Sequence record: NC_135732.1
Source of the DNA: a phage
Direction: 5' to 3' (one strand)
DNA: 64,000 bases
Below, one piece after another: positions 1 through 64,000 of the stretch. How positions within the stretch are numbered: the first letter of the stretch is position 1; each line of letters begins with the position of its first letter. A program made the translations under genes and the position numbers. The notes below the pieces were generated by a model. It was not told the origin of the DNA and did no database searches. It was given only the letters and a program-made list of their open reading frames with translations.

Positions 1-12
1 CATCAGCAAAAA

Positions 13-113
13 GGTGCTAGGTGATGGAATCGAACCACCTATGTATTCAACGACTACCTCGTCTATTTTCAGGATTAAAAATCCTCGCCCTTGCCAAAGG
101 GCTTACCTAGCTC
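13..113 (-). tRNA. tRNA-like element, atypical (about 99 nt); possible degenerate or insert-containing tRNA
   Basis: Minus-strand read: 7-bp acceptor stem GCTAGGT/ACCTAGC, D-arm GCCC-loop-GGGC, canonical T-arm GGTGG-TTCGATT-CCATC. No clean anticodon arm; best guess loop UUUUUAA (anticodon UUU) followed by a ~30-nt extra region. Confidence 0.35.
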
Positions 114-209
114 AGTATGTTGACCATGTTGCTAGTCGGCGATGACGACTGTAACATTTGATAATCCGGTTCTGCTTCCGGCTTTCGCTTAATTACAAGG
201 TCAACAATA

Positions 210-300
210 TGGCTGAGGGTAATGGAATCGAACCATCATCAAGTCATCCTCAACGGGACGGTTTTCAAGACCGCTTGAGCACCATTGCTCCCTACCCTCA
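210..300 (-). tRNA. tRNA-Ser (anticodon UGA), long variable arm, CCA encoded
   Basis: Hand-folded on minus strand: acceptor TGAGGGT/ACCCTCA, anticodon loop CTTGAAA, T-arm GATGG-TTCGATT-CCATT, 3' CCA at 210-212. Confidence 0.75.
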
Positions 301-414
301 TTTATAAACAATACTGATAATGACACTGATTTTCGAGCAGTTAGTGACTAGTATAAACGACGATAAATATCAATGCCATTATCTGTATGATTTATGCATT
401 TAAAACTATAAATT

Positions 415-501
415 TGGTGGGGAGTGGTGGAGTCGAACCACCCGAGTCGCAATGACAATAGATTTACAGTCTACACCGCTACCCCTACGGGATAACTCCC
501 C
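415..501 (-). tRNA. tRNA-Tyr (anticodon GUA), long variable arm, CCA encoded
   Basis: Acceptor GGGGAGT/ACTCCCC, anticodon stem GTAGA/TCTAT with loop CTGTAAA, T-arm GGTGG-TTCGACT-CCACC. Confidence 0.75.
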
Positions 502-505
502 AATT

Positions 506-580
506 TGGCACCCCGTACTGGACTCGAACCAGTGTCAACGGCTTAGAAGGCCGCTGCTTTATCCACTAAGCTAACAGGGC
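506..580 (-). tRNA. tRNA-Arg (anticodon UCU), CCA encoded
   Basis: Acceptor GCCCTGT/ACGGGGT (with G:U pairs), D-stem GCTT/AAGC, anticodon stem GCGGC/GCCGT with loop CTTCTAA, T-arm ACTGG-TTCGAGT-CCAGT. Confidence 0.75.
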
Positions 581-676
581 ACGGGGTGGCTTTCTTTTAC
601 ACCTTAGCCGCCAGAAAAGGTGGGAGACCATGTTTACAATATTACACTGTTAAGCAAAGTTTGTCAAGAAAATATT

Positions 677-1015
677 TTAGCTATTGCTAACAGGTTGTAT
701 TTCTGTGGTAAATGGCATAAAAGGTGCTGGTTTTTCAGCCTCTTCTACTACCACCTCTTCCTCTTCACCAAACATCTCATCATATTCTTCCTGCATTCGG
801 TCTGCCTTATCAAGAACATACTCTGCAATGCTTTGACGAATATTTTGTTTGGTTTTCGGGTCCAACATCAGCTCTCTTAAAACTTTGTGAGCTTCTGGAA
901 CCATCGCTATAAAAGATTCCTTCATATCAAGGATGTTCTTCTCTAGCTGAATGGCGTTGGACTCCTCTTTCAGAGGTCTGCCTCTACGGCGACGCTTTTT
1001 AGTTGTATCCGCCAT
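677..1015 (-). CDS. hypothetical protein, basic N-terminus and acidic C-terminus
   Basis: ORF track 677..1135 trimmed to ATG at 1015 preceded by GGAGGAAAC RBS; the earlier in-frame part overlaps a spurious plus ORF. Confidence 0.5.
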   Translation of the reverse strand: MADTTKKRRRRGRPLKEESNAIQLEKNILDMKESFIAMVPEAHKVLRELMLDPKTKQNIRQSIAEYVLDKADRMQEEYDEMFGEEEEVVVEEAEKPAPFMPFTTEIQPVSNS

Positions 1016-1359
1016 GTTTCCTCCATTATCACGTGATAGGTGGATTTTATCATAGCAAACACTGATTGTCAAGTTCGCCGCATGGTGGTATTCCATGCGA
1101 CTTGTCCAGCGTCCTGGACCAGCAAGACCCAACAAGTGGGTTACCAGAGCCCATTACCGCACTTTGGCTCGACCTTATTACAGGTTGGCTGGGGTCACAT
1201 CGTCATGTGCTGGCTGCCCCTACCATTTTAAGTGTGGTGCACTATCAAGCCCTCTAAGGGGAACTCAGCCTTCTCCGAACCCTGTTTCAAAGCATCCGGA
1301 GATAAAGCCATCAAATTCATCTTTAAATTGGATATTCATCATGATACACGAAAACAACC

Positions 1360-1602
1360 TCATTGTAAAGCACAAATAAATAAAACATACTTAATTTGTT
1401 TGTTATCAGGCTCAGGGTAGAAGTAGAAGATCTTGCTATCACCGATCTGAACACCACCATCCCAACAGCATAGCCCATAACCCGTATTCATACAAGCTAA
1501 GTCGTTGGCAAAATCTATTGCATCATCCAGTGCACGAAATTCACCTTCATCTTCTAAATAATCCTCATTCATGGAACGAAAAACGAGCTTAACCTTAAAC
1601 AT
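1360..1602 (-). CDS. hypothetical protein
   Basis: 80-aa ORF in co-directional minus-strand block. Confidence 0.45.
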   Translation of the reverse strand: MFKVKLVFRSMNEDYLEDEGEFRALDDAIDFANDLACMNTGYGLCCWDGGVQIGDSKIFYFYPEPDNKQIKYVLFICALQ

Positions 1603-1678
1603 AGCATTACCTGTAGACCTCGTAAGTTAAAATTGCATCACATCATATTGCAGATCTTATCAGGTAACACTATTTTTG

Positions 1679-1888
1679 TCAACAGATTCCGGCCTTATCC
1701 TTCCTGTCTGCGTATTCTTTAATCGCAACCTCATCTGCATTAGTGACCAGGTCTTCAAAGTAACTCTCAAGCTCCTCGTCAATGTCAGGAGACCAGCTCT
1801 TTTTCCTGTCAGTGTGAATTGCAGACTTGTTGAACTTATTACAGTTCTTTGCTACCGGGTTGTTCATTAAGCGCTCCTCAGCGTTCAT
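1679..1888 (-). CDS. hypothetical protein
   Basis: 69-aa ORF, start overlaps stop of upstream gene. Confidence 0.4.
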   Translation of the reverse strand: MNAEERLMNNPVAKNCNKFNKSAIHTDRKKSWSPDIDEELESYFEDLVTNADEVAIKEYADRKDKAGIC

Positions 1889-2456
1889 AGTAAATCTTAT
1901 TTAACATTACCTCATCCTTTGCAGAAAGGATATCAAGATATGCATCACCAAATCTTCCTGCAACAACCTCTGCATGATACATCACTTCGTTAACATCGTC
2001 AAGAGTGATAACCGGATGACCATATCTTTCTGAATATTGTCTCAGGGTGCGATGTAACGAGTCGTCATCATATGCAGACTTTTTAATATCACAAACACGA
2101 CGAATAGCCTTGATGTCGAAAAAACCTGTGCGATACCACCCAAGAAAAAGGTTTCGTGCAGTGTCAACATCTACATTGATACCATCAAGAACCTTATCTA
2201 CAAGATAGCTGTCATCCTTTGGACCAGCGTCCTTAGTGCGAATGTAGTTGCCATCTTTTCCAGGCGACATCTCCTTCTCATCCCCAACCTGCATGCCATC
2301 ATTTGGCGGTGTTAGCCACTTATCCGGATGCTTACGATCACGAGCGTTAGAATGATTACGCTGGAAACCGGGCTTCCACTTGAAAGTTTTCTCCATCTGT
2401 TCTTCATTCTGATAACGTTTTGCAATCTTTTCACGGTCATCTTTGCGTGAACCCAT
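1878..2456 (-). CDS. hypothetical protein
   Basis: 192-aa ORF; GAGGAGG RBS 7 nt upstream of ATG at 2456. Confidence 0.55.
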   Translation of the reverse strand: MGSRKDDREKIAKRYQNEEQMEKTFKWKPGFQRNHSNARDRKHPDKWLTPPNDGMQVGDEKEMSPGKDGNYIRTKDAGPKDDSYLVDKVLDGINVDVDTARNLFLGWYRTGFFDIKAIRRVCDIKKSAYDDDSLHRTLRQYSERYGHPVITLDDVNEVMYHAEVVAGRFGDAYLDILSAKDEVMLNKIYYER

Positions 2457-2959
2457 AGCTGCCTCCTCTTCAAGTTATAGAAAAACTCACTGTATCGCTT
2501 TGTAACGAGCTTTTCTATCAAACTGGTGCGATTGCATTACCTGGTATAGTTTATATAGCTGTGGAGCGATTTAGGGGCCTTCTTGTCAGTTTCCACACAT
2601 AAACTTCATCCAAGCTCGCGCGGGAGACTCTCAACCGACTCCTTACGGCGCTGGCAAGCTTTCGTCGGTGGTCCACATCAGTGCTCGGCCTTTGGCCTGC
2701 GCTATCGCTTCGCTCCCACACATGTTAACAGACCTGTATGTATGAACTTCTGTTATTGTGTGCACCAAAGAGGCCCGGCATCTCGCCCCTCGTAGGCGAG
2801 TGCCAATGAAGGGCCGACACTGCCCATAGTAAGTAATAAATTTAAAACATGGTACTTAGGATCTAGTATATTCTACATAAGTTAAGTATATGTACTTAGT
2901 ACCATAAGTACTAGATCTTTTATTTTTTATTATTTAGTTATTTTAGTTATATTCTTTAT

Positions 2960-3042
2960 GTGTCCGTATCACGGACAGTTAGTGTCCGTATTACGGGCAG
3001 ATGTGTCCGCGTGACGGACAGTAGTGTCCGTATCACGGACAG
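2960..3042. repeat. Four tandem copies of a 19-bp palindrome GTGTCCGTATCACGGACAG (period 21-22 bp)
   Basis: Copies at 2960, 2982, 3003 and 3024; each is an inverted repeat GTCCGT..ACGGAC. Lies in an AT-rich intergenic gap between two minus-strand genes. Confidence 0.8.
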
Positions 3043-3116
3043 TTAATAGTATCCGTTCCATGGCGAACATAAAACATACGAATCCTTATAGTACAGATAT
3101 TTAAGTTTTTACTGGT

Positions 3117-3467
3117 CTAACCAGTTGTTGACATCCGAATAACTTCTTCTGGTGGCAAAACTTTGGAAAATGTGCATCTTTTACCTCTCCCTTGTGTGGA
3201 TGTTTCAACCACTCCTGCACATTCTAAAGTTTTAACGCACGCTGCTGCTTTTGTTTTCTTTATCCCAACATCTGCTGCAATTTTCCTTGTGCTTGGTGTG
3301 AAGCGTGAATTTCCTCCAAGCTTATACCAGTTGTGCAGGTAGCAGTATACGATCTTGTCATACAAGTCAAGAACAACAACCTCCCCAGTTGTGTCATTCA
3401 AAACTTTTGACATAGATAGTATTTCAAGGGGGACTTTAAGATATAGCAGCTTATCCCCATCTTTCAT
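3117..3467 (-). CDS. putative helix-turn-helix DNA-binding protein
   Basis: 116-aa ORF; segment TRKIAADVGIKKTKAAACVKTLECAGVVE resembles an HTH motif. Assignment by eye only. Confidence 0.45.
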   Translation of the reverse strand: MKDGDKLLYLKVPLEILSMSKVLNDTTGEVVVLDLYDKIVYCYLHNWYKLGGNSRFTPSTRKIAADVGIKKTKAAACVKTLECAGVVETSTQGRGKRCTFSKVLPPEEVIRMSTTG

Positions 3468-3514
3468 ATCTCCTGATTCTCCTTGTGTGGCAATTTTCTT
3501 TAAAATAGCAGGGA

Positions 3515-4069
3515 TTACTCCCTGCTGTCAATATCAAAACTCATTGCAATACGGTATGCCTCTTCTAATGGTAAGAGTCTCCCCCACACATCCCAACCGA
3601 CATCAAGCTGCCTGCCAAACAACTGTTGTGTGGTTCCGTGAGCATGACCGAACAGTTGGACTGATCCGTGAGGCTTTCTGTTCCACTTTGCAAACTGGTA
3701 ATGGCTCATACAGATCAAATTCTTGTTGTGGCGAAGCTCGTAATAATCTACAACCTCATGACCGAACTCTTTCATAATTCTGACAGTCGTCCTTGTGTCA
3801 TGGTTGCCACGAACAAGAATAATATGTCCGTTCAACATATTTAGAATATCTGGAAGTAAGTTGTTGATATTCTTATCATTAGTGCACGCAATATCTCCCA
3901 AGTGGAACACAGTGTCTGCAGGTGACACAACAGAGTTCCACTCGGCGATGATTCCCGCATTCATACTGTCAAGATTGTGATCATACTGAGATCTGTGTTT
4001 TTGACATGAATCAAACTCCATGACCCGCTGGTGGAGAAAGTGTGTGTCGCTTGTTACAAAGTATTTCAT
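3515..4069 (-). CDS. calcineurin-like metallophosphoesterase; candidate RNA-end phosphatase (Pnkp-type)
   Basis: Motifs SDTHF, GDIxxxND, GNHD and GHxH. Start set to MKYF at 4069; the track start 4174 overlaps the upstream gene. Confidence 0.7.
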   Translation of the reverse strand: MKYFVTSDTHFLHQRVMEFDSCQKHRSQYDHNLDSMNAGIIAEWNSVVSPADTVFHLGDIACTNDKNINNLLPDILNMLNGHIILVRGNHDTRTTVRIMKEFGHEVVDYYELRHNKNLICMSHYQFAKWNRKPHGSVQLFGHAHGTTQQLFGRQLDVGWDVWGRLLPLEEAYRIAMSFDIDSRE

Positions 4070-4076
4070 ACATTCC

Positions 4077-4487
4077 TCATTTAAGTTTAATGCAGTTTTT
4101 AAGCTGGCGTTCCATACGATCCACAACCTTGTCTGGAACATCATGAATGCTTTTATTACCGTGGCGGTTTTCAACCACGATCACGGTATAACTATACCCA
4201 TGACTGATTGCCATGTCAACATATTCCTGCACATGTTTTTCTTTTGTAAACGTATTACTTACCACGATACGGTCGTATCCCATACGCATCATATCTTCTA
4301 CGTTATCTTTGCACCATTTTGCTGCGAGTGTTACTTTACTTGCATCCCAGTTGTAATTGCCGTCATCGTCATACCAGAACATGTCGTTCTCAAAATGTGG
4401 ATACAGACCCTCTAAAGATAGCGCATTTGCCAGTGTTGATTTGCCAGACCCTGGTAGACCACGCACGATATATAGCATTTTAGACAT
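4077..4487 (-). CDS. P-loop polynucleotide kinase-like protein
   Basis: Walker A YIVRGLPGSGKSTLA resembles the T4 Pnk kinase domain. Start at MSKM (4487) with GGAGGG RBS. Confidence 0.65.
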   Translation of the reverse strand: MSKMLYIVRGLPGSGKSTLANALSLEGLYPHFENDMFWYDDDGNYNWDASKVTLAAKWCKDNVEDMMRMGYDRIVVSNTFTKEKHVQEYVDMAISHGYSYTVIVVENRHGNKSIHDVPDKVVDRMERQLKNCIKLK

Positions 4488-4608
4488 AGTGACCCTCCGT
4501 TTTAATTTCAACGGTAGTATACCTAACTGTTTTGTTAATTTCAAGTGTTGACACTAGGTTATTTGTGTGGCAGGATAGACTGACAAAATGACAAATGAGG
4601 AACGTATA

Positions 4609-5523
4609 ATGAAGTATTTTAATGCAGACGACCTGGTTGACAAAGGTCTTGTAACCAGTAGGTATTACCCAGATCTCGGGTTAAAGATCTATAAATATGC
4701 TAGAAAAGTATTTTACAACAATTTATGGCATTTGTCCCCTCGTTTACTGGAGTGCCGAGGCATTGTTGTAGGTAATGAAGGAAATGTTGTGGCATGGCCC
4801 TTCACAAAAGTGTTTAACTTGGGAGAAAACTCCACCAACCTGCCTGACAATAAGCTTGTGACTGCGGTAGAGAAAAAGAACGGATTCCTTGGTGTGGTAT
4901 CATCTCATAAAGGTGACCTATTGTTCTCAACAACCGGGTCTCTTGATTCTCCATATTGTAACCTTGCAAAGGAAACCATCCAAGAGCAATGTGGTAATTT
5001 AGATCTTATCAAGAAGGTTATGGGCAATGAAAACATGACATTCATGTTTGAAATTTGTCACCCTTCAGATCCGCATATTGTTCAAGAAGACCATGGCGCA
5101 TATTTGATAGGTTGCAGATATAATGATTCTGGAATAATGCTACCAGAAGCAGCTTTAGATGGGATTGCCAAATACCTTGGTGCAAAACGTCCTCACACTG
5201 TGCGTGAAATCCCGTTCAGCTATGCAAAAGAATTAGCCGCAGAAACAAGGGGCGAAGGGTATATGATCCGTAAGCCTTACTACCCTTATGACCTGCAGCT
5301 GAAGATCAAGTCTCCATACTACCTGGCACGGAAGGCCGTAATGAGGGGTAAAGCTTGGAAGATTTGGGATGATGATATCTTTAAACGTGTTGACGAAGAG
5401 TTTTACGGCATGGTAAACTTCATTCGTAACAATTACACAGAAGATGTGTGGAACTGCCTCCTGGAGCAGGAACGCCGTGAGATACTTGATTACTATTTCC
5501 ACAACGAGAACTATATGCAATGA
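4609..5523 (+). CDS. RNA ligase, Rnl1 family (T4 RnlA-like)
   Basis: Recalled similarity to T4 Rnl1: LECRGIVV, KVFNLGEN, and nucleotidyltransferase motif I KKNGF (Lys ~96). Start may be 4588 or 4609 (GAGGAA RBS). Confidence 0.8.
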   Translation: MKYFNADDLVDKGLVTSRYYPDLGLKIYKYARKVFYNNLWHLSPRLLECRGIVVGNEGNVVAWPFTKVFNLGENSTNLPDNKLVTAVEKKNGFLGVVSSHKGDLLFSTTGSLDSPYCNLAKETIQEQCGNLDLIKKVMGNENMTFMFEICHPSDPHIVQEDHGAYLIGCRYNDSGIMLPEAALDGIAKYLGAKRPHTVREIPFSYAKELAAETRGEGYMIRKPYYPYDLQLKIKSPYYLARKAVMRGKAWKIWDDDIFKRVDEEFYGMVNFIRNNYTEDVWNCLLEQERREILDYYFHNENYMQ

Positions 5524-5870
5524 AGAAGTTGATTGTGTGGCTGGATGACTTGAGAGATCCGTCAAATTATGGGCTCCCAGACGCTATTTGGCTAAAGAAT
5601 TCCTCCGAGTTTATAGATTTTATTAACGATAGGGGAAAGCTCTACAGACGCGTTTCTGAGTGGCACATGGACAACGACCTTGGAGAGTTGTTCGAAGGGT
5701 ACGATTGCCTATCTATGTTGGAGGAAAAATTTGTATTTGGTAAGCCCCCTGTAGTTGACAACGTGAAGATTTTCGTGCATACTTCTAACCCATCAGCGGC
5801 TCGTAAATTCATGCTTGCAGCTGACTCGTTTAAAAAGTTTGGAATAGAGATTAAACAAAACATCTACTGA
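5520..5870 (+). CDS. hypothetical protein, 116 aa, co-operonic with RNA ligase and Sir2-like gene
   Basis: ATGA start/stop overlap with the ligase gene. No recognisable family; short N-terminal strand IVWLDD. Confidence 0.5.
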   Translation: MKKLIVWLDDLRDPSNYGLPDAIWLKNSSEFIDFINDRGKLYRRVSEWHMDNDLGELFEGYDCLSMLEEKFVFGKPPVVDNVKIFVHTSNPSAARKFMLAADSFKKFGIEIKQNIY

Positions 5871-5878
5871 GGACACTT

Positions 5879-6640
5879 ATGCGACGACTGATTATTATCT
5901 CCGGTGCTGGTTTGAGCGCTGAATCTGGTATTCCCACTTTCCGATCTGGTAGCACTGCAATGTGGGAGAATTTCAGCATCGATGAGGTGTGCAACATCCA
6001 CACCTTTGCCAAGAACTACTACAAGGTGCATGACTTTTACAATGCACGTCGTGTAGCTCTAGGCGGTGTTGAGCCTAACCTTGCACATCTTCGGATCGCT
6101 GAGTGGTATTCCCGCTGGTCTGGTCGTGTGATCAACCTTACCACCAATGTAGATGATTTGCTGGAGCGTGCTGGTGTAAAACATGAAGATATTTTACATG
6201 TTCACGGGTATTTGCCAGAAATAGTCTATGAGGACGATGAAGGAAGTGACGTCATTAAGGACATTGGATACTCTGAGGTAGATGCAGGAAAGTATACCTG
6301 GGTTAAACCTAATGTGGTGTTCTTCGGAGAAGTAGCTCCGAAGTATACAGACATGTATGACCTGTTGACTTCTCTTACAAGCAATGATATGGTTATCCTT
6401 GTAGGGTGTTCCAACACAGTTATCAATTTTAACTGGGAGCTATTCCCTGCCTGCAATAAGGGCACCAAACTGCTGATCGTTAACAAATACGACTCACAGC
6501 ATCTAGAGGAGAATGGCATTTCACGTAGTGATATTTACCAGTACGAGGATCGCGGCATCCCGGTTTGGTTTAACGGGGCGGTTGACGCTTTCTCTGATAA
6601 AACATTCATTGAGACCGTAGAAAACTTTATGGAACTTTAA
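5879..6640 (+). CDS. Sir2-family (sirtuin-like) NAD-dependent protein lacking the zinc ribbon
   Basis: Sirtuin motifs GAGLSAESGIPTFR, TTNVDDL, HVHG, VVFFGE and VGCS..VINF..LLIVN. No CxxC...CxxC module after HG. Confidence 0.8.
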   Translation: MRRLIIISGAGLSAESGIPTFRSGSTAMWENFSIDEVCNIHTFAKNYYKVHDFYNARRVALGGVEPNLAHLRIAEWYSRWSGRVINLTTNVDDLLERAGVKHEDILHVHGYLPEIVYEDDEGSDVIKDIGYSEVDAGKYTWVKPNVVFFGEVAPKYTDMYDLLTSLTSNDMVILVGCSNTVINFNWELFPACNKGTKLLIVNKYDSQHLEENGISRSDIYQYEDRGIPVWFNGAVDAFSDKTFIETVENFMEL

Positions 6641-6653
6641 AAGGAGACCTTTA

Positions 6654-7367
6654 ATGCTGAATACTAAACTGATCGACAACCTGGAAAAACTGTCTCAGCC
6701 TGAAAACTATCTTTGGTCTGCCAACTGGGTGGAAAACTGGAACCGTGTGGCAGCTAAAGTGAAAAAATCATACACACCATTCGAATTACAGCTTAGCTTC
6801 ATTGAGGAAGAGTTCAATGAGGTTTTGGAAGAGCTGGAGAAAGGTGATGGTGGAGATCACCTGCTAAAAGAGGCCTGCGATCTTCACGTTGTCACAAGTT
6901 ATGCCGCTTATCTTGTTAATGATAATCACGAAAAGTGGTCAAACCTGTTTGATAATCCACGAGGTCTTAAGTTCAAGATCGGTGAGTTCTATGATACACT
7001 GATCGCTGCGAAAAACACATCCAAGCAAAGAGCGTCAGCTTACCGCTTAGCGGAGTTGTCAACAGCTTTGCTGTTCCAGCTTCGCGGCGATGTGTGTGGG
7101 ATGATGCGGAAGGTTCTCAAATCCAATGACAGCAAGTTTGCACGGATCAACCATCTACGATATTCTCACGGTGCCAGTGCAGATATGTCTACTGAATTGC
7201 TCATAGAGTTAGAGATTGAAGATCTTGAGCGTCGTTTTGGTGGTCGCTACGAAGGTTTCGTTGCTAAAGAGGAGTTCTACAACGGTAATAAAGTTATTAT
7301 ATTCCTTGACAGTAAAGGTAAGATTATGAAGCCTTCGAGCTTCAAGGATGTAACAGAGTATATTTAA
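6654..7367 (+). CDS. hypothetical protein; possible MazG-like NTP pyrophosphohydrolase
   Basis: 237-aa ORF; segment FIEEEFNEVLEELEKGDGGDHLLKEACD resembles a MazG/all-alpha NTP-PPase EExxE helix. Weak. Confidence 0.4.
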   Translation: MLNTKLIDNLEKLSQPENYLWSANWVENWNRVAAKVKKSYTPFELQLSFIEEEFNEVLEELEKGDGGDHLLKEACDLHVVTSYAAYLVNDNHEKWSNLFDNPRGLKFKIGEFYDTLIAAKNTSKQRASAYRLAELSTALLFQLRGDVCGMMRKVLKSNDSKFARINHLRYSHGASADMSTELLIELEIEDLERRFGGRYEGFVAKEEFYNGNKVIIFLDSKGKIMKPSSFKDVTEYI

Positions 7368-7372
7368 CAACA

Positions 7373-7398
7373 TAGCCGGGATTACCCGGCTTTACTTA
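7373..7398 (+). terminator. rho-independent terminator
   Basis: Hairpin AGCCGGG-attac-CCGGCT followed by a T-rich run. Confidence 0.6.
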
Positions 7399-7429
7399 TT
7401 ATGGAAAGTATGCAGTGAGGTAGTTAGTT

Positions 7430-7738
7430 ATGTACAAGCATTCCAGAGATCTTGAAAAAGATGCTGTGTTTGGCGACCAGATGAAGGAGCTGATCAAACT
7501 TATAGGTAGAATGGAAGATAAGTTTGACACTAAAATCTACATCGATAGCAAGATCTTCAACCACAAAATATGGACAAATGTGTGTGTTGGGCTACATGGT
7601 GATAAAGATATTGTAAATTTGGTTGTAATAAAGTTCATAGTGTGGCAGAATAGGACTATACGTTATTCCGATCCACACTTACTTGTTTATCCTATAAAAG
7701 ACCTACTACAGAAGGAGGACTGCAATGCCGTTATTTAA
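7430..7738 (+). CDS. hypothetical protein
   Basis: 102-aa ORF. Confidence 0.45.
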   Translation: MYKHSRDLEKDAVFGDQMKELIKLIGRMEDKFDTKIYIDSKIFNHKIWTNVCVGLHGDKDIVNLVVIKFIVWQNRTIRYSDPHLLVYPIKDLLQKEDCNAVI

Positions 7739-7994
7739 TCTTGCTAAACCTGTAGAAGCACACCAGTTTGATGGAAGCTCTTCATCAGTATCTGATCTGC
7801 AACGGTGGATTGATACAGGTGTGTTTACATCGTCACCTGTTCGGACCAGAGATATTCGTCGCATGTGTGAGCTTGTTGAGCCGTTTGGCAACTTGGTTTT
7901 GTACCAGGGAGATTGGTTAGTTGACTTTATGGGAGACTGGTTGGTAATGAGTAAAGAAGAGATGTTTAAAATTTTTAAGGAAGAGGCCGAGTAA
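7725..7994 (+). CDS. hypothetical protein
   Basis: 89-aa ORF, overlapping stop/start with neighbours. Confidence 0.45.
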   Translation: MPLFNLAKPVEAHQFDGSSSSVSDLQRWIDTGVFTSSPVRTRDIRRMCELVEPFGNLVLYQGDWLVDFMGDWLVMSKEEMFKIFKEEAE

Positions 7995-9277
7995 TGCATC
8001 AAATCAAAACAACACTGTACGCACTGAACAAAGATGGCAGCTACCAACAGTGGAAAGTATTCACTGATGGCGAAAAGGTTATCGTAGAGTTTGGCAAGCT
8101 TGACGGTAAATTGCAGTACAAAGAGACGGTATGTACACCTAAAAACGTAGGTCGTGCCAACGAGACTACAGCTGAGCAACAGGCCGAGCTTGAGGCTATC
8201 AGCAAGTGGGAAAAACAAGTCCGTCTGGGGTATGTTGAAAACATGGAAGATTGCGAGCAGGGTGTTGATCTTTTACCTATGCTGGTGCATGACTACCTGA
8301 AGCGTGGCAAGGCACTTAAATTACCTTGCTGGATCTTGCGTAAGTTAGATGGCCTTCGTCTGCTTGTTGTTTTCCAAAATGGTGAGCCTAAATTTATTTC
8401 CCGTGGTAATAAGTCCTACCCTATTCAAGGAAAGCTTTTAGAGCAACTTCGTTCTTTCCATTCTACCACTGGGATTAAACAACTTGATGGGGAACTATAC
8501 ATTCATGGTCTTCCTTTGCAGAAAATAGTGTCTCTTGCTAAACGGTGGCGCACACAGGAAGAGATTCAGGCCGAGATCGATAAAGACTATGAGGCAGATA
8601 AAAAACGCCGTCATGCAGCAATTAAGGCAGGCTTATCAACATACAAAAACTTCAACAAGGTAGATATTCCTGTCGATGTTGAGCCTGTTCGTGATGATTT
8701 GCGTTACGGTGGATACTGTAGCTACGATCTGGAGTATCACATTTTTGATATTCCTAGCGACAAGGTGTGGTGGGATCCAGAAACAGAGTCTGGACGCTGC
8801 AAGGATCTTATGGATGCAGAGGATACCGTTACCACTCTGATGCTTGATCATATCAAGGTTGTTGACGCAGAGCTTGCGTACACAGTTGATCATTGCGAAG
8901 AATCTGTTGGTATATTCATGTCCGAAGGATATGAAGGTACTATCATGCGTAATTTCTGCGGTAAATATGAGTATGGTCAGCGAACATCTGAAGCATTGAA
9001 ATGGAAAAAGTTCAACGACGCAGAGGTGAAAGTTATTGACGTTGAGAAAGATAAGAATGATGAAGGTGTTCTTATCTGTGTTGACAAGGAAGGTGTTGTT
9101 GTTAAAATGAAGATGAAAGGCACGCACGAGGAGCGTAGCTATGACAGAATGCAGGAAATGATCGGCAAGTTTGTCACCTTCAAATATCAAGCAAGGACAG
9201 AAGACAACAACTACCAATTCCCTGTCGGTATCTGCGTCCGAAATGTTAACCCAGACACTTGGGAGGTGCTTGAATGA
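7994..9277 (+). CDS. ATP-dependent DNA ligase
   Basis: Ligase motif I RKLDGLR, motif III DGELYIHG, motif IV EGTIMR, motif V KWKK. Confidence 0.8.
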   Translation: MHQIKTTLYALNKDGSYQQWKVFTDGEKVIVEFGKLDGKLQYKETVCTPKNVGRANETTAEQQAELEAISKWEKQVRLGYVENMEDCEQGVDLLPMLVHDYLKRGKALKLPCWILRKLDGLRLLVVFQNGEPKFISRGNKSYPIQGKLLEQLRSFHSTTGIKQLDGELYIHGLPLQKIVSLAKRWRTQEEIQAEIDKDYEADKKRRHAAIKAGLSTYKNFNKVDIPVDVEPVRDDLRYGGYCSYDLEYHIFDIPSDKVWWDPETESGRCKDLMDAEDTVTTLMLDHIKVVDAELAYTVDHCEESVGIFMSEGYEGTIMRNFCGKYEYGQRTSEALKWKKFNDAEVKVIDVEKDKNDEGVLICVDKEGVVVKMKMKGTHEERSYDRMQEMIGKFVTFKYQARTEDNNYQFPVGICVRNVNPDTWEVLE

Positions 9278-9400
9278 TGTAGGAAGGTTCAGTAGGTAAC
9301 GGTAGCCAATTGAATGATGGTTTTCAATCGGCACCTACATAACCACACTGTGTAGTGTTGTTGATCGTGTTAGTTATGAGTAAACTGGAGAGTATGAAAA

Positions 9401-9871
9401 ATGAAACTTGATAAAAATGTTCAACGAAAAGCTTTCTTGGACATGATCGCATATTCGGAAGGCACAGATAATGGTAGGCAACCCACTAAGGATCGGGGAT
9501 ACGATGTCATAGTTGGTGGCAAGCTGTTTAGCGATTACAGCAAGCATCCAGGTGTGTACGTTAAGCTAAATGCTAAACTTACCTCCTCCGCTGCTGGTCG
9601 TTACCAGGTTTTGGAGAAGTTTGCTAAACACTACATGGAACAGTTAGGATTGCCAGATTTTGGCCCCGCCAGTCAGGACAAGATTGCGTTGCAACTGATC
9701 CGTGAGTGCAAGGCTCTCGCCGACATTGACGAAGGGCGTATCCACGAGGCTATCCATAAATGCCGTTCCCGCTGGGCTTCGTTACCTGGTGCTGGATATG
9801 GTCAGCATGAACAGAAGATCGAGAAGTTGATCGAGGTGTTTAAAAAGGCAGGCGGTGTTGTCCTTGATTGA
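9401..9871 (+). CDS. endolysin, lambda R-type lytic transglycosylase
   Basis: Near-colinear with recalled lambda R: RKAFLDMIAYSEGTDNGRQ, GYDVIVGG, AGRYQ, WASLPGAGYGQ. Confidence 0.9.
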   Translation: MKLDKNVQRKAFLDMIAYSEGTDNGRQPTKDRGYDVIVGGKLFSDYSKHPGVYVKLNAKLTSSAAGRYQVLEKFAKHYMEQLGLPDFGPASQDKIALQLIRECKALADIDEGRIHEAIHKCRSRWASLPGAGYGQHEQKIEKLIEVFKKAGGVVLD

Positions 9872-9934
9872 TCATTGACATAACCACACGGACGTGGTAT
9901 TGTTACCTCATAAAATGTTTAGGAGGGCTTAACC

Positions 9935-10141
9935 ATGAAAGATTTTCTGTTGGCAATTTTGTTCATGGTAGCATGTCTGTCCTGTGGTGTCGTGTTTGCA
10001 GGTGAAACAGCGTATCTTGTCGATGTATATCGGGACAATGGTAAACGTATTTGCCTTTATGAGACAAGTCAAGGTGAGCTCTACGAGCTTGTGAAACAAG
10101 GTGAGGCAGGTTCCTGCCCTCGCACCCATTTCTTTGAATGA
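9935..10141 (+). CDS. small secreted or lipoprotein-like protein
   Basis: 68 aa with N-terminal hydrophobic signal LLAILFMVACLSCGVVFA; immediately downstream of the endolysin. Confidence 0.45.
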   Translation: MKDFLLAILFMVACLSCGVVFAGETAYLVDVYRDNGKRICLYETSQGELYELVKQGEAGSCPRTHFFE

Positions 10142-10169
10142 GGGAGAACACGTGGAAGACGGACGTTTA

Positions 10170-10616
10170 ATGAAGTCTGAACGCAGGCTTATTGTGCAAC
10201 TGATCCCAGAAACAGCTTGGTATAATAACCTCCGAAACGCTGTGAAGAAGAGTGAGTGGGATAAGATACGTAAGAAGTGCTATAGAGAAGCCAACTACAC
10301 TTGTGAGGTGTGCGGCGGTAAAGGCAGCAAACACCCAGTGGAGTGTCATGAACTTTACACTTTCGAAGAGGGAGTGATCCGGCTTGTCGGACTGATAGCA
10401 CTGTGCCCGGATTGTCACACATCGGTGCATCCTGGGTTAGCAAATATCCGTGGAAAGTATGCTCAGGCAGTTAATCAGTTGGCTAAGGTGAATAAGATCA
10501 CCAAGAGTATGGCAGAGGCGTATTACCGAGACTGCTTTGCAGAGTGGCGTGAGCTTAGTAAAGTTCCAGAATGGAAGACTGACTTTTCGTGGATAGAGGG
10601 TTACCTTGATGGCTAA
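10170..10616 (+). CDS. putative HNH-type zinc-finger nuclease
   Basis: Cys/His motifs CEVCG...HPVECHELY...CPDCH. Start moved to ATG 10170; track start is GTG 10101 overlapping the upstream ORF. Confidence 0.45.
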   Translation: MKSERRLIVQLIPETAWYNNLRNAVKKSEWDKIRKKCYREANYTCEVCGGKGSKHPVECHELYTFEEGVIRLVGLIALCPDCHTSVHPGLANIRGKYAQAVNQLAKVNKITKSMAEAYYRDCFAEWRELSKVPEWKTDFSWIEGYLDG

Positions 10617-10899
10617 GAGACCTGTAAAAGAGAAATTCGATAAGACAGCTTTTGTATTCGATACACCTCTGGACGACATCATTAGAGGTATGCAATCATT
10701 GTATCGGAAGGCTGAATCTGAGCAGCTGTCGGAATCAGAACTTTACTGGCTCGGTTGGTGGGAGTTAAACCTGCCTAAAGCTGAAAGTTCTTCTCTGAGA
10801 ACTGTTAAAACGTGCGCCCAAGAAAACGCTGCACTTGGAATCTACCACAAAAGGAAAAGATCAACAAAAAGCTCTCCAAGAAAGACTAAAAAGTCTTGA
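10606..10899 (+). CDS. hypothetical protein
   Basis: 97-aa ORF with basic C-terminus. Confidence 0.4.
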   Translation: MMAKRPVKEKFDKTAFVFDTPLDDIIRGMQSLYRKAESEQLSESELYWLGWWELNLPKAESSSLRTVKTCAQENAALGIYHKRKRSTKSSPRKTKKS

Positions 10900-10925
10900 C
10901 AAAAGTGTTATTAATCTGATATTAT
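10896..10925 (+). promoter_or_regulatory. sigma70-like promoter
   Basis: TTGACA, 18-bp spacer, TG-n-TATTAT extended -10. Confidence 0.55.
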
Positions 10926-10958
10926 CGGTCAGATATCTATAAACTAGGAGAACTAGAT

Positions 10959-11267
10959 ATGCTTAAAATTTTTATTGTTGAAGATAAAGATATTGTCCAG
11001 TTGTATGCAAACGAGAATCATAAAGGTATGATTCTGAAGAAGGCAAGCAACCTTCATGAAAACACAATTCAACCTGGCGATGTAATTAAGATCTGTGGTT
11101 ATATGATACCAGACTCCTTGATGAAAATAACCCACCACTGGGGGTCTAATCCGTTCCTTTTTGAAAAGTATTGGGATGTTGAGTCACTTATTGCAGAGAG
11201 TGATGATGCATTCCATTACAGCATCCAACCATCTTGCAGAATAACTAACAGGAGGGTCTTTGAGTAG
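10959..11267 (+). CDS. hypothetical protein
   Basis: 102-aa ORF downstream of the promoter. Confidence 0.5.
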   Translation: MLKIFIVEDKDIVQLYANENHKGMILKKASNLHENTIQPGDVIKICGYMIPDSLMKITHHWGSNPFLFEKYWDVESLIAESDDAFHYSIQPSCRITNRRVFE

Positions 11268-12399
11268 AGAATATCCACTTATTGAGTCCATAGATTGTCT
11301 GGCTGATCTTCTTGAACCTGACGCTATAGTTTATTATGACTTCGATCAGGTTGCATATCAAGCTGCAGCAAGTTGTGAAAAAAGGACAATTGAGGTAACA
11401 CACAAAGCCTCCGGACGTAAGAAGATGTTTAAAACACGAACAGAGTTCTGGGGGCGGCAGAAGAACACAGTTGGTGGTTGGTTAAAAGCTGAGAATACCA
11501 ACCGTGAAGCTGCATGTAAAAAGGCTGGCAAGGAGTTTATTCCGTGGACACGAGAAGATTTCGATGTCTTGGATATCCAAACCCCTGATCCTGTAGAGAA
11601 CTGCTTGCACACAATTAAGTGTAAAGCGAATGCAGTCCTTAATTATCTCGGTATTCCGGAAGATCGGTGCGTGGGGGTACTTGGAGGCACAGGTAATTTC
11701 AGACTAGATCTTCCCATGCCGGAAAGATATAAAGCCAACCGTAACAATACTCTTCGACCACTGCTGCTTGGAGATGCAAGACAGTATCTCCAAAAGCAGT
11801 ATAATGCTCAAGTGATCAACGGTATCGAGGCTGACGACTGGTTAGCTATCCAGCAATTTGAAGGTTGGAACCACTACCAAAAAACAGGTAAGTTCAACAA
11901 GTTTATTATCTCTATTGATAAGGACCAAAGAACACTGCCGGGGCTTGTGTTCGATCCCATGCGAAACGATAAGGGAGATTTTGTAAGGGAAACCCCTATG
12001 CTGATCGATAACGGTATGGGGAACATCTTCATGAAGCCTAATGGAGAGGTTGGTGGTTACGGAATGCTGTTCTTCGGATACCAAATGCTGTGTGGTGACT
12101 CTGCCGACAATATCAAGCCGTATCAAGGACTTATCGGTAAGGGTAAGTTCGGGGATGCCTCAGCATTCTACCTACTGTCTCAGTGCAGCACTCCAAAGGA
12201 GATGTGGGTGGCTATTATTGATCAGTACAAGAAGTGGTTCCCGAAAGGTGTTGTTAAGTATACTGACTTCAATGGTGTTGATCGTAGAATTTCCGTAGGT
12301 CAATGGATGAGTATAATTTTTGACTGTTTGTATATGAAGCGAACATTCAATGATCAAACAAAACTTGTTAACGTTCTCAGAAATGTTGGAGCAATTTGA
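11260..12399 (+). CDS. 5'-3' exonuclease / flap endonuclease (T4 RNase H-like)
   Basis: Motifs YKANR and GIEADDW, N-terminal acidic YDFDQ; resembles Pol I 5' nuclease and T4 rnh. Confidence 0.7.
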   Translation: MSREYPLIESIDCLADLLEPDAIVYYDFDQVAYQAAASCEKRTIEVTHKASGRKKMFKTRTEFWGRQKNTVGGWLKAENTNREAACKKAGKEFIPWTREDFDVLDIQTPDPVENCLHTIKCKANAVLNYLGIPEDRCVGVLGGTGNFRLDLPMPERYKANRNNTLRPLLLGDARQYLQKQYNAQVINGIEADDWLAIQQFEGWNHYQKTGKFNKFIISIDKDQRTLPGLVFDPMRNDKGDFVRETPMLIDNGMGNIFMKPNGEVGGYGMLFFGYQMLCGDSADNIKPYQGLIGKGKFGDASAFYLLSQCSTPKEMWVAIIDQYKKWFPKGVVKYTDFNGVDRRISVGQWMSIIFDCLYMKRTFNDQTKLVNVLRNVGAI

Positions 12400-12731
12400 T
12401 GACTAAAAATTCTGTAGATAGTGCAATTATGGAAGCTGTTTTTGAGGATGATCATACAACAGGGACACTTAAAACAAAAAATACATTCGTTGTTGCCACA
12501 GGTATGTGGCGGTTGTATGAAGATGACACCATTTCATACATCCTGTACACTGATGATTACGCAGATGACCGTGTATGGTCTGCTGTTTTAAAAGAGGATT
12601 GTGAACTGATTGAGGGCGAGCGGTTATGCATGTTCACCAGTGTGGAAACAGATGTTAAGCTTTGCTCTCTCGTCTTGTTCAAAGATAAGGCTTATGCTCC
12701 TGATGAAGGAGAGGAGGATGAGGAAGTATGA
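12396..12731 (+). CDS. hypothetical protein, acidic C-terminus
   Basis: 111-aa ORF, ATGA overlap with upstream gene. Confidence 0.5.
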   Translation: MMTKNSVDSAIMEAVFEDDHTTGTLKTKNTFVVATGMWRLYEDDTISYILYTDDYADDRVWSAVLKEDCELIEGERLCMFTSVETDVKLCSLVLFKDKAYAPDEGEEDEEV

Positions 12732-13357
12732 GAGAGCGTCTATTATCCATAGACCAGTCGTTGACACACACAGCTTGCGTTGTATGGGACGATGGAAAGC
12801 CTGTTCATAAGGTTGTGTTACGAACTCAAAGCTCATCTGCAAAAGAGAAGAAACCAGGGACGGTTTCTTTTGCAACAGCTGCTGAGCGTATTGACTGGAT
12901 CTGCAAACAGGTCAGATATTATATCCACACGCATGGAGTTGACACCGTGGTTATGGAAGGACTTTCCTTCGGATCTCGCGGGGATGCCACACGTGAACTG
13001 GCTGGGTTGTTTTACGGTCTCGAAGTTATGCTTTGGGATGCTTTAGCTGATTGTGAAAATGACGGCCTGTTTAAGGTTCACACAGTGACACCAACAACTG
13101 CCAAAAAGTTTGCTCGTAGTCATCTTCCTGAAGAACTTGCTTTTGAGGAGAAGAAAAAGCTTGACAAAAAGACAGGTAAAGAGCATACTGTGAAGAAACC
13201 TGTTACGATGGATAAAAAGTTGATGGTTAAGGCCTGCGAAGTATCTGAACCAGGGTTCCTAGATGGGATCAATTTGGTACAAGGTAAGGCCGATCTCGCA
13301 GATGCTTATTGGATAGGCAGGGCGCATCTGGAGGGGTTATCGCAAAGCGTAAAATAA
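12728..13357 (+). CDS. RuvC-like Holliday junction resolvase
   Basis: Catalytic-style acidic motifs LSIDQS, VVMEGLSFGS, DAYWIG in RuvC order. Confidence 0.6.
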   Translation: MRERLLSIDQSLTHTACVVWDDGKPVHKVVLRTQSSSAKEKKPGTVSFATAAERIDWICKQVRYYIHTHGVDTVVMEGLSFGSRGDATRELAGLFYGLEVMLWDALADCENDGLFKVHTVTPTTAKKFARSHLPEELAFEEKKKLDKKTGKEHTVKKPVTMDKKLMVKACEVSEPGFLDGINLVQGKADLADAYWIGRAHLEGLSQSVK

Positions 13358-13914
13358 GAAAGAAAGCTGTCAAAGCCCCCGTTCATAGCGGGTGGCTAAA
13401 AGATTCTAAGGACATAGCCAACTTTCGAAAAGAATTGTCAGAGGAGCAGGATGGTCTTGATCCGATCTTGTGCGAGCCACTTCGTAAGCCTTGTTTAGAT
13501 CATGATCATCTGACTGGTCGTTGCAGGGGTGTTTTGTCTCAGTGCACTAATACCTTTGAGGGGTATGTGCTTAAATACTGGATGAAATACTGTAACGAGT
13601 ATACAGATTGCAGTTTATCAGAGGCGTTGCGCCGGATGGCTGACTATCTGGAGAAAGACTACAGCGACTTCCCGCTCCACAAAAACTACAGAGATGATAT
13701 GACAAAGTTCTTGAGGAGATGCTCTAAAGCTACGATTATTGCACGAGCAGAATCAGATCTCAATCTTGTCATTAATCCAGAGTGCACCAAGCATGAGGCT
13801 ATTGAGTCCTACATGCAGGAGTTTATAAAGAAAACTGAGGAGAGAGATTTCTATGGGGATGAAAAAGGTATTCAATCCTTGCGACTCAGTCCTGATCAGG
13901 ATGAAATACCGTAA
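13309..13914 (+). CDS. endonuclease VII (T4 gp49-like)
   Basis: CLDHDHLTGRCRGVLSQCTNTFEG matches the T4 EndoVII signature. Start uncertain; 49-nt overlap with upstream gene. Confidence 0.75.
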   Translation: MDRQGASGGVIAKRKIRKKAVKAPVHSGWLKDSKDIANFRKELSEEQDGLDPILCEPLRKPCLDHDHLTGRCRGVLSQCTNTFEGYVLKYWMKYCNEYTDCSLSEALRRMADYLEKDYSDFPLHKNYRDDMTKFLRRCSKATIIARAESDLNLVINPECTKHEAIESYMQEFIKKTEERDFYGDEKGIQSLRLSPDQDEIP

Positions 13915-14074
13915 CTGGAAAGGTGCTGTTGCAGATCGCTGCGTTACTGAGCCTAATTTATGGTTTGGCTCTACAGAGTATCATAAAGAAGAGCAGTGGT
14001 TGATGCATGCCTTTGATGTAGACAAGGGCGAATATCGTGACTTCGCTTTAAAAGACATTCTTCAGTTTTACTAA
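13901..14074 (+). CDS. hypothetical small protein
   Basis: Track ORF 13853..14074 trimmed to ATG 13901; weak RBS. Confidence 0.3.
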   Translation: MKYRNWKGAVADRCVTEPNLWFGSTEYHKEEQWLMHAFDVDKGEYRDFALKDILQFY

Positions 14075-14080
14075 GGAATT

Positions 14081-15070
14081 TTGACGATGATGACAAAGTT
14101 AACTCTTGAGCAAATTTTAACACTAAAGCAGCAGGGATACACTAATAGACAAATTGCTCGTGAATTTTTAGGCCGTGAGTCACGTGAGAGTTGGATCCGA
14201 CTACAGCTTAAACGTGCACAAGAGAATATGTCAGAGATTGTAGGAGAAGCAACGGAGCGCTTCCTTGAAGAACACAAAGGAGCTAAAGTTTGGGTGTATG
14301 ATACAGAAACATCACCAACAAACGGCTGGTTCTTTGGGCACTATAAGACCAACATTCAAACCTGCGGTATTGAAATTATGCCCTATATGCTAACTTTCGC
14401 AGGTAAGTGGTTAGACAGTCCTAGTGTGGTTGACTGCGCTCTTCCCGATTACAAAATGTGGGATGATGATATTCACAATGACCTCGAATTGATTCAGGAC
14501 TTGTGGTATTATCTTGATAAATGTGATGTCGCAGTAGCCCACAATTCAGGTTTTGACTGTGGGTGGGCAAACCAACGATTTGCATTTCACGGGTTGCCTC
14601 CAACAAGCCCATACAAAGAGGTTGACACCCTTAAAATGATCAAGAAGGCATTCCGTTTGAATGCAAACACTTTGGAGTATGCATGCAAATACTTCCAACT
14701 TGCCCGACAGAAACTGATTGACCACACATTTGAAATGTGGATCAAGTGTGTTCATGGTGATCTTGAGGCGTTTAAACAGATGCGGGAGTACAATGTTGGT
14801 GATATCCTATCTCTGGAAGGCCTGTATTTGCTGGCACGCCCGTTTGCTAAGCAGCACCCCAACATGTCATTGTACTACCAGGATGAGGAGCCAAAAGTTC
14901 GTTGCCCACGCTGCGGTGGAGAACACCTTCACGAGGAAGAAGCTTTGGCGTATACTCAACTGAGTGCATTTAAAACATATCGCTGCGAAGGTTGTGGATC
15001 TGTTGTTCGTGACCGTAACAACATCCGTACCAGAGAAGAAATGAAAAACACCCTGATTCAGATAATCTAA
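14081..15070 (+). CDS. DEDD-family 3'-5' exonuclease with N-terminal HTH and C-terminal zinc ribbon
   Basis: HTH LTLKQQGYTNRQIAREF; exo motifs VYDTETS, AHNSGFD, YNVGD; CPRCG...CEGCG. Confidence 0.65.
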   Translation: MTMMTKLTLEQILTLKQQGYTNRQIAREFLGRESRESWIRLQLKRAQENMSEIVGEATERFLEEHKGAKVWVYDTETSPTNGWFFGHYKTNIQTCGIEIMPYMLTFAGKWLDSPSVVDCALPDYKMWDDDIHNDLELIQDLWYYLDKCDVAVAHNSGFDCGWANQRFAFHGLPPTSPYKEVDTLKMIKKAFRLNANTLEYACKYFQLARQKLIDHTFEMWIKCVHGDLEAFKQMREYNVGDILSLEGLYLLARPFAKQHPNMSLYYQDEEPKVRCPRCGGEHLHEEEALAYTQLSAFKTYRCEGCGSVVRDRNNIRTREEMKNTLIQII

Positions 15071-15078
15071 TCAAGTAT

Positions 15079-15106
15079 AGGGAGGCTTGCGCCTCCCTTT
15101 TCCTTT
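15079..15106 (+). terminator. rho-independent terminator
   Basis: Perfect hairpin GGAGGC-ttgc-GCCTCC followed by CTTTTCCTTTT. Confidence 0.65.
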
Positions 15107-15116
15107 TGGAGGCACT

Positions 15117-15935
15117 TTGAGCAAGAAAGAGTCCAACGACAAATATTACACAAACCCTGAGTATGCAGAATATCTTGTTGGTAAAGTAAAAGATAAGTAT
15201 GGAAATTGTGCATACGTTGAGCCTTCTGCTGGAAGGGGTTCTTTTTCAAAACTATTTTCAGAGATACTGTCTTACGATCTAGTACCAGATCCTGAATTTG
15301 AAGGACCAACACCGTGCATTCAGGCAAACTTCTTGGAGGTGCATCCCAAGGCAGATGTCTTCATAGGTAACCCACCATTTGGCAAGAATTCATCTTTAGC
15401 TTGCAAATTCTTTAACCATTGTGCATCATTGCTAGAGCTTGGAGGGGCTATAGCCTTCATCTTGCCACGGACATTTGAAAAAATATTTTTTGCAAACAAA
15501 CTGGACATGTCGATGCACCTTGTCTACAGTGAAAGGTGCCCTAAGAACTCGTTTCTACTTAATGGCAAACCTTATGACGTGCCGTGTGTTTTCCAAATTT
15601 GGGAGAAAAAGGCGTGCAACAGGGATCCTGTAGAGATTGGGGAGAATAAGTTATTTTCTTTTAGCACTCCAGATGACTACGACTTCTGTGTAAGACGTGT
15701 TGGGTATAATGCTGGAAAAGTATTGGGGGAGGATGACCCAAAATCTGAAGAATCAACATATTTCATAAAATCTTTAGTTGACGGTGTTGACAGAGTGTTT
15801 GCTGAATGCTATTCTTCTTTTCAAGAAGAAGCAGGTAAGACTGCCGGAATGAAGAGTATAGGTAAGAAAGAACTACAATACATTTTGGAGACTAGGTATG
15901 ATCAAAAGCATAGACTTGACCAAAGAACTTACTGA
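15117..15935 (+). CDS. DNA N6-adenine methyltransferase
   Basis: Motifs VEPSAGRGSF (AdoMet binding) and NPPFG (motif IV). Track start TTG 15087 lies inside the terminator hairpin, so the in-frame TTG at 15117 after GGAGG is preferred; uncertain. Confidence 0.65.
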   Translation: MSKKESNDKYYTNPEYAEYLVGKVKDKYGNCAYVEPSAGRGSFSKLFSEILSYDLVPDPEFEGPTPCIQANFLEVHPKADVFIGNPPFGKNSSLACKFFNHCASLLELGGAIAFILPRTFEKIFFANKLDMSMHLVYSERCPKNSFLLNGKPYDVPCVFQIWEKKACNRDPVEIGENKLFSFSTPDDYDFCVRRVGYNAGKVLGEDDPKSEESTYFIKSLVDGVDRVFAECYSSFQEEAGKTAGMKSIGKKELQYILETRYDQKHRLDQRTY

Positions 15936-16356
15936 TGCAAAAGCTTTTGGTGAGACAGCGGTACAAAGGGGGCAGGCGATGGGACTGGCACTACCTTTCG
16001 TATTAAAAGAGCACTTTACAGATTTTCAACTTATCAAGGGTGATAAGGGAATGCTTATCCTGGAGCATAAGTTGAGTAAGAAACGCTATAAAGTTGTTTT
16101 TAATTCTAAAGCTCCAACAAAACTGGGATTCAGAACTTACAATCTTAACCCATCCTACACTAAGGGTGTTGGAAGGGTAGAACAACAGCATTTCAGTGCC
16201 AGAGCTTCTTTAGCCCCTTTGATGCTAAATTTCTCAGGGGTGGCTTTAGGATACCTTGATAAGAAAAGAGTTCTTCATGTCCGTTTCACAGACTTTGTAA
16301 CGCTTCTAGCCAACAACGAGGTTGATGAAAAGGGACGTGTAAAAACAAACTTCTAA
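15898..16356 (+). CDS. hypothetical protein
   Basis: 152-aa ORF. Confidence 0.45.
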   Translation: MIKSIDLTKELTDAKAFGETAVQRGQAMGLALPFVLKEHFTDFQLIKGDKGMLILEHKLSKKRYKVVFNSKAPTKLGFRTYNLNPSYTKGVGRVEQQHFSARASLAPLMLNFSGVALGYLDKKRVLHVRFTDFVTLLANNEVDEKGRVKTNF

Positions 16357-16383
16357 TAACGCATAGTATGATTGGAGAACGCA

Positions 16384-16575
16384 ATGACACTAAAGTTAAC
16401 AATTCCAGACAGCTTTTCAGAAGACTTTATCCCAGAAATGATGGGTAAGATGCGATCATTGCTTGATCAGATCGAGGAAGCTGTTTGGGAAGACGATGCT
16501 GTAGTGGCTAACGAGCTGGTAGATAAGTGTAAAAGTATTATTGATGCAGTTGAAGAATACCACGGAGGTTTTTGA
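16384..16575 (+). CDS. hypothetical acidic protein
   Basis: Start at ATG 16384 after GGAGAA RBS. Confidence 0.4.
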   Translation: MTLKLTIPDSFSEDFIPEMMGKMRSLLDQIEEAVWEDDAVVANELVDKCKSIIDAVEEYHGGF

Positions 16576-17189
16576 TGGATATTATTGTTCTTAACGCCCC
16601 ACCCAGCAGTGGTAAGGATCACATTGCAGATCTCTTGTTGGAAGCTATTCCTAACTCACACCACCGTGAGGTTAAGGAGATGCTCTTCAGTGTGGCAATT
16701 AAGGCAGCTGGTGTAACTCCTCAACTCTGGAATGCACTTTATGACCGCCACTACAAAGAAGAGCCTTGCCCTTTCTTAATGATAGACGGCAAGCATGTTT
16801 CTCCGCGAGAATGGATGATCCATTGTAGTGAAAATCTGATTAAACCTATCTTTGGTGAAGATGCTTTCGGTAAAGCCGCAGTCGCATCTTTGAAGAAAGA
16901 TTTCCCTAAAGGTAAAGGGGTTGTTGTTTACTCTGATGGTGGATTCAAAGAGGAGCTGGCATGCCTTAGCGAGTACGCGTACAGCACAGGTGGAGATCTG
17001 TTGTTGTTCCGTATTCACCGTGTCGGATATGACTGGGGAAATGATTCCAGAACCTATCTAAGTCTGGAAAAGAACGGAATAAAAGGAATTGAGTTCGATG
17101 TTGTAAACCCTGAAGGTGCACCTTGGGAATGTGCATCGGAGATTGTGTGCAAGTATATTGATGCTAAAGAGGCCCAAGAAGAATGTTAA
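16572..17189 (+). CDS. deoxynucleoside monophosphate kinase
   Basis: N-terminal P-loop variant IIVLNAPPSSGKDH typical of phage dNMP kinases (T4 gp1-like). Confidence 0.6.
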   Translation: MMDIIVLNAPPSSGKDHIADLLLEAIPNSHHREVKEMLFSVAIKAAGVTPQLWNALYDRHYKEEPCPFLMIDGKHVSPREWMIHCSENLIKPIFGEDAFGKAAVASLKKDFPKGKGVVVYSDGGFKEELACLSEYAYSTGGDLLLFRIHRVGYDWGNDSRTYLSLEKNGIKGIEFDVVNPEGAPWECASEIVCKYIDAKEAQEEC

Positions 17190-17776
17190 TCGGTATTGAT
17201 GTAGATTTGACACTGGTAGATTCAGGAACAGCATGGTGGGAGTGGTTGGAGCGTTTATATGGTCCAGCCAGTAAGACAGTCACTAAACCTTCTAATGGGT
17301 TAATGTATTACGATCTGTCAAAGTATTGGCCTGATCGCCCCAAAGAAAACATCATAGGGCCTTTTGATTTCTGGAGTGACCCGTTCCTCTACGACTTTCT
17401 TAAGCCTGAAGAGGGGGCTATTGAGGTTATGAAAGATTTGGTGGCTCGTGGTCACAAGCTTGCATTTATCTCGGTATGCAAGAAAGGTCACCTTGCATCT
17501 AAATCAAGGTTCTTAAAGCGTTGGACTAGTGATTTTATGGATCTGGACGATCACACCCAGGGTCACGGCTTCTACGCCACGCATTTCAAGGGAAATGTGG
17601 CTGTAGATGTTATAATTGACGACAGGCATGAATACCTGAACCAATTCGCTTCACGCCCTGAAGTTATTAAAATCCTAAAAGATACGCCTTATGAGCAATT
17701 TGAGGAGTTAAAGGTCAGTGTTGACTATACCGCTAATAGCTGGTATAAAATAGGAAAGTTTTTAGAAGGTATTTGA
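17183..17776 (+). CDS. HAD-family 5'(3')-deoxyribonucleotidase
   Basis: HAD motif I IGIDVDLTL and motif IV VIIDD. Confidence 0.65.
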   Translation: MLIGIDVDLTLVDSGTAWWEWLERLYGPASKTVTKPSNGLMYYDLSKYWPDRPKENIIGPFDFWSDPFLYDFLKPEEGAIEVMKDLVARGHKLAFISVCKKGHLASKSRFLKRWTSDFMDLDDHTQGHGFYATHFKGNVAVDVIIDDRHEYLNQFASRPEVIKILKDTPYEQFEELKVSVDYTANSWYKIGKFLEGI

Positions 17777-17777
17777 A

Positions 17778-17978
17778 ATGGGCAGATGTTCTAAAGGTGG
17801 CGATCCTGTAGTCAGATACGGTGACTGGCTAGAGGTGTATGATCTGGGAGGTAAGCTGGTGTATGCCTCCAGGATCACCCAAGACATGTGCTCCGATATG
17901 TTCAACAGATACCTTGCATTTAAGGCCAACATAAACCCAGACGAAATTTCCAAAATTAAAACAAGGAGAGCTAAATAA
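17778..17978 (+). CDS. hypothetical protein
   Basis: 66-aa ORF. Confidence 0.4.
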   Translation: MGRCSKGGDPVVRYGDWLEVYDLGGKLVYASRITQDMCSDMFNRYLAFKANINPDEISKIKTRRAK

Positions 17979-18961
17979 TGCTAAAACTGTGCACTGCAAA
18001 GATCATTGCTGACAGCATTTCCGAGAAAGGTAAGCGCATCACAACTTTTGAGCTAGAGTATCCTCGAATTATTCACTCAGAGCTTATGACGCACCGAGTG
18101 TTCAGCCGAAACGCCATGTCTTCCCGTGCAGTGCCTGTCGGAAAGATGCTGCAACAGATTGTGGAGAATCCGGCAATGCCAGTTCGCTTCGGTGTAAATA
18201 AGCGAGGAATGGAAGATGGTGGGGAACACGATCAAAAGATCCGTGTAGAGTACACTGATATGGAGCTAACTCCGGAAGAGTTTTGGAAAGAAGCTGCAAA
18301 AAACGCCGCTTGGCATGCAGAGAAGTTTGCCCTTGCTGGTTACCATAAGCAAGTATGTAACCGCTTAGTGGAGCCTTTTCAGCGCATGAAAACAGTTGTA
18401 ACAAGCACCGAGTGGAATAATTTTTTCCACCTCCGTTGCTGGCACGATGCGGATCCTACGATTCAGATGTTAGCTAATTGTATGTGGGAGGCTCTTGTGA
18501 ATAGCACTCCTGAAATCCTTAAACCGGGTCAATGGCACACTCCATATGTAGAGCACGTTTATTTGGACGGGGAGTTTAACTACGCTGTACGTGACACAGA
18601 AGGAAAGCTCTGCATTCTCGATACTAAAGAAGCTCTGTCTATCAGTGCTAGTTGCTGTGCACAAGTATCTTATCGAAATATTGACAGCACGTTTGAAAAG
18701 GCAGACAGTGTGGCTAAAAAATTGATTGGTGGGGATCGTATTCATGCAAGCCCTTACGAGCACCAGGCAACACCTATGGATCACGATAACGCAATGGAAC
18801 GTTTAAACTACTACCTGTCTTCATGTGAAATCACACAAGACATCAGTACTTGGCAGGAAGGTGTAACCCATCAAGACCGTGATGGTAAATTCTGGTCTGC
18901 CAACTTTTGTGGGTGGGTTCAGCACAGACAACTGCTTAATAACCACTTCGTGAAAGGTTAA
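17978..18961 (+). CDS. thyX: flavin-dependent thymidylate synthase ThyX
   Basis: ThyX signature HSELMTHRVFSRNAMSSRA (RHR...S..SxR). Confidence 0.85.
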   Translation: MLKLCTAKIIADSISEKGKRITTFELEYPRIIHSELMTHRVFSRNAMSSRAVPVGKMLQQIVENPAMPVRFGVNKRGMEDGGEHDQKIRVEYTDMELTPEEFWKEAAKNAAWHAEKFALAGYHKQVCNRLVEPFQRMKTVVTSTEWNNFFHLRCWHDADPTIQMLANCMWEALVNSTPEILKPGQWHTPYVEHVYLDGEFNYAVRDTEGKLCILDTKEALSISASCCAQVSYRNIDSTFEKADSVAKKLIGGDRIHASPYEHQATPMDHDNAMERLNYYLSSCEITQDISTWQEGVTHQDRDGKFWSANFCGWVQHRQLLNNHFVKG

Positions 18962-18962
18962 T

Positions 18963-18988
18963 CCTATCACAGCGATAGGTAACTTTTG
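18963..18988 (+). terminator. putative terminator hairpin
   Basis: CCTATC-acagc-GATAGG then T-rich run. Confidence 0.45.
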
Positions 18989-18990
18989 TG

Positions 18991-19019
18991 TTGACTAATA
19001 GTATTAGATAATCTATAAT
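18991..19019 (+). promoter_or_regulatory. strong sigma70-like promoter
   Basis: TTGACT, 17-bp spacer, TATAAT. Confidence 0.7.
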
Positions 19020-19059
19020 AATGGCTCACTTTGTTGGTGAGCCAGAAATGGAGACAGAT

Positions 19060-19521
19060 ATGAGTAATGTTATGATTCCTAAAAAGACATTTATTTCAGT
19101 TACTTTGGATTTCCTATCTACCGTTCCCGGGTTTAACGTTCGCACACGAAACGGTCTCCGAGCTGCACTCTTTGCCGTAGGGTTTGATTTAAAAAGTATT
19201 GATGTTCTTCGTGGAAAAAACGTTCGATGCAAAAATAAGCCAACACATTATCGAAAGGCAGATGTATTTGCTGGTGTCATGCGTGCAGACTTTAGATACC
19301 CGCAAATGTATAACGGTGTAGATATTTTAGATGTGGATAAAGCACCTGGTGAGGCAATGCTTGTTCAAGATCTTCCGTATGATATTCCTGTAGAGGATCG
19401 TGTTAATGTAAGAAAGTATACAAAACAATCTGAAAAGGCTGAAGATATTCATATTGTTGATGAACCTTTCAATTTTGAAGATCTGCATCGCCTGGAAAAA
19501 TTATTCGGTATTGAAAGCTAA
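19060..19521 (+). CDS. hypothetical protein
   Basis: Track start 19021 lies inside the promoter -10; ATG 19060 with GGAGA RBS preferred. Confidence 0.5.
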   Translation: MSNVMIPKKTFISVTLDFLSTVPGFNVRTRNGLRAALFAVGFDLKSIDVLRGKNVRCKNKPTHYRKADVFAGVMRADFRYPQMYNGVDILDVDKAPGEAMLVQDLPYDIPVEDRVNVRKYTKQSEKAEDIHIVDEPFNFEDLHRLEKLFGIES

Positions 19522-19531
19522 GGTGGTGAAG

Positions 19532-19762
19532 ATGAGTCATAACTCCAAGTGGAAGGATCTTGGTTTTGCAAGTCGGTCAGAGTATGTTGGTTGGCTTTGG
19601 TTCAACGGCCTGACAAACGATATTAAAATGTATGATGATGTTTATTATGACGAGTATACAGGCAAAATTATAAATATCTCTGTAGAAGAGGATACCTTTA
19701 TCCAGCAAGATACTGATACCTGCCTTGATAAATACGTTGATGAAGTGGAGGAAGCAAATTGA
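19532..19762 (+). CDS. hypothetical protein
   Basis: Start ATG 19532 after AAGGTGGTG RBS. Confidence 0.4.
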   Translation: MSHNSKWKDLGFASRSEYVGWLWFNGLTNDIKMYDDVYYDEYTGKIINISVEEDTFIQQDTDTCLDKYVDEVEEAN

Positions 19763-22074
19763 TCACCAAGGTAATTAAAAGCAACGGATGTGAAGTGGCA
19801 TTCGATCCAGAACGTTTAAATAAGGCAGCTATTTTCGGTGACGACGGTAACGGCAATTGGTCACATATTGCACTGGATGCATACAAACGACTGTATGATG
19901 GATGTACAACCAAAGAAGTTAACCAAGCTATCATAGACTCCTGTGTTAGCCGTAAAGACGAAGCACATTCCCGTATGGCTGGTCGTGTTCTTATTGGTCA
20001 GATTTATAAAGAGGCTTTTGGAGGGTTTACAAAGATCCCTTCCTTACCATCATTTTACAACGACATGGTTGAGAAAGGGTATTGGGAGGATATGGGATAT
20101 AGCTTTACCGAGCTAAACACTTTAGACGCTGTTATTGACCACAGTAAAGATCTCGGTTATGGCTATGCAGTCCTTAAACAGTTTCGCGACAAATACGGGA
20201 TCAAGGATACTCTTAAAGACACCTTGTTTGAATCTCCCCAGATGATGTTTATGGGGATAGCAATGGCTGTCATGAAGAATATGCCGAAAGAACGTCGTAT
20301 CAACGATGTTGTAAAATTATACACTTATCTGTCCGACTTAAAGATCAATGCCCCGACACCGTACTTAAACGGGCTGCGCACAGGTAAGACAGGGTATGCA
20401 TCTTGTTGTGTAATAAAAGCTGACGATACAGCAAAATCTATTGGTGTGGCACGTGAAGTTGCGTACACAATGACGGTTAACCAAGCAGGTATCGGCTACT
20501 ATTTATCATCAAGATCTGCAGGTGATGGTGTTCGCGGTAACACTATTAAACACATGGGTAAGATTCCATATTATCGAGGTATTGATGCTGGTGTTAAGGA
20601 GAACAGACAACAATCACGTGGCGGTTCTGCAACAGTATCATTCCTTGCACTGGACCCGCAGATTGATGAGCTAATCCGTTTGAGAAACCCTATGACTGTT
20701 GCTTCAAAAAGAATCAACACCATGGACTACTCCATCGGTATTAATAGGTCGTTTATCAACCGTGTGGCTAAGAATTTAGATTGGATGCTTGTTTCTTATA
20801 AGCACGCTCCTCAACTGCATGAGGGTATCTTCACCATGTCTATGGAGGAGTTTGATGCAGAGGTTGATCGTATTGCTAAAGATGACAGTATCCCTAAAAC
20901 ATGGATCCGAGCCAGAGATCTTGCTGTTGAACTGATCACGCAGCGTACTGAGGTGGGAAGGCTGTATGTATACTGGACAGATGAGATGAATAGACATACA
21001 CCTTTTAAAGATGTGATCTATTCAAGTAACCTGTGTGCAGAAATAGCCCTCCCTACAAAAGGCTATTCAGATATGCGTAATATCTTCAAGTACGATGCTG
21101 ATGATGGAGAGGTTGCATTGTGCTTCCTGTCATCTCTTGTAGCTGGAAGGGTTACTCCAGAGGAGTATGAGGATGTTGCATACTACACGGTGCTTATGAT
21201 TGACAATGTTATGGAAATCATGACATATCCGTATGAAAATATGGAAAGCACAGTTAAAAAACGCAGATCCATCGGGGTTGGCCTTACCAATGTTGCACAT
21301 TTTATTGCCAGCCACAAGGTTACTTACGGATCTCCTGAAAGTAAACAGCTTGTTCACGATCTTGCAGAACTTCACAGCTACAGCTTGCATAAGGCAAGTT
21401 TACGGTTGGCAAAAGAGCGTGGTGTCTGCGAGTGGATGCATAAAACAAAATATCCAGAAGGTTGGTTACCAATCGACACCTATAACAAAGAGGTCGATAG
21501 CGTGGTGAAAGATCCTTCTCTTAAACAGGATTGGGAAGGGTTACGTAAAGAAATTATTGAAAATGGTGGGCTACGTAATAGCGTTCTTGAAGCATATATG
21601 CCTAATGAAAGCTCTTCGCTGGCAACAGACACCACTAACGGGGTTTATCCTGTCCGTGAGCACATTATCTTTAAAAAGTCGCCACAAGGGCAGGTGCTGT
21701 TTATCGTTCCTGACTATGATGAGTTGAAAGAGTATTACACCTCGGCTTGGGACGTTGATACTAACGACATGATCGATATGTATGCTGTGATTCAAAAATT
21801 TACAGGTCAGGCAATCAGCGCGGATTTATACATAGACTACACCAAGTTGAAAGATGGTAAAATTTCAATGAAGGAGCAGCTAGGGTACCTTATCCGTGCC
21901 ACTAAATTCGGGATGAAGACATGGTATTATTTAAACTCCAGGGTTGGTGCTGGTGACTCATTGGCAGAGGAACTTCATGCCAAGAAACAGGCTGAAGATG
22001 AAACCAGAAAGAACTACCCTTTGATTGCAGATAGTTCGGTTGAAGATCCGTATTGCGAAAGTTGTGCACTATAA
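19759..22074 (+). CDS. nrdA: ribonucleotide reductase class Ia large subunit
   Basis: 771 aa; N-terminal ATP-cone-like start MITKVIKSNGCEVAFDPERL; TTG start after GGAGGAAG RBS; followed by nrdB. Confidence 0.9.
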   Translation: MITKVIKSNGCEVAFDPERLNKAAIFGDDGNGNWSHIALDAYKRLYDGCTTKEVNQAIIDSCVSRKDEAHSRMAGRVLIGQIYKEAFGGFTKIPSLPSFYNDMVEKGYWEDMGYSFTELNTLDAVIDHSKDLGYGYAVLKQFRDKYGIKDTLKDTLFESPQMMFMGIAMAVMKNMPKERRINDVVKLYTYLSDLKINAPTPYLNGLRTGKTGYASCCVIKADDTAKSIGVAREVAYTMTVNQAGIGYYLSSRSAGDGVRGNTIKHMGKIPYYRGIDAGVKENRQQSRGGSATVSFLALDPQIDELIRLRNPMTVASKRINTMDYSIGINRSFINRVAKNLDWMLVSYKHAPQLHEGIFTMSMEEFDAEVDRIAKDDSIPKTWIRARDLAVELITQRTEVGRLYVYWTDEMNRHTPFKDVIYSSNLCAEIALPTKGYSDMRNIFKYDADDGEVALCFLSSLVAGRVTPEEYEDVAYYTVLMIDNVMEIMTYPYENMESTVKKRRSIGVGLTNVAHFIASHKVTYGSPESKQLVHDLAELHSYSLHKASLRLAKERGVCEWMHKTKYPEGWLPIDTYNKEVDSVVKDPSLKQDWEGLRKEIIENGGLRNSVLEAYMPNESSSLATDTTNGVYPVREHIIFKKSPQGQVLFIVPDYDELKEYYTSAWDVDTNDMIDMYAVIQKFTGQAISADLYIDYTKLKDGKISMKEQLGYLIRATKFGMKTWYYLNSRVGAGDSLAEELHAKKQAEDETRKNYPLIADSSVEDPYCESCAL

Positions 22075-22079
22075 TTTTA

Positions 22080-22100
22080 AAGGGGCTTCGGCCCCATTTT
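22080..22100 (+). terminator. rho-independent terminator
   Basis: GGGGC-ttcg-GCCCC followed by ATTTT. Confidence 0.6.
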
Positions 22101-22113
22101 AGAGGTTAGAATA

Positions 22114-23202
22114 ATGGCTGTATTTAATGCTGAGAACACCGCTCATAAAACTGGTGACTATCCGCTGTTTCTAGGACAGCAAATGGGTATGTATGACTCT
22201 ATCAACAAAAAATATCCACAACTGTTTGAACTATACAAAAAACAAAAAGAGCAAGATTGGGCAGAGGATGAAGTGGATTTGTCGCAATCTATTTCAGATT
22301 TTGTAACATGCTCCAAGTCAACTTATGACGTGATGGTGCAGACCTTGATGTGGCAATGGGAGGCTGATAGCGTTGCGGCAAGATCGATCATCTGCCTCTT
22401 TTCACCATTCATCACTAATAGTGAGCTTTTCACTCTATTGATGAAACAGTCAGAGATTGAAGTTCTTCACGCACTAACTTACTCAGAGATTGTTAGACAA
22501 TGCCTCCCCAATGCCCGTGAGATTATAGAAGAGATTCAGGAAAACCAAAACGTTCTGAGCAGATCTGGCGTTATTGTCAAATACATGCAAGAGCTTGAGG
22601 TTATTGGTGCAAAATACCGACTGGATCCTTCTAGTGTTGAAGAAGATATTGTGCGGAAATGCATTCTTAGAGCGCTTTTTGCACTTTTAGCCCTGGAAAG
22701 TATTGAGTTTATTGCAAGTTTTGCATGCACTTTCGCAGTAGCTGAACAGGGTATTTTTGTTCAGGTGGCGCAGCTTGTTCAAAAAATCATGCTTGACGAA
22801 ATGCTACACTCGAAAGGTGATTTTGCCATCATTGATATCCTGCTTAATGATCCCACATGGGAGAAAAGCTTCCTTGAGATAAAGGGGGAGTTAAAAGAGA
22901 TTCTTGATGAAGTACGAACCAAAGAGTACGGTTGGAGTGACTATATTTTCAGCGAAGGAAGGGCGATTATAGGTCTTAACTCACCGTTGCTTAAAGAATG
23001 GGTTGACTATAACTGCTCACCGATTTATGATTACTACGACATCGACAAAGACTTTGTGCCGCCAACAAAGGACCCGCTACCGTTTATGCAGGTGTGGATG
23101 AAACCTTCATTGCAACAGACGGCGAACCAAGAAATGTCGAACACTGACTACCGCGTCAACACAACTGTTAACGACGCTGAAGAAGAAATTTGGGAGTTTT
23201 AA
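22114..23202 (+). CDS. nrdB: ribonucleotide reductase class Ia small subunit
   Basis: 362 aa directly after nrdA; diiron ligand-type glutamate/histidine spacing (EDEV..., EIEVLH...). Confidence 0.85.
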   Translation: MAVFNAENTAHKTGDYPLFLGQQMGMYDSINKKYPQLFELYKKQKEQDWAEDEVDLSQSISDFVTCSKSTYDVMVQTLMWQWEADSVAARSIICLFSPFITNSELFTLLMKQSEIEVLHALTYSEIVRQCLPNAREIIEEIQENQNVLSRSGVIVKYMQELEVIGAKYRLDPSSVEEDIVRKCILRALFALLALESIEFIASFACTFAVAEQGIFVQVAQLVQKIMLDEMLHSKGDFAIIDILLNDPTWEKSFLEIKGELKEILDEVRTKEYGWSDYIFSEGRAIIGLNSPLLKEWVDYNCSPIYDYYDIDKDFVPPTKDPLPFMQVWMKPSLQQTANQEMSNTDYRVNTTVNDAEEEIWEF

Positions 23203-23205
23203 TAT

Positions 23206-23484
23206 ATGAGCTGCGAAAAATCTTTTTTCATCATCATTTACGGTAAGGATAACTGCCCACATTGTGTCAGAGCAAAAGAATTTGCAATCAGCAAAGGTCT
23301 GCCTTTTGTATATAAGACACTTGGCGAGGGCTACACAAAAGAAGAGCTTATTGAGAAGTGTAGTCCAATCGTCCCCCGAACGTTGCCGCAGATCTTCTTA
23401 GAAAGCGATCTTGACAGTATCCATATAGGCGGTGCCGACGATTTCATCTCTTTTGTTAAGAATGGTTTTGGAGAGAAAAAGTGA
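23206..23484 (+). CDS. glutaredoxin-like protein
   Basis: Active-site CPHC in IIYGKDNCPHCVRAKEF; located between nrdB and nrdD. Confidence 0.8.
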   Translation: MSCEKSFFIIIYGKDNCPHCVRAKEFAISKGLPFVYKTLGEGYTKEELIEKCSPIVPRTLPQIFLESDLDSIHIGGADDFISFVKNGFGEKK

Positions 23485-24334
23485 AAGTTGTAAAACGGGA
23501 CGGTAGAGAAGAGTTCTATAACGGAATTAAGGTGATCAAGGCGGCAGAGTCCGCCTTACTTGAGTCTGGACATACTGAAGAAGAAGCTTACCGGATCGCC
23601 TGCGCGGTTAATGAAGTTGTTGCTAACAATCTACCAACCGACCAGTGCACAATCTCTGTAAAAAATATCCATATCCTTGTTGAAGATGCTCTTATGGATA
23701 TGGGTTTAAAATGTGCAGCCAGAGAATACATCCAGTATAGACAGACAAGAGATAATAACAGAGAGGCAGGTGGAAAACTGCTTGCAGATATTAGTGGCTT
23801 CTTGGATCGAACTTGTGATGAATTTACAAAAGAAAACGCAAATAAGCCTACTAATCATGTACACACTCATCGCGACCTGCTTGCAGGTATTCTTAGCAAA
23901 CACCTTGCATCAACACAGATCCTGCCAGACCGTGTCTCCGAAGAGCACAATAAAGGCTTCATCCATGTGCATGATCTTGACTACTTGATCAGTCCGTTAA
24001 CAAACTGTTGTTTGGTAAATTATCCAGATATGTTGGAAAACGGATTCAACATTGGTAACGCCCATGTCAGTAAGCCGAAGTCAATAGGGGTTGCAACAAC
24101 AATCCTTAGCCAAATCTCTAGTGCGGTAGCTAGTGCTCAATATGGGGGTCAGACTATGAGCCATATTGATCATTATCTGGCACAGTATGCTGAAGCGACC
24201 TATGAGAAGAACCTTAAATTTTGCCAGGAACATTGGTTGCCAGATGCTGAGACTGTTGCAATGCAAATGACAGATAAAGACGTATTTGACAGCATGCAGA
24301 CTTTGCTCTATCAAATCAATACATTAACTTCTGT
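23481..24334 (+). CDS. nrdD: anaerobic ribonucleotide reductase NrdD, exon 1 (3' boundary approximate)
   Basis: Exon ends in the conserved block YQINTLTS; ORF then hits a stop at 24342 inside the putative intron. Confidence 0.8.
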
Positions 24335-25128
24335 CAACGGTTAACAAACTGGCCGTTGTAAAACTCTCCTAACCTCATAAGAGGGGTCGGTAAATCCGGC
24401 TAACGGGGAACGCTAAGGCGAAAGCTATGCCAATCCCGTGACTAGTTCTTACAGGAGTTGGAACGGTTGTAACGACTAACGAAAGGCAGAAATGCTTGAC
24501 AAACATTTCTGAACCAAGTAGTGTAGGGGTTAGTTGAAATACTAACTTCGAAATGGAGAGGCTCTATGAAAAAGATCATTCTTAATGGTGAAGAATCAAA
24601 CTATGTGATTGATGAGGTTGGAAACGTATACGGAAAACGTGGAATGCTACACCCAATATTGTGGGGAGGTTATGGAAAAGGTAACAAGCATGTTAAACGC
24701 CGTTATATGTACTCTTTCGACCACAAAGGTAAAAAGATTCGAATCCAAACCTCAAGGATTGTTGCCTTGTATTGTTTGCCGGATGTCCCAGAAGACCCTG
24801 AAAACTGGGAAGTGAATCATAAAGATGGCAATACATTGAATGATCATCCGTCTAACCTAGAGTGGGTTTTGCCGGAAGATAATAAGAGACATGCTTTCCG
24901 AACAGGACTTTGTCCAGGTAAGTGCTATAGGAAAGTGCAGGCATACAAAGGGAAAACCTTGGTGGGTGAATATCCTTCACTCTATGCCTGTGCAAAAGCC
25001 TTAAATTTGAACGTAGGTAACGTTCATAGGGCTATTGAAGGAAATGCCGAAGGTAAGCATCTCACAATAAAGGGTTATTATCTTATTGAAGTAGAGTAAG
25101 AGATAGTCTGGCCCTGTGGAAACACAGG
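24335..25128 (+). mobile_element. putative group I intron in nrdD carrying an HNH homing-endonuclease ORF (boundaries +/- 3 nt)
   Basis: Conserved NrdD sequence resumes in frame at QQTPFITLSLGLDTS...ITPVFPKVLFFLEEGVN; exon 1 ends with U and the intervening sequence ends with G. Confidence 0.6.
24566..25099 (+). CDS. HNH homing endonuclease (intron-encoded)
   Basis: HNH core WEVNHKDGNTLNDHPSNLEWVLPEDN; RBS GGAGAGG before the ATG. Confidence 0.8.
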   Translation: MKKIILNGEESNYVIDEVGNVYGKRGMLHPILWGGYGKGNKHVKRRYMYSFDHKGKKIRIQTSRIVALYCLPDVPEDPENWEVNHKDGNTLNDHPSNLEWVLPEDNKRHAFRTGLCPGKCYRKVQAYKGKTLVGEYPSLYACAKALNLNVGNVHRAIEGNAEGKHLTIKGYYLIEVE

Positions 25129-26401
25129 GAGGAGACAGCAGACTCCATTCATCACATTAAGTTTAGGACTGGATACCTCGGTCTTTGGTAGAATGATTAC
25201 CAAAAATTACTTGAAAGTCCACAAAATGGGTCTTGGTGAAGAACGGATCACACCTGTGTTCCCTAAAGTGCTGTTCTTCCTAGAAGAGGGTGTCAACATG
25301 AACCCTGGAGATCCTAACTATGATTTGAAACGATTAGCTCTGGAATGCTGTGCAGAACGTATCTATCCTGACTTCGTATCTGTACCACTAAATAGGAAAG
25401 TGACAGGCTCGACAGATGGCAAAGTAACGAGCATGGGTTGCCGGAGTTTTCTTAGCAAATACAATGACTTGGAAACAGGCGAGGAGAAATACCTTGGCAG
25501 ATTTAACTTAGGCGTTGTTAGCCTTAACCTGCCAATGATTGCGGCAAAAGCTAAGACGGAAGGTGTTGATTTCTTTGCAGTTCTTGACGAATACTTGGAT
25601 CTTGCATACGAGGCTCACCTTGTAAGGGTTAACCGTCTAAAAGGAACAAAGGCAGGGCAGAACCCCATCATGTGGTGTGAAGGCGCTCTTGCTCGCCTGG
25701 ATCCTGAAGAAAGTATTGATAAACTCTTCTATGATGGGTACGCTTCCATCAGCATTGGGTATATTGGTGTGTATGAAACCTGTCAGATTTTGGGCAGAGA
25801 AGGTGACAAGGCTTTAGCTCTTGGAATCCTTCAGCACATGAGAGATGCTTGTGAGCGGTACAAGAAGGAAAGTAGACTAGCATTTAGCTTGTACGGCACT
25901 CCTTCTGAGAGTCTATGCTATAAAGCTGCAACCTGTCTGGATCGTGAATATCCTGAAGTGTTGAAGCACGAGCATGAATATCTCACCAACAGTTTCCATC
26001 AGCCAGTATGGATAAATAGCTCTCCTTTTGATAAGTGGGAGTATGAGGAAGGTTTTGCTATGATCTCCTCTGGTGGCAACATCGGATACGTAGAAACACC
26101 TAACCTGAAAAACAACCTGGATGCTTTAGAGGCTCTTGTTGACTTCGGGTATAAACACATTATGTATTTTGGTATTAACCAACCTGTGGATAAATGTCTC
26201 AAGTGTGGTTTCTCTGGTGAGTTCAGTGCAACAGCTAAAGGCTTTGTATGCCCAGAGTGTGGAAACCATGAAGAGGGAACGATCAGTGTAATTCGACGTG
26301 TGTCTGGATACCTTTCCAGTCCTAACTCCCGTCCTTACAATAAAGGTAAGCAAGCGGAAGTTATCGAGCGAGTTAAGCACTACGGAAGTTGTGGTTGCTG
26401 A
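25129..26401 (+). CDS. nrdD: anaerobic ribonucleotide reductase NrdD, exon 2
   Basis: DPNYDLKRLALECC block, C-terminal zinc ribbon CLKCG...CPECG and glycyl-radical motif RRVSGYL. Confidence 0.8.
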
Positions 26402-26464
26402 TTCTTGACAAAAGCCACAAGGATGTGGCATATTATTGACACACAGTGAGCTAGGAGGTGTAGT

Positions 26465-26581
26465 ATGTCATCAGGTATTTATAAAATTTGCAAGTGCGGC
26501 TGTAGTTGTAATCTTCGTTGGTGCAAGGCACTAGACGATTTTATTTGGCATTGCCCTAAATGTGATGCGGAGTATCTATGA
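26465..26581 (+). CDS. small Cys-rich (zinc-ribbon-like) protein, 38 aa
   Basis: Not in ORF track (<60 aa). GGAGGTG RBS; CxC..C...HCPKC pattern; ATGA overlap with nrdG start. Confidence 0.45.
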   Translation: MSSGIYKICKCGCSCNLRWCKALDDFIWHCPKCDAEYL

Positions 26582-27051
26582 ACATTGCTGGATACACAGA
26601 AATATCTTACACCGAAGGACCAGGTATTAGAACTGCCTTGTGGGTATCTGGGTGCCCACACGCTTGCCCTGGTTGCTTTAATCAGGCATTTTGGTCAAAA
26701 GATAAGGGGAGGGAGTTCACTGAAGAAGACTTGCAAAAAATCTTGTCAGATTTAGATAACCCGTCTGTGTGCGGTATCTCTCTACTGGGTGGAGAACCCT
26801 TAGCATACTATAATGAGCCAGATATTATTAGCCTGATGGAGAAAATTAAGGAAAAATTTGGTGACAAGAAAACTATTCTTGTATATACTGGGTTCACATT
26901 TGACCATATCTCTAGTGATGTTCTTAAACTGGCTGATATCATCATTGACGGTAAGTATGTAAAAGATTTACCAACCAAGAAACCGTTCCGAGGCAGTGAT
27001 AACCAAAGAATGTTTAAAAAAGTATCAGGCGGTTGGGTTCAGGTAGACTAG
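26578..27051 (+). CDS. nrdG: anaerobic ribonucleotide reductase activating protein (radical SAM)
   Basis: Radical-SAM cluster motif CPHACPGCFN; immediately downstream of nrdD. Confidence 0.85.
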   Translation: MNIAGYTEISYTEGPGIRTALWVSGCPHACPGCFNQAFWSKDKGREFTEEDLQKILSDLDNPSVCGISLLGGEPLAYYNEPDIISLMEKIKEKFGDKKTILVYTGFTFDHISSDVLKLADIIIDGKYVKDLPTKKPFRGSDNQRMFKKVSGGWVQVD

Positions 27052-27054
27052 TTG

Positions 27055-27084
27055 TTGACAAAGCTTTGTTGAGTTGGTTATAAT
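27055..27084 (+). promoter_or_regulatory. sigma70-like promoter
   Basis: TTGACA, 18-bp spacer, TATAAT. Confidence 0.65.
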
Positions 27085-27113
27085 TGCCGTAATGAAAGCA
27101 GAGGAGGTGCCAA

Positions 27114-27227
27114 ATGGCTAAAAAAGCCTTGAAGAAGGCGTACAAGAAAGAGATTGCGCTTGAGCTTAAGAAAAAACACAAGCGTGAAAAGAAACATCAT
27201 GAAGATGAAGAGGGGGTGCAACAGTGA
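27114..27227 (+). CDS. small lysine-rich basic protein, 37 aa
   Basis: Not in ORF track. Strong RBS AGAGGAGG; overlaps the GTG start of the next gene. Confidence 0.4.
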   Translation: MAKKALKKAYKKEIALELKKKHKREKKHHEDEEGVQQ

Positions 27228-27574
27228 CACAAGAACGTATCGATTTGGCTAATAAGTTTGTAGACCTCATTTTGCCACGGTTAGTTACTCAACATGCAGA
27301 TGCTATTTCTACTAATCTTGATGGCTTACGCCTAATGCTGAATCGCACAGATGACCCTCGTATTCGGGCTGATTTAGAAGCCTCTGCCAACAAACTGGAA
27401 AAGTTCTTGCAAGTAGACACGCAAGAAGCCTTGCACAAGATTATGGTGGAAGGTTTCTCTAAAGAATTTACCATTAAAGAGCTTAAGGAGCTGATCCACC
27501 AAGAAGAGATGAATATCCGAGTTCAGGCTGTTGCAAGCAGCATGGAAGCGGCTATTGAAAAACTGTTGCAGTAA
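27224..27574 (+). CDS. hypothetical protein
   Basis: 116-aa ORF with GTG start. Confidence 0.45.
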   Translation: MTQERIDLANKFVDLILPRLVTQHADAISTNLDGLRLMLNRTDDPRIRADLEASANKLEKFLQVDTQEALHKIMVEGFSKEFTIKELKELIHQEEMNIRVQAVASSMEAAIEKLLQ

Positions 27575-27612
27575 AAGTACTTGGCACATCTCAATCTGAA
27601 AGGAGTCCCAAC

Positions 27613-28401
27613 ATGGGTCGAGCTAAAGAAACAAAACGCATGCGTGATGAAGCTAGAGAGGCTCGCAAATCTGATCGCCTGCGTAAGGCTGCTGAGAAAT
27701 TTGCTGACGAAAGAGAGCACACCGCTCCAGCTCTCCGACCAATGAATAAGAAGCAGCAAAAGTATCTTGATTATCTAGGGTCACGTAAGATTATTATTGT
27801 AAACGGTGTGTTTGGATCCGGTAAGACATTCATGGCATCTGCATATGCAGGTGATCTTCTGCGTAAGAACGAGATTGATAAGATTATTGTTGCACGTCCT
27901 TACGTTCAGACAGGAAAGACTTCAGGATTTAAACCTGGAAATGCAATGCAGAAACTGTGGCCCTATCTTCGAAGCATGATGGACACGATTTGTCGTCGTG
28001 TTGGCAAAGGTGCTTTTGCCGCAATGCTGGGAGACGGTCAGAACAGCCGTATCGAGATTTGTGAAGTTGAAAGCATTCGTGGTCGTAGTTTCGATGAGCG
28101 ATGCTTTGTCCTGATTGACGAGGCACAGCAAACTAACCCTGAAGAAATGTTGTCAATTATCACAAGGATCTCTGATCAAGCCACCCTTGTAATTATGGGT
28201 GATAATAGCCAACGTGACATCCCTGGTAAATCTGGCCTTGCATGGGTGACGGATTTCTTTACTCGTCATCCAGATCCTGAGGTTGGAATGATCAGCTTTG
28301 ATAGTCCAGACGATGTCGTTCGTTCTGGGTTGGGCCGTCAGATCGCACTCAATCTTATTGAGGATCGTGCAAATCATATTTGGACCCCTGTTTCCGAGTA
28401 A
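27613..28401 (+). CDS. phoH: PhoH-like ATPase
   Basis: Walker A GVFGSGKTF and Walker B CFVLIDEAQ; RBS AAAGGAG. Confidence 0.85.
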   Translation: MGRAKETKRMRDEAREARKSDRLRKAAEKFADEREHTAPALRPMNKKQQKYLDYLGSRKIIIVNGVFGSGKTFMASAYAGDLLRKNEIDKIIVARPYVQTGKTSGFKPGNAMQKLWPYLRSMMDTICRRVGKGAFAAMLGDGQNSRIEICEVESIRGRSFDERCFVLIDEAQQTNPEEMLSIITRISDQATLVIMGDNSQRDIPGKSGLAWVTDFFTRHPDPEVGMISFDSPDDVVRSGLGRQIALNLIEDRANHIWTPVSE

Positions 28402-28445
28402 TACAGAAGGGTGGTTATTCCACCCTTAAATATCTAAAACAGTTG

Positions 28446-28474
28446 TTGACAAATAGGTAAGCTTTAGATATTAT
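28446..28474 (+). promoter_or_regulatory. sigma70-like promoter
   Basis: TTGACA, 17-bp spacer, TATTAT. Confidence 0.65.
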
Positions 28475-28502
28475 TATCGGACAAAACAGAGAGAAGGACA
28501 GT

Positions 28503-28814
28503 ATGGCTACAATACAAGAGAAACTGAATAAAATATACTGCCTGTTTGTCTATAACGGCGAGACAATTTTGGCAAATAAAGGATCCAAGAATGTGTGGAT
28601 CAAGGACAGCGGTGGTAACATAATCAACTTAGCGTTGCTACGTGAGCGCCGACACAGATTCTTTATCGAGTCTCGAATTATTGAAAGCAGCATCTGCTAC
28701 AGAACAGGCGATAAAGTAATTGTTGACAATGATACGTGGTATGTGGTAGACTGGCAATCATTGAGTTGTGATGCTTCTGACAATCGTAAGTATTCCATAG
28801 TAATTGCTAAATAA
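28503..28814 (+). CDS. hypothetical protein
   Basis: 103-aa ORF after promoter. Confidence 0.5.
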   Translation: MATIQEKLNKIYCLFVYNGETILANKGSKNVWIKDSGGNIINLALLRERRHRFFIESRIIESSICYRTGDKVIVDNDTWYVVDWQSLSCDASDNRKYSIVIAK

Positions 28815-28874
28815 AGGTAAATGTGAATCAGGTTTAAATAAATAGCTTTCAACTTCCAATATTAAGGATTTCTC

Positions 28875-29924
28875 ATGAATTTAACACCTCGCAGCACCAT
28901 GGTACACGGCATGAAAGAAAAACAGAACGGTTTCGAACCTATGAGTAATAAAATGTTTGGTATGCCGGGTGGTATTATGGAAACATACAGCTACCCAACA
29001 CCTGTTGTTGACCACGTTCTTTATATCGACGATTTGGAGGACCTGCAGGATCATATGTCTCGTCTGCAGACGATCCGTATGGCTCAGCCGGAAGAAAGCA
29101 TTCGTGTGATCATCAATAGCCCTGGGGGTTGCGTGCACATTGCAATGGCTTATCTACAGGCATTCCGCGAGTCTCAGGCAAGCGTTGTTGCACATGCTGA
29201 AGGGATGTGCTGCTCTGCTGGAACAATCCTATGGCTGGGTTGCAAAGAACGCACTGTGGCTCCGGACACAGAGTTTATGTTCCACTACTATCAAGGCGGC
29301 ACTTATGGCAATGGTGTGAACATGAATACTCAGGTCAGCTACTGGAAAAAACGTTTCGAACGCCTGATCGAAAAATACTACGGTTGGGTGCTGACAGAAG
29401 ATGAGATCGCATCCATCACAGCGGGTGGCGAAGTGTGGTTGGACGGAGAGGAGCTGGCAGCTCGAACTGGAGCTATCATTCTGGATGAAGGCAACATACA
29501 ACGCATCCAGAACGGACAAAAACCTAAAAAGCTTTTGGCAAAAGGTGATGAAGAAGGTGTGCTAGGTGAAGCAGGTCTTCCGGAGATTCACCAGTGCACC
29601 TCTTTAGATGAGCTAGTTCATGCTGTTGAATCTGCAAAAGCGGGTGGTTCGAAAGGTGATGTTCACACTGTGTTCCTGAACCTGCAGATGGAAAGTGGTG
29701 AGACCGTTAAGATTGCCTTAGGCGAGATTACCTCAGAAGATCTGCAGCGATTCTCTGTCGTTGAACTTCAAGACATTCTGTCCCAATTGAAGACAACCCT
29801 GAACGGCGGTGAAGAGGTTAAGGTAAAAGATAAGACTCGCAAGCGTCTGGTGGACAATATTATTAAAACAGCAAAAGAGCTCAATGAAAAAATCCTGGGT
29901 GCAGGAATTGTCGAAGAAGCTTAA
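28875..29924 (+). CDS. ClpP-like serine protease with ~170-aa C-terminal extension
   Basis: ClpP core INSPGG...GMCCSAGT (Ser)...FMFHYYQ (His). Confidence 0.7.
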   Translation: MNLTPRSTMVHGMKEKQNGFEPMSNKMFGMPGGIMETYSYPTPVVDHVLYIDDLEDLQDHMSRLQTIRMAQPEESIRVIINSPGGCVHIAMAYLQAFRESQASVVAHAEGMCCSAGTILWLGCKERTVAPDTEFMFHYYQGGTYGNGVNMNTQVSYWKKRFERLIEKYYGWVLTEDEIASITAGGEVWLDGEELAARTGAIILDEGNIQRIQNGQKPKKLLAKGDEEGVLGEAGLPEIHQCTSLDELVHAVESAKAGGSKGDVHTVFLNLQMESGETVKIALGEITSEDLQRFSVVELQDILSQLKTTLNGGEEVKVKDKTRKRLVDNIIKTAKELNEKILGAGIVEEA

Positions 29925-29936
29925 ACATTAATTCTA

Positions 29937-29960
29937 AAGCCCTCTTCGGAGGGCTTTTAT
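29937..29960 (+). terminator. rho-independent terminator
   Basis: AGCCCTC-ttcg-GAGGGCT followed by TTTT. Confidence 0.65.
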
Positions 29961-29975
29961 GATCTGGAGATTTGC

Positions 29976-30509
29976 ATGACTTGTGCTCGAAAACCTGATG
30001 AACAACGTAACGCCTACGATGAGTATGTGACACCGGAGTGGTGTGCAGAAGGGCTGTATGACCTTATTCCGTTCCCAGAAGACTGGACCTACTTAGAGCC
30101 TTGCAGGAATAGTGCCTCAGGTGTGTTCTACTCCCGTATGCCGTTAGGATCTGCATGGGGAGAAATCCAAGAAGGTGTTGACTATCTGAATACAGAATAC
30201 AACCATGTTGACTGTATTATCACCAACCCACCATACAGTTTGGCTCGTGAGTTTGTAGACAAGGCGTTGAAAGATGCTGACGTAGTTATTATGCTTTTGC
30301 GTCTTAATTTTCTGGAAAGCAAAGCCAGATTTGAATGGTGGCTTGATAATGCACCTACCACTGTGATCACAATATCTAAGCGTCCATCTTTTCAATCAAA
30401 TGGCAGAACTGACGGGCAAGCATATGCATATTTTGTGTGGGATAAGAAAAACCGTTTAGGCTTGCCGCCATTTATGTGGTTGGCACCACCAGAGGTAGAC
30501 CTGAAATGA
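29976..30509 (+). CDS. small phage-type DNA N6-adenine methyltransferase (Dam-like)
   Basis: Motifs YVTPEW and ITNPPYS in a ~177-aa protein. Confidence 0.65.
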   Translation: MTCARKPDEQRNAYDEYVTPEWCAEGLYDLIPFPEDWTYLEPCRNSASGVFYSRMPLGSAWGEIQEGVDYLNTEYNHVDCIITNPPYSLAREFVDKALKDADVVIMLLRLNFLESKARFEWWLDNAPTTVITISKRPSFQSNGRTDGQAYAYFVWDKKNRLGLPPFMWLAPPEVDLK

Positions 30510-30790
30510 AAATGAGTGCTAAGGACAAATTACACCAGTTAGCGCTAAAACGTCCTGTAACGCTCCCTGACGAGCTTAACTCCATTTATGATGCGATTGT
30601 AGGGGAGATACAAAATAAAGCGTTAGCAGGCTTTCTGGGGTGCGGATTTTCGATAAATCTACCCTCGCATCTCTCAGATTACTTCCCGCACATTGTTGGA
30701 GATTTAAGGGCAGGAGGTCTGCAGGTAGATGTTGTTGGCATCTCCCCAGAGAAAAATAATACGGTTGCCTACTTGACAGTAACCTGGTAG
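30506..30790 (+). CDS. hypothetical protein
   Basis: ATGA overlap with the MTase stop. Confidence 0.45.
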   Translation: MKMSAKDKLHQLALKRPVTLPDELNSIYDAIVGEIQNKALAGFLGCGFSINLPSHLSDYFPHIVGDLRAGGLQVDVVGISPEKNNTVAYLTVTW

Positions 30791-30826
30791 TTGTGTATTG
30801 TTGTTTTCAACAAGAGGGGGTCATTT

Positions 30827-31066
30827 ATGTACAAGTCATTTTCAATCTACTCAAGACAGGCGAAACACTACACAGAGATCCTGATCACTCAGAAAAAATC
30901 TGTGGAAGGTGAGTGGGAATATCACCATAAAATGTTGCGTCCAGACTGGGTTTTTGATAGACTTATTGCTATGATCCCTCTCGGAGAAGTATACCCTCTG
31001 ACAGCCCATCGCGATGCTTGGGATTTAATTGATTACATAGATTCATTTAAGGAGCCTAGATTATGA
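30827..31066 (+). CDS. hypothetical protein
   Basis: Start ATG 30827 after AGAGGGGG RBS. Confidence 0.45.
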   Translation: MYKSFSIYSRQAKHYTEILITQKKSVEGEWEYHHKMLRPDWVFDRLIAMIPLGEVYPLTAHRDAWDLIDYIDSFKEPRL

Positions 31067-31461
31067 AGATTGAGATTACTAAAGAAGGTAAGAAAGTGTC
31101 CGGCAACTATGCAACAGTAATTCGGGATTTAATGTTTGAAGCCACCAAGATCGGTACATCTAAAGTTGGTCAAACTGTTAGTGTGAAAAGTAATATCGCC
31201 ACAGGAGAGAAGGTATTCATTGTGGTCAAAGGGCAGGATCCCGTGGAAGGAACAGTGGGCCGAGGTGGCTACCTGTGCATTTCTGAAGAGCCGCGTATGT
31301 TAGTGGCTGACGCTACTATGGGTGGGAAACGTGTGTGCGAGGCGGATGAGGTAATGATTATCCAACCTGTTGATCCAGATGACCCAGCAACTTGGGTGGT
31401 AGGAAATGAAATCTTCTCTTTAGAAGAGTTATCCTTCCCAGCACCGCGCTCTGTTCAGTAA
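31063..31461 (+). CDS. hypothetical protein (starts MKIEIT)
   Basis: 132-aa ORF. Confidence 0.5.
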   Translation: MKIEITKEGKKVSGNYATVIRDLMFEATKIGTSKVGQTVSVKSNIATGEKVFIVVKGQDPVEGTVGRGGYLCISEEPRMLVADATMGGKRVCEADEVMIIQPVDPDDPATWVVGNEIFSLEELSFPAPRSVQ

Positions 31462-31498
31462 TAATTTATCTTACCAGGGACGGTAGGTAGGAGGTAGC

Positions 31499-31732
31499 AT
31501 GAAAGTTAAATTTCTTACAGATTTAGGGTACCCTTCCTTGGTTGACTGTGTTGGTAAAATTGTGGAAGCAAAACGGCTATCTGCAAACGAGAATGTTGTC
31601 CTGGTTAAAGGGAAGGATTTACTAGCTGCAGGTGCAGAGTCTGGCAGGATCTCTCCTGATTATATGTATTACCTATCTTTAAGTAATCTGCCAGAGCGAG
31701 GCGGTAAAGGCCTTGAAGTTGTGGAGGAGTGA
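31499..31732 (+). CDS. small acidic protein, MKVK-paralog family
   Basis: MKVKFLTDLGYPSLV...KGKDLLAAGA...LEVVEE; paralog of 35155 and 35372 genes. Confidence 0.5.
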   Translation: MKVKFLTDLGYPSLVDCVGKIVEAKRLSANENVVLVKGKDLLAAGAESGRISPDYMYYLSLSNLPERGGKGLEVVEE

Positions 31733-32262
31733 CAGGTATGCTTCTGATTAACTGGGAAGACCTCTATGGGGACAAAGACCCTGTTGCGTTTGTTGATCGT
31801 AGGTGGAGATACACTGAAGAACAACTGGCGGCAAAAAATTTAACTGCAAAACGCAGAAAGATCATCCAGTGCAAGTACAAATACGCACAGTTTGCTGCAA
31901 AAGTGTCTCCACAAATCGAGAGCTTTGTGCTTAAATTGTATGACGAGTACCTCAAATTCAAATTGGATTTTGTGCAGGTGTACCGTGCACAGGTACGACC
32001 AGATACCAACATATGTAGATGGGAGGTTGTTTGTGAAGGTAAAGATTTGCCGCTCAGCTTGACAATTGAGTGGCGTTATGGGTATCATGAGTGTGGTCTG
32101 TATGATATTTGGGATGTCATTGTAGATCCTGCTAAGCATCTGAACACAGAGGAGCTGGAATATATCAATAAGGTTATTCTCGATATGTTTTTCAGCTACA
32201 CACATGAAAACTCTGAGAAAGAACGGGATAATTTTCTTGACACCCTCAGCGACCATTTGTAG
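31729..32262 (+). CDS. hypothetical protein
   Basis: 177-aa ORF. Confidence 0.5.
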   Translation: MTGMLLINWEDLYGDKDPVAFVDRRWRYTEEQLAAKNLTAKRRKIIQCKYKYAQFAAKVSPQIESFVLKLYDEYLKFKLDFVQVYRAQVRPDTNICRWEVVCEGKDLPLSLTIEWRYGYHECGLYDIWDVIVDPAKHLNTEELEYINKVILDMFFSYTHENSEKERDNFLDTLSDHL

Positions 32263-32292
32263 TATACAATTTAACCTACAAAGGGAGGACCA

Positions 32293-32520
32293 ATGAGTAT
32301 AAATGTTGTGCTAATAGGTTACCTGGTAATGTCCGTTATAACAGCGGTATTCTTGACAGGTGTATGCATCGTGTCCAGACGAAGGGTGAAGTTTGATGAT
32401 TTTATCACCATCATCACTGCTGCACCTTTTTGGCCTGTTGTTATCTTCATCGTAATAATGTGCCTAGTTGATTACTACAAGAATATCAGGAAGGAGAGTA
32501 GGGATGGAGACCGCACCTAA
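32293..32520 (+). CDS. small membrane protein (two predicted TM helices)
   Basis: Hydrophobic stretches VLIGYLVMSVITAVFLTGVCIV and ITAAPFWPVVIFIVIMCLV. Confidence 0.45.
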   Translation: MSINVVLIGYLVMSVITAVFLTGVCIVSRRRVKFDDFITIITAAPFWPVVIFIVIMCLVDYYKNIRKESRDGDRT

Positions 32521-32739
32521 AACTATCTATACTGTTCTTAAAGAGATTGCGTTCTACGCAGATCTTAGCCAGGCACCTTTATGGGAAAAGAGCATGTATT
32601 TAAAATGGTGCGTTAATTTAGGGAGACCTTCCAGTGTTTCAAGCCATGTTTATTGAGATGCTATCTGGGATATTGTTACTGGTAGCCATCTTAGGTGGTG
32701 CAGTTCTGATGTATAACTATCTTGAAAAAGGAGACAGCA

Positions 32740-32925
32740 ATGGTAAAAAATAAATCTTTAGAGCAGGCTGAAAACCTTCTCCACGAGCTGGTAAAGGAGT
32801 GGAAAGTTGAATACTCAGATTTTAATGCACGAGAGGGTGAAGATTATTGGCCTACGGAGCGCTCAGAGGGCGAATGGTATCAAGATTTTATAGAGTGGTT
32901 ATATCAGACGTGCGATGAGGGGTGA
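32740..32925 (+). CDS. hypothetical protein
   Basis: Start ATG 32740 after AAAGGAGA RBS. Confidence 0.4.
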   Translation: MVKNKSLEQAENLLHELVKEWKVEYSDFNAREGEDYWPTERSEGEWYQDFIEWLYQTCDEG

Positions 32926-33392
32926 CGATGTTTGTTAAATATGTAAAAACGTGCCTCAACAGTCTTGGCAGAGAGCATTGGTACACCTTGCTTGAAAAAG
33001 GGGAAATTTTAACAAAATCTGGAAAGATAACTTTGATACCTCTTGATAGTAAAGGTAAAGACCCGTCACGACTTGTTATAGATGATTACGTTACAGGTGT
33101 GACGTTCGAGGTCTCTGTGGAGAGGTTAATACGCAGAGCTGGCGGCCCTTATGACCGAAGAGAGTATGTTTTCGATTCCGTTACAGAGATGGGGGAGCAT
33201 CCGTCTTTAATGTTCAGGATGGTAATCAGAGATATGAGGTCATCTATAGATAGGATCGTAAAGGACATTAAGGAACCTTTTAGAGTAAAAGTTAAGAAGT
33301 TTTTCGATTCTAAGATTAACATACTCGCCGTTGCACTAGGTGTAGTTCAACTTCTGTTAATTTTGCACTATTTTGAACTACTATTTAAGTAG
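32922..33392 (+). CDS. hypothetical protein, C-terminal TM helix
   Basis: 156-aa ORF. Confidence 0.5.
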   Translation: MTMFVKYVKTCLNSLGREHWYTLLEKGEILTKSGKITLIPLDSKGKDPSRLVIDDYVTGVTFEVSVERLIRRAGGPYDRREYVFDSVTEMGEHPSLMFRMVIRDMRSSIDRIVKDIKEPFRVKVKKFFDSKINILAVALGVVQLLLILHYFELLFK

Positions 33393-33454
33393 TAGTTGAG
33401 ATATGGCACAAAGGATGTGCCATAGTGAAATAAACTAAGAAAGAGGTAGAGAGA

Positions 33455-33802
33455 ATGCCAAAGATTAAAACGTTATTACTGTGGGTAGCTGTTTTAGCTT
33501 TTATAGGGTACTGGACTTGGGAAACTGAATTAAAAGATATCGGATATACCAGTCTTGAGAGCAAGGCGTGCATTGGCATAACCGATGCGTTCAGGCAAAA
33601 TGCTCTGGATCACGAATGTGTTGATGCAGATATAGATGAGAAACTGTCTAAGGACAAAGATTTTTACCATGGGCATGCTTTACTTGATAGTGGTGACACT
33701 GTAGAGTTCTGGTCGTGGTTTCGTGAAGATGGAACAATAAAAACAGCAGTAAAGATCTCTAACAAAGAGTTAATGCTGTTGCAGCAAAAGGAGGCTCAAT
33801 GA
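33455..33802 (+). CDS. hypothetical protein with N-terminal signal/TM segment
   Basis: 115-aa ORF. Confidence 0.5.
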   Translation: MPKIKTLLLWVAVLAFIGYWTWETELKDIGYTSLESKACIGITDAFRQNALDHECVDADIDEKLSKDKDFYHGHALLDSGDTVEFWSWFREDGTIKTAVKISNKELMLLQQKEAQ

Positions 33803-34086
33803 TCTGGATATCCTATGCTGATGGCACCATGCTGTATACTGCAGGTACCAGATATGAAGTTCAGGAGAACGATAAAAAATTTATCGTAAAAACATTTGAC
33901 AAGGACGACAACCTTTTGCTAGAATTGACTTACAAAGTTGGAGAGGTATCCAATATCCAGTTGGATTGTGGTCATAAAGATAATCCACTCAAAAAACCTG
34001 GAGTAGGTAAGGCTTCAGAAGAACGTCTGTCTCGTATTGCAGAAAGCGTTTCTCCCCAAAAATCTAAGAAGAGGACTAGAAAATGA
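33799..34086 (+). CDS. hypothetical protein
   Basis: 95-aa ORF. Confidence 0.5.
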   Translation: MIWISYADGTMLYTAGTRYEVQENDKKFIVKTFDKDDNLLLELTYKVGEVSNIQLDCGHKDNPLKKPGVGKASEERLSRIAESVSPQKSKKRTRK

Positions 34087-34277
34087 AAAACTTACGTTTT
34101 AACACTTATTACTACAACACATTGAATGATTTGTATTATATTGTTCGAAGTAAAAGTCCTGAAACAGTCCTATTCTGCCGCGAACCTTTCAAAGGGGAGG
34201 AAGTAGAGTCTGAGATGAATGTTAGCCAGATCACCTCTTTGTTGCTCTCAGGCGCAATGGAAGAAGCAATATTCTAA
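34083..34277 (+). CDS. hypothetical protein
   Basis: 64-aa ORF. Confidence 0.4.
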   Translation: MKNLRFNTYYYNTLNDLYYIVRSKSPETVLFCREPFKGEEVESEMNVSQITSLLLSGAMEEAIF

Positions 34278-34296
34278 ACCGGGCGGGAGGGTTTTT

Positions 34297-34482
34297 ATGA
34301 AGCACTATTGTCTGTCTGGTAGAATGGGTGCAGATTGTGATTGGGTTTTCTTAAAACTTGTCAGTATTCGAGAGTTCATCCCAGAGGAAGAGCAAGAAAG
34401 TGAGCTGATGTCATGGATCAACCATTACGGTAACACTTTTCGGCATGTTAAGGTAGAAGAGTTGCCAGGCGAGGCTGATTGA
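34297..34482 (+). CDS. hypothetical protein
   Basis: Track ORF trimmed to ATG 34297 after GGGAGGG. Confidence 0.4.
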   Translation: MKHYCLSGRMGADCDWVFLKLVSIREFIPEEEQESELMSWINHYGNTFRHVKVEELPGEAD

Positions 34483-34577
34483 CTATGATTGCATCAATAT
34501 TAACGTTTATGGGTGGCGTGTCATTCGGATTCATTGTTTGCCTATTTATAGTGATTATGTCTATGCGGGGCTGAATT

Positions 34578-34874
34578 ATGAAACTTTTTGAGTGGTTTAA
34601 AAAGTTTAAATATAAAGCTGTAGCCATCGTGCCGTGGTCAATTCAGTGGGTTGATGAAGGTGGTCTACCGATACCTGGTGACAAAGATACTGGGTACTGG
34701 ATTATGATGGAGAACGGGTTTGGAAAGCGAAAGTATACGTGCACAAACTCTACTCGATCTGCACTTAATAGAGTGCCTGGTTATAAACTTATGGTTGTGT
34801 GGAAAATGTCAGGCGTGCCTCCAGCCAATGCTCAATTTCTTACTGACAATCCGACCACGGTAGAGGGAGATTGA
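34578..34874 (+). CDS. hypothetical protein
   Basis: 98-aa ORF. Confidence 0.5.
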   Translation: MKLFEWFKKFKYKAVAIVPWSIQWVDEGGLPIPGDKDTGYWIMMENGFGKRKYTCTNSTRSALNRVPGYKLMVVWKMSGVPPANAQFLTDNPTTVEGD

Positions 34875-35158
34875 TAATGAAAAAGATTAACAGTAGTGAA
34901 GTAGAGTTTAAACTTGTCGGAAAAGGCACTTACTGGGAAGTTCGTCAAAAGGTATATTTGTTCGGTCTTATTCCCTACTGGTCTAAATTCTACTGGGGAG
35001 CTAACGAGTGGGGAAGATACGCCACCAAATCAATGGCACTTGTTGGTATAGCAGAGTACATTGCAGCCCGAGATAGGGTTGGAACCACTTATTACTACAC
35101 TGCTGACGATATTCGTAACAGTGTTTACGTCCCACAACCGCCTGAGGGAGACCGTTGA
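34871..35158 (+). CDS. hypothetical protein
   Basis: 95-aa ORF. Confidence 0.5.
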   Translation: MIMKKINSSEVEFKLVGKGTYWEVRQKVYLFGLIPYWSKFYWGANEWGRYATKSMALVGIAEYIAARDRVGTTYYYTADDIRNSVYVPQPPEGDR

Positions 35159-35382
35159 TGAAAGTTAAAGTTTTAGATTCAAGCTTCTATATTGGTCAGG
35201 AGCCCTTAGTGGGGAAAGTGTTTACCGCTATCCCTAACGAAGATTATCCTGACCTTTTAAAAATAAAAGGTGCAGATCTTATTGCCGCTGGTGCATCTCA
35301 GGACTGCTTTGACAGCCAGTGGACCTACAACTTTGCCCTTGGTGAGGATGTAGAGATAGTGGAGGACGAGAATGAAGGTTAA
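35155..35382 (+). CDS. small acidic protein, MKVK-paralog family
   Basis: MKVKVLDSSFYIGQEPLVGKV...KGADLIAAGA...DVEIVEDENEG. Confidence 0.5.
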   Translation: MMKVKVLDSSFYIGQEPLVGKVFTAIPNEDYPDLLKIKGADLIAAGASQDCFDSQWTYNFALGEDVEIVEDENEG

Positions 35383-35626
35383 AATTCTTGATTCTAACGT
35401 CTACTTGGGACAATCCTTCCTGAAGGGAAAGGTTGTACCTGCGGTGTACTTTGAATGGTTGCCTGACAACGATCCTGTGCGTCAGAAGCATTCCACTGTA
35501 TCACACGGTGTGGTATTTATTCGCGGGTTAGATCTGATCAAAGCGGGTGTCCCCAAGTATTACTTTGGGGAAGAACATTACTATGCCTTCGGTGTAGGAA
35601 CAGACGTAGAGATTGTAGAGCGGTAG
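35372..35626 (+). CDS. small protein, MKVK-paralog family
   Basis: MKVKILDSNVYLGQSFLKGKV...RGLDLIKAGV...DVEIVER. Confidence 0.5.
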   Translation: MKVKILDSNVYLGQSFLKGKVVPAVYFEWLPDNDPVRQKHSTVSHGVVFIRGLDLIKAGVPKYYFGEEHYYAFGVGTDVEIVER

Positions 35627-35627
35627 T

Positions 35628-36026
35628 ATGAAGAACAAGCTTTTCAAAGTAACAATGAAAATTCGCGGAGCTTGGAGCGTAAAGCAAGGGCGTATTCCGG
35701 AATTTGAGAAAGACTTCTACGTAGTCTCCACCTCGGAGGAGGCTGCATGCTGGCAGGCTGGCTATGCCTATGCAAGAACCTGGTACGAAGGATACCAGAC
35801 TGGGGGCTATGACGGAGAAATTATCAGCAAGGGTGTAGAAGAAATTAATGTGTTGACAAGTGAAAAAGTTTTTGTTATAGTGCATCCAGATTCCAGAGTG
35901 AAGCATTACTGGAATGCCAGAACAAAAACTTGGACACCGTTTGCAGATTCTGCTACGCCACTTTTAAACCAGAAAGCTCTTGACTCTGCCCCAAGTTATG
36001 GGGTTGTTGAAGAAAAGCTAAACTGA
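35628..36026 (+). CDS. hypothetical protein
   Basis: 132-aa ORF. Confidence 0.5.
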   Translation: MKNKLFKVTMKIRGAWSVKQGRIPEFEKDFYVVSTSEEAACWQAGYAYARTWYEGYQTGGYDGEIISKGVEEINVLTSEKVFVIVHPDSRVKHYWNARTKTWTPFADSATPLLNQKALDSAPSYGVVEEKLN

Positions 36027-36043
36027 AACAGTGAGGTGTCACC

Positions 36044-36334
36044 ATGATGGATTTAATTCTAAATATTGATAACGCAGAAGAGTTTAAAGACGATGGTGTA
36101 ACAAGCATGGACAAACCCTGCTCTGCTAAGGTTGACTCAAAATGGACCTACAAGTTTGACGGAGAGATCTTCGCAAATGATGAGAAGGTTGTAGATGCTG
36201 CAGCCATTTTAAACGCTCTAGGGTACGACCCTGTGAATTCTTTGATCAAGGATCCTGTTGAGTTTGCAGAGTATGTTCGAAAAATGGCAGATCTTGCTGT
36301 GGATATTTTAAAAACTATCGACAACAAGCTGTAA
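36044..36334 (+). CDS. hypothetical acidic protein
   Basis: 96-aa ORF. Confidence 0.5.
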   Translation: MMDLILNIDNAEEFKDDGVTSMDKPCSAKVDSKWTYKFDGEIFANDEKVVDAAAILNALGYDPVNSLIKDPVEFAEYVRKMADLAVDILKTIDNKL

Positions 36335-36340
36335 AAACTG

Positions 36341-36369
36341 TTGACACAACGCTTCAGATTTAGTATCAT
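36341..36369 (+). promoter_or_regulatory. sigma70-like promoter upstream of the HPF homolog
   Basis: TTGACA, 17-bp spacer, TATCAT. Confidence 0.6.
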
Positions 36370-36418
36370 TGTTTTCAAAGAGAGATAGTTATTCCCTCTT
36401 CCTTAAAAGGAACACGTT

Positions 36419-36739
36419 ATGCAAATTGAAATCACTGGCAACAATGTAGAAATCACAGAAGGTATGGTATCTTTTATTTCCCGCAAAATGTCCAAGCTGG
36501 AGCGTTTACATCCCTCTGTTAACTATGCACGTGTGAGTGTAAAAGTTGAAAATGATCACCAGGAAGTTATGGCGTTCATTTTTGACAATTCTGGAAAAGA
36601 AGTTATTGCCAAGGCTAAAGGCAGTGATGCTTACGAGGCAACTGACCGTATGGTAGATGTTGCAGCACGTCAGCTGGCTAAATGCGGTGGAAAGAAAGGT
36701 AAGGGGAAAGGCAAAGTAAAGATTGACTTTGGAGAATGA
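36419..36739 (+). CDS. hpf: ribosome hibernation promoting factor / RaiA-family protein
   Basis: N-terminus MQIEITGNNVEITEGM almost identical to recalled E. coli HPF (MQLNITGNNVEITEAL); further KLE, VKVE and AARQLAK blocks in register. Confidence 0.8.
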   Translation: MQIEITGNNVEITEGMVSFISRKMSKLERLHPSVNYARVSVKVENDHQEVMAFIFDNSGKEVIAKAKGSDAYEATDRMVDVAARQLAKCGGKKGKGKGKVKIDFGE

Positions 36740-36876
36740 GGTGCTACAATGGGTGTGATTAAGAAATTAGTCCCAAATGTAGAGATTGCATGCTTTGAAA
36801 TTATGTTTGCAATCGCAGTTGTAGTTAATGTGTTAGGTTACGGCTATTAATATCAAATAATTGAGGAGACCTCTAA

Positions 36877-37146
36877 ATGAAAATTAAATTATTCAAAACT
36901 GAGCTGGCAGACAAAAATTGTGGTCTGGTTGAAGGCATGATTGTTGAAGCACAACCAGTGGACTATATGAAGGTGGTTCGTGATGCCCTGGGTGAAGGTT
37001 TTGATCTGATGGAGCCAGCTCTGCGAGAAGATGTTATCGAGATGGCTAAAAAGCACACACCTGAGGGTTTGGTGGTGTTTGTTGCACCTGGTAATGGAGA
37101 AGAGTTGATTGTAACTCCTGATGTGTATGAGATTGTAGAGGAATAA
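36877..37146 (+). CDS. small acidic protein, paralog family (ends YEIVEE)
   Basis: 89-aa ORF starting MKIKLF. Confidence 0.5.
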   Translation: MKIKLFKTELADKNCGLVEGMIVEAQPVDYMKVVRDALGEGFDLMEPALREDVIEMAKKHTPEGLVVFVAPGNGEELIVTPDVYEIVEE

Positions 37147-37237
37147 TCCTGCTTGGATTAGCATACTTCCTCGCTAAGGAAGATTTGTAATTATTTGTGG
37201 GAAAGGAATCCCAATATCTTACCAGAGGTGATATTAT

Positions 37238-37501
37238 ATGATTGTTTATTTTAAAACTTCAGGTGGATACCCTGATTCTCAAAGCTTGATCGGAAAAACG
37301 TGCACAGCATACTCACCTCTTGATGAGGAGGTAAGTGATATTCTACGAAATATGTATCGGATTGACCCCCAAGAAGCTTTTGATCAAAACCTTGTATTTG
37401 TCAAGGGCTCAGACATGAAGTCTTTGGGAGCATTCCCTGAAGCAGATGATGATGCCGTTTATTCGTTCATGACTCCTTTTGAAGCTATGGTTGTTGGGTG
37501 A
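37238..37501 (+). CDS. small acidic protein, paralog family
   Basis: 87-aa ORF. Confidence 0.45.
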   Translation: MIVYFKTSGGYPDSQSLIGKTCTAYSPLDEEVSDILRNMYRIDPQEAFDQNLVFVKGSDMKSLGAFPEADDDAVYSFMTPFEAMVVG

Positions 37502-37505
37502 TAAT

Positions 37506-37838
37506 ATGAAAGTACGCTTTATTGGTGAAACAATTCCTGTGCATCTCCGGTCTCCTGAGGATTCTGCAGATCTTGCATCTCAAAAGGCGAGAGGTTATGA
37601 TAAGAAAGTAACCTCAACCGATGTAGTGCTTGAGGCTACTAGTCTACCTGACCCTGCTGCATTCTTTAATCATTATGGGTACTATTTCAGCAATCTGATG
37701 AATATCGGTGAGCTTGTGTTTATTAGTGGTGGAGAAATTGTTAGCAAGCTTGGCGGAGATCCGGATGTCTTTCATGAAACCTGTCCTTTTGCATTTGTGG
37801 TGGGTTCAGATGTGGAAGTTATTGAGGAGGTGCGGTAA
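37506..37838 (+). CDS. small acidic protein, paralog family (ends DVEVIEEVR)
   Basis: Start ATG 37506 (MKVRFIG). Confidence 0.5.
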   Translation: MKVRFIGETIPVHLRSPEDSADLASQKARGYDKKVTSTDVVLEATSLPDPAAFFNHYGYYFSNLMNIGELVFISGGEIVSKLGGDPDVFHETCPFAFVVGSDVEVIEEVR

Positions 37839-38233
37839 TGGTAAGCCTATACCGTGTTGAGTATAGCTCAGATACTGTATACAACGTAAGAAGCAAAGAT
37901 CGCAGCGACAGAGTGCAAGAAATGTACGTTCTTGCCGACAGTCCGTTATCTGCAGCGTTCAAGGCAGGGGCTCTTGCATCTCGTTGGAAATTTGAAGGTG
38001 GATCTTTCTATGAAGAAACCCTTGAAGATTCTGTTGTTATTTCTTCTGTAGAGGTTTCAGATGACTACGAAGGGAAAAAGTTCGTAATGCGGCACCCACA
38101 CAGCAATATTGCGTACTACTGGGATGTTCTGAACAACGAGTGGACCCCAGATCTTCAGAAGGCTACTGTGCTAACACCGTTTTTGGCAGATAAGTTCCCA
38201 CCAGAAGGTAATTTATCTGCACTGTTTCAGTAA
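37838..38233 (+). CDS. hypothetical protein
   Basis: 131-aa ORF. Confidence 0.5.
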   Translation: MVSLYRVEYSSDTVYNVRSKDRSDRVQEMYVLADSPLSAAFKAGALASRWKFEGGSFYEETLEDSVVISSVEVSDDYEGKKFVMRHPHSNIAYYWDVLNNEWTPDLQKATVLTPFLADKFPPEGNLSALFQ

Positions 38234-38309
38234 TTTTCTTGCACACAGGTGTTGACAACGCCAACCCTGTGTGAAATAATACCTTCATCTTAACAAGACA
38301 GGAGACCGA

Positions 38310-38570
38310 TTGATGAAGATTAAATTGAAAAACCTTGAAACGGCAGAGATTCAGGACGGTGTTGATTTCCGTTCTAAAGATGGTGACATCTTAGAGGTAA
38401 ATATTCCAACCTACGAGCTGATCAAAGGTTTTGGCAACGTCCCCGAGGAAGGTATCGCAGACGTTCTTCTAATGTTAATCGTTAGTGGGACAGTGTTCTT
38501 GGGTGAAGGTGAGAACGCTATTGCAATCCCAAGCCATTTTTATGAAGTAGTTGACGAAGAGGTGCTGTAA
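38310..38570 (+). CDS. small acidic protein, paralog family (ends YEVVDEEVL)
   Basis: Promoter-like TTGACA-17-AATAAT at 38252-38280 upstream. Confidence 0.5.
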   Translation: MMKIKLKNLETAEIQDGVDFRSKDGDILEVNIPTYELIKGFGNVPEEGIADVLLMLIVSGTVFLGEGENAIAIPSHFYEVVDEEVL

Positions 38571-38921
38571 ATGAAAGTAGAAATTACTGGTTTTGATGTG
38601 AATGTGGTTCCGGAAGATATTTTAGCTAAACTCCCGGAAGGTTTTGGTAACGGTGTTGTGGTGGATGCTGTTCCTCCTACCAAAGACATTCTGCTGCAGT
38701 ATGGTGTAGCAGAGGAAGATGTCGATAAAGTTCTTACAATGATGGCAATCGATCGTGTTGTCGTTGTTAAAGGTCTCGATAATTTTGAGAGTGATCCCCT
38801 GATTATTCGTGGAGATGACTATAAAATCATCGATAATGAAGGCCAAGAGTTCTATGAGCCTTGTGCAGAAGATATTCTTAGCTTATTACTGGAAGCAGGT
38901 ACCGAAGAGGAGGACGAATAA
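38571..38921 (+). CDS. small acidic protein (starts MKVEITGFDV)
   Basis: 116-aa ORF. Confidence 0.5.
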   Translation: MKVEITGFDVNVVPEDILAKLPEGFGNGVVVDAVPPTKDILLQYGVAEEDVDKVLTMMAIDRVVVVKGLDNFESDPLIIRGDDYKIIDNEGQEFYEPCAEDILSLLLEAGTEEEDE

Positions 38922-39250
38922 TGAAGATTGACCCGTTACTGAAGGCTCGTGCAGAAAAAGCGTACACCATTAAGCTGACCAACCTGGTTCCTACTTGTCA
39001 TCCAGATGTAGGTTGGCCTGAAGGTCTGGTAGAGGGGACTGTAACAGCTGCATACCTCCCTAACATCAAATACCTTATGGAAATCTTGGAGCTGGATGAG
39101 GAAACGGCAGAAGAGTTCCAGTTGGACATGAAACAAAGTGGGACTCTGGTTATTCACGGGTGGTATAATACTAAAGACGCAGAAGACCCTCTTGTAACTT
39201 CTAATCTGGCATATGAAATCTTAGGACCTTTGAACCTGGGGGAAGACTAA
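38921..39250 (+). CDS. small acidic protein
   Basis: 109-aa ORF. Confidence 0.5.
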   Translation: MKIDPLLKARAEKAYTIKLTNLVPTCHPDVGWPEGLVEGTVTAAYLPNIKYLMEILELDEETAEEFQLDMKQSGTLVIHGWYNTKDAEDPLVTSNLAYEILGPLNLGED

Positions 39251-39537
39251 TGAAAGATCTGGTTAAGATTAAGATTAAAGATACCAACGGCGAACTCAGC
39301 CATTTTGGAATTAATGATGGTGACGAGCTGATCGCACACCTGCCTACCAAGGAAGTTGTAAGCAAAGCAGTTGCCGGAGAAGAAGATGCAATGCAGGCTG
39401 CAGGTGTGGATGAAAACTATGTAGCCATGTGCATGTGCCGAGACCAGGTTGTTCTGTATAAAGCGTATCGACCAAACGGAGCCACGGAGTGGCTTGTATT
39501 CCGACCCGAAGGATATGAAATCTTAGAGGCACTATGA
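39250..39537 (+). CDS. small acidic protein
   Basis: 95-aa ORF. Confidence 0.5.
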   Translation: MKDLVKIKIKDTNGELSHFGINDGDELIAHLPTKEVVSKAVAGEEDAMQAAGVDENYVAMCMCRDQVVLYKAYRPNGATEWLVFRPEGYEILEAL

Positions 39538-39626
39538 TAAATCTTGCCAAGGTTGCAACGGTACTGTTAATTATTTGCTGGTCAGTAACCTTAACACTGT
39601 GTCTTGTATTTCAGTAAGGTGCTTAT

Positions 39627-39890
39627 ATGAACATCCTGATGTGGGTTGTAGCAGTGGCGTTTGTTGCATGTTTTTGCTGCTGGGTTGCGGTGAGGATTTC
39701 TGTAGCTACCCTTCGGAAGTTGGGGTTCTCAGAGTGGGATATTAATATCCTTTCTTTTCGCAATGAAACAATCTCAGCCGCCCTGCTCTGTAAGAAATTC
39801 AAGTGGGAACCTTGCGAGGTCATGAACTATCTAAGAACGGGAGATATCCCTGAAAGATTTAAAAAAGTTCTTGACGACAAGGATAAATGA
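39627..39890 (+). CDS. small membrane protein
   Basis: N-terminal TM helix WVVAVAFVACFCCWVAV. Confidence 0.45.
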   Translation: MNILMWVVAVAFVACFCCWVAVRISVATLRKLGFSEWDINILSFRNETISAALLCKKFKWEPCEVMNYLRTGDIPERFKKVLDDKDK

Positions 39891-40045
39891 TAGTATAGTG
39901 ACTAACAAGAGGTGAGGAATGACTGATTTTACTGAAGCTTTAATGATGGCCTTGTCTGTTTTAGCGCTATCGGTGTGTTTTGGGGCGTTATTCACATCTC
40001 TGGTTAAAGTTTTACATACAGTATTATTACCCAAGGAGCGCAGTA

Positions 40046-40297
40046 ATGACGAAGATTGACTTGAATGCTGGCGATCATGTTGTTGTCAAATGCATTGGAG
40101 ATTATCTTGGATTCACAATCGGCAATACTTACGAGGCGGTAGTGGCGAAGGTTTACTATGATAAAGTCCTCAGTCTTGTATTTGACTGCGATGATGATGG
40201 GGATGACCGATACGTCTGTGAGGTGCTGGCACGAGACGATAGTGAAGACCAGAAATTCCTGGTTATTGAACTGAACGGTATTTTTGTAGAACGTTAA
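40046..40297 (+). CDS. hypothetical acidic protein
   Basis: Start ATG 40046 after AAGGAG RBS. Confidence 0.45.
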   Translation: MTKIDLNAGDHVVVKCIGDYLGFTIGNTYEAVVAKVYYDKVLSLVFDCDDDGDDRYVCEVLARDDSEDQKFLVIELNGIFVER

Positions 40298-40325
40298 TTT
40301 AAAACAACATAAGGAGACTCTTACT

Positions 40326-40631
40326 ATGGCTAAATCTAAAGTTGAACTGTTCACCTCTCTTCCTTCTGACACTGCAGAGCGTGATCGCCTTCGCAAAACA
40401 ATCGAAGAACTGGTAGAACTCCAACTTCAGATTAAAGATCTGAAAGATGCCATTAAGGATATCATTCTCGTTGAGAAGCAGGATCACCTGTATTCTCCTA
40501 AATTCATCAAATCTCTGGTGGCTACCGAGTTCGATATTCGCTATGAGGCTGAAAAACGTCGCGCTAAAATCGAAGAAGAGGTTGAGCACATGTCTGAGGC
40601 AGACATTCTGTTCAAACGCTCTGTAGAATAA
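40326..40631 (+). CDS. hypothetical coiled-coil protein
   Basis: 101-aa ORF followed by a strong terminator. Confidence 0.5.
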   Translation: MAKSKVELFTSLPSDTAERDRLRKTIEELVELQLQIKDLKDAIKDIILVEKQDHLYSPKFIKSLVATEFDIRYEAEKRRAKIEEEVEHMSEADILFKRSVE

Positions 40632-40635
40632 TGAC

Positions 40636-40663
40636 AAAGAGGGGGGCTTGGGCCCCTCTTTTT
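40636..40663 (+). terminator. rho-independent terminator
   Basis: AGAGGGGGGC-ttg-GGCCCCTCT followed by TTTTTT. Confidence 0.7.
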
Positions 40664-40686
40664 TCTATCTATGAAGGAGATTTGAG

Positions 40687-41013
40687 ATGGGTATACCGAT
40701 TACTGTAAAAGAGCTAAATGAACGTGATGCAGGTGGTCTATGGCCTGCACGAAAAATCCGCTGCGTCTATATGAAAGAGAATCTTGAACATCTTGATCAA
40801 CAGATAAAGGTCGGCGATATTTTCGAGGTCTTCTATTCCAATCGTCGCAACTGGGAAACCATTCAACCTTCCGGTTTTGTTCTTGCTAAGCTCGACACTG
40901 GAGAAGTGATTATCCCAGGGTTGGATATTGTCTTCGAAATTATCCAGGAGTGGGATCCGGATAAGATTAGATACGAAGAGTTATTCGGTAAAGGTATTAT
41001 CAAACCTGTGTGA
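40687..41013 (+). CDS. hypothetical protein
   Basis: 108-aa ORF with GGAGA RBS. Confidence 0.5.
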   Translation: MGIPITVKELNERDAGGLWPARKIRCVYMKENLEHLDQQIKVGDIFEVFYSNRRNWETIQPSGFVLAKLDTGEVIIPGLDIVFEIIQEWDPDKIRYEELFGKGIIKPV

Positions 41014-41321
41014 GGTGGATTATGTCTACAAAGGCGGCTAAATACTCTTACATGCCATCAACCTCTGCAGAGGTAGACTTTAGTTTCGATGTGTTTCCAC
41101 TGTTTGAGGTGGTTCTGGCATACCCAACAATACTATCTACTCCTGAATCACTTGTGCCTGTTAAATTGCAGAACGCTATGCATTCTATGCACTACAACAA
41201 TAAATGTAGGCACAGATGGTGTCAGGACGAGGAAAAAGATTTAGATAGTTTGAGAGATTTTGACAGTCACCTTTTGACACCTTTCAGCTACTCCAACCTT
41301 GATAAGCCCTCATGGGTATAG
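41010..41321 (+). CDS. hypothetical protein
   Basis: 103-aa ORF. Confidence 0.45.
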   Translation: MRWIMSTKAAKYSYMPSTSAEVDFSFDVFPLFEVVLAYPTILSTPESLVPVKLQNAMHSMHYNNKCRHRWCQDEEKDLDSLRDFDSHLLTPFSYSNLDKPSWV

Positions 41322-41345
41322 CAAAATATCAAATTTAAGACACCT

Positions 41346-41372
41346 AGGACGCTCTGTGGCGTCCTTTTCTTT
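41346..41372 (+). terminator. rho-independent terminator
   Basis: AGGACGC-tctgt-GGCGTCCT followed by TTTCTTT. Confidence 0.6.
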
Positions 41373-41534
41373 ATCTGGTGCACGATTGCATACCTTGGAC
41401 AGATAATCTCATTACAGAGCGTTTAAGAGCTTCCTACAAACAAATCTCTCTTTCGAGCGTAGCGAGAACGCACGTCCGTTTTGACCCAAATCACCATACG
41501 CTCGGATTTTAACCAAACCCTCGCGGCGTTTCTG

Positions 41535-41563
41535 TTGACACATTACCGCTCTCGTGATAGTAT
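41535..41563 (+). promoter_or_regulatory. sigma70-like promoter
   Basis: TTGACA, 17-bp spacer, TAGTAT. Confidence 0.55.
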
Positions 41564-41583
41564 CCACACATCGTTTGGAGAAT

Positions 41584-41685
41584 ATGGAATACACAATGAG
41601 AACATTGTCTGAAGTTTTAGTGGTGATCCTGATGATCATTACATCCATAGCGGCTGTTGCCGGAATACTCACAGGTGGAACATGA
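41584..41685 (+). CDS. small hydrophobic protein, 33 aa
   Basis: Not in ORF track. GGAGAA RBS; ATGA overlap with the next ORF. Confidence 0.35.
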   Translation: MEYTMRTLSEVLVVILMIITSIAAVAGILTGGT

Positions 41686-41897
41686 TCAACACACATGCAT
41701 CTGAAGAGACATCCGAAGGAGTGACGACCATATGTAACCTGGCTGAGCCAGTGAAAGAGGAAAACTTCGATTCTGAAGATTCTCCATCTTCGCTCCAGGT
41801 AGACCCTGAGGCTGATGACCTGACGTGGGAGGACATCGTAGACATCTGGTTCTCTATTATGCCTGAGCACGAAGAGTTCAGAGGTGGTAGACTATGA
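41682..41897 (+). CDS. hypothetical acidic protein
   Basis: 71-aa ORF. Confidence 0.4.
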   Translation: MINTHASEETSEGVTTICNLAEPVKEENFDSEDSPSSLQVDPEADDLTWEDIVDIWFSIMPEHEEFRGGRL

Positions 41898-42017
41898 AGC
41901 ACCGAGCCCACACAGGTTCCTCATGCTAAAGCATGACCTGAAGAGGCAAACGTGCATAATTCCTGTGCATTGAAACGTATAAACCCTGTTCACACTCTCA
42001 TTCACAGAGGAGATTTC

Positions 42018-42233
42018 ATGAAGATAGAAATATTTGGTGGGGCTGACAACACTCGTGGCCTGATTTACCTTGAATTCGATGAATCATACCTGCCAGAGGT
42101 GTTAAATATAGACTCTGTTGCTGAGGCTTTGGGAGTAAACCCTAAAGAACTCCACTCTTGTGCTGAGATCGATGGTTGGGAAGAGACCATGAACATTGAT
42201 TTCAGTGAAGTAGAGGATGAACCGCTGGACTGA
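42018..42233 (+). CDS. small acidic protein (starts MKIEIFGG)
   Basis: Start ATG 42018 after GAGGAGA RBS. Confidence 0.45.
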   Translation: MKIEIFGGADNTRGLIYLEFDESYLPEVLNIDSVAEALGVNPKELHSCAEIDGWEETMNIDFSEVEDEPLD

Positions 42234-43699
42234 CACACAATTAGCTGCCCGGCTAAAGTGCTGGAAGCGCACCTATAACACATATTTCAACTAAATTTCC
42301 CACCACCACAATCACTTACCTACCACACGTGACTGTTTGCTTGTTTAGTGAGCAGTCATGCCTTGACATTCTTGCCTATCCTGATAAAATTAAGTTCTTC
42401 TCTTTTCTTTTACCGAGTAATTCGGGTTTTCTGTTCTCTTCGGTTTGAAGGGGTATGGAGATACACCTGAGTGAACAGGGTGAACAACCGAACCATTAGC
42501 TATGGCATTAGCATGGCGAAGCGGACGGGTGACGAAAGAGGGGCCGGAGGACACCAGTCACTGCCATATGATATATGGGTGATAACCTGAAGAGTCTGAA
42601 TAAGTGTTTAAGTACCAGTCAGAGGAAAAGGTGAATGGTAGCCGAAGGGGGAGGGGGGGTTTCTTGTATCTTTAATTTGTATATTATGTATACACTTGTA
42701 AACCAATTTCATATGAATCTGTTTACCACACAAAGTGGATTGAGACAAATATTACCTATTAAACTTGAATTATTTATAGAAAATACCACAACACACCTTA
42801 AGTCTTTGATTTTACACATAAATCTTACAGATATTCAACCTCCATATTTAACATACTTGTAACATATCCTATACCACACCTGCCTGATCAATTCCCCCAA
42901 CTACATCCTCTATATTTTCCCTGTCTGTACTACCCCATCCCCGCCGGGAGTCCCGTCATATCTGGCTTTCCAGCAAATATCACACCCACAAATATCATTG
43001 CCTGAAGAGGGTTTCATCCTCTAATACCTGCCTTACCTGAAGAGCGCTTCATACACCACGTAAATTTTTTAATTGACCTGCAATTTTCCCGTCATGACCC
43101 CCTGCCCCGCCGGAGAGGTTGGCTTTTCCCACACAGACCTGAAGAGTCAGCCAGAAATATCTGAACAGGCCCAATTCTACCACGATTTTGACCTGACCTA
43201 CAGGAGTGCTGCCAGGCGGACGAAATGGGAATACTTCTCATTCTTATAATAATTCTCAAATATCGAGGCAGTGAAGCAAATTAATAGGTGAGGCCGTTCA
43301 CATAGTGGCACAACATTTGCAATCTATTTTGTGTGGGGGAATGAGAATACCTATCATTGTGAGAACTGTTATCATTACGGGCAATTTAACATAATACCCA
43401 TTATGCGCACCACTGGCGATACATACAGGGATTGATAACATGAGTTACTGTTTACGCATATAACAATTATATTTATTACTATTTGTGTGGGATATAGTTA
43501 GCAGCCGATAGATTAGATATTGACCTGCGGACTTCTGACCGTCTAGACGTCTAAACGCCCACACAGCAAGAGTTATACATACATCGCTGAATGTAAACAG
43601 GGCCGCAAAAATGCTACCATACCAGTTTGTAAATTTTTCATGCAGCACTTGACAAAGAGGAGAAAAACTTGTCTGACATAATGTGACCTAACTGACACA

Positions 43700-43800
43700 A
43701 CATGACACTTTTACACACCTATTAGTTTACACACTGGATTGTTTACATTCCTGATTGTTCACATGCTAACCATTTACATGATTGACTGTTTACACACCGA
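43700..43800. repeat. Cluster of short direct repeats (iteron-like): TGTTTACA(C) and CATGACA
   Basis: Six or more copies of GTTTACA/TTTACAC within ~100 bp; further copies at ~44216 and ~44259. Confidence 0.7.
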
Positions 43801-43807
43801 TAATCAG

Positions 43808-44060
43808 CCATGCCATTCGTTTGCATGACAATAATTATACATGACAATAATCGCACTGATTATAATTAGCATGACATAATATAAAAGCAGGGCAACTATT
43901 AGCAGATCTATAGTTGCCTTGCTTGTTATGTCATGATTAACTAAATACAAGGCAACTATGATCTGATTAATAGTTTGCAGACAAACTATCACGGGGGTGA
44001 TGGTTACTGCTTTTATATTATGTCGCGACTCCGTCGCGCCATGCCATTCGTTTGCATAGT
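43808..44060. repeat. Composite element: 20-bp direct repeats flanking a 16-bp perfect inverted repeat and nested palindromes
   Basis: GCCATGCCATTCGTTTGCAT at 43808 and 44040; CATAATATAAAAGCAG (43875-43890) with its exact reverse complement at 44007-44022; palindrome GGCAACTAT...ATAGTTGCC at ~43891-43919. Confidence 0.75.
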
Positions 44061-44659
44061 TGCCTTATTGTTACAGATAAAATAATTGTATTGTTAATTA
44101 TTTCTTATCTTTCTATTAGTCATCTAATGATTTCAGTTAATATAGTAACGTACAGTAAACATTAGACGACTAAAGATTTCTCTGCTTATGGTAACCTAAC
44201 GTGACAATTCCAGACTGTTTACGAAAAATGTTGACACCTGGGCCGATTTATGTTATGCAGTTTACACGAATAATTATTTTATGCAGGTATTGACTATTCC
44301 GTTATTCTACGGTTGGAATAAATGCTTAGCAGGCTATAGAATGGCGAGCGTACGTAAATTCTGAGATCTGGCGGCTATAGTTATACTCGATTTTTCACGT
44401 AGAAAACGCTTTTGTAGTTATGTAAGTGTATGACTTATAAGAATTTTTAGTTGTTGACAAGCTATTGAAGATATGCATCAGGTTAAATTTTGTGCAAATG
44501 CTGCATTACGTGCAATTTTGGAAGGAAAAACGTGTAAAAATGGCCCTGCTACCACACAATGAAAAATTATGCAATAGTTATTTTATATGTATGTTTGTAC
44601 AGTGGGGTTAATTGCTGGCTTGTTGATTATTCCATTTGCCAGGCGGGGCCATTTGTGGT

Positions 44660-44700
44660 AGGAAAAGAGGAGACAAAAAGAAAGGGGCTTTAAGCCCCTG
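44660..44700 (-). terminator. terminator for the minus-strand block
   Basis: AGGGGCT-ttaa-AGCCCCT with a T-rich run on the minus strand. Confidence 0.55.
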
Positions 44701-44718
44701 ACCGTGCACCTTGTTGTA

Positions 44719-44931
44719 TTATTTGTTGCTCATCCAGTTTTCCCAAGCTGCCTGATAATCTGCCTCACTACGGCGGATCTCTTCTTGCTCTTCAAGGCGG
44801 ATCTCTTCTTCCAGGTACCCCAAGATGTCAGCCTTTTTGGTCTGGCGTAACATCCAATCATCTTTTTTTACGAGTGAAGATCTTATAAGCTTTCTCGCAA
44901 ACCTCTTTTTTGCTACCTTTCTGGACTTCAA
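44719..44931 (-). CDS. hypothetical protein
   Basis: 70-aa ORF. Confidence 0.4.
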   Translation of the reverse strand: MKSRKVAKKRFARKLIRSSLVKKDDWMLRQTKKADILGYLEEEIRLEEQEEIRRSEADYQAAWENWMSNK

Positions 44932-45060
44932 GAATTCTGTAGGCCATGTACTGAACTAATTTAAGCTGATCCAGACGTTTCATGATGTTTCCTCTTTATG
45001 TGGTTCGTTTTGATTAGTTGATAATACAGCAGTTCGCAGATCAGTCTTTAGCAATTCATG

Positions 45061-45279
45061 CTATTTACTCACAACGGTGTCGAAAACAAATTTTTCTTTA
45101 TTGTCTAAACTCACGTATCCGATTCGACCACGCAAGCCGCAAGTAGTGCCGTACTCGTAACCATTAAGGCCTTTAACCTTCCAATCCGTACCCATTAAAA
45201 CCGCATTATATTCCTGACCAACTACAAAAGCGCCCCCAGTCGATTCAATGCAAACAACTTTAATTTTACGGGTTGTCAT
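45061..45279 (-). CDS. hypothetical protein
   Basis: 72-aa ORF. Confidence 0.45.
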   Translation of the reverse strand: MTTRKIKVVCIESTGGAFVVGQEYNAVLMGTDWKVKGLNGYEYGTTCGLRGRIGYVSLDNKEKFVFDTVVSK

Positions 45280-45339
45280 TTTCTTTCTCTCTTTGTGTGG
45301 TTCTGATTAGTGGGCCTTTTGGCCCGTGTCATTATCTTA

Positions 45340-45612
45340 TTACTTACGGCGGCAGAATTCAAGCGTTTTTAATTGATAATCTTCCTCAGCCTGGAGTACA
45401 ACCGCCTCGATCATTTCGTTGGCATTGTTGAAGCCATACCCTTTAGCGAACTCATCCGCACCACCTTCGTGATCATGTTCTGCGTTCATCGCTTCCACGA
45501 AATGGAATTCAAGATTATTGAGATAAGGGCTTGATGTTCCGTCCTCTTTTTCGATGAGATCCCAAATAGCATTAAAACGTGATTCGACTTCTTGATTAAT
45601 CCAGCTTGACAT
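45340..45612 (-). CDS. hypothetical protein
   Basis: 90-aa ORF. Confidence 0.45.
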   Translation of the reverse strand: MSSWINQEVESRFNAIWDLIEKEDGTSSPYLNNLEFHFVEAMNAEHDHEGGADEFAKGYGFNNANEMIEAVVLQAEEDYQLKTLEFCRRK

Positions 45613-45865
45613 AATGTTTTCCTCTCTTCTGGTTGTTGTGTGGGCACTTTTGCCCCTTCAAGATAAATGTTACCCCACCCCATGGCAGATGTCAACGGTT
45701 TTTATAGTTCTTATATGACAGGCAGGCCCGGTGATTTGCGATCATAGTGATTCCTCCAGATCTTCCCGAACCTTTTCGGTTTATTCAGTTTATTGTTACG
45801 CTGGCGGCGTTCTGGCAGCTCTTCGGAATCGTGGGGGCGCTTTACAATTTTTTCGAAATTAATTT

Positions 45866-46213
45866 TCATAAATTTCCCCCTTTACTAATTTCAATATTTG
45901 CCTGAATCGCCCGGATACGACGTTTTATGACCTCCTGATCCTTGCAATCATATCCCCAAAAGTCTACGATCTTTGCGCCTCCGGCCTTTAGGCGGTATAG
46001 TGTTTCCTGCATCTTGTAAGCTGGGATCGGTCGCGGTGTTACCTGGTCGCCTCTCTCATCTTTGTACTTGATTATGTAGTCTTCGTTGTCGTTGAATACC
46101 CAAAATGGGTATTCTGTGAGCGCGTTGCTATCTTTTTCGTTTTTAGATTGGATCTTGTTTACAATTAAAGCCGTAGCAATAGCGCCAATAATAAAACTTG
46201 CCCCGCTGATCAT
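45866..46213 (-). CDS. hypothetical membrane-anchored protein
   Basis: N-terminal TM helix ISGASFIIGAIATALIV. Confidence 0.45.
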   Translation of the reverse strand: MISGASFIIGAIATALIVNKIQSKNEKDSNALTEYPFWVFNDNEDYIIKYKDERGDQVTPRPIPAYKMQETLYRLKAGGAKIVDFWGYDCKDQEVIKRRIRAIQANIEISKGGNL

Positions 46214-46287
46214 GTACTTTCTCCTTTCATGGTGTTAATAAATTATCTTTATAGATGGCCCTGCAACCAGGACCACCGAAAAAATAA

Positions 46288-46533
46288 CTATTTCACAATG
46301 CCTACAAAACAGATCCCGCCTTCACCTATATAAGCAATATCGGTCACTTTATAACTTGTCAAGATCTGCTTATTTAGTTCATTAATAAAATCGGTCATTG
46401 CGTTGGTGTAGTTGTCTTCCGTGTCTAAGGCATAATCCCAAGTGTACACCTTTTTACGTCCGAAGCCTTTTACCATGATACGGGCGCTTTTGGTGTTGGT
46501 AGGGGCATAATATTTGGTGATTAGTGCTGCCAT
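46288..46533 (-). CDS. hypothetical protein
   Basis: 81-aa ORF. Confidence 0.45.
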   Translation of the reverse strand: MAALITKYYAPTNTKSARIMVKGFGRKKVYTWDYALDTEDNYTNAMTDFINELNKQILTSYKVTDIAYIGEGGICFVGIVK

Positions 46534-46622
46534 GGTTTTAACTCCTATGCATTAGTTCAGTGTTAACAGTATAAAGTTTACTTTATTGATGGCCCTGGTG
46601 TCAAGGCCATCTAAAAATAAGC

Positions 46623-46964
46623 TTACTCGTTTTCTTCCAGCTCCGCAAGCTCTTCTTTTGCTTCTTCTAACTCTGTCTGTAATTCCTGGTATTCTTCATC
46701 GTCCTCAATATCCAGGCTGTCGATGTAGTCGCTAAATCCGCAGCGGTAAGCGATAGGATCTAGCTCCTTGAGGATACGCGACGGAAGAAAAGAAATGTTT
46801 CCGATCATAATTTCGCCGTAGATCTCGTCTAACCATTCATCATAGTTTTCGTCGTACTTGTCCTCGTCGATTTCAAAGTTATCGATCTTATTCTCAAGGT
46901 CTGCGATCTGTTTTTTCAGTTCAGCGATCTGCATAGCTTTTTCTGAGGCGGTCATAGTAGTCAT
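46623..46964 (-). CDS. hypothetical acidic coiled-coil protein
   Basis: 113-aa ORF. Confidence 0.5.
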   Translation of the reverse strand: MTTMTASEKAMQIAELKKQIADLENKIDNFEIDEDKYDENYDEWLDEIYGEIMIGNISFLPSRILKELDPIAYRCGFSDYIDSLDIEDDEEYQELQTELEEAKEELAELEENE

Positions 46965-47043
46965 GGTGTTTTTCTCCTTTTGTGTGTTCTGGGAAGTTTT
47001 CCCGTTTATGTGCTTATTATATCGATTTAAGTTAGCTTGTCAA

Positions 47044-47226
47044 TTAAAAGTTTAAGAAAAATTTTGCGACACCGTTGGCGCTACCCATCAACATTTGCGC
47101 CAGGATGTACCCAATGATGCAAACGATGATGGTTACCTTTGTGTGCTGGCGGGAAACATTCCCGCCTTTTGTGTCTAGTTTACTTAAATTTTGCAGCGTG
47201 TCAATGATTTTTATTCGTGGGCGCAT
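47044..47226 (-). CDS. small membrane protein
   Basis: 60-aa ORF with a hydrophobic helix. Confidence 0.35.
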   Translation of the reverse strand: MRPRIKIIDTLQNLSKLDTKGGNVSRQHTKVTIIVCIIGYILAQMLMGSANGVAKFFLNF

Positions 47227-47609
47227 GTTACAATGTGCTTTTTATAGCCCAGGTGGTCAGCAAGTGCCGACAAAAACTCTTCTTCGTAGATCCAGCCGTC
47301 GGCAGTGATCCCCATAGCATTTAATGCGCTCTCAAGTGCTGCGTTAGCTTTATCATAACCGTGACCGCTCGCCTTGCCGCCAGTATAGCCGTACTTATTG
47401 TTCTTGTTGTCGTGAATCCAAAACACGCAGTAGTGAGTGTTCCCGCTGGCGGCGGCATAATACCGGATCTCAGCTACTTCGTGCAAATTATTGTCATCGT
47501 CCAGGCCCACCAGATTATAAGCCTTGTAAAATCCACGATCACGGCGGCAGTTCTTGACATCAGAAAAAGAAAAGTCCGCATTATCAAAATTAAAGGTAGT
47601 GGTTTTCAT
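47211..47609 (-). CDS. hypothetical protein
   Basis: 132-aa ORF; no recognisable family. Confidence 0.5.
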   Translation of the reverse strand: MKTTTFNFDNADFSFSDVKNCRRDRGFYKAYNLVGLDDDNNLHEVAEIRYYAAASGNTHYCVFWIHDNKNNKYGYTGGKASGHGYDKANAALESALNAMGITADGWIYEEEFLSALADHLGYKKHIVTCAHE

Positions 47610-47673
47610 GATTTTATCCTCTTAGTGTCTTTTGTGCTTTTAGTGTATTTGGTGTCGGACTATATGTCAATAC

Positions 47674-47871
47674 TTATTTTTTATTAAACCAGTGGTTGAT
47701 CTGTCCTTTTGTCAGGGCGCAACGATTAAGCTGTTGCCGGGTATAGCTCTGACCGCGACGGAATTTATAAAGGCCTTGCCCGTTGTTGATGGTTACGTCC
47801 ACCTGGCAAACCATTTGATCGGTGACCACCTGGCGAGTGTTGCGACGTACTTTGATCCCGTATGCGTTCAT
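47674..47871 (-). CDS. hypothetical basic protein
   Basis: Track ORF trimmed to ATG 47871 after AAGAGGA RBS. Confidence 0.4.
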   Translation of the reverse strand: MNAYGIKVRRNTRQVVTDQMVCQVDVTINNGQGLYKFRRGQSYTRQQLNRCALTKGQINHWFNKK

Positions 47872-48289
47872 AAATTTATCCTCTTTACTGGTTAGTGCGG
47901 TGTTGTTCACCTTGTAGGGTAATAATACCATGATTAACCTTGTTGTCAACGATTATTTTAAATTATTTTTATGATAGAATCCACCTGCCGCCCCCGCCAG
48001 GTTAACCACCATTTTTCGTACTCTTCTTTATGTTCCCGCGCTTCTGTATCATTAATCACTACATTTCCCAGGTGAGTAGCATTACCTTTCATTTTTGTAC
48101 CTCCTCTTCAATTGTTTACCCTACAGCATGGGCCTACCAGGTTTGCAAGATTTCACCCTCTCCCACCTGGTCAGTTAGGTCCTGCCAGGCTGGCCCCGCC
48201 AGGTTGCAACGGTTAGCGCATCAGGTTAGAAAAATTTTTTGAAAAGGTGTTGACAGCGGCCCCGCCAGGGGGCACAATATACCTATCGA

Positions 48290-48520
48290 AAGGACGGCAG
48301 GCACCGGTGACGGGGGAGACAACCACCGGGGATGGGCGCTGCATAAAATGAGAACGGTTATCATTATCATTTAAAAATTTATGCAAAAAATCCTTGCCTT
48401 CTTTGTCCTGTGTGATACTATAATAACAAGCCGGGGCAACAGGGGCCGGGAGACAATCACCGGGCCTGCCCGTTATTCTGCAAACGAGAATGATTATCAT
48501 TCAAAATTCTAAATGAGAAC
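48290..48520 (+). repeat. Two ~90-bp imperfect direct repeats, each with a GC-rich hairpin and a shared GAGAAxGxTTATCATT box
   Basis: Unit 1 ~48291-48380, unit 2 ~48423-48520; shared core GGGAGACAA(C/T)CACCGGG. A TTGACA promoter-like site lies at 48250. Confidence 0.55.
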
Positions 48521-48628
48521 TCCTCGCATTTAATAAATTTAATTAGCATGCTAATTACCCTCCGTAACAATTTCCTATAAAACAGTATCCCATAAAATAT
48601 TCCCATATAGAAATTTTAAAAATCCATT

Positions 48629-48801
48629 TCTGAAAACGAAAAATCGATTTCGTCCCCAAAAATTTCAGGTCGAGAGCTGGAACGATTTCCAGAAAATCCG
48701 ATTCAGAAAACGAAAAACAGATCGAGTACTTGGAAATTTATCGAGAAAAATTTTCAGAAAATTCAATCTTTGAAACGAAAAACAGATCGAGTACTTGGAA
48801 A
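48629..48801 (+). repeat. Tandem direct repeats, three copies with period ~66-74 bp
   Basis: GAAA(A)CGAAAAACAGATCGAGTACTTGGAAA at ~48706 and ~48772 (about 30 nt nearly identical), plus a degenerate copy at ~48632. Confidence 0.7.
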
Positions 48802-49106
48802 GCTGTACCGCAACTTCAAGATAGTGGTTAGATTATTACCATAAAAGGTCAAGGGTAAGTGGAGGAAGTTCTAGTAGAAGGATGTGAGCATGTGCGGGAA
48901 ATCTGTAATGGTGGTCTGGAATATGGTGCAAACGATAGGATGAGCGATTCAGCTTGTCGCGCCTACTCTGAAAAATCCATTTTAGTTTTCGATCCATTTT
49001 CTGATTTTCTAAGAATTTTAAAATATCTGGTCCGGTTAAATATCAAAAGGAGGAAATCCATTTTAGAAATCCTCCTGATCTCTAGCAACCTGATAACTTA
49101 AAAATA

Positions 49107-49439
49107 TCAGGTGCCCAGTTTGTTCTTTCCTTTATACAACCGTAAGGGTATAGTTTTTGTAACAGTCCATCTCCCCAGCCCTTCCCAGTTCCAGTTGTAG
49201 GCATGGTACCCGGTTACGCATGCACTGCTAGAGTGGTCATAGGCATAAGAGAACGCTATACGCACCAAATGGAACCAGTCTTTCCACGGTTGTGGTCCGT
49301 AAGCTTTTCTCCAACACCGACACAAACTAAATGTCTCAAGAATAGGCAGGATAACAAATCCATACACCGCCACCAGAATAGCCAACGCAATGATTGTCAG
49401 GAATACATACCCTGCAGTTGAAACGATGATCTCTGTCAT
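49107..49439 (-). CDS. hypothetical membrane protein
   Basis: N-terminal TM segment VFLTIIALAILVAVYGFVILPIL. Confidence 0.45.
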   Translation of the reverse strand: MTEIIVSTAGYVFLTIIALAILVAVYGFVILPILETFSLCRCWRKAYGPQPWKDWFHLVRIAFSYAYDHSSSACVTGYHAYNWNWEGLGRWTVTKTIPLRLYKGKNKLGT

Positions 49440-49639
49440 TTGTCGTCCCCTTTCTTACGGATATAGATGTGAGAGCCTGCCTGTATATAAATTTCTCGAC
49501 CATCTTCTGCAAAGATATGAAATACACGATCACCTTCATACTCGATACGTGATATCTTCATAATGGTCTTTCCACCTGGGATGCGGATCTCGTCCCCCAC
49601 AGCGATGTTCCATGCAGATTTAAGCTTAAACATCTGCAC
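49436..49639 (-). CDS. hypothetical protein
   Basis: 67-aa ORF. Confidence 0.45.
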   Translation of the reverse strand: MQMFKLKSAWNIAVGDEIRIPGGKTIMKISRIEYEGDRVFHIFAEDGREIYIQAGSHIYIRKKGDDK

Positions 49640-49871
49640 CCTCCTTTGGGAGCTCTAACTCTGGCATAGCCATATACGCCACAACAGGGTTGTAATCAAA
49701 GTAGAAATGGCCGTTAATTATCCCAGTTTTGTGAGCATAGTCACCAGATCCTGCAAGAACAACCTCGCAAACTCCGAAATCCACCTTGCCATTCTCATCT
49801 GCCATGGCTACAATATACTTTCCTAGAGGCATGTTTTCAACGCCGTCTACAAATGTCCACCCTTTGTTCAT
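49626..49871 (-). CDS. hypothetical protein
   Basis: 81-aa ORF. Confidence 0.45.
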   Translation of the reverse strand: MNKGWTFVDGVENMPLGKYIVAMADENGKVDFGVCEVVLAGSGDYAHKTGIINGHFYFDYNPVVAYMAMPELELPKEGADV

Positions 49872-49891
49872 ACTTTATCTCCTGCATTCTC

Positions 49892-50224
49892 TTAAGGTAA
49901 CCAGTAAACAATCTCGCCTTTCAGCTTCATGTCGTTTCCAACATAAATTTGCCAGCCATCCATCTTAGCAGCTGCAGGCCCAAAGTCATCCGCACCCCTT
50001 ACCTCTTTCCAGGCCCAGTAGTCAGGCTGCCAGATGTAAAATCCACCTTCTTTGTCCCATGCTCCATACACTACGTTTAACAAGTTTCCCATTGCAACAA
50101 TAGTGGGCCGTGGGAACAATGCATCTACAGATGCGCCACAATTTCTGGTATCTTTTAAGTTGCAATCCCAAAAGATGTCTGCCAGTGTGGCGGCGATAGC
50201 TTTACGTCTTTCCAATGTTACCAT
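49892..50224 (-). CDS. hypothetical protein
   Basis: 110-aa ORF. Confidence 0.45.
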   Translation of the reverse strand: MVTLERRKAIAATLADIFWDCNLKDTRNCGASVDALFPRPTIVAMGNLLNVVYGAWDKEGGFYIWQPDYWAWKEVRGADDFGPAAAKMDGWQIYVGNDMKLKGEIVYWLP

Positions 50225-50231
50225 ATCATAC

Positions 50232-50423
50232 TCACTTGTTGTTAATAAGTTCTAAAACTTTCTGTCTTACTTTGTCAAGGTCTGTGGATTCAAAAACTGT
50301 ACGGTATCCCCAACTTTGCCCATAGGAGTGACTGCAATCCCCGTAGCACCATTGCTCAATTTGATAGTATTCAAGGAACGGGTGCTGTCTAACTATGATA
50401 CTATCCCGGTTAAAAATTACCAT
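50232..50423 (-). CDS. hypothetical protein
   Basis: 63-aa ORF. Confidence 0.4.
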   Translation of the reverse strand: MVIFNRDSIIVRQHPFLEYYQIEQWCYGDCSHSYGQSWGYRTVFESTDLDKVRQKVLELINNK

Positions 50424-50486
50424 AATACATCGCTCTCTGTTAGTTTATGCGTATATTATACACTGCAGTTTTCAGATGTCAACCTC

Positions 50487-50681
50487 TTACAGATTGCTCC
50501 AGTACAATCGGCATTTACATTTTGGGCAATGAGGTTCTTTTATGTAATAACCATCAGTCTTTGGAACACTTTTTGGTGCAGTTTTAAGATTGTACCTGGT
50601 AAAACATCGGAAGCAGGTTACCTCTCCCACCTGTTGATCGTTGATCCACTCACCAGAGTAAAGCTCTTTCTTGTTTCTCAT
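50487..50681 (-). CDS. small zinc-ribbon protein
   Basis: CFRC...CPKC; start ATG 50681 after GGGAGAG RBS. Confidence 0.4.
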   Translation of the reverse strand: MRNKKELYSGEWINDQQVGEVTCFRCFTRYNLKTAPKSVPKTDGYYIKEPHCPKCKCRLYWSNL

Positions 50682-50932
50682 AATTCTCTCCCAAATCATC
50701 TGCAATCTTATACCAAAATCTCCAGCCAGAAAGCACACGGGAACACTTTGAGGATTGAATCTTTACTTGGCTCGGAAGTTCTTTTTCCGTATGGTAGGTA
50801 GAAATACCCTCCTGCAGATTCGAATATAGCTCCTTCGGTTGTATCTACCACAGCAAGAATTAAGATTTTAGTCTCCACAGTGCTCTCCTCTCTTAGTTGT
50901 TGTGGAAACTATATCACCTCAGAAGATGGTCG

Positions 50933-51391
50933 TCAACACTTTTTGTACTCCACCACGATAATATCCATATCAAAAGTGGCAAGGTTAATAACGTCCTCTA
51001 CGTGCTCCCACTTCAAACCGCCTATGCCGCACCCGATCTTAGGGATGTAGAATGGTAAAGTCGATCCACCGAATACCTCGTTGACTAGCTCAAAGCCTTT
51101 CAGGATTGAGAAATATTCAGCATTAGGTCCTGGGTAGAACTGAGTATACAGATTGATTCCGTAGACAATACCTCTCGGAGATAAGTGCTCCCATCGGGAG
51201 AATGCACCCAGTTTACTTAGGCAACCGTGTCTAGTCTCTTTGTCGGCTGACAATGCTTGAGGGAACTCACGGGCAATATCTTTCGCTATGCCTGCACCCA
51301 TTGTGTGAAAGCAGTTACAACCGTGGATCATGTGTCCTGCCCCTTTCTTGAAAAGGGAGATTAGATCTCCTTCTACAGTATCAATAATCAC
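50933..51391 (-). CDS. macro-domain protein (ADP-ribose binding/processing)
   Basis: Segment GDLISLF...HMIHGCNCFHTMGAGIAKDI aligns by eye with the macro-domain GDIT...VNAAN..GGGV block; C-terminal GCGIGG. Start uncertain (GTG 51391, or ATG 51472/51490 with long overlap). Confidence 0.65.
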   Translation of the reverse strand: MIIDTVEGDLISLFKKGAGHMIHGCNCFHTMGAGIAKDIAREFPQALSADKETRHGCLSKLGAFSRWEHLSPRGIVYGINLYTQFYPGPNAEYFSILKGFELVNEVFGGSTLPFYIPKIGCGIGGLKWEHVEDVINLATFDMDIIVVEYKKC

Positions 51392-51806
51392 GGTATGCCA
51401 GCTCCTCTTCCGCAATTTCAAAAAACTCAGTCCAGCACTGTGGCATATTGGAGTTACCGAAGTGGCTTTCATAGTAAAGGTTCTCACCACTCGGGAGATA
51501 GAAATCTGTTACCTCATAGAATCCACAATCGTCGCACTCACCTTCTTCAAACTTGGCCTCGACCTTAATACCGAGGAAGGTGAAAAGTTTATGGATATCT
51601 TCAGTTTCGAACTCCCAGTGAATGTTGTTTTCCGCATCGGTGTAGAACTGGATCAGCAGACCATTGTCCAGTTTACCAAAATACTCTGTGAAGTAACTTC
51701 CTTCCCAGAAATCTTTATGACAAATAATATCCATGCGTTTGCCCATAATAATGGTGTGAGCGTTTTGGGCATCATCACGAATCAGTTTTGGCATTTCATA
51801 GATCAT
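51381..51806 (-). CDS. hypothetical protein
   Basis: 141-aa ORF. Confidence 0.45.
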   Translation of the reverse strand: MIYEMPKLIRDDAQNAHTIIMGKRMDIICHKDFWEGSYFTEYFGKLDNGLLIQFYTDAENNIHWEFETEDIHKLFTFLGIKVEAKFEEGECDDCGFYEVTDFYLPSGENLYYESHFGNSNMPQCWTEFFEIAEEELAYRDY

Positions 51807-51874
51807 CTTAGTTCTCCGGGTTCAACAGGTGGTGGTGCTACAGGAAGATCATAAAACATGGCTATCACAGTCTC

Positions 51875-52072
51875 TTACACAGGAATTGCTTCAAATAGAC
51901 CGTTATCTATACCGTCCTTCAGATAGAGATTATATTCTATATCGGTATCTGTATAAAGGGCAGCATCCAGCATTCTATCTGTGAGTCCATCCATCGGGTG
52001 GAGAAACCACCACCCACGCCAGTCAAAGTAACAGCCTGGTGCATCTTCTCTTACACGGATTCTATAAATCAT
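51875..52072 (-). CDS. hypothetical protein
   Basis: 65-aa ORF. Confidence 0.4.
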   Translation of the reverse strand: MIYRIRVREDAPGCYFDWRGWWFLHPMDGLTDRMLDAALYTDTDIEYNLYLKDGIDNGLFEAIPV

Positions 52073-52168
52073 GGGCAGTGGCCTCCTGTTAGTTATACAT
52101 CCCAGTTTTCTTCGTTCATCACGTCCTCCCGTTCTATGAAGTTATAATTACACACCTTTCAACTTGTG

Positions 52169-52585
52169 TCAACAGAAAACTTCAACAAATTCTTCCACAG
52201 TTTTAATGTCGTGTGAAAAAGGTTTACGGCTATAACGGGCAATAGCACTATCAACCACCGCCCGGTACTCCAAATCTTCAGAATATTTCATGAAGCATTG
52301 CAGCGTCTCTGGGCAGATAGCTAAATAGCTCCACCACCCCTCTTCAGATTGGTAGTCGAATCCCATACTCTCCAACCATGAAGCATATACGCCTGCACCC
52401 TCAAGCCAGTGAGTATTTTCATCCAGAAACTTGTTAATAGACATGTGAGCTTCTAAGCATTTATCCAGCTCTTTTCCGTTAACCAGCCACGCACTGACCG
52501 TGGCGCATCCAAAGTCTACAGATTGAGTTGACAGGTTGTATTGGTCATAGTTCTCAGGTTTAACAATGATATCTTCTAATGTCAT
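52169..52585 (-). CDS. hypothetical protein
   Basis: 138-aa ORF. Confidence 0.45.
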   Translation of the reverse strand: MTLEDIIVKPENYDQYNLSTQSVDFGCATVSAWLVNGKELDKCLEAHMSINKFLDENTHWLEGAGVYASWLESMGFDYQSEEGWWSYLAICPETLQCFMKYSEDLEYRAVVDSAIARYSRKPFSHDIKTVEEFVEVFC

Positions 52586-52599
52586 TTTTCAGATCTCCT

Positions 52600-52632
52600 T
52601 ATACAAAAATGCCCCACCCTTTCGGGCAGGGC
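52600..52632 (-). terminator. terminator; same 22-bp sequence as at 63599-63620
   Basis: GCCCCACCCTTTCGGGCAGGGC forms a GAAA-looped hairpin on the minus strand, followed by a T-run. Confidence 0.55.
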
Positions 52633-52647
52633 TATGTTAACTAGATG

Positions 52648-53874
52648 TTAGAATGGGATGTCATCATCAAAGGCGTACTGTGCTGGATTCTGATCCATCG
52701 GGTCATCTTCCTCGTCATTTACAGGAGGAGCGTCTACAGTATTTTGCTGTGAAGCAGCTTCCTGTTTGGCAGCTTGAGGTTCTTGATGGTCAGTGGACCC
52801 AGCACCGTTCTTGATCCAATCGTACAACGGCTCAGCCAGATTAGTCAAGACATCTTTTGCTTCTGCAGTAATTGCCGCTGCAAAATCATCAACTTTCGTT
52901 TTCTTGTCAATACGGCGACAAGCGTTCAACACCGCATTACCGACACTGGCACCTACTTCATCTTCAGTTCGGTTGGTGGCTTGAGCATACTCTTTCTTAA
53001 GCTCAATAGTGACTACGTGCAGTGTTTTAGCCACACCTAGTGGGTCGTCTACCTTAAACCCGCGATCCAGGATGATTTGCAACGCATTGATGCTATGTCC
53101 CGTCTCCACACCAATAGGGTCGTAAGAGGATTTACGCTTGCCACCAGAGCCTTGAGTGCCGTTCTCTGCCTTAGGTGGATAGGCTTTGAAACCACTGATA
53201 ATGTTTCCGGTGTCTTTGTCAACAATGGCTGCAACACGACCACCTACCACCAGGTCTTTAAGCTGCTCATCAGTAACAACCATGGCACCTTCGCCAATCT
53301 TGTGGTCATTAACAGTAACCACGTTGCCAACAATCTGAGTCACATCGCCATAGATGCGTAAAACGTCCTGATTGGCATTCTGCTGAGGTTTCTGCTTCTG
53401 GCCTTGTGATTGTGCACCTTGTTGCTGTTTTTGCTGCTGAGTCGCTGCTGGAGCCTCTCCTGCACCCAGCTTGACCATCTTAGCCAGTGAGCCTTTGTAA
53501 TAGGTCTTACCGTTATGCTCGTTTGCCTTCAAAGGGATATTTACGATCCATCCCGGCGTTACGGTTTCCCACTTGTCATCAATCTTAACAGAGACAGAGT
53601 CTTGATGACCAGGTTTAAGCAGCTTATCACCCATACTGATCCAAACTTCTTCACCACCTTGAAGCAGGTTATCAGAGGAATCCAGTTCAGAAATCAGTAA
53701 AGAGATGGTGTGGCTGGATTCAATTTTCTTACCTTGCCACACAGTGGTTTTAATACCTGTTGTAGGATCAGCACCTTTGATAGGTTTGATGCTGACACGT
53801 TTAATCATGCCGTGAGCCAGTAAAACAGTTTCACGCGGATTCATCGGGTTAGCGAATTGTTGAATAACGCTCAT
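52648..53874 (-). CDS. putative single-stranded DNA-binding protein with SSB-type acidic C-terminal tail
   Basis: Ends ...NPAQYAFDDDIPF (E. coli SSB ends DDDIPF); Gln-rich linker. No OB-fold alignment done. Confidence 0.5.
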   Translation of the reverse strand: MSVIQQFANPMNPRETVLLAHGMIKRVSIKPIKGADPTTGIKTTVWQGKKIESSHTISLLISELDSSDNLLQGGEEVWISMGDKLLKPGHQDSVSVKIDDKWETVTPGWIVNIPLKANEHNGKTYYKGSLAKMVKLGAGEAPAATQQQKQQQGAQSQGQKQKPQQNANQDVLRIYGDVTQIVGNVVTVNDHKIGEGAMVVTDEQLKDLVVGGRVAAIVDKDTGNIISGFKAYPPKAENGTQGSGGKRKSSYDPIGVETGHSINALQIILDRGFKVDDPLGVAKTLHVVTIELKKEYAQATNRTEDEVGASVGNAVLNACRRIDKKTKVDDFAAAITAEAKDVLTNLAEPLYDWIKNGAGSTDHQEPQAAKQEAASQQNTVDAPPVNDEEDDPMDQNPAQYAFDDDIPF

Positions 53875-54239
53875 TATTTGTCTCCTTGTTCTTCGTTAGT
53901 GTTTGCCGTGTGTGCAAACCCTGCTTGAATTAATTTGTCCTGAACTTGAGCCAACAGGCCCATTGCAAAACTTGTGGTCCCAGAGAGGGCCATCAACATA
54001 TCTCGTTGTTGAGCTACCCAACCTAAGGCATAGTCCAAACGACGATATTTTTCTTCTTCACGCAGAGCCTGAAATAATTGTTCAGCCTCCGGTTGTTGTG
54101 TGAGCTCCTGAAGTCTTCCCATGAAAGAAGAAAGCACTAGCAAAAGAGACACTTGATCTTTACTTAACCCTAAGAAAAATTCTTGAGGTTGTTCTTGCTC
54201 GTTCATCGCAACCGACGCTTGATCGTTCATTTGTTCCAT
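53874..54239 (-). CDS. hypothetical protein
   Basis: 121-aa ORF. Confidence 0.45.
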   Translation of the reverse strand: MEQMNDQASVAMNEQEQPQEFFLGLSKDQVSLLLVLSSFMGRLQELTQQPEAEQLFQALREEEKYRRLDYALGWVAQQRDMLMALSGTTSFAMGLLAQVQDKLIQAGFAHTANTNEEQGDK

Positions 54240-54322
54240 TATGGAATCTCCGATTTTATTTGAACAACATAGAAGGAGACACTATTTTAGCATCCCCTTC
54301 TGTAAATTACAATAGATATTTG

Positions 54323-54568
54323 TTAGCCAATCACTTCAAAAGTTCCCCAATTCCCGTCCAGCAGGCAGGTGATCGGATCCCCATCGTCGTCAAAGATTTC
54401 AAAGTTTTCAGCATCCAGGATGTGGCCCTCGAACACAATACTTTCGTCGCCACCACCAGAAATAACAGCGTATTCCTTACCTTGAGTCAAGTTTTGACAC
54501 CCTTTGCCACCAAAACCTACTTCAACACAACGTACTTTCTGTCCTGCGCGAGCAACTACTCCAGTCAT
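54323..54568 (-). CDS. hypothetical protein
   Basis: 81-aa ORF. Confidence 0.4.
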   Translation of the reverse strand: MTGVVARAGQKVRCVEVGFGGKGCQNLTQGKEYAVISGGGDESIVFEGHILDAENFEIFDDDGDPITCLLDGNWGTFEVIG

Positions 54569-54585
54569 CTTAAGGTCTCCTGATA

Positions 54586-54906
54586 TTAATCGTCAAGTTC
54601 AAAATAGATTTTAACAGCTTCATCAAAGATTGGAATCCCGATGTTGTTGATAAGCTGCCAAACTACCATATCTTTACCTGGGTCTGGGAGAATGTCAACC
54701 TTTCTCCATGCGCTGTATATCCAGTTCGGACCACCTTCTGCACTAACTGGCAGATTTTCACCAGCCTCCTGCAGATACTTATACAGCAAAAGATATTCTG
54801 GATACTCTAGAACACTGTCCTCTGTAGTATATAGCAGTTCACGGTATACTTTTAAGAACCCTGCGGGGGTGATGTTTTCAGTCTTCATTTGCTGCTTCTC
54901 CTGCAT
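54586..54906 (-). CDS. hypothetical protein
   Basis: 106-aa ORF. Confidence 0.45.
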   Translation of the reverse strand: MQEKQQMKTENITPAGFLKVYRELLYTTEDSVLEYPEYLLLYKYLQEAGENLPVSAEGGPNWIYSAWRKVDILPDPGKDMVVWQLINNIGIPIFDEAVKIYFELDD

Positions 54907-55267
54907 TCATCAGATCTGCCATAGCGTCACCCACGAAGAGAACAACCACATCGTTGATCGCGTCAGCATCATCTTTGTTGACGTTGCTGAATTTAGGACA
55001 CACAGCAATGATCATATAGACACCGTTACCAACCTGGACTGTCCGTGTGGTGCACATCATGGCGGTATTTGTGCCTTCTTTGAAGGCGAAGCCTTGAAGA
55101 CGCTCCTCTAAAGTGTTACCGGTAGATTTCAGAAGCGCCAGCTCGTCCAAGGCATAGATGATATCTCCGGAAGTTAGTGTTGCCTTGCCATCAGACACCA
55201 TAATCACTCCATCAGCACCGTCAAGCTTAGAGGCTTCAAAGATATCAATATCCCAAATATTTTTCAT
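54878..55267 (-). CDS. hypothetical protein
   Basis: 129-aa ORF. Confidence 0.45.
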   Translation of the reverse strand: MKNIWDIDIFEASKLDGADGVIMVSDGKATLTSGDIIYALDELALLKSTGNTLEERLQGFAFKEGTNTAMMCTTRTVQVGNGVYMIIAVCPKFSNVNKDDADAINDVVVLFVGDAMADLMNAGEAANED

Positions 55268-55599
55268 TACGCTTCCTCGTCGTCTAAGTAATCATCAAGA
55301 GAGGTGAAGATTTCACCGAAGTATTCTAAGATTGCTAGCTCACGTGTGGTGCAGCAAACATAATCGCCTTGGTCGTCCTTAATAGTGGCCTCTTTACCCA
55401 GAACATGCACTTCAAATTCATCGTTCAGCAGGACGGCCCCTGTGTAAACTTTGTCAGCTGTGCAGTCCCGAAAAGCAGAGTCCTTTTCCAGATAGTCTGG
55501 CTTAACCTTGGCTTTAATTCGTTGATATTGTTTGGTCATTGCTGTGGTCCCCTTTCGTTTTGATAGGGCCATTATATTAGGCCCTATCACTGTTGTCAA
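55267..55599 (-). CDS. hypothetical protein, paralog of 55603..55857
   Basis: Shared blocks AFRDCTADKVY/AFKDCTIGVVY and KDDQGDYVCCTTRE/KDDEGDSVWCTVNE. Confidence 0.45.
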   Translation of the reverse strand: MTTVIGPNIMALSKRKGTTAMTKQYQRIKAKVKPDYLEKDSAFRDCTADKVYTGAVLLNDEFEVHVLGKEATIKDDQGDYVCCTTRELAILEYFGEIFTSLDDYLDDEEA

Positions 55600-55602
55600 G
55601 TA

Positions 55603-55857
55603 TTAATGTTCAGGTTTTACAAAAACTACTTCATTAACAGTGCACCAGACAGAGTCTCCTTCGTCATCTTTAAAGGTAAGGCACTGTGCTGAGTTTTCCA
55701 GCTCATCAATCTCTTCTTGTGATAAAGGAGCCCCTTCTTCCAGAAGGGCTTTTACCAAAGGGTTCTCACAAAACTCTGCTTCATAAACTACACCGATTGT
55801 GCAATCTTTAAAAGCTCGGTCATTTTCAACGCATTCTGGCTTCAGAGTAATTTTCAT
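55603..55857 (-). CDS. hypothetical protein, paralog of 55267..55599
   Basis: See paired gene. Confidence 0.45.
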   Translation of the reverse strand: MKITLKPECVENDRAFKDCTIGVVYEAEFCENPLVKALLEEGAPLSQEEIDELENSAQCLTFKDDEGDSVWCTVNEVVFVKPEH

Positions 55858-55933
55858 CTTGGCAGTCTCCTTAATTATTTAAAAATCAACTCTTTGTTTG
55901 TGTGAAACATCTTATACCTAATCTTACTTCTTG

Positions 55934-56332
55934 TCAACGACTATTTTCAATCATCCACCAAGGATCAAGGTAGGTTTGTTGACTTTTTGCCCACTGGCAA
56001 ACATCTTCGTACATCTGAACTTCGTTTTCAGTCAGTTCGCGAATAGGCTCATCTATACCCTCATTTTTGTGGTAATCCCAGCTGGCATCGATTTCCCATA
56101 GCCACGGTTTGTTATTTCCACGTTTACGTACACAGAAGTCACCGGGACGGCCTGCCAATGCATTTAAGAACTCGTTCTCCGCTCGCTCCTGAAGAATACT
56201 AAGGAGCAAAACGTTGGAGCATGACCGTAAAATATGCTTCAGCTCACAATCATCAATCTCAACTTCAATACGTTGTTTGACTGTGTGGGTACCTTTTACT
56301 AACATCCTACCTCCTCTAAACGAACTCTGCAA
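55934..56332 (-). CDS. hypothetical protein
   Basis: 132-aa ORF. Confidence 0.45.
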   Translation of the reverse strand: MQSSFRGGRMLVKGTHTVKQRIEVEIDDCELKHILRSCSNVLLLSILQERAENEFLNALAGRPGDFCVRKRGNNKPWLWEIDASWDYHKNEGIDEPIRELTENEVQMYEDVCQWAKSQQTYLDPWWMIENSR

Positions 56333-56510
56333 GGGTTGTGTTGTTCACTGCACCGCAGTAAATGGAGTATCCCAGCCCATTAGAGTGCAGAAACCACGGC
56401 GTGCCGAAATTATCTTTCACGTAGACATCGCCGTTGCTTGTAAAGGGCCAATATTCTTCACCAAGGGTGAAATACCTACTCATACCCTCAGCCAGATACT
56501 TTACTTTCAT
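56316..56510 (-). CDS. hypothetical protein, three-member paralog family
   Basis: Motif DNFGTPWFLHSNGLGYSIYCG. Confidence 0.4.
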   Translation of the reverse strand: MKVKYLAEGMSRYFTLGEEYWPFTSNGDVYVKDNFGTPWFLHSNGLGYSIYCGAVNNTTLAEFV

Positions 56511-56734
56511 AGGTCCTCTTCAACAGCTACAAACTTGGCAAGCAGGGTGGTTCCGTAGATATGATACTCACCGTTTGCCAGATGGGAGATAAACCAGGCA
56601 ATCCCTTCCTCGTCTTTAATCATCTTGTTTGCACGATTTTTATCGTAATAAACCTCGTAGGTCTTTCCTTCTTTAAAGAAGGACAGGTCTGTCATCTTTT
56701 CTTCTACAAAAGTAGCTTTAACCAAAGTTGTCAT
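56507..56734 (-). CDS. hypothetical protein, three-member paralog family
   Basis: Motif DEEGIAWFISHLANGEYHIYG. Confidence 0.4.
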   Translation of the reverse strand: MTTLVKATFVEEKMTDLSFFKEGKTYEVYYDKNRANKMIKDEEGIAWFISHLANGEYHIYGTTLLAKFVAVEEDL

Positions 56735-57048
56735 TGATCGGTCTCCTTCTTGTTAAGTCTGAATACTGCAATAATAGCATTCCCAAGGTGCAGTGTCAAA
56801 TCATTTCCAAGATACCACAGCATCCCACGGTCATCTTTAATGAAAGGGTGACAATCTGGTGCCTTCCAGACATTGTACACTTTCCCAACCTGAAAGAAAT
56901 CAGGCCCTGTCGGGATTTTGGTGCCTGGCCACACTTGAGATACCTGAACACACTCCACCTGCATAATAACAGGGATAGTCATGGATGTAAATGTTTTTGT
57001 TGGCTCTACTACCATAAAAGTCTCCTCTTTGCTCAACAACACTTCCAT
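56731..57048 (-). CDS. hypothetical protein, three-member paralog family (start uncertain)
   Basis: Motif DDRGMLWYLGNDLTLHLGN; track start 57105 overlaps the polymerase exon 2. Confidence 0.35.
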   Translation of the reverse strand: MEVLLSKEETFMVVEPTKTFTSMTIPVIMQVECVQVSQVWPGTKIPTGPDFFQVGKVYNVWKAPDCHPFIKDDRGMLWYLGNDLTLHLGNAIIAVFRLNKKETDQ

Positions 57049-57064
57049 GTGTTGATAGTTTACA

Positions 57065-57418
57065 TTAGTGACAATCACCCCAATTACGACCACACAAGTA
57101 TTCACCTGTGATCTGGAACGGGACTCCCATCATTTTAGAAGCTTGCCAGAAGCAATGCACCACCATTTCACCCACCGGGCTCCAGATAAGTTCAAGCTTC
57201 CCGTCATCGTTCAGGATAGGATCGTACACCGTGTTTCCGTCTCTGTCAACCACTTCGTTTCCGTTCTCATCCTTGCGTGCCTTTTTGTACTTATGACCGT
57301 CAAACACATGAAGTTTGGCTTCCTGCTCTGCCTTAAATGCTTCCAATTCTTCAATTGTGTCGAAGGTGTACACAGTCTTATACTTAGGCGTGTCAGGGAC
57401 CTGAAGTTGGTACTCATC
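57065..57418 (-). CDS. DNA polymerase (family A), exon 2 (C-terminal part)
   Basis: Begins DEYQLQV, completing motif C (...IIYYH|DE) when joined to exon 1; ends LCGRNWGDCH like Pol I (GENWDQAH) and T7 (GPNWAICH). Confidence 0.6.
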   Translation of the reverse strand, partial: DEYQLQVPDTPKYKTVYTFDTIEELEAFKAEQEAKLHVFDGHKYKKARKDENGNEVVDRDGNTVYDPILNDDGKLELIWSPVGEMVVHCFWQASKMMGVPFQITGEYLCGRNWGDCH

Positions 57419-58260
57419 CAATAGTTCAGGTAGGTCGTTAAGCTACCCCGCACCATTACGTGCACAGCCATACGGTTTCCTGTATGGATCGGACTATCTC
57501 ACTACCTTGTTACCAAGGCACCTCTCATTTCGACCGCACTTGCTGGCCTACTCTACTCGCTTCTTCACACCAAACTATGTTGGAGCTATGCTTTCGATAG
57601 TCTCTGAACGTTACTACCAGGTGTAGTTTTTAGAGATATGTTTCCACTGTCTTCTTTGCTTTATGGCTCTGACCGTCTCATAAGGATACCCAAGATCCCT
57701 AATCTCGCATTGTCGTAGACCACTCTGCAACAGTTCGCAAATCTCCGTTACCTCATCCTCGGTCAGCACAGCGTTGGCATTATACTCACCGACTGGCCTT
57801 ACTCTGAGTTCATTATCGTAGGCGTGTTTGATATTTCCACCAGGGGTAGTCCATTCCAGGTTCCAGTGTGCATTGTTGTACTTATTTCCATCCTTATGGT
57901 TCACCCATGTGAGCTTTTCAGGATCAGGGTTCGGTACAAAGCATTCAGCAACCAAGTGGTGGACACCTTTTGTGCACTGCTTCCCCTCGATGAGCATGGT
58001 TACGCAAAGGTAACCTCTACCATTATCAAAACAAAACATTGTTGTATGATCACGTTTCGATAAAGGTATTGTTCCATCATCAAACACGGTATACCCGTGA
58101 TAATCAGCTGATCTAGCCATTTTAACTACACCCCTTTAGTCTTCGCTGCGGATTAGCATATTAAGCTTTTACCATGTTCAGGTGTAAAAGTCAACTTAGC
58201 CTTCCCGTCAATTAAAGAGGTTTTCGACGTGCATCACTGCACGAAGCCACAATGTTATTT
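57419..58260 (-). mobile_element. putative group I intron interrupting the DNA polymerase at motif C, carrying an HNH ORF
   Basis: Exon 1 ends ...TAC CAT (last nt U); the 842-nt intervening sequence ends with G; splicing restores YYHDEY. Confidence 0.55.
57614..58120 (-). CDS. HNH homing endonuclease
   Basis: HNH core LTWVNHKDGNKYNNAHWNLEWTT; same subfamily as the nrdD intron ORF. Confidence 0.8.
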   Translation of the reverse strand: MARSADYHGYTVFDDGTIPLSKRDHTTMFCFDNGRGYLCVTMLIEGKQCTKGVHHLVAECFVPNPDPEKLTWVNHKDGNKYNNAHWNLEWTTPGGNIKHAYDNELRVRPVGEYNANAVLTEDEVTEICELLQSGLRQCEIRDLGYPYETVRAIKQRRQWKHISKNYTW

Positions 58261-60684
58261 ATGGTAATAAATAATACGACGAACACCTTCATCGTACCAC
58301 CCGCGCTTCACCATTTGGTGGTGCATGAGTATCCCAACTAAGTCACACAACGATGCACCACCATTCTGTTGGTATGCATTAAGTAAAGAGTGTTTAGATC
58401 GGGTCCAGATAGCATGACCATCAAAAGAGTAGATAAACTTCTTACCCGTTGCTTCCCAGAATTTCTCCAGATCTTCTTTACGCCCCTTAAGACCGGGGTT
58501 GGCATCCCAAAGTGCATCGATTACCCTTTGTCCCAACTCTGGGGAGATATCCAGCATGTCTGCAACTTTGTCTTTTTGTGCCCCATACATAACCCCATAC
58601 GTGATAGGTTTACCGTCGTTACGAGACACCTCTCTGCCTGCTACTTTTGTATATGCCTCAGCATTGTTTTGGTGTGCGTCCCCGTTACTTACAACATCAT
58701 AATACAAGCCGTTGTCGAACTCAAAGGCACCCCAAGCCCCGATAAGCTGCTCTAAGTTGGACCCGTCAATACCGATCTCAAAGTATCCCGGAGGAACACC
58801 CCACAGACTACGCATCTCTTTACCCATAACAACTTTAGGAGATGGTTTAGGCATGTTTGCACAAATACTGTGTTTCTGTCTGGAAGTGTTTGTTAATCCA
58901 GAGCTTTTAGCAGGAAGCTTATGGTCAATCTTCAAACGTGGGTGATTAAGAAGACCAGTGTCAACCTTATCCTCCTTGATTGGATCAAGTACCGATCTGC
59001 GGTTTCGCAATGATAACCACAAGACGATATCTTTAGCCATCTCTCCGTTCAATTTTTCAAGATTCGGGCACAGGTGTCCAAACGTATCTTTCAGTTGCGG
59101 AGAAGTAATAAGTGCCCTAGCTTTTCTACGTATTTTCCCGAATACTTCCTTTTTAATCCTTTCGGAGTTAGGAAAGCTTCGGAACTTGTGCACGGTTGTC
59201 TGGAACTTAGCATCAGTTTTGTTCCAGAAGTTGATAATTAGATCACAATACTCTGACTCTAAAAGCTCGTCCATATATGCATATACTCGTGCATCAACAT
59301 CTGCATCAGGTAGAGCTTTCTTCTTGCTGTCTTTAGTTACATCCTTAGTTCTCCACATTGTCGGAAGCCAACCAGCACTGATCAGATACCGCTTAATGTC
59401 GTCCTGATTGCTGATTTTCATAGGTATCTTGCAGTCCGGCATTCGCTTCTGCTGTAGATCACTTATTGCCTGATCCATTAGCTCTTTAGGTAAAGGTTGT
59501 GGTGTGGAGGTGCCCTTAATATAGCCTCTCAAGAAATCAGCCATCTTATCTGGGTCTTTGCAGCCCATCTCTTCACACCATTTTATCCCCATCTTACTGA
59601 CATCTCCTGTGGAGGTAAATGCTCGCTTAGGCGGGGCTTTGAACTCTAAAGCACTCATGTCTACAGGATAGCCAAGCTTATCTTTTAACCATTTCCAACC
59701 ATTATTGGAAATTGTCCCATCTTGGTTAAATGGCTTTTCAGGGAACTTGGGCCGCTGAGACATTGACAGCTCTTTTAAAGGTAGTTGTGGTTCAACACGA
59801 TCAGCGATTTCTTTCATCCACGCATCGCAACGGTCACGTAAAGCAATAGCTCCATCTATGTCAAAATACACACCCTGACGGGCCTGCAGCTCCATCAGGA
59901 AGTGCTGCAGCATGCCTCGGCGCAATGCGTTCTTCCAGGTGATTTTCTTGAACCCTTTCGGCTTCTCTTTGGCTGGATCGTACATAAAGTTCTGCATGTC
60001 AGATTTGCCGTAGAATACACCTTTTGATTCCGCTACCAGCTCTTTCCAGAGCAGCTCCTGGATGATAACGTCCTCGAATACACGATCCACATACTTCCAC
60101 AACGGAAGATCGCGCCAGTCATCAATTTGAACTTTCTGGTTACCAAGGGCGTAGCCCCATGCCATAAGGCCGTGAGGACCAACAGGCTGCATTTTCTTAG
60201 TAACCGGGTTGAATACAGAGTCCGGACAACCTTTTGGTAAAGGGCGATCAGGCCACAAGATTCTGCTCATCGCCAACGTATCAAACAGGTTAACCTGGTG
60301 GTCGTTGATAGTCCCCATGCATTTAGGATCACGGAACATATCAAAATGAATACCGGATAATCTTTCCATCAGCATAAAGTCATAACTGTAGCAGTTATGG
60401 CAGTTCAAAGCTGTTGGTGACCAGTCGGAATTGCCTGTAAGCCAACCTTCCAACTCCGAAAAATCTGCTATGCGAACTTCAAAATCTTTATGAAGAGTTT
60501 TCTTTGCCAGAATAAAGTTCTTAGCCTTCTCTATATCCTCTTCGGAGTAGTGTGTGCGGTCATTTAGAGGAAGGAACAGCATAAAACGGTTCTTATTCAG
60601 CTCTTTAAACAGGCCGCAGTGATAATAAAGATCTGGATCTTCCAGCAAACCGGATGACTCAAAGTCGAACGACCACATGCTCAT
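58261..60684 (-). CDS. DNA polymerase (family A, T7-like), exon 1
   Basis: 3'-5' exo motif FDFESSG; motif A IGIDGSNLE; motif B RNDGKPITYGVMYG; track ORF reads through into the intron (H-K-stop). Confidence 0.8.
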
Positions 60685-60742
60685 ATACAGTTCTCCTTAA
60701 AGGGGAGGCGGTTGTACTACCCCTCCCACTCTTTGTTAAACA

Positions 60743-62821
60743 TTAAAAAGGTGTTTCATCATCCTCAAAACCAGGGACCGGATCAGAGGATGGATCATCG
60801 TATTGGAGGTCTTCCTGCGTGTCAATAGGCTTGACAGTGGGTGTTACAACCTTATCAGCCACAACCTTGCCCATAGGTGTTTCTACAACTGCATGCTCCT
60901 GATCCTCAAACATAGCCTGAGGTCTCCAAACAACCTCCCCACCTTCTCCGTCTGTAAACATCTGCATTTCTTTGTCCCAGTACCAATTACTGGCATCATG
61001 GAACTTACCTGTATGCGGATCCATAACTAAAGTGTCAGCAATACCTAAAGTTTTTGCTGGACGGTTTTTAAGACCTACCAGACGGACACGTCCACGAGAA
61101 CGATCCACCATTTCTTCGGCCTCGACACCTATGACTACCCAACTCAACTGTTCAAGCCCAGCCGATCCTCGCAAATTCTCTTTTCGCACAGGATACCAGA
61201 AAGGTAATGGGTTACCATCCTTGTCCTTAGGGGGCACAATCTCTGTACGTTTGAGGTGAGCGATCACCAAGATAAACACGTTAAACTGCTTACAAAACGC
61301 AGCCAGTTGGGTCATAGCCATGTCCAGTTCTTTTCGCTCATCCTTAACATTAAGCCCTGAAATTACCATGGACAGGTGATCCAGCACAATATAACGACAA
61401 TGGTACAGGCAAACCATTTGCTTAAGCTTGGTAATCAACTCGTCCACTGGAATAGACCCGAAATGTTTGAACACTTTGATTTTTCCAGCTTTTGCCCATG
61501 ATTGGTGAATCTCTGCGTGTTCTTGATCAGTTAAAAACTGGCTAGGATCTTCAACAAACTCTTTAACATCAAACCCTAACTGGTTTGCATACAAGGAGTT
61601 AATTGCTTCCTCTGGGTCCTCCTCAAGATGGATCATACATAGACGATCATCCTCTTCATAGTCATCAGCCTTCGGGCATGTTGGGTCCATTAGGTATCTT
61701 GCAATACAATGTTCCAGTTTTTTAGCTACGGTTGTTTTACCGCCACCTGATGGGCCTGTAAGCATTACAAGTGTCCCCTTGTGCAAGCCTTTTAACATTT
61801 TTTGCAGTTTTGGGAACTCTGCACTGATATCTACCCCGTTGGAAGTCTTTTTCCGCAAAGACTCGATAGAGAAGTCTTCTAAGTCCGACACAGCATCAGG
61901 CACATATTTAACAGGATGCCGGAACATGTTGACAATATCTTCCAGCTTTTTAGCCTTCAGCATGTCACGGATATCTTTTACCCCGTCAGGGTCATTTACT
62001 TCACCAGGGTATTCTACGTGGTAAACGTTATCAGCCATCAAAAATGCTGCGATATTGTGCGTGGCCTCAACACCTTTAATGACGTGTTTTTGCTTCTCTA
62101 CCTCGTTGGCTGCATCGTTATCCATTGCCAGCACAACTGTTCCATAGCTACGGATAAACTTCTCATTGTTTGCAAAAGTATCTACTGCGTTTGCACATCC
62201 ACAGTTAATTCCAACAAAAGGTAGGCAGGGTTTTCCTGCCAGATCACCACCGTTGATAACTGCATCGATCCCGTCCTGGACCTCTTTAGCCCACTGTTTC
62301 ACCTTTGCCGGGGCTTTAGCATTGGTGAGAATCCCTTTTACTTGTATCTGATATGCAGCCTGCCATGCTGCAATAACATCGCCTTCCCCCTCACAAACGT
62401 TAATCTGCTTACGGTTGTTAGAAGATGCACACAGCTTTTGCCCAAACATTTGGGAGTTAGCCTTTACGATCCCAACCGTCGTAAAGTGCCCACGTTGCTC
62501 TTTGGGGATCGTCCAGTCACGCTTTTTGAAACCGGACAGATTCCCGTAGCGGTCGTAATATGGGAAATATGTTGCAGTAACTGTCACACCGTCTTCTTGG
62601 GACAATGCTGATCGCACACCAAAATATTGTGCAGCCATCAGACCGATATTTTGTTGTGGGACAGGGACAATTTTAGTATTTTCTAAAACAGTCTCTACAG
62701 TTTCAACTTCTTTTTCATCACGATAGTCTCGTTTCACACTTCCCCCACTTTTATACTTAGTTGCTTTCGGGTTTGGCTCACCGAAACGGTTGTATGCAGA
62801 TGCCATAAATTTACTTCCCAT
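60743..62821 (-). CDS. primase-helicase (T7 gp4-like: TOPRIM plus DnaB-type helicase)
   Basis: TOPRIM CEGEGD and LAMDNDAAN; Walker A LTGPSGGGKTT; acidic C-terminal tail ...FEDDETPF. Confidence 0.8.
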   Translation of the reverse strand: MGSKFMASAYNRFGEPNPKATKYKSGGSVKRDYRDEKEVETVETVLENTKIVPVPQQNIGLMAAQYFGVRSALSQEDGVTVTATYFPYYDRYGNLSGFKKRDWTIPKEQRGHFTTVGIVKANSQMFGQKLCASSNNRKQINVCEGEGDVIAAWQAAYQIQVKGILTNAKAPAKVKQWAKEVQDGIDAVINGGDLAGKPCLPFVGINCGCANAVDTFANNEKFIRSYGTVVLAMDNDAANEVEKQKHVIKGVEATHNIAAFLMADNVYHVEYPGEVNDPDGVKDIRDMLKAKKLEDIVNMFRHPVKYVPDAVSDLEDFSIESLRKKTSNGVDISAEFPKLQKMLKGLHKGTLVMLTGPSGGGKTTVAKKLEHCIARYLMDPTCPKADDYEEDDRLCMIHLEEDPEEAINSLYANQLGFDVKEFVEDPSQFLTDQEHAEIHQSWAKAGKIKVFKHFGSIPVDELITKLKQMVCLYHCRYIVLDHLSMVISGLNVKDERKELDMAMTQLAAFCKQFNVFILVIAHLKRTEIVPPKDKDGNPLPFWYPVRKENLRGSAGLEQLSWVVIGVEAEEMVDRSRGRVRLVGLKNRPAKTLGIADTLVMDPHTGKFHDASNWYWDKEMQMFTDGEGGEVVWRPQAMFEDQEHAVVETPMGKVVADKVVTPTVKPIDTQEDLQYDDPSSDPVPGFEDDETPF

Positions 62822-63605
62822 TAATTCTGCTCCTTACTACAGGCTCGTTTGCTAAGAATACGGCTTTTGCCCAGCCACGTGGTGTGAGGCTTCGGATCAT
62901 CTTCGTTCTTGCACTCTTCCCACCCAGCTTGGCGTGTTGCATGGAATACCCGCTAACCGCGTCAACTATTTGCGGGACAGGTTTTGTGGCCGGGATTATA
63001 AATCCATTACCTATCCAGCCGCAAGTTATTTTTGGATAGGCATCACGTGGAGCTATAAATTCAGGAAACCAGGGGTTTACATCATCCTCCGGTAAATACC
63101 CGCCATAGTCAGAAGGATGAAAACGGTAATCAGGTTTGCGCCACAGTGTGGACATAACACCAACAGGATTCTCTACATGCCACGGGCAATCGTAAATCTC
63201 TCCCAGCTCTTCCGCAACCCGAGCATCCTTTACAGCATTAATTTGGATCAAAGGATCCTTAGCCAGCTTTTTCTTAAAATGTGCAGCACCTGATACCGCT
63301 AAATGCGTGCACGGAGGAAATGCAAGAATAAAGTCTGGAGCTGGATACATGCAAAAAGTTTCCTGAGGGAACCATGGGTCAATCCAATAATCCACATAGT
63401 GAATGTTAGGATGATCGGTTATCACCTCTGCATAACTGCCGTGGTCAGCACCTTCTGCATTAAAGCACAGGCACAGGTACCCAGCTTTTGCCCAGTCAAT
63501 AACTGCACCACCAGACCCGTCAAATAGACTCCACACAACACCTTTGTGGTAGTGTTCTTTGTAGATGAATTTCAATTTGCTGTCTCCTAATGCAAAAAGC
63601 CCCAC
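62811..63605 (-). CDS. DNA cytosine-5 methyltransferase-like protein
   Basis: Motif I LFDGSGG, PC-type motif IV FPPCTHL, ENV-type motif HVENPVG; short (264 aa) for a C5-MTase. Confidence 0.5.
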   Translation of the reverse strand: MGLFALGDSKLKFIYKEHYHKGVVWSLFDGSGGAVIDWAKAGYLCLCFNAEGADHGSYAEVITDHPNIHYVDYWIDPWFPQETFCMYPAPDFILAFPPCTHLAVSGAAHFKKKLAKDPLIQINAVKDARVAEELGEIYDCPWHVENPVGVMSTLWRKPDYRFHPSDYGGYLPEDDVNPWFPEFIAPRDAYPKITCGWIGNGFIIPATKPVPQIVDAVSGYSMQHAKLGGKSARTKMIRSLTPRGWAKAVFLANEPVVRSRINGK

Positions 63606-63620
63606 CCTTTCGGGCAGGGC
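63599..63620 (-). terminator. terminator; same sequence as at 52611-52632
   Basis: GCCCCACCCTTTCGGGCAGGGC with an adjacent A/T run. Confidence 0.5.
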
Positions 63621-63626
63621 CTAGTG

Positions 63627-63998
63627 TTAAACCCGGATACCTATTGTATACTCGGTGGATACCAATGTCAAATCTAAATTTAAAATTTCTTGCATCTCAT
63701 AATATGCGTCCAGGGTTAGATACATTTCCCCATCCTTTTCTACATACTTGTCCAAGTGCTTGAGGCATTTCGGATAACTATCAAGTGCAGCTTTCAGGCA
63801 CTCAAACTCTGTGCTGTTGATGAATCCTTCCATCTTGGCTACCCGTTCTGGGGTAATGATAGCACTGTAGTGAGATTTAGCTTCCTGAATGCAATGGGTC
63901 CAAGCATCAACCTTCTCTTCGAAAAGTCCAAAGAACTTCTTTTTGGTGAGCTTCAGATTCTTTAAGTGCTTAAGCACTCGGTTGCCGATTACAGCCAC
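63627..63998 (-). CDS. hypothetical protein (start at window edge)
   Basis: 123-aa ORF whose ATG is the last codon of the window. Confidence 0.4.
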   Translation of the reverse strand: MAVIGNRVLKHLKNLKLTKKKFFGLFEEKVDAWTHCIQEAKSHYSAIITPERVAKMEGFINSTEFECLKAALDSYPKCLKHLDKYVEKDGEMYLTLDAYYEMQEILNLDLTLVSTEYTIGIRV

Positions 63999-64000
63999 AT

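Follow-up and report, generated by a model that had tools for sequence, protein, structure and literature searches.

A phage sirtuin without zinc ligands and a cREC protein within a predicted RNA-repair gene neighbourhood of an rV5-like phage

Overview

The stretch of DNA analysed here (the window, 64,000 nucleotides of sequence record NC_135732.1) belongs to a Vequintavirus, an rV5-like phage of Escherichia coli with 99.9% identity to phage ime, and contains a neighbourhood in which the genes for a sirtuin and a cREC protein lie among those for predicted enzymes of RNA repair. This neighbourhood is a real feature, and one that has been known since 2022 as a computational prediction, when Iyer, Burroughs, Anantharaman and Aravind (Viruses 14:1977, PMC9503650) described it as configuration 2 of a sirtuin-centred RNA-repair neighbourhood, for which Escherichia phage V5 and Proteus phage Mydo served as prototypes. 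The parts of that configuration are a sirtuin, a T4-like RNA ligase, cREC, a nucleotide kinase, a pyrophosphatase of the MazG superfamily and, optionally, a calcineurin-like phosphoesterase; all six are found between positions 3515 and 7367 of the window, and the cluster shows no structural difference from the published arrangement. For precisely this neighbourhood, the sirtuin was predicted to remove 2'-phosphates from RNA in the manner of Tpt1/KptA (PMC9503650, section 3.7.3), and hydrolysis of cyclic phosphates by cREC was likewise predicted (PMC9503650).

To that description the present analysis adds the loss of the zinc ligands from a sirtuin that has kept its beta-module, the invariance of residues Y54, R58 and H109, a Phapecoctavirus-like context in which the Sir2 gene is detached, and the dispensability of the cluster as determined by Tn-seq. 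We propose, with slightly less than even confidence, that cREC and the sirtuin are part of an accessory, NAD+-linked module for the repair of RNA breaks, which would most likely restore tRNAs cut by host anticodon nucleases. Literature searches found no experimental work on the phage sirtuins of this clade or on any cREC, and the CRISPRi-ART paper, which names EdH4, does not name the genes of the sirtuin cluster. The value of the system lies not in its novelty, but in its being clean, small (proteins of 253 and 116 amino acids) and easy to test.

Organization of the gene cluster

The cluster (Table 1) consists of a four-gene unit on the plus strand, in the order Rnl1-like ligase, cREC, Sir2 and MazG-like protein, with the kinase and metallophosphoesterase genes placed divergently alongside. 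The genes of the plus-strand unit are tightly packed: the ligase and cREC genes overlap by 4 nucleotides (an ATGA at 5520-5523, in which the TGA of the ligase lies over the ATG of cREC), while gaps of only 8 nucleotides separate cREC from Sir2 and 13 nucleotides separate Sir2 from the MazG-like gene. The cREC and sirtuin reading frames together fill the span 5520-6640 that a previous, sequence-only reading had given for the pair, and both frames have plausible ribosome-binding sites. The ligase frame is open from position 4588, with a likely start at 4609 that is preceded by a GAGGAA ribosome-binding site, and the start of the metallophosphoesterase gene follows the annotation of phage ime. 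The terminator-like hairpin that follows the unit has a 7-bp stem with six GC pairs and begins 7 nucleotides past the MazG-like stop codon; a promoter scan of the region upstream of the ligase gene returned no convincing sigma-70 promoter. A search of the ligase against PDB sequences gave no match at E <= 0.01, and the homologue of the P-loop kinase in phage Bas54 carries a polynucleotide kinase annotation. Phage tRNA genes are located approximately 3 kb from the cluster.

Table 1. Features of the sirtuin-cREC neighbourhood and the macro-domain gene, with window coordinates
Feature	Coordinates	Strand	Matches and remarks
Calcineurin-like metallophosphoesterase, 184 aa, candidate 3'-end healing enzyme	3515..4069	-	PF12850 and PF00149; phrog_547 phosphoesterase, E 1.6e-52
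P-loop kinase, 136 aa, polynucleotide-kinase-like, without phosphatase domain	4077..4487	-	PF13671 AAA_33, E 1.8e-10; phrog_2071; phrog_505 polynucleotide kinase, E 7.6e-10
T4 Rnl1-family RNA ligase	4609..5523	+	PF09511 RNA_lig_T4_1, E 1.1e-14; phrog_562, E 2.8e-66
cREC (cyclic-phosphate-processing receiver-fold) protein, 116 aa	5520..5870	+	PF20274
Sirtuin without zinc ligands, 253 aa, phage-specific clade	5879..6640	+	PF02146; phrog_2162
MazG-like nucleotide pyrophosphohydrolase, 237 aa	6654..7367	+	phrog_671, E 5.7e-22; weak PRA-PH match; AAGGAG ribosome-binding site
GC-rich hairpin then T-rich tail, terminator-like end of the four-gene unit	7374..7391	+	Consensus scan, pattern match only
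ATP-dependent DNA ligase, constant cluster neighbour	7994..9277	+	PF01068 and PF14743; phrog_114
Macro-domain gene	50933..51391	-	PF01661, 25.6 bits (cut-off 22)

The sirtuin and its altered zinc site

The identification of the 253-residue protein as Sir2-like, which the sequence-only reading had made from its motifs, was borne out by a match to Pfam SIR2 (PF02146; E 5.5e-27, 95.3 bits against a cut-off of 24) and to phrog_2162 (E 3e-109). Structure prediction, which had been put forward as a check for both this protein and its 116-residue neighbour, yielded an AF2 model of the sirtuin (pLDDT 90.2) with the sirtuin Rossmann fold, for which the nearest known structure is CobB (1s5p; Foldseek E 9e-18, TM 0.74-0.83). 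The family is present in 1009 phage records. Across 56 homologues the motifs GAGxS, F21-R22, TTNVD, H109-G110, KPNVVFFGE and GxS are kept, and F21-R22, N90, D92, H109-G110, E151, G176 and S178 are invariant, with GAGxS nearly so; TTNVD departs from the TQNID of CobB and SIRT5 by the replacement of Gln with Thr.

The same reading had held that the zinc-binding module was absent, a statement that is correct for its ligands and incorrect for the module itself. The protein has no CxxC pairs; the segment between the HG and FGE motifs contains no more than one cysteine in 112 of 122 sequences, as compared with four in CobB, and no CxxC arrangement is found in distant members either. The segment is nevertheless 38 residues long, against 41 in CobB, and is modelled as three beta-strands (pLDDT approximately 95); according to the model, only the zinc ligands are lost and the beta-module that normally holds the metal is kept.

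These features bear on whether the protein is instead a conventional lysine deacylase of the CobB/SIRT5 type, possibly specific for acidic acyl groups, that resets the acylation of host or phage proteins in the course of infection and whose position in the cluster is historical. Such an enzyme would account for the nearest sequence and fold relatives (E. coli CobB, SIRT5 and archaeal Sir2 proteins), for the retained catalytic histidine and FGE and GxS loops, and for the occurrence of the sirtuin without an adjacent ligase in T5-like and Phapecoctavirus-like phages. It is further favoured by the class-III Y-x-x-R residues (Y54 and R57), both of which are invariant in the rV5/T5 subclade. The protein nonetheless falls far below the curated cut-offs of the CobB-type models NF040867 (102.7 against 320 bits) and NF001753 (122.4 against 243 bits), the zinc ligands are gone throughout the clade, and neighbours that cleave phosphates or pyrophosphates (cREC, HAD_SAK_2, Nudix and MazG) recur in four separate lineages; on balance, we judge a deacylase unlikely. 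As a signature of anion binding across the whole clade, Y-x-x-R was upheld only in part: Y54, R58 and the catalytic H109 are invariant clade-wide, jumbo-phage homologues included, whereas the jumbo-phage members carry Leu or Met in place of R57, the residue that corresponds to the anion-binding R105 in SIRT5.

The cREC protein

The 116-residue protein, for which the sequence-only reading could name no family, is a cREC protein, as established by its match to PF20274 (cREC_REC; E 8e-15, 55.7 bits against a cut-off of 27) and by the presence of the same domain in every listed homologue longer than 63 residues. A receiver (CheY-like) fold is predicted with confidence, and its conserved acidic Asp/Thr/Lys pocket is intact. 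Proteins with this domain are encoded beside ligases of the Rnl1 and Rnl2 types, fused to or beside Nudix domains, and adjoining NAD synthase; their annotated neighbours are RNA-repair or NAD enzymes and not two-component kinases.

Gene contexts in other phages

Neighbourhoods of homologous genes were sampled in windows of +-6 to +-10 kb. The cluster is kept in two different gene orders, one in rV5-like phages and the other in phages of roughly 145 kb; the metallophosphoesterase gene accompanies those of the ligase and kinase in three different orders, the MazG-like gene co-clusters in rV5-like, PVP-SE1-like and Phapecoctavirus-like loci, and the DNA ligase was found in every cluster of those three groups that was examined. 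In Phapecoctavirus-like phages the cluster of cREC, phosphoesterase, ligase, kinase, DNA ligase and MazG is intact and Sir2 lies approximately 32 kb away, where neither Pfam nor PHROG gives an informative annotation for its neighbours.

The other two contexts described by Iyer et al. (2022) were also reproduced. T5-like phages encode a 58%-identical sirtuin, after which comes a HAD_SAK_2 'RNA repair' phosphatase (present in 29 of approximately 33 loci); genes for an RNA ligase, a kinase and cREC are all absent within 6 kb of the sirtuin gene. Among jumbo phages, G17 has the order Sir2, Nudt16-like Nudix, cREC (80 bits) and PIN-PhoH, and in XbC2 a Nudix-cREC fusion (84.7 bits) comes after Sir2, with NAD salvage genes alongside. 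Finally, an unrelated phage has cREC next to an Rnl2-type ligase, and another jumbo phage has it next to NAD synthase.

Such distributions raise the question of whether Sir2, an aspartate-dependent phosphatase (cREC or HAD) and a pyrophosphatase (MazG or Nudix) might constitute a self-contained module that operates independently of RNA ligation. Its targets would be NAD+-derived small molecules or ADP-ribose caps at the ends of nucleic acids; for example, immune signals might be destroyed or diverted, or terminal 5'- or 3'-phosphates might be ADP-ribosylated. This trio is the only association to recur in both rV5-like and jumbo phages, and T5-like phages retain the sirtuin and the phosphatase; in addition, the jumbo-phage Nudix is Nudt16-like, the NAD salvage and NAD synthase genes noted above adjoin the trio and cREC, respectively, and the authors who named cREC also weighed cyclic ADP-ribose substrates. 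Set against those observations, none of the proteins showed a domain of the signal-binding or sponge-like kind, the tightest linkage of cREC is to RNA ligases (in the window its gene overlaps that of the Rnl1-like enzyme, and it remains with the ligase cluster where Sir2 is elsewhere), and experimental support for such a module was not found in the literature. We consider it a doubtful explanation.

There is a smaller chance still that the conserved core of these loci is not ligase and sirtuin, but rather sirtuin, aspartate-dependent phosphatase (cREC or HAD_SAK_2) and pyrophosphatase (MazG or Nudt16-like Nudix), and that this trio could represent a stand-alone, NAD+-consuming pathway. Were that so, the chemistry would be new for sirtuins (either the ADP-ribosylation of terminal nucleic-acid phosphates followed by trimming of the adduct, or the synthesis or destruction of an immune signal derived from ADP-ribose), and the linkage to RNA ligase in rV5-like phages would be one deployment among several.

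The macro-domain gene

The macro-domain gene that the sequence-only reading had suggested as a functional partner of the sirtuin does exist, and its product, a member of the T4 Tk.4 or 'Poa1p-like' family, weakly resembles DarG and TARG1-type hydrolases. It is not, however, a dedicated partner: the gene lies 44 kb from the sirtuin gene and is encoded by the opposite strand, and members of its family occur in 2792 phage records (T4-like phages included), as compared with 1009 for the sirtuin, and the proposed pairing was thus rejected. According to the literature, no macro gene is adjacent to the sirtuins of this phage clade (PMC9503650). In phage 7-11, a macro homologue is located 5.5 kb upstream of Sir2, with many genes between.

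That the sirtuin is an NADase, or an ADP-ribosyltransferase for proteins or nucleic acids that serves host takeover and is reversed by the macro protein, is accordingly very improbable in spite of the lost zinc ligands and the macro gene in the genome, since defence-type Sir2 models are not matched, the catalytic histidine is kept, the macro gene is distant and far more widespread, and the sirtuin is non-essential on E. coli K-12. The earlier grouping of the zinc-less state with NADases and ADP-ribosyltransferases is not supported, given that CobB and SIRT5 are the nearest relatives and that the ADP-ribosylating SirTM sirtuins retain zinc. A PADLOC scan of Sir2, cREC and the MazG-like protein returned no family at E <= 0.01, on which basis an origin of these genes in a captured defence system was also rejected.

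Dispensability of the cluster

Transposon data for phage Bas54 (98.8% identical) are available from Tn-seq on E. coli K-12, in which the sirtuin was called non-essential and every gene of the cluster was dispensable, as would be expected for a conditional counter-defence function. Insertions in the cluster genes of Bas54 showed no significant change in the comparison with clinical isolates (CFE303 or CFE311).

A proposed pathway of NAD+-linked RNA repair

Among the functions entertained in the sequence-only reading, NAD-dependent processing of RNA ends is the one in best agreement with the surrounding genes and with the prediction in the literature. In the pathway that we tentatively favour, the 2',3'-cyclic phosphate at a break would be opened by end-healing enzymes, with cREC as the opener if it is a cyclic phosphodiesterase that leaves a 2'-phosphate (the phosphoesterase being the alternative); the 5'-OH would be phosphorylated by the kinase, and the break sealed by the ligase. 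The sirtuin would then remove the 2'-phosphate in the manner of Tpt1/KptA, in two steps that would both mirror the mechanism of sirtuin deacylation: a phosphate oxygen would attack C1'' of NAD+ with release of nicotinamide, after which the 2''-OH, activated by histidine, would attack the phosphorus to yield RNA with a 2'-OH and ADP-ribose 1'',2''-cyclic phosphate. Instead of, or in addition to, their other roles, cREC (or the HAD phosphatase of T5-like phages) and the MazG-like protein (or the Nudix of jumbo phages) may degrade that by-product.

Several lines of evidence point, somewhat short of persuasively, to this pathway: the tight packing and conservation of the cluster, the pairing of Sir2 with cREC that unrelated jumbo phages also show, and the presence of HAD_SAK_2 in T5-like phages. 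To the same tentative degree, it is favoured by the invariance of H109, Y54 and R58 (and of R57 within the rV5/T5 subclade), the published prediction, the dispensability of the cluster, the nearby tRNA genes and the link between cREC and an Rnl2-type ligase. Against it, a T4-style repair that never passes through a 2'-phosphate could be carried out by the Rnl1-like ligase together with the kinase and the metallophosphoesterase, and the isolated sirtuin of T5-like phages, the detached Sir2 of Phapecoctavirus-like phages, the replacement of R57 in jumbo phages and the unchanged behaviour of Bas54 in the clinical-isolate comparison all speak in the opposite direction.

If the prediction is true, a sirtuin would for the first time be seen to act on the phosphate of a nucleic acid, as a non-ART analogue of Tpt1, and cREC would provide the first case of a receiver-fold domain that works as a phosphoesterase in its own right, and not as a switch in signalling. 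Phages with approximately 1000 sequenced relatives would then carry an NAD+-dependent answer to host defences that cleave tRNA.

Comparison with known systems

In the tRNA ligase pathway of fungi and plants, Trl1 acts as cyclic phosphodiesterase, kinase and ligase, and is followed by the 2'-phosphotransferase Tpt1/KptA. The logic proposed for the phage proteins is the same, in that a cyclic phosphate would be converted to a 2'-phosphate, the 5'-OH phosphorylated, the break sealed and the 2'-phosphate removed at the expense of NAD+, and the phage ligase belongs to the Rnl1 family. The predicted phage activities are, however, spread over separate small proteins, and a receiver fold takes the place of the 2H fold in the putative cyclic phosphodiesterase. 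Because the NAD+ enzyme has the Rossmann fold of sirtuins and not the ART fold of Tpt1/KptA, any relationship to the latter is one of functional analogy only.

T4 PseT (PNK) and RnlA repair tRNA-Lys that has been cleaved by PrrC, and the window's cluster resembles that system in its Rnl1-family ligase and polynucleotide-kinase-like enzyme and in being dispensable, with a putative counter-defence function. It differs in that the kinase lacks the fused HAD 3'-phosphatase domain of PseT, and in the additional metallophosphoesterase, cREC, sirtuin and MazG-like proteins.

With CobB and SIRT5, the phage sirtuin shares the NAD motifs, the catalytic histidine and the Y-x-x-R residues, and is set apart by its missing zinc cysteines, its TTNVD motif, its restriction to phages and its phosphoesterase neighbours. 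In SirTM-macro systems and in the defence-associated Sir2 NADases (ThsA, DSR and SIR2-HerA), the sirtuin fold serves chemistries other than deacetylation; the models of the latter are not matched by the phage protein, and SirTM retains the metal and is encoded next to a macro gene, whereas the phage sirtuin has lost its zinc ligands and has no macro gene beside it.

Organization of the gene cluster

The window derives from an rV5-like Vequintavirus, and its region 3500-9300 displays 99.9% identity with Escherichia phage ime and phage nomo, and 98.8% identity with phage MaxBurger. The two open reading frames that an earlier, sequence-only reading had placed side by side in this region were recovered at the same positions; the first product, which that reading could assign to no family, belongs to cREC (Pfam PF20274, a cyclic-phosphate-processing receiver-fold domain), named in 2021 (PMC7824862). 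The stop codon of the RNA ligase and the start of the cREC gene overlap as ATGA, gaps of 8 nucleotides (cREC to sirtuin) and 13 nucleotides (sirtuin to MazG-like gene) each carry a good ribosome-binding site, and a GC-rich hairpin with a T-rich tail behind it (a pattern match only) begins 7 nucleotides past the MazG-like stop; because of these features, the four plus-strand genes from RNA ligase to MazG look like a single unit.

Genes of the predicted RNA-repair region and their positions in the window
Feature	Position	Strand	Remark
Calcineurin-like metallophosphoesterase	3515-4069	-	
P-loop kinase	4077-4487	-	
Rnl1-family RNA ligase	4609-5523	+	
cREC (116 aa)	5520-5870	+	
Sirtuin (253 aa)	5879-6640	+	
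MazG-like pyrophosphohydrolase	6654-7367	+	
ATP-dependent DNA ligase	7994-9277	+	two small ORFs ahead of it

Four tRNA genes lie approximately 3 kb upstream of the RNA-repair genes, in one cluster: tRNA-Ser, tRNA-Tyr and tRNA-Arg (210-580, minus strand) and a 99-nucleotide tRNA-like gene (13-111, minus strand) with a four-base anticodon, reported by ARAGORN as 'tRNA-???' and entered as 'tRNA-OTHER' in the phage ime record. That record also mislabels the kinase as a 'putative phosphoesterase' and the MazG-like protein as a 'putative Sir2-like protein'. Approximately 18-25 unannotated 'Campylobacter phage' records (for example MG065655, MG065676, MG065672 and MG065658), with 92-96% identity to E. 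coli rV5-like phages across the region, are probably mislabelled or contaminant assemblies.

The sirtuin and its zinc site

The original assignment of the 253-residue protein as a sirtuin is upheld by a Pfam SIR2 match (E 5.5e-27) and by its nearest solved relatives in both sequence and fold, which are E. coli CobB, SIRT5 and archaeal Sir2 proteins (sequence E 4e-21; for the predicted model, with pLDDT 90.2, Foldseek E 9e-18 and TM 0.74-0.83). Across 56 homologues, F21-R22, F53-Y54..R57-R58, N90-V91-D92, H109-G110, K143-P144..F148-F149..E151 and G176..S178 are invariant, and GAGxS nearly so. The further claim that the zinc-binding module is missing holds for the CxxC motifs, since the segment between HG and FGE contains no cysteine or one in 112 of 122 sequences, versus four in CobB, but not for the insert itself, which spans 38 residues (CobB, 41) and forms three beta-strands that the model places with high confidence. 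The zinc ligands are lost, with the beta-module kept.

A CobB-like deacylase is a rival reading, though an unlikely one; the protein scores far beneath curated CobB thresholds. R57 is the counterpart of the anion-binding Arg105 of SIRT5; distant jumbo-phage homologues, which keep Y54, R58 and H109, carry Leu or Met in its place. Defence-system Sir2 models gave no match to the sirtuin.

Genomic contexts across phages

A sample of 59 IMG/VR loci retrieved through the sirtuin and 26 through cREC, together with annotated GenBank regions and domain scans, revealed four contexts. In rV5-like and roughly 145-kb phages every component is found together, in two different gene orders. In T5-like phages, the largest group (sirtuin 58% identical), no ligase, kinase or cREC was found within 6 kb of the sirtuin; after it comes a phosphatase of the HAD_SAK_2 'RNA repair' family, which 29 of approximately 33 T5-like loci carry. 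Beyond this pair are two tandem paralogues of two DUF7415 repeats each (6502-6930 and 6940-7332 in L061, the locus of T5-like phage HK6), kept in approximately 32 T5-like loci; phrog_18062, although named 'Sir2', really matches the C-terminal part of the phosphatase (L061:5993-6499). In jumbo phages G17 and XbC2, Sir2 is followed by a Nudt16-like Nudix, cREC (separate or fused) and PIN-PhoH, and in XbC2 the Sir2/Nudix/cREC module adjoins NAD salvage genes. Finally, Phapecoctavirus-like phages keep an intact cluster of cREC, phosphoesterase, RNA ligase, kinase, DNA ligase and MazG (loci L073 and L075-L081), with the sirtuin approximately 32 kb away on the same contigs (loci L032-L035 and L054-L056) among unannotated or uncharacterised genes (DUF7275/DUF7277, phrog_8514, phrog_9509), an arrangement outside the three configurations of PMC9503650.

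Distant cREC homologues adjoin an Rnl2-type RNA ligase (PF09414, L082:10998-11957; cREC 9989-10345) in an unrelated 109-kb phage and an NAD synthase (PF02540, L089:10501-11250; cREC 9998-10450) in a 204-kb phage. Within the sample, cREC is most closely associated with RNA ligases, and the sirtuin most consistently with an Asp-based phosphatase (cREC or HAD), often accompanied by a pyrophosphatase (MazG or Nudix). A module that handles ADP-ribose derivatives or caps ends, independently of ligation, is rated about as unlikely as the deacylase.

The macro-domain gene

The open reading frame at 50933-51391 (minus strand), which the sequence-only reading had proposed as the sirtuin's partner, does encode a macro domain (phrog_335; the T4 Tk.4 or 'Poa1p-like' family), which also resembles ADP-ribose 1''-phosphate phosphatases and the macro domain of the DarG antitoxin, in both cases below threshold. 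A Poa1p-like enzyme could in principle complete the breakdown of a Tpt1-type by-product. The two genes show no specific link: they are 44 kb apart on opposite strands, and macro homologues occur in 2792 phage records, T4-like phages among them, versus 1009 for the sirtuin; the phage sirtuin clade was likewise described without an adjacent macro gene (PMC9503650). That the sirtuin is an NADase or ADP-ribosyltransferase with the macro protein as its partner is very improbable. The macro gene is closely followed, also on the minus strand, by the gene of a small protein (50487-50738) in which a phage zinc-binding domain was recognised (PF23903, E 1.6e-22).

Proposed function and relation to known repair systems

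A HIDEN-SEQ transposon-sequencing preprint (bioRxiv 10.1101/2025.11.20.689424) includes Bas54, another name for phage MaxBurger, whose cluster matches gene for gene. On E. coli K-12 it reports the sirtuin as non-essential (48 of 51 TA sites hit), cREC as intermediate (16 of 21), and the ligase, kinase, phosphoesterase, MazG-like and DNA ligase genes as non-essential; in one clinical-isolate comparison (CFE303 or CFE311), insertion counts showed no significant change. These calls and unchanged counts suit a conditional accessory function, and argue against an essential role in host takeover.

For a distinct clade of phage sirtuins, Iyer et al. described three gene neighbourhoods in 2022 (PMC9503650, section 3.7.3), and the gene set of the window is the one comprising a sirtuin, T4-like tRNA ligase, cREC, nucleotide kinase, MazG pyrophosphatase and, in some cases, a calcineurin-like phosphoesterase. 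The same investigators proposed that the sirtuin, acting like KptA/Tpt1, strips the 2'-phosphate remaining once a cyclic phosphate is opened, and that the accompanying phosphoesterases serve to open the cyclic end or else to process the by-product, an ADP-ribose cyclic phosphate (PMC9503650). The feature is real and well conserved, and its whole arrangement is already known for the rV5-like lineage, as a prediction; a literature search found no biochemical study of the phage sirtuin clade or of cREC.

The observed gene anatomy points tentatively, with somewhat less than even confidence, to a module for NAD+-linked RNA repair, the chemistry of which we infer. There are two main objections: the kinase, metallophosphoesterase and ligase could finish a T4-style repair without a 2'-phosphate intermediate, and in two large groups of phages the sirtuin does not lie with a ligase. 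The sirtuin reaction begins with attack of an oxygen nucleophile on C1'' of NAD+, after which the 2''-OH, activated by His, attacks the electrophilic centre; Tpt1 acts on a 2'-phosphate through the same two steps. It is this match, together with the invariance of the catalytic histidine in the phage proteins, that makes Tpt1-like chemistry attractive for the proposed RNA-repair module.

Follow-up and report, generated by a model that had tools for sequence, protein, structure and literature searches.

Introduction

In phage T4, the genes for lysis are dispersed over the genome, as seen for e, t, the spanin genes pseT.3/pseT.2, rI/rIII, and rIIA/rIIB. A dispersed layout has likewise been described for the rV5-like phages, namely for rV5 itself (PMC3606486), LL12 (PMC6658697), CB7 (PMC7344957), Gotham (PMC7471380), and BME3 (PMC12210895), and the T4 arrangement has been offered as an analogy (PMC3606486, PMC7344957). 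The 'Lysis' section of the rV5 genome paper (Kropinski et al. 2013) called gp89 'an obvious lysin', found no holin homologue, and put forward gp129 as a holin candidate (PMC3606486). The same paper reported that rV5, unlike T4, has no homologues of the late-transcription proteins gp33, gp45, and gp55. Later, Kongari et al. (2018) counted the two-component spanins of rV5 as a family of the 'separated' kind (PMC6139136), and the CB7 paper located the spanins of rV5 and PVP-SE1 beside the terminase, outside any lysis cassette (PMC7344957). Reports on the group published from 2013 to 2025 state that a holin was not identified (PMC3606486, PMC6658697, PMC7471380, PMC12210895). A stand-alone endolysin, terminase-side spanins, and a missing holin have been known for rV5-like phages since 2013.

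The lysin of this group has also been studied as an enzyme. In purified form, LysECP26, encoded by the rV5-like phage vB_EcoM-ECP26, lyses cells treated with EDTA, and its catalytic residue is Glu20 (PMC9728275). Its activity was measured as turbidity reduction, and the outer membrane of the Gram-negative cells had to be permeabilised when the enzyme was added from outside (PMC9728275). Over-expression of LysECP26 was toxic to E. coli (PMC9728275), a sign that it may reach the cell wall to some extent without a holin.

Here, we analyse the endolysin locus in a stretch of 64,000 nucleotides of phage DNA (record NC_135732.1), referred to below as the window, and compare it with these systems.

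Results

Phages ime, JLBYU08, and nomo match the 4.4-kb stretch around the endolysin gene at 99.9% identity. At least 80% of this query is covered by each of 111 records, and about 110 other rV5-like phages are more than 95% identical to it. The window as a whole is collinear with LL12 and HeinrichReichert except for a few indels, with 96–99% identity over the aligned stretches. We accordingly assign the window, from its alignments, to Vequintavirus (subfamily Vequintavirinae), the rV5-like virulent myophages of E. coli.

The endolysin gene occupies positions 9401..9871 on the + strand and encodes 156 aa. A preliminary description of this DNA had proposed a lambda R-type endolysin at position 9401, and database matches now bear this out. 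Residues 4–154 of the 156 match the lambda lysozyme structures 1am7 and 3d3d in the PDB (phmmer, E=3.4e-56), the ORF matches PHROG 90 'endolysin' (E=3e-56), and its identity to lambda R is 62.4% over the whole length (tblastn). In the alignment, the AYSEGTD motif of the ORF corresponds to AWSEGTD of lambda R, and the catalytic Glu is kept. Scans of the ORF against Pfam and NCBIfam returned no match, so the family assignment to the lambda R-type lytic transglycosylases rests on the PDB, PHROG, and tblastn matches. Its orthologues include rV5 gp89, LL12 gp90, and LysECP26, of which the last is 98% identical to the rV5 lysin, and several Vequintavirus lysins are 100% identical to the window endolysin by tblastn.

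A hydrophobic segment, transmembrane domain (TMD), signal peptide, or SAR domain was not found anywhere in the endolysin when the whole protein was scanned in 19-residue windows, a TMD being called where a window reached a hydrophobicity of at least 1.6. The N-terminus, MKLDKNVQRKAFLD, is hydrophilic. Since it carries no hydrophobic segment, the protein is predicted to be a soluble cytoplasmic enzyme, neither a SAR nor a signal-peptide endolysin. The ORF is, on these sequence criteria, the endolysin of an rV5-like phage, soluble and lambda R-type, without an export signal. Its presumed muralytic activity is taken from the literature on LysECP26, by analogy with that near-identical enzyme.

The order of genes in the window is ligase, endolysin, a 68-aa signal-peptide ORF, and HNH endonuclease, and the same order is found in rV5, where the lysin lies between the ligase and ORF90/HNH. 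The left neighbour (7994..9277, + strand) is an ATP-dependent DNA ligase with Pfam domains PF01068 and PF14743, and the right neighbour (10152..10616, + strand) is an HNH (homing) endonuclease identified by PHROG 5200 (E=3.5e-72) and by its annotation in relatives. These Pfam and PHROG matches agree with the earlier placement of the endolysin among DNA-metabolism genes, from the ligase to the HNH gene. Apart from the 68-aa ORF, no coding-strand ORF between 7.4 and 11.3 kb contains a TMD segment. When all start codons of the window were scanned for a lipobox behind them, the 68-aa ORF and an implausible, out-of-frame overlapping ORF were recovered, and nothing else. Thus no holin gene adjoins the endolysin gene, and the 68-aa ORF is the sole membrane-targeted ORF within 2 kb; the TMD and lipobox scans leave it, as first suggested, the only candidate partner nearby. 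Spanin genes are not found directly 3' of the endolysin gene, and a lipobox/TMD pair is absent from the whole window.

The 68-aa ORF (9935..10141, + strand; ORF90 of rV5) starts 63 bp past the end of the endolysin gene. It encodes a predicted secreted mini-protein with a signal peptide cleaved between VFA and GE and a mature part of about 45 aa. Its N-terminus is strongly hydrophobic (KD 2.73) and contains a lipobox-like MVAC14, while the mature part holds a single Pro and no proline-rich region. In an alignment of 30 homologues, the signal region differs from member to member and terminates in signal-peptidase I sites of the AxA type, most members lack the Cys of the lipobox-like motif, and two Cys of the mature domain, C40 and C61, are invariant within the pattern LVDxYxDG...C.Y..S.G...AGSCP. 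Because AxA sites occur in all homologues and the lipobox Cys is not conserved, the protein is most likely cleaved and soluble, neither anchored nor lipidated. An AlphaFold2 model (pLDDT 83) predicts a signal helix followed by a small four-stranded beta-barrel, for which a PDB fold search gave no informative match (best E=0.014).

A profile search for the 68-aa family returned 170 clusters, with named examples in phages of Escherichia, Serratia, Cronobacter, Klebsiella, Salmonella, and Pectobacterium. Among the matches listed, those on long contigs belong to contigs of about 120–160 kb, the size expected of Vequintavirinae. At three of the loci, those of 4MG, ChuuTotoro, and ABPH49, the homologue lies in the same block running from ligase through HNH to exonuclease and has no R-type endolysin beside it. 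The family is kept at these loci without an R-type endolysin, and its presence is unrelated to that of the endolysin. These features suggest a secreted periplasmic mini-protein of the subfamily backbone, probably disulfide-bonded. Vequintavirinae retain it irrespective of which type of endolysin they carry, and it is neither a spanin nor a holin.

We considered whether the 68-aa protein could nevertheless be a partner of the endolysin, either as a single-TMD holin or antiholin, as an o-spanin-like lipoprotein, or as a periplasmic regulator or inhibitor. The gene stands directly 3' of the endolysin gene with a gap of only 63 bp, the hydrophobic N-terminus and the lipobox-like motif speak for such a partner, and the protein is exported to the compartment in which the endolysin acts. 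However, the conserved AxA cleavage sites and the unconserved lipobox Cys argue against a membrane-anchored role, the gene has a sigma-70 promoter of its own (see below), and the family extends to relatives in Seunavirus and in phages of Serratia, Cronobacter, Klebsiella, and Pectobacterium. The homologues in 4MG, ChuuTotoro, and ABPH49 have no R-type endolysin to partner, the GH19 endolysin of 4MG being encoded elsewhere, and in DrSchubert and FV3 a homing endonuclease gene parts the 68-aa gene from the lysin gene. Nor does the protein have the proline-rich region, or the adjacent i-spanin gene, that an o-spanin would call for. We therefore hold a partnership with the endolysin to be highly improbable.

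In its Rz1-like form, the o-spanin assignment was rejected: the lipobox Cys is unconserved, the protein is not proline-rich, and there is no cognate i-spanin, the flanks of the ORF being occupied by the endolysin and HNH endonuclease genes. The single Pro also substantiates the preliminary remark that the protein is, unlike Rz1, not proline-rich. A role in modulating murein hydrolysis or superinfection, by analogy with T4 Spackle, is a less likely possibility for the mini-protein.

The promoter that precedes the 68-aa gene is a sigma-70-type site, TTGACA-17-TATTGT (9875..9903, + strand), found by a consensus scan and annotated in the rV5 GenBank record as 'P90'. This predicted promoter would drive the 68-aa gene independently of the endolysin. 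It contains one copy (9878..9889, + strand) of the 12-mer ACATAACCACAC, of which the 64 kb hold just two exact copies, one on either side of the endolysin gene. The other copy (9337..9348, + strand) lies 53 bp upstream of the endolysin start and looks like a decayed duplicate of the −35/spacer region of P90.

Further upstream, a promoter scan found a strong sigma-70-like site inside the ligase gene, TTGACA-16-TAAAAT with an extended −10 (9081..9108, + strand). No terminator is predicted on the + strand between the ligase and endolysin genes. The motif resembling the rV5 late promoter, TGGTAAAATA, has no copy just upstream of either the endolysin gene or the gp129 gene, and sequestration of the ribosome-binding site of the kind seen for T4 e is not indicated for the endolysin 5' region, where the predicted fold is not significant (z=−0.62). 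The lack of a terminator, the promoter at 9081, the lack of a late motif, and the lack of 5' structure together suggest that the endolysin is probably made with the early/middle genes.

Sequence variation at the locus points to an exchangeable cassette. Most Vequintavirus records carry an endolysin allele more than 95% identical to that of the window, and divergent lysin alleles occur in FV3 (85% identity), EduardKellenberger (66%), and DrSchubert (51%). A free-standing homing endonuclease gene is attached to each of these three alleles. In DrSchubert and FV3, flanking homology resumes sharply at window positions 9866-9871, past the divergent allele or the homing endonuclease insert; this boundary coincides with the downstream copy of ACATAACCACAC and marks the right-hand edge of the variable cassette. 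Outside the genus, the lysins of Salmonella phage 'seszw' and its related records come closest (about 70%), and those of lambdoid phages come next (about 62–66%). The GC content of the endolysin gene is 47.6%, against a window mean of 42.9%. We infer from these patterns that the endolysin gene was acquired horizontally and that its alleles are still being exchanged with the assistance of homing endonucleases, an unremarkable situation in large virulent phages.

Other genera of the subfamily use a different enzyme. Phage 4MG (Seunavirus) encodes a GH19-type lysozyme (PF00182; PHROG 181) between the glutaredoxin and PhoH genes; no R-type endolysin was found in 4MG, and no GH19 gene was found in Vequintavirus. 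By these homology searches, the genera of the subfamily have non-orthologous endolysins at different sites.

The spanins lie away from the endolysin. In LL12, the o-spanin gp65 and the i-spanin gp66 are encoded directly upstream of the large terminase gene (TerL), on the strand opposite to the endolysin gene, and the same pair beside TerL is annotated in HeinrichReichert as bas58_0001 and bas58_0002. Both members match the PHROG Rz-like spanin (E=1e-48 and 1e-22). The 132-aa spanin has an N-terminal TMD, and the 95-aa spanin has an LLCGC lipobox together with a proline-rich stretch. The pair occupies LL12 positions 60847-61529, and base 1 of the window aligns with LL12 62184, which puts the pair 655–1337 bp to the left of the window and about 10 kb from the endolysin gene. 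A tRNA cluster (window positions 13-580) and a block of leftward early genes fill the interval between them. Both spanins have counterparts in Seunavirus 4MG.

For the holin, the candidate inherited from the literature is the gp129 orthologue (32293..32520, + strand), which is 92% identical to rV5 ORF129 and lies 22.4 kb downstream of the endolysin gene. The protein has 75 aa, two TMDs at about residues 4–26 and 37–58, and a K/R-rich, charged C-terminus, KNIRKESRDGDRT. Neither Pfam nor PHROG gave a holin family match for it, a dual-start motif is absent, and linkage to an endolysin or spanin gene is not seen, its neighbours being without a muralytic signature. The loop between the TMDs, SRRRVKFDD, is strongly basic, and the positive-inside rule suggests an N-out/C-out topology, unlike that of class II holins. 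The gp129 family forms 26 clusters confined to Vequintavirus-like genomes. A search of its profile against 1.8 billion representatives gave six matches, and the remote one that was examined (P0149) is syntenic with Vequintavirus. No counterpart was found in Seunavirus 4MG.

Two other annotations near this question were examined and rejected. The 'putative holin' of the BASEL annotation of HeinrichReichert, bas58_0116, lies in a 5.8-kb accessory segment; this segment is missing from the window and tblastn found no diverged copy, so bas58_0116 does not represent a conserved holin. A hidden second lysis cassette built around the BASEL 'putative glycosidase' (31729-32262), just upstream of the gp129 gene, was likewise discarded: the ORF has no support from Pfam, PDB, or NCBIfam and only two homologous clusters.

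Known holin families were not found by Pfam or PHROG among all the coding-strand TMD proteins of the window, nor among candidates taken from other parts of the genomes of HeinrichReichert and 4MG. The window also encodes a pair of membrane proteins of 87 and 46 aa (39627-40059). Outside the window, the late tail-fibre cluster encodes two small membrane proteins, bas58_0037 and bas58_0039, which match 4MG_042 and 4MG_040. Their position recalls that of T4 t, which lies downstream of gene 38. Being late-encoded and conserved in the manner of the spanins, they are no less plausible than gp129 as candidates for the holin. It is possible, and we propose it tentatively, that an undescribed family supplies the holin for this lambda-type endolysin, with the gp129 orthologue and bas58_0037/bas58_0039 as the candidates.

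Discussion

The locus is best explained by a soluble, stored endolysin that acts with an unlinked holin and with terminase-linked spanins in a dispersed, T4-like layout, and we regard this explanation as very probable. The endolysin gene, with DNA-metabolism genes around it, would belong to a long early/middle unit transcribed rightward, and the host sigma-70 polymerase would probably transcribe it together with the ligase gene or shortly afterwards. Its product would then build up in the cytoplasm without harming the cell. Lysis timing is set by the holin and not by a soluble endolysin, and for this reason an early, soluble enzyme should do no harm. Once the unlinked holin permeabilises the inner membrane, the endolysin could cut the murein, after which the unlinked two-component spanin encoded on the other strand by the large terminase gene would disrupt the outer membrane. 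Within this scheme, we infer when the endolysin is expressed, that it depends on a holin, and which protein that holin is.

A gene for a SleB-like hydrolase with a Sec signal (bas58_0065) lies just upstream of rIIA/rIIB, some 6 kb to the right of the window. Its product contains a Hydrolase_2 domain (PF07486, 2e-19), matches PHROG 938 'endolysin', and is conserved with 4MG (E=4e-53). Given such a Sec-signal hydrolase in the genome, lysis may involve muralytic activity besides that of the R-type enzyme. It could even be argued that lysis is holin-independent or built on this exported hydrolase, and that the R-type gene is a recently acquired accessory moron. The signal peptide, the domain and PHROG matches, and the conservation in 4MG are consistent with this idea, as is the lack of orthology between the second enzymes of different genera (R-type versus GH19), and 'two endolysins' have been reported in this subfamily (PMC12210895, PMC7344957). 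However, an intact R-type gene is present at this site in all of the approximately 120 Vequintavirus records, and its divergent alleles have been replaced and not lost, which speaks for selection on the endolysin function. The purified orthologue LysECP26 is, moreover, a potent muralytic enzyme. A constitutively exported active hydrolase would also need regulation of its own, and we know of none for the SleB-like protein. Lysis centred on the SleB-like hydrolase thus appears highly improbable, and the stored endolysin with an unlinked holin and spanins remains the reading that we prefer.

The preliminary description had also left two options for the holin and spanins, a location elsewhere or a non-canonical type. 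The spanins proved to be elsewhere, beside TerL, and known holin families were not found; a canonical holin and spanin just outside the features considered was looked for, and none is present there. The surprise that the description implied at this arrangement was unwarranted, as published work shows scattered lysis genes to be the rule in rV5-like phages and in T4.

Beyond correct annotation, the significance of the locus is small. The identity of the holin in Vequintavirinae is a modest gap, which has some practical bearing in that phage therapy and biocontrol make use of rV5-like phages, and both the timing of lysis and engineered lysis cassettes are of consequence there. The present comparison narrows the search for this holin, as the 68-aa gene is ruled out, bas58_0116 is accessory, and gp129 is genus-restricted. 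Unlike gp129, the spanins and the two late-encoded membrane proteins are shared throughout the subfamily.

Compared with lambda, the endolysin is an R homologue of the same size with about 62% identity, the catalytic Glu, and no export signal. Lacking an export signal, a lambda R-like enzyme is expected to depend on a canonical large-hole holin. The difference from lambda lies in the genomic context: lambda R is part of an S-R-Rz/Rz1 cassette, whereas here no S-type holin gene precedes the endolysin gene and no Rz/Rz1 genes follow it, and the rV5-like gene is found in an early/middle DNA-metabolism operon of a 137-kb virulent myophage. Compared with LysECP26, the likeness is that of a near-identical, purified enzyme of an rV5-like phage, with the difference that LysECP26 has been studied as an isolated enzyme only (PMC9728275).

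Compared with T4, the present phage encodes an endolysin of another family, as T4 E is a T4-lysozyme-type muramidase, and a homologue of the T holin was not found here. The two systems nonetheless agree in that endolysin, holin, and spanins are unlinked, in that the spanins are encoded by two separate, non-embedded genes, and in that rIIA/rIIB homologues are present. Finally, the likeness to rV5 and LL12 is close to complete, with an orthologous lysin, gp129, and spanin pair in the same order (PMC3606486, PMC6658697, PMC6139136). Nothing of substance separates the window from these two phages; its allele is without an adjacent homing endonuclease gene, and it is without the segment that bears bas58_0116. 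The arrangement is thus an ordinary one, a documented property of rV5-like phages that resembles T4.

Discussion

The lambda R-type endolysin gene (9401-9871, + strand) looks like a cassette that is swapped with the aid of homing endonucleases. The sequence ACATAACCACAC occurs in just two exact copies in the window, at 9337-9348 and 9878-9889, one on each side of the gene. In the related phages DrSchubert, EduardKellenberger, and FV3 (loci L011, L012, and L013), the lysin alleles are divergent, with 51-85% identity, each is adjoined by a homing-endonuclease gene, and similarity to the window restarts at 9866-9871. The 68-aa ORF to the right (9935-10141, + strand) belongs to a family of secreted mini-proteins comprising 170 clusters and spread throughout the Vequintavirinae, whose members share two invariant cysteines and are predicted to form a small beta-barrel. 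Its product could conceivably act in the periplasm, in the manner of Spackle or otherwise.

Several small membrane proteins are encoded within the window. The orthologue of gp129 (32293-32520, + strand) and a series of them downstream of it form the block 32293-33802. The series starts with a 39-aa ORF that has a single transmembrane domain (TMD; 32634-32753). Next comes a protein of 156 aa (32922-33392), the TMD of which is C-terminal and which is assigned to PHROG 7821 'virion structural protein', and then one of 115 aa (33455-33802), hydrophobic in a segment at its N-terminus. The synteny of this block is kept in a diverged metagenomic relative (L014). Two mutually adjacent genes close the rightward transcription unit and encode an 87-aa membrane protein with an N-terminal TMD (39627-39890) and a 46-aa membrane protein that has a single TMD and ends in an acidic tail (39919-40059), both of which lack a family annotation and a counterpart in the Seunavirus 4MG. 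The orthologue of a further gene, 31729-32262, is labelled 'putative glycosidase' in the BASEL records; its product had no match in sequence searches of Pfam, NCBIfam, or PDB, and its homologues form two clusters only. These methods lend no support to the label.

An identity to HeinrichReichert of only 89-93% marks the region at 43-49 kb as a hypervariable zone. An accessory segment of 5.8 kb in that phage (35030-40868 of locus L009) is missing from the window at about 45720-45736. Among its genes are several tiny membrane ORFs and bas58_0116, which BASEL names a 'putative holin'.

Two annotation matters are also noted. A 99-nt tRNA at the left end (13-111, - strand), the identity of which was left undetermined by ARAGORN with a four-base anticodon loop call (atcc), may be unusual or intron-containing; its orthologue is annotated as tRNA-Lys in LL12 and BASEL, with the remark that the isotype prediction is inconsistent. 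In addition, approximately 20 GenBank records titled 'Campylobacter phage' (MG0656xx) share 97-100% identity with the E. coli rV5-like phages considered here, which suggests that they are mislabelled or contaminant assemblies.

Further genes with a possible part in lysis lie outside the window. Immediately upstream of rIIA/rIIB, HeinrichReichert encodes a SleB-like cell-wall hydrolase (MZ501073 58669-59169, L009 8669-9169; PF07486; PHROG 938 'endolysin') with a Sec signal, a second muralytic enzyme that is conserved in 4MG as 4MG_270. Small membrane proteins of 104 aa (TMD and coiled coil) and 88 aa (PHROG 1322 'membrane protein') are encoded in the late tail-fibre cluster (HeinrichReichert 38242-38556 and 39701-39967 in L008; 4MG 25218-26287 in L017). 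Judged by position, these are possible holin or antiholin candidates and, like the spanins, they are conserved in both Vequintavirus and Seunavirus.

Follow-up and report, generated by a model that had tools for sequence, protein, structure and literature searches.

Three DNA methyltransferase genes in a segment of an rV5-like Escherichia coli phage

Introduction

Nanopore sequencing has been used to map N6-methyladenine (m6A) in the DNA of Bas51 (Escherichia phage WalterGehring, MZ501111), where the wild type yields 1405 m6A calls in GATC and 509 in GTAC (PMC12548924). Mutations that permit escape from retrons (D69G, D79G and T83P) lie in an N6-adenine methyltransferase of this phage. In the T83P mutant, the GATC calls fall to 35 and those in GTAC number 511, which indicates that the GTAC mark is independent of the GATC enzyme (PMC12548924). 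On retron-free K-12, methylase mutants of Bas51 plate like the wild type (PMC12548924). A second described system involves cytosine. The Dcm protein of phages K42 and KarlJaspers (bas06_0055, Drexlerviridae) triggers retron Ec86, and K42 Dcm generates 5-methylcytosine (5mC) on the retron msDNA as detected by LC-MS, with a dependence on residues C82, E128, K175 and K176 (bioRxiv 10.1101/2023.08.16.553469). The target motif in that work was taken over from E. coli Dcm and not determined by mapping.

The window examined here, a 64,000-nt stretch of sequence record NC_135732.1, is a segment of an rV5-like E. coli phage (Vequintavirus). It is 97-100% identical to Vequintavirus records, among them phages nomo and ime and the BASEL phages Bas48, Bas49 and Bas51.

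Results and discussion

Methyltransferase genes in the window

The features discussed below are as follows.

15079..15098, + strand: terminator-like hairpin immediately ahead of p1; a GGAGG and the TTG start come after it
15117..15935, + strand: p1, gamma-type (TaqI-like) N6-adenine DNA methyltransferase, orphan, 272 aa (ORF with TTG start, family match)
29976..30509, + strand: p2, minimal N6-adenine DNA methyltransferase, GATC-specific (Dam-type) by ortholog, 177 aa (ORF, phrog_799)
62811..63575, - strand: p3, predicted compact Dcm-like C5-cytosine DNA methyltransferase, 254 aa (ORF, phrog_757)
63597..63622, - strand: terminator-like hairpin with an 11-bp stem upstream of p3, containing the GTG at 63605
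63643..63671, - strand: sigma-70-like promoter upstream of p3, near-consensus TTGACA-17-TACAAT with 11 of 12 positions (consensus match only)

An earlier note on this DNA proposed three methyltransferase ORFs, and each is indeed present with a strong match to a phage methyltransferase-related family. The NPPF and NPPY motifs that it named occur as described. The BASEL records of near-identical phages list all three proteins as methyltransferases. The three DNA methyltransferase genes are real, already known from public annotation, and ordinary, and two of the three enzymes have been tested experimentally, either directly or through a relative. In near-identical genomes, a fourth methyltransferase gene lies 836 nt past the window end and encodes a 441-aa type III Mod-like protein (E 2e-199), well formed as a PF01555 member (E 1.5e-42). 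All of the methylase genes reside within replication and nucleotide-metabolism modules.

The suggestion that the three enzymes represent different classes is correct for p3, whose chemistry differs. It does not separate p1 from p2: the two share the N6-adenine amino-methyltransferase chemistry and the motif order X, I, IV, and either protein gives a weak match to the PHROG family of the other. Overall, we consider it highly likely that three orphan SAM-dependent methyltransferases modify the phage's own replicating DNA. For this phage, the basis for methylation is the set of ~99%-identical orthologs of p1, p2 and p3, together with a 54%-identical homolog for the chemistry of p3.

Predicted GATC methylation by p2

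The p2 protein matches phrog_799 (E 5.5e-67), and scores below the cut-offs of both the Pfam PF05869 "Dam" model (19.2 bits versus 28.1) and TIGR01712 (16.1 bits versus 97). Its motifs X, I and IV fall in that order within 90 residues, with NPPY at aa 84-87. The Bas51 protein bas51_0176 is identical to p2 at 175 of 177 positions (98.9%). The two substitutions, G162D and V174A, are located outside the motifs, and both proteins share D69, D79, T83 and NPPY. Among the Bas51 methyltransferases, bas51_0176 is the only one that has all three of these residues D69, D79 and T83, and it is therefore the gene mutated in the retron-escape phages. This methyltransferase triggers retrons Asa1 and Squ1 (PMC12548924).

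The Bas51 genome contains 703 GATC sites, or 1406 target adenines, such that all but one are called m6A in the wild type. By analogy with this ortholog, for which activity was measured in Bas51 rather than in the NC_135732.1 phage, p2 is predicted to methylate adenine at every GATC. There are 338 GATC sites in the window, and the motif is not avoided (O/E 1.03).

The p1 family and GTAC methylation

The p1 start at 15117, a TTG codon, was upheld. An alternative TTG at 15087 is located within the upstream hairpin, which favours the start at 15117. The protein matches phrog_5172, a family without an assigned function (E 2.5e-129), and also phrog_799 "DNA methyltransferase" (E 2.6e-13). It matches the PADLOC type II MTase model PDLC03255 over its full length (E 1.3e-33), whereas Pfam Eco57I scores 15.5 bits, below its cut-off of 25.3, and a search of NCBIfam gave no match. 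GenBank annotates the gene as "putative N6 adenine methyltransferase", and the Bas51 protein bas51_0200 is identical at 270 of 272 positions. The motifs YYTNP (aa 10), EPSAGRG (aa 35) and NPPF (aa 85) appear in the order X, I, IV, and an N-terminal catalytic domain is followed by a conserved C-terminal domain of ~100 aa, at the place of the recognition domain in gamma-class enzymes. An AF2 model (pLDDT 92.7) has a class I Rossmann methyltransferase fold with Foldseek matches to M.TaqI, TrmN, HsdM, M.BseCI and CamA.

In 21 of 80 bacterial loci carrying p1 homologs, a conserved ORF of ~210 aa is located directly downstream, and it matches the PADLOC type II restriction-enzyme model REase_II (E 2.5e-14). 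No homolog of this restriction partner was found in the window or in Bas51, in agreement with the earlier description of the gene as an orphan. Judging from these sequence comparisons, p1 appears to be an orphan copy from a family of methylases that belong to bacterial type II restriction-modification systems, with the restriction partner lost.

GTAC occurs 258 times in the Bas51 genome (516 target adenines) and 119 times in the window. In Bas51 DNA, GTAC m6A is complete on both strands of the palindrome (509 of 516). GTAC m6A formation by a gamma-class enzyme has a precedent in M.HpyAXII. We infer, with modest confidence, that p1 is the most likely source of this mark.

The compact cytosine methyltransferase p3

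The earlier note extended p3 to a GTG at 63605. A start at the TTG at 63575, as in BASEL records, is more likely because the GTG lies inside the hairpin, whereas the TTG follows an AGGAG ribosome-binding site. The p3 gene overlaps the start of the primase/helicase gene by 11 nt. Its product matches phrog_757 (E 5e-87) and is identical to bas51_0074 at 253 of 254 positions. The same note regarded the protein as unusually short, but its length is normal within its own family, which comprises 3546 clusters of ~219-262 aa with a profile of 247 positions. Homologs of p3 are carried by 1503 phage records.

The recognisable motifs are FDGSGG at aa 18 (I), PPC at aa 87-89 with Cys89 (IV), and ENP at aa 135-137 (VI). 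In an alignment of 35 diverse family members, P87-P88-C89 and E135-N136-P137 are invariant, as are ~45 further positions, and G20-S21-G22 is kept in 90% or more of the sequences. None of the family-invariant residues is missing from p3. The conservation of the catalytic Cys, the ENP, the SAM-binding loop and these additional positions indicates purifying selection on the family. The sole variable stretch is ~24 residues long (aa 193-216). The AF2 model (pLDDT 86.6) has among its top 50 PDB matches almost exclusively DNMT3 catalytic domains, mostly DNMT3A and DNMT3B with one DNMT3C, and a single match of another kind, the prophage CP-933R methylase 3g7u. Given the tested homolog that is 54% identical, the chemistry of p3 is inferred to be 5-methylcytosine formation. 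With its very small target-recognition loop, the enzyme would place 5mC at a short motif that may be CCWGG-like or different.

Alternative assignments and roles

The catalytic domain of p1 resembles RNA m6A and m2G enzymes, and p1 might accordingly be regarded as an RNA (rRNA or tRNA) N6-adenine methyltransferase. Its best PDB sequence-profile matches are Ta1320 (E 2e-4) and METTL5 (E 0.05), TrmN is its top Foldseek match, and its homologs are called "predicted RNA methylase" in some sources, with a weak Mtase_EDM2 match in some. However, this likeness is confined to the generic Rossmann/NPPF core of ~175 aa, and the DNA enzymes M.TaqI, M.BseCI and CamA score as well as the RNA enzymes. The full-length match to the type II DNA methylase model and the restriction-enzyme-like gene immediately 3ˊ of the homolog in 21 of 80 bacterial loci also argue against an RNA substrate, which makes this assignment hardly probable. 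More serious is the possibility that GTAC m6A is made by the 441-aa enzyme outside the window, in which case the 349-576 "other" m6A calls would include another, rarer or partial motif of p1, or p1 would be inactive on virion DNA. There are three adenine-methylase genes and just two named motifs, the 441-aa protein is well formed, and the GTAC m6A enzymes known so far come from a number of unrelated families. Moreover, GTAC avoidance is barely stronger in bacterial loci with a p1-type methylase and a restriction enzyme (O/E 0.74) than in methylase-only loci (0.89). The 441-aa protein is a very strong match to type III Mod enzymes, whose sites are characteristically asymmetric and methylated on one strand. 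GTAC is instead a palindrome that carries the mark on both strands. In contrast, specificities for 4-bp palindromes usually come from type II families that are paired with a restriction enzyme, and p1 is a member of such a family. Assignment of GTAC to the Mod-like enzyme is thus possible but less probable than its assignment to p1, which we retain as the GTAC candidate.

For p3, one can ask whether the protein is an active DNA C5 methylase at all, or is instead a degenerate relic or an enzyme with another substrate, as for Dnmt2 on tRNA. Searches with Pfam PF00145 gave no match to p3 at E values up to 1 (a precomputed match is present for 3 of 120 listed homologs), the canonical QxRxR of motif VIII cannot be made out in the family alignment, the target-recognition region is very small, and the best HHpred match in a related paper is a Dnmt2 homolog. 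The purifying selection evident in the family, the 5mC made in DNA by a family member that needs C82 and E128, and the fold match to the DNA enzymes DNMT3A/B render this idea very improbable, and an active DNA enzyme is the preferred reading of p3. A further question is what the methylases are for. The earlier proposal of self-methylation is upheld by the GATC and GTAC m6A in Bas51, the phage with the 99%-identical orthologs. The note had named an absence of corresponding motifs on virion DNA as refuting, and these motifs are present there. The proposal of "broad" protection against restriction is contradicted. Vequintavirinae are highly sensitive to restriction-modification systems, including EcoRI and EcoRV, and were described as "exceptionally susceptible" in the BASEL study. 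In one experiment row, Bas51 has an EOP of 1e-4 on EcoRI and forms no plaques on EcoRV. The BASEL restriction panel consists of enzymes whose sites contain none of GATC, GTAC or the C5 motif. Any protection can only be motif-specific, acting on enzymes with GATC, GTAC or the C5 motif in their site. In the proposed mechanism, methyl marks would block just those enzymes that cut at marked motifs and would confer no general protection, and they are also a liability, since these very enzymes are what retrons sense.

The methylases could instead be kept mainly for reasons other than restriction, such as full GATC methylation of fast-replicating phage DNA against nicking by host MutH or methyl-directed processes, or as marks controlling replication or packaging. 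The E. coli host already has Dam and Dcm, yet the phage retains its own enzymes. When the phage enzyme is lacking, host Dam methylates very few of the phage GATC sites (PMC12548924). The absence of GATC avoidance in the window, the sensitivity of Vequintavirinae to the restriction systems tested, and the location of the methylase genes also fit such a role. On the other hand, the normal plating of methylase point mutants on retron-free K-12 means that no benefit of the methylases, and no essential role, is visible there, and for methylases that are orphan copies from restriction-modification systems, motif-specific anti-restriction is the simplest interpretation. We therefore judge a mainly non-restriction function to be unlikely. 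Rather doubtful as a whole is a composite reading, in which each methylase has a separate job. Here p1 would be the first characterised member of an unstudied, GTAC-specific type II family of ~270-aa proteins, the Mod-like enzyme beyond the window would write an asymmetric motif within the 349 "other" m6A calls, p3, with its G-YSxQH loop type, would have a C5 motif other than CCWGG, and all four marks would be kept despite retron sensing and without protection against common E. coli restriction systems. If true, this combination would imply a methylase role beyond anti-restriction. Motif-specific self-methylation remains the reading that we favour.

Comparison with known methyltransferases

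The p1 protein shares the motif order X, I, IV with M.TaqI-type enzymes and M.HpyAXII, and its NPPF near residue 85 has a position similar to that of N87 in M.HpyAXII. The catalytic domain superposes on M.TaqI (E 1e-7 over ~200 columns; RNA enzymes score equally well), and a restriction-enzyme gene adjoins the bacterial relatives of p1, as is the case for M.TaqI-type enzymes. However, p1 is much shorter (272 aa versus 421 for M.TaqI and 331 for M.HpyAXII), and its C-terminal domain of ~100 aa matched no solved structure. No Helicobacter relatives were present among the 80 bacterial loci.

Among solved structures, the folds nearest to p3 are those of the DNMT3A and DNMT3B catalytic domains (E about 1e-6, TM about 0.5), with just 13-15% identity, such that the resemblance is structural only. 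Both enzymes are eukaryotic, act on CpG and function as oligomers. The target-recognition region of DNMT3A/3B is also minimal. K42 Dcm belongs to the same compact family as p3 (54% identity over the full length, E 2e-86; 236 versus 254 aa), and its catalytic C82, ENP glutamate E128 and K175 align with p3, whereas p3 has Ile in place of K176. Between GNGF and GGKS, p3 has a loop of the G-YSxQH type and K42 Dcm one of the DNPGW type, and the target motif of p3 may therefore differ.

E. coli Dam produces m6A in GATC, and this product is common to E. coli Dam and T4 Dam (alpha class) and p2. The earlier term "Dam-like" is thus apt for the function of p2 but not for its sequence, which has no detectable relationship to either protein. 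Placement of p2 in the alpha-class E. coli Dam family was rejected because p2 has no match to Pfam PF02086 (MethyltransfD12) at E values up to 1 and no separate recognition domain. Its motif order is the gamma-like X, I, IV, whereas that of the alpha class is I, recognition domain, IV. The counterpart of p2 in Bas51 also shares its genomic neighbours, with a ClpP-like protease upstream and a "putative glycosidase" five genes downstream.

Gene starts, motifs and public annotation

The three methyltransferase ORFs listed in the earlier note are all found at the positions it gave. Their starts, with the upstream features, are as follows.

15117 (+): start of p1 (272 aa, N6-adenine methyltransferase); TTG, preceded by a hairpin (15079-15098) and then GGAGG
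29976 (+): start of p2 (177 aa, N6-adenine methyltransferase); ATG, preceded by a hairpin and then GGAG
63575 (-): start of p3 (Dcm-like C5-cytosine methyltransferase); TTG with AGGAG upstream, identical to the annotated start

The GTG at 63605, from which p3 had been read previously, lies inside a hairpin with an 11-bp stem (63622-63597); starting at TTG 63575, the protein has 254 aa, not 264. This strong terminator-like hairpin (63597-63622 (-)) lies no more than 20 nt downstream of a near-consensus sigma-70-like promoter (63643-63671 (-), 11/12). The resulting order upstream of p3, with promoter, terminator-like hairpin and then gene start, is odd.

The p1 protein carries EPSAGRG at aa 35 and NPPF at aa 85, p2 carries NPPY at aa 84, and p3 carries FDGSGG at aa 18, PPC (Cys89) and ENP (Glu135). 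Matches to PHROG families are strong (p1, E 2.5e-129; p2, E 5.5e-67; p3, E 5e-87). No Pfam or NCBIfam model matches any of the three above its curated cut-off, single-sequence searches of the PDB gave nothing useful, and profile searches yielded weak matches only. The motif order X, I, IV is common to p1 and p2, and each weakly matches the PHROG family of the other. The proposal of three enzyme classes holds for the C5 enzyme but not for p1 versus p2, which are two families of a single chemical class.

In nucleotide searches, window regions 14000-32000 and 60000-64000 are 95-100% identical to more than 100 Vequintavirus (rV5-like) genomes, with phages nomo (99.6%) and ime (100%) as best matches. 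More than 100 GenBank records of near-identical sequence label p1, p2 and p3 as methyltransferases. Curated BASEL records name both the 819-nt p1 ORF and the 534-nt p2 ORF 'putative N6 adenine methyltransferase', and the 765-nt p3 ORF 'Dcm-like C5 cytosine methyltransferase'. The observation as a whole is real and already present in GenBank annotation, and publications of 2025 (GATC methylation) and 2023 (the compact Dcm family) cover the key functions. The value as a discovery is small: the genes are annotated, one has a published motif and phenotype, and one member of the C5 family has been tested. Of practical use are the corrections concerning restriction sensitivity, retron triggering and the size of p3. 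The rV5 genome paper holds no restriction or methylation data, and full-text searches for Vequintavirus methylomes found only one retron study (PMC12548924).

Two observations concern the records themselves. Each search also matched 16-39 entries, numbered MG0656xx and named 'Campylobacter phage' (host C. jejuni). Those among the matches listed share ~97-99% identity with E. coli Vequintavirus DNA; mislabelling or contamination is the probable explanation. The EmilHeitz record (97.8% identity) gives a split annotation for the class III anaerobic ribonucleotide reductase gene, with a homing-endonuclease ORF within. Its place in the window follows from alignment with locus L001.

~23690-26400 (+): class III anaerobic ribonucleotide reductase gene (aligned with L001:9694-12401)

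GATC and GTAC methylation in phage Bas51

Escape mutants of Bas51 (phage WalterGehring, MZ501111) selected against retrons Asa1 and Squ1 were all altered in an 'N6 adenine methyltransferase', and the substitutions D69G, D79G and T83P abolished defence when rebuilt in Bas51 (PMC12548924, 2025). Among the four annotated Bas51 methylases, D69, D79 and T83 occur together only in bas51_0176 (177 aa), to which p2 is identical at 175 of 177 residues; both differences lie outside the motifs. Nanopore m6A counts from that study were compared with the target adenines that we counted in the Bas51 genome (703 GATC and 258 GTAC sites).

m6A calls in Bas51 and genome target adenines
GATC: wild type 1405; T83P 35; target adenines 1406
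GTAC: wild type 509; T83P 511; target adenines 516
Other: wild type 576; T83P 349; target adenines not applicable

Because the calls nearly equal the target adenines, GATC and GTAC are both essentially fully methylated on both strands in Bas51. The host is Dam+ Dcm+, and its Dam by itself does not keep up on phage GATC. In the near-identical phage, bas51_0176 is shown by experiment to be a GATC methylase, and p2 would have the same activity. The earlier note had suggested self-methylation, an idea it would have given up had virion DNA lacked methylated motifs; on Bas51 DNA, GATC and GTAC are found methylated, which decides that check in favour of self-methylation.

The window contains 338 GATC and 119 GTAC sites. 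GATC is not avoided (O/E 1.03). GTAC is rare, with 119 observed versus 202 expected (O/E 0.59), and only CTAG is lower (0.56); it is under-represented, yet fully m6A-methylated in a 99%-identical relative. Bas51 has three adenine-methylase genes for two named motifs, and its m6A calls outside GATC and GTAC could represent an asymmetric motif of a Mod-like enzyme, or noise. Five genes downstream of the GATC methylase lies the ortholog of another Bas51 gene, in which the mutation R87* contributes to escape from retron Asa1.

~31738-32262 (+): ortholog of the Bas51 'putative glycosidase' bas51_0171

An orphan type II methylase and the candidate source of GTAC methylation

The p1 protein is identical to bas51_0200 at 270 of 272 residues. 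Its family comprises 791 clusters of about 250-290 aa and is strongly conserved both in its catalytic half and across the last ~100 residues, and the PADLOC type II methyltransferase model matches p1 over its full length (E 1.3e-33). Among 80 bacterial loci with a p1 relative, mostly from Alphaproteobacteria, 21 carry a conserved ~210-aa ORF that starts 10-40 nt past the methylase stop.

About 3770-4450 (+) in L023, L037, L041 and 18 other bacterial loci: ~210-aa restriction-enzyme-like ORF

This family matches the PADLOC type II restriction-enzyme model REase_II (E 2.5e-14), and residues E12, D35 and K42 are invariant. It also shows the motif LNPKIDSKxQRRLQCS and a match to phrog_6892 (E 1.2e-26), and has neither a Pfam match nor a solved relative.

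In searches of the window and of Bas51, no relative of this restriction partner turned up. The slot that it occupies in bacteria is held in the phage by a 152-aa ORF that overlaps the p1 end by 38 nt.

15898-16356 (+): 152-aa ORF of phrog_9938, a family with no assigned function

A restriction-enzyme remnant is ruled out for this ORF (hhalign probability 0.1). With the partner absent and the overlapping ORF unrelated to it, the p1 gene qualifies as a true orphan, as had been suggested, and from these gene and family comparisons we regard p1 as the methylase of a type II restriction-modification system, present in the phage as an orphan copy.

The AlphaFold2 model of p1 is confident (pLDDT 92.7). 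Over the N-terminal ~175-200 residues it superposes on M.TaqI, HsdM, M.BseCI and CamA, and this part fits the RNA enzymes TrmN, Ta1320 and PH1948 just as well. The pairing of bacterial relatives with restriction enzymes points to DNA as the substrate. Three p1 homologs on large contigs have uninformative gene contexts, mainly ORFans, and a BFVD fold search with p1 gave no relative of named specificity.

We consider p1 the best candidate for the source of GTAC m6A, and somewhat favour this assignment. The competing enzyme is encoded by a gene that begins 836 nt beyond the end of the window and belongs, like p3, to the replication module.

Equivalent to window ~64836-66161 (-): fourth methyltransferase, 441 aa (bas51_0070; L002:7837-9162 (-))

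This protein has a DPPF motif, a Mod-like N-terminus and matches to PF01555 (E 1.5e-42) and the PADLOC type III Mod model (E 2e-199). Type III Mod enzymes normally recognize asymmetric sites and mark one strand, which makes the 441-aa enzyme a poor fit to the palindrome GTAC.

The known GTAC m6A enzymes are unrelated to one another. One on record, the gamma-class M.HpyAXII of H. pylori (331 aa, catalytic N87), is a lead only: homology to p1 was not established, and none of the 80 bacterial loci is from Helicobacter or Pyrococcus. Many p1 relatives occur in Rhodobacterales and Sphingomonadales, and a lead to RsaI was dropped because M.RsaI makes m4C, not m6A. RsaI cleavage is blocked by GTm6AC (PMC2588503). 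GTAC avoidance in the bacterial loci was also considered as support for p1; the O/E is 0.74 in loci with methylase and restriction enzyme versus 0.89 in methylase-only loci, which is the right direction but too weak an effect.

Restriction sensitivity and retron defence

All of the methylase genes lie within early and middle DNA-metabolism modules. The p3 gene is immediately upstream of the primase/helicase and polymerase genes, with overlap; p1 adjoins a DnaQ-like exonuclease gene; and p2 has ribonucleotide reductase, PhoH and ClpP genes as neighbours. Replicating phage DNA is marked at GATC and GTAC, as measured in Bas51. The phage would also add 5mC to its own DNA, and such marks would block restriction enzymes whose sites include the same motifs.

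The 'broad' protection against restriction that had been proposed is contradicted by Bas51, for which one experiment row of raw data gives an efficiency of plating (EOP) of 1e-4 with EcoRI and 0.06 with EcoCFT_II, and no plaques at all with EcoRV. To our knowledge, no recognition sequence in the tested panel contains GATC, GTAC or CCWGG, so these EOPs do not refute motif-specific protection. Several methylases do not make a phage restriction-proof, and these phages are among the most restriction-sensitive coliphages. On K-12, Bas51 methylase mutants plate like wild type (PMC12548924). Methylases of this kind are triggers of retron defence, and carrying them is costly to the phage because retrons sense these enzymes.

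A common family of compact C5 methyltransferases

The p3 family comprises 3546 clusters, and 1503 phage records contain a homolog, among them records of Drexlerviridae, Webervirus, Kagunavirus and RB49-like phages. Members are 219-262 aa among the matches listed, and the PHROG profile has 247 positions. The description of p3 as unusually short is thereby corrected, since its size is normal for the family and short only versus classical bacterial enzymes. By these comparisons, p3 is an ordinary representative of the compact C5 enzymes that are very common in phages.

Across 35 diverse members, PPC, ENP and ~40 more positions are invariant, and the GSG of the SAM loop is nearly so. This near-universal conservation indicates that p3 is probably an active C5 enzyme under selection. 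The AlphaFold2 model of p3 (pLDDT 86.6) matches mainly DNMT3 catalytic domains, mostly of DNMT3A/3B, and one prophage methylase.

The Dcm of phage KarlJaspers (236 aa) is 54% identical to p3 over the full length (E 2e-86), and its residues C82, E128 and K175 align with p3. The near-identical K42 Dcm is the trigger of retron Ec86 and raises 5mC on Ec86 msDNA as measured by LC-MS, and its C82A/E128A/K175A/K176A mutant gives no such rise (bioRxiv 10.1101/2023.08.16.553469). The CCWGG motif of K42 Dcm was assumed from E. coli Dcm, with a site mutation as its sole support. The target motif of p3 may differ from CCWGG, since the only variable loop is not shared by the two enzymes: it reads G-YSxQH in p3 and DNPGW in K42 Dcm.
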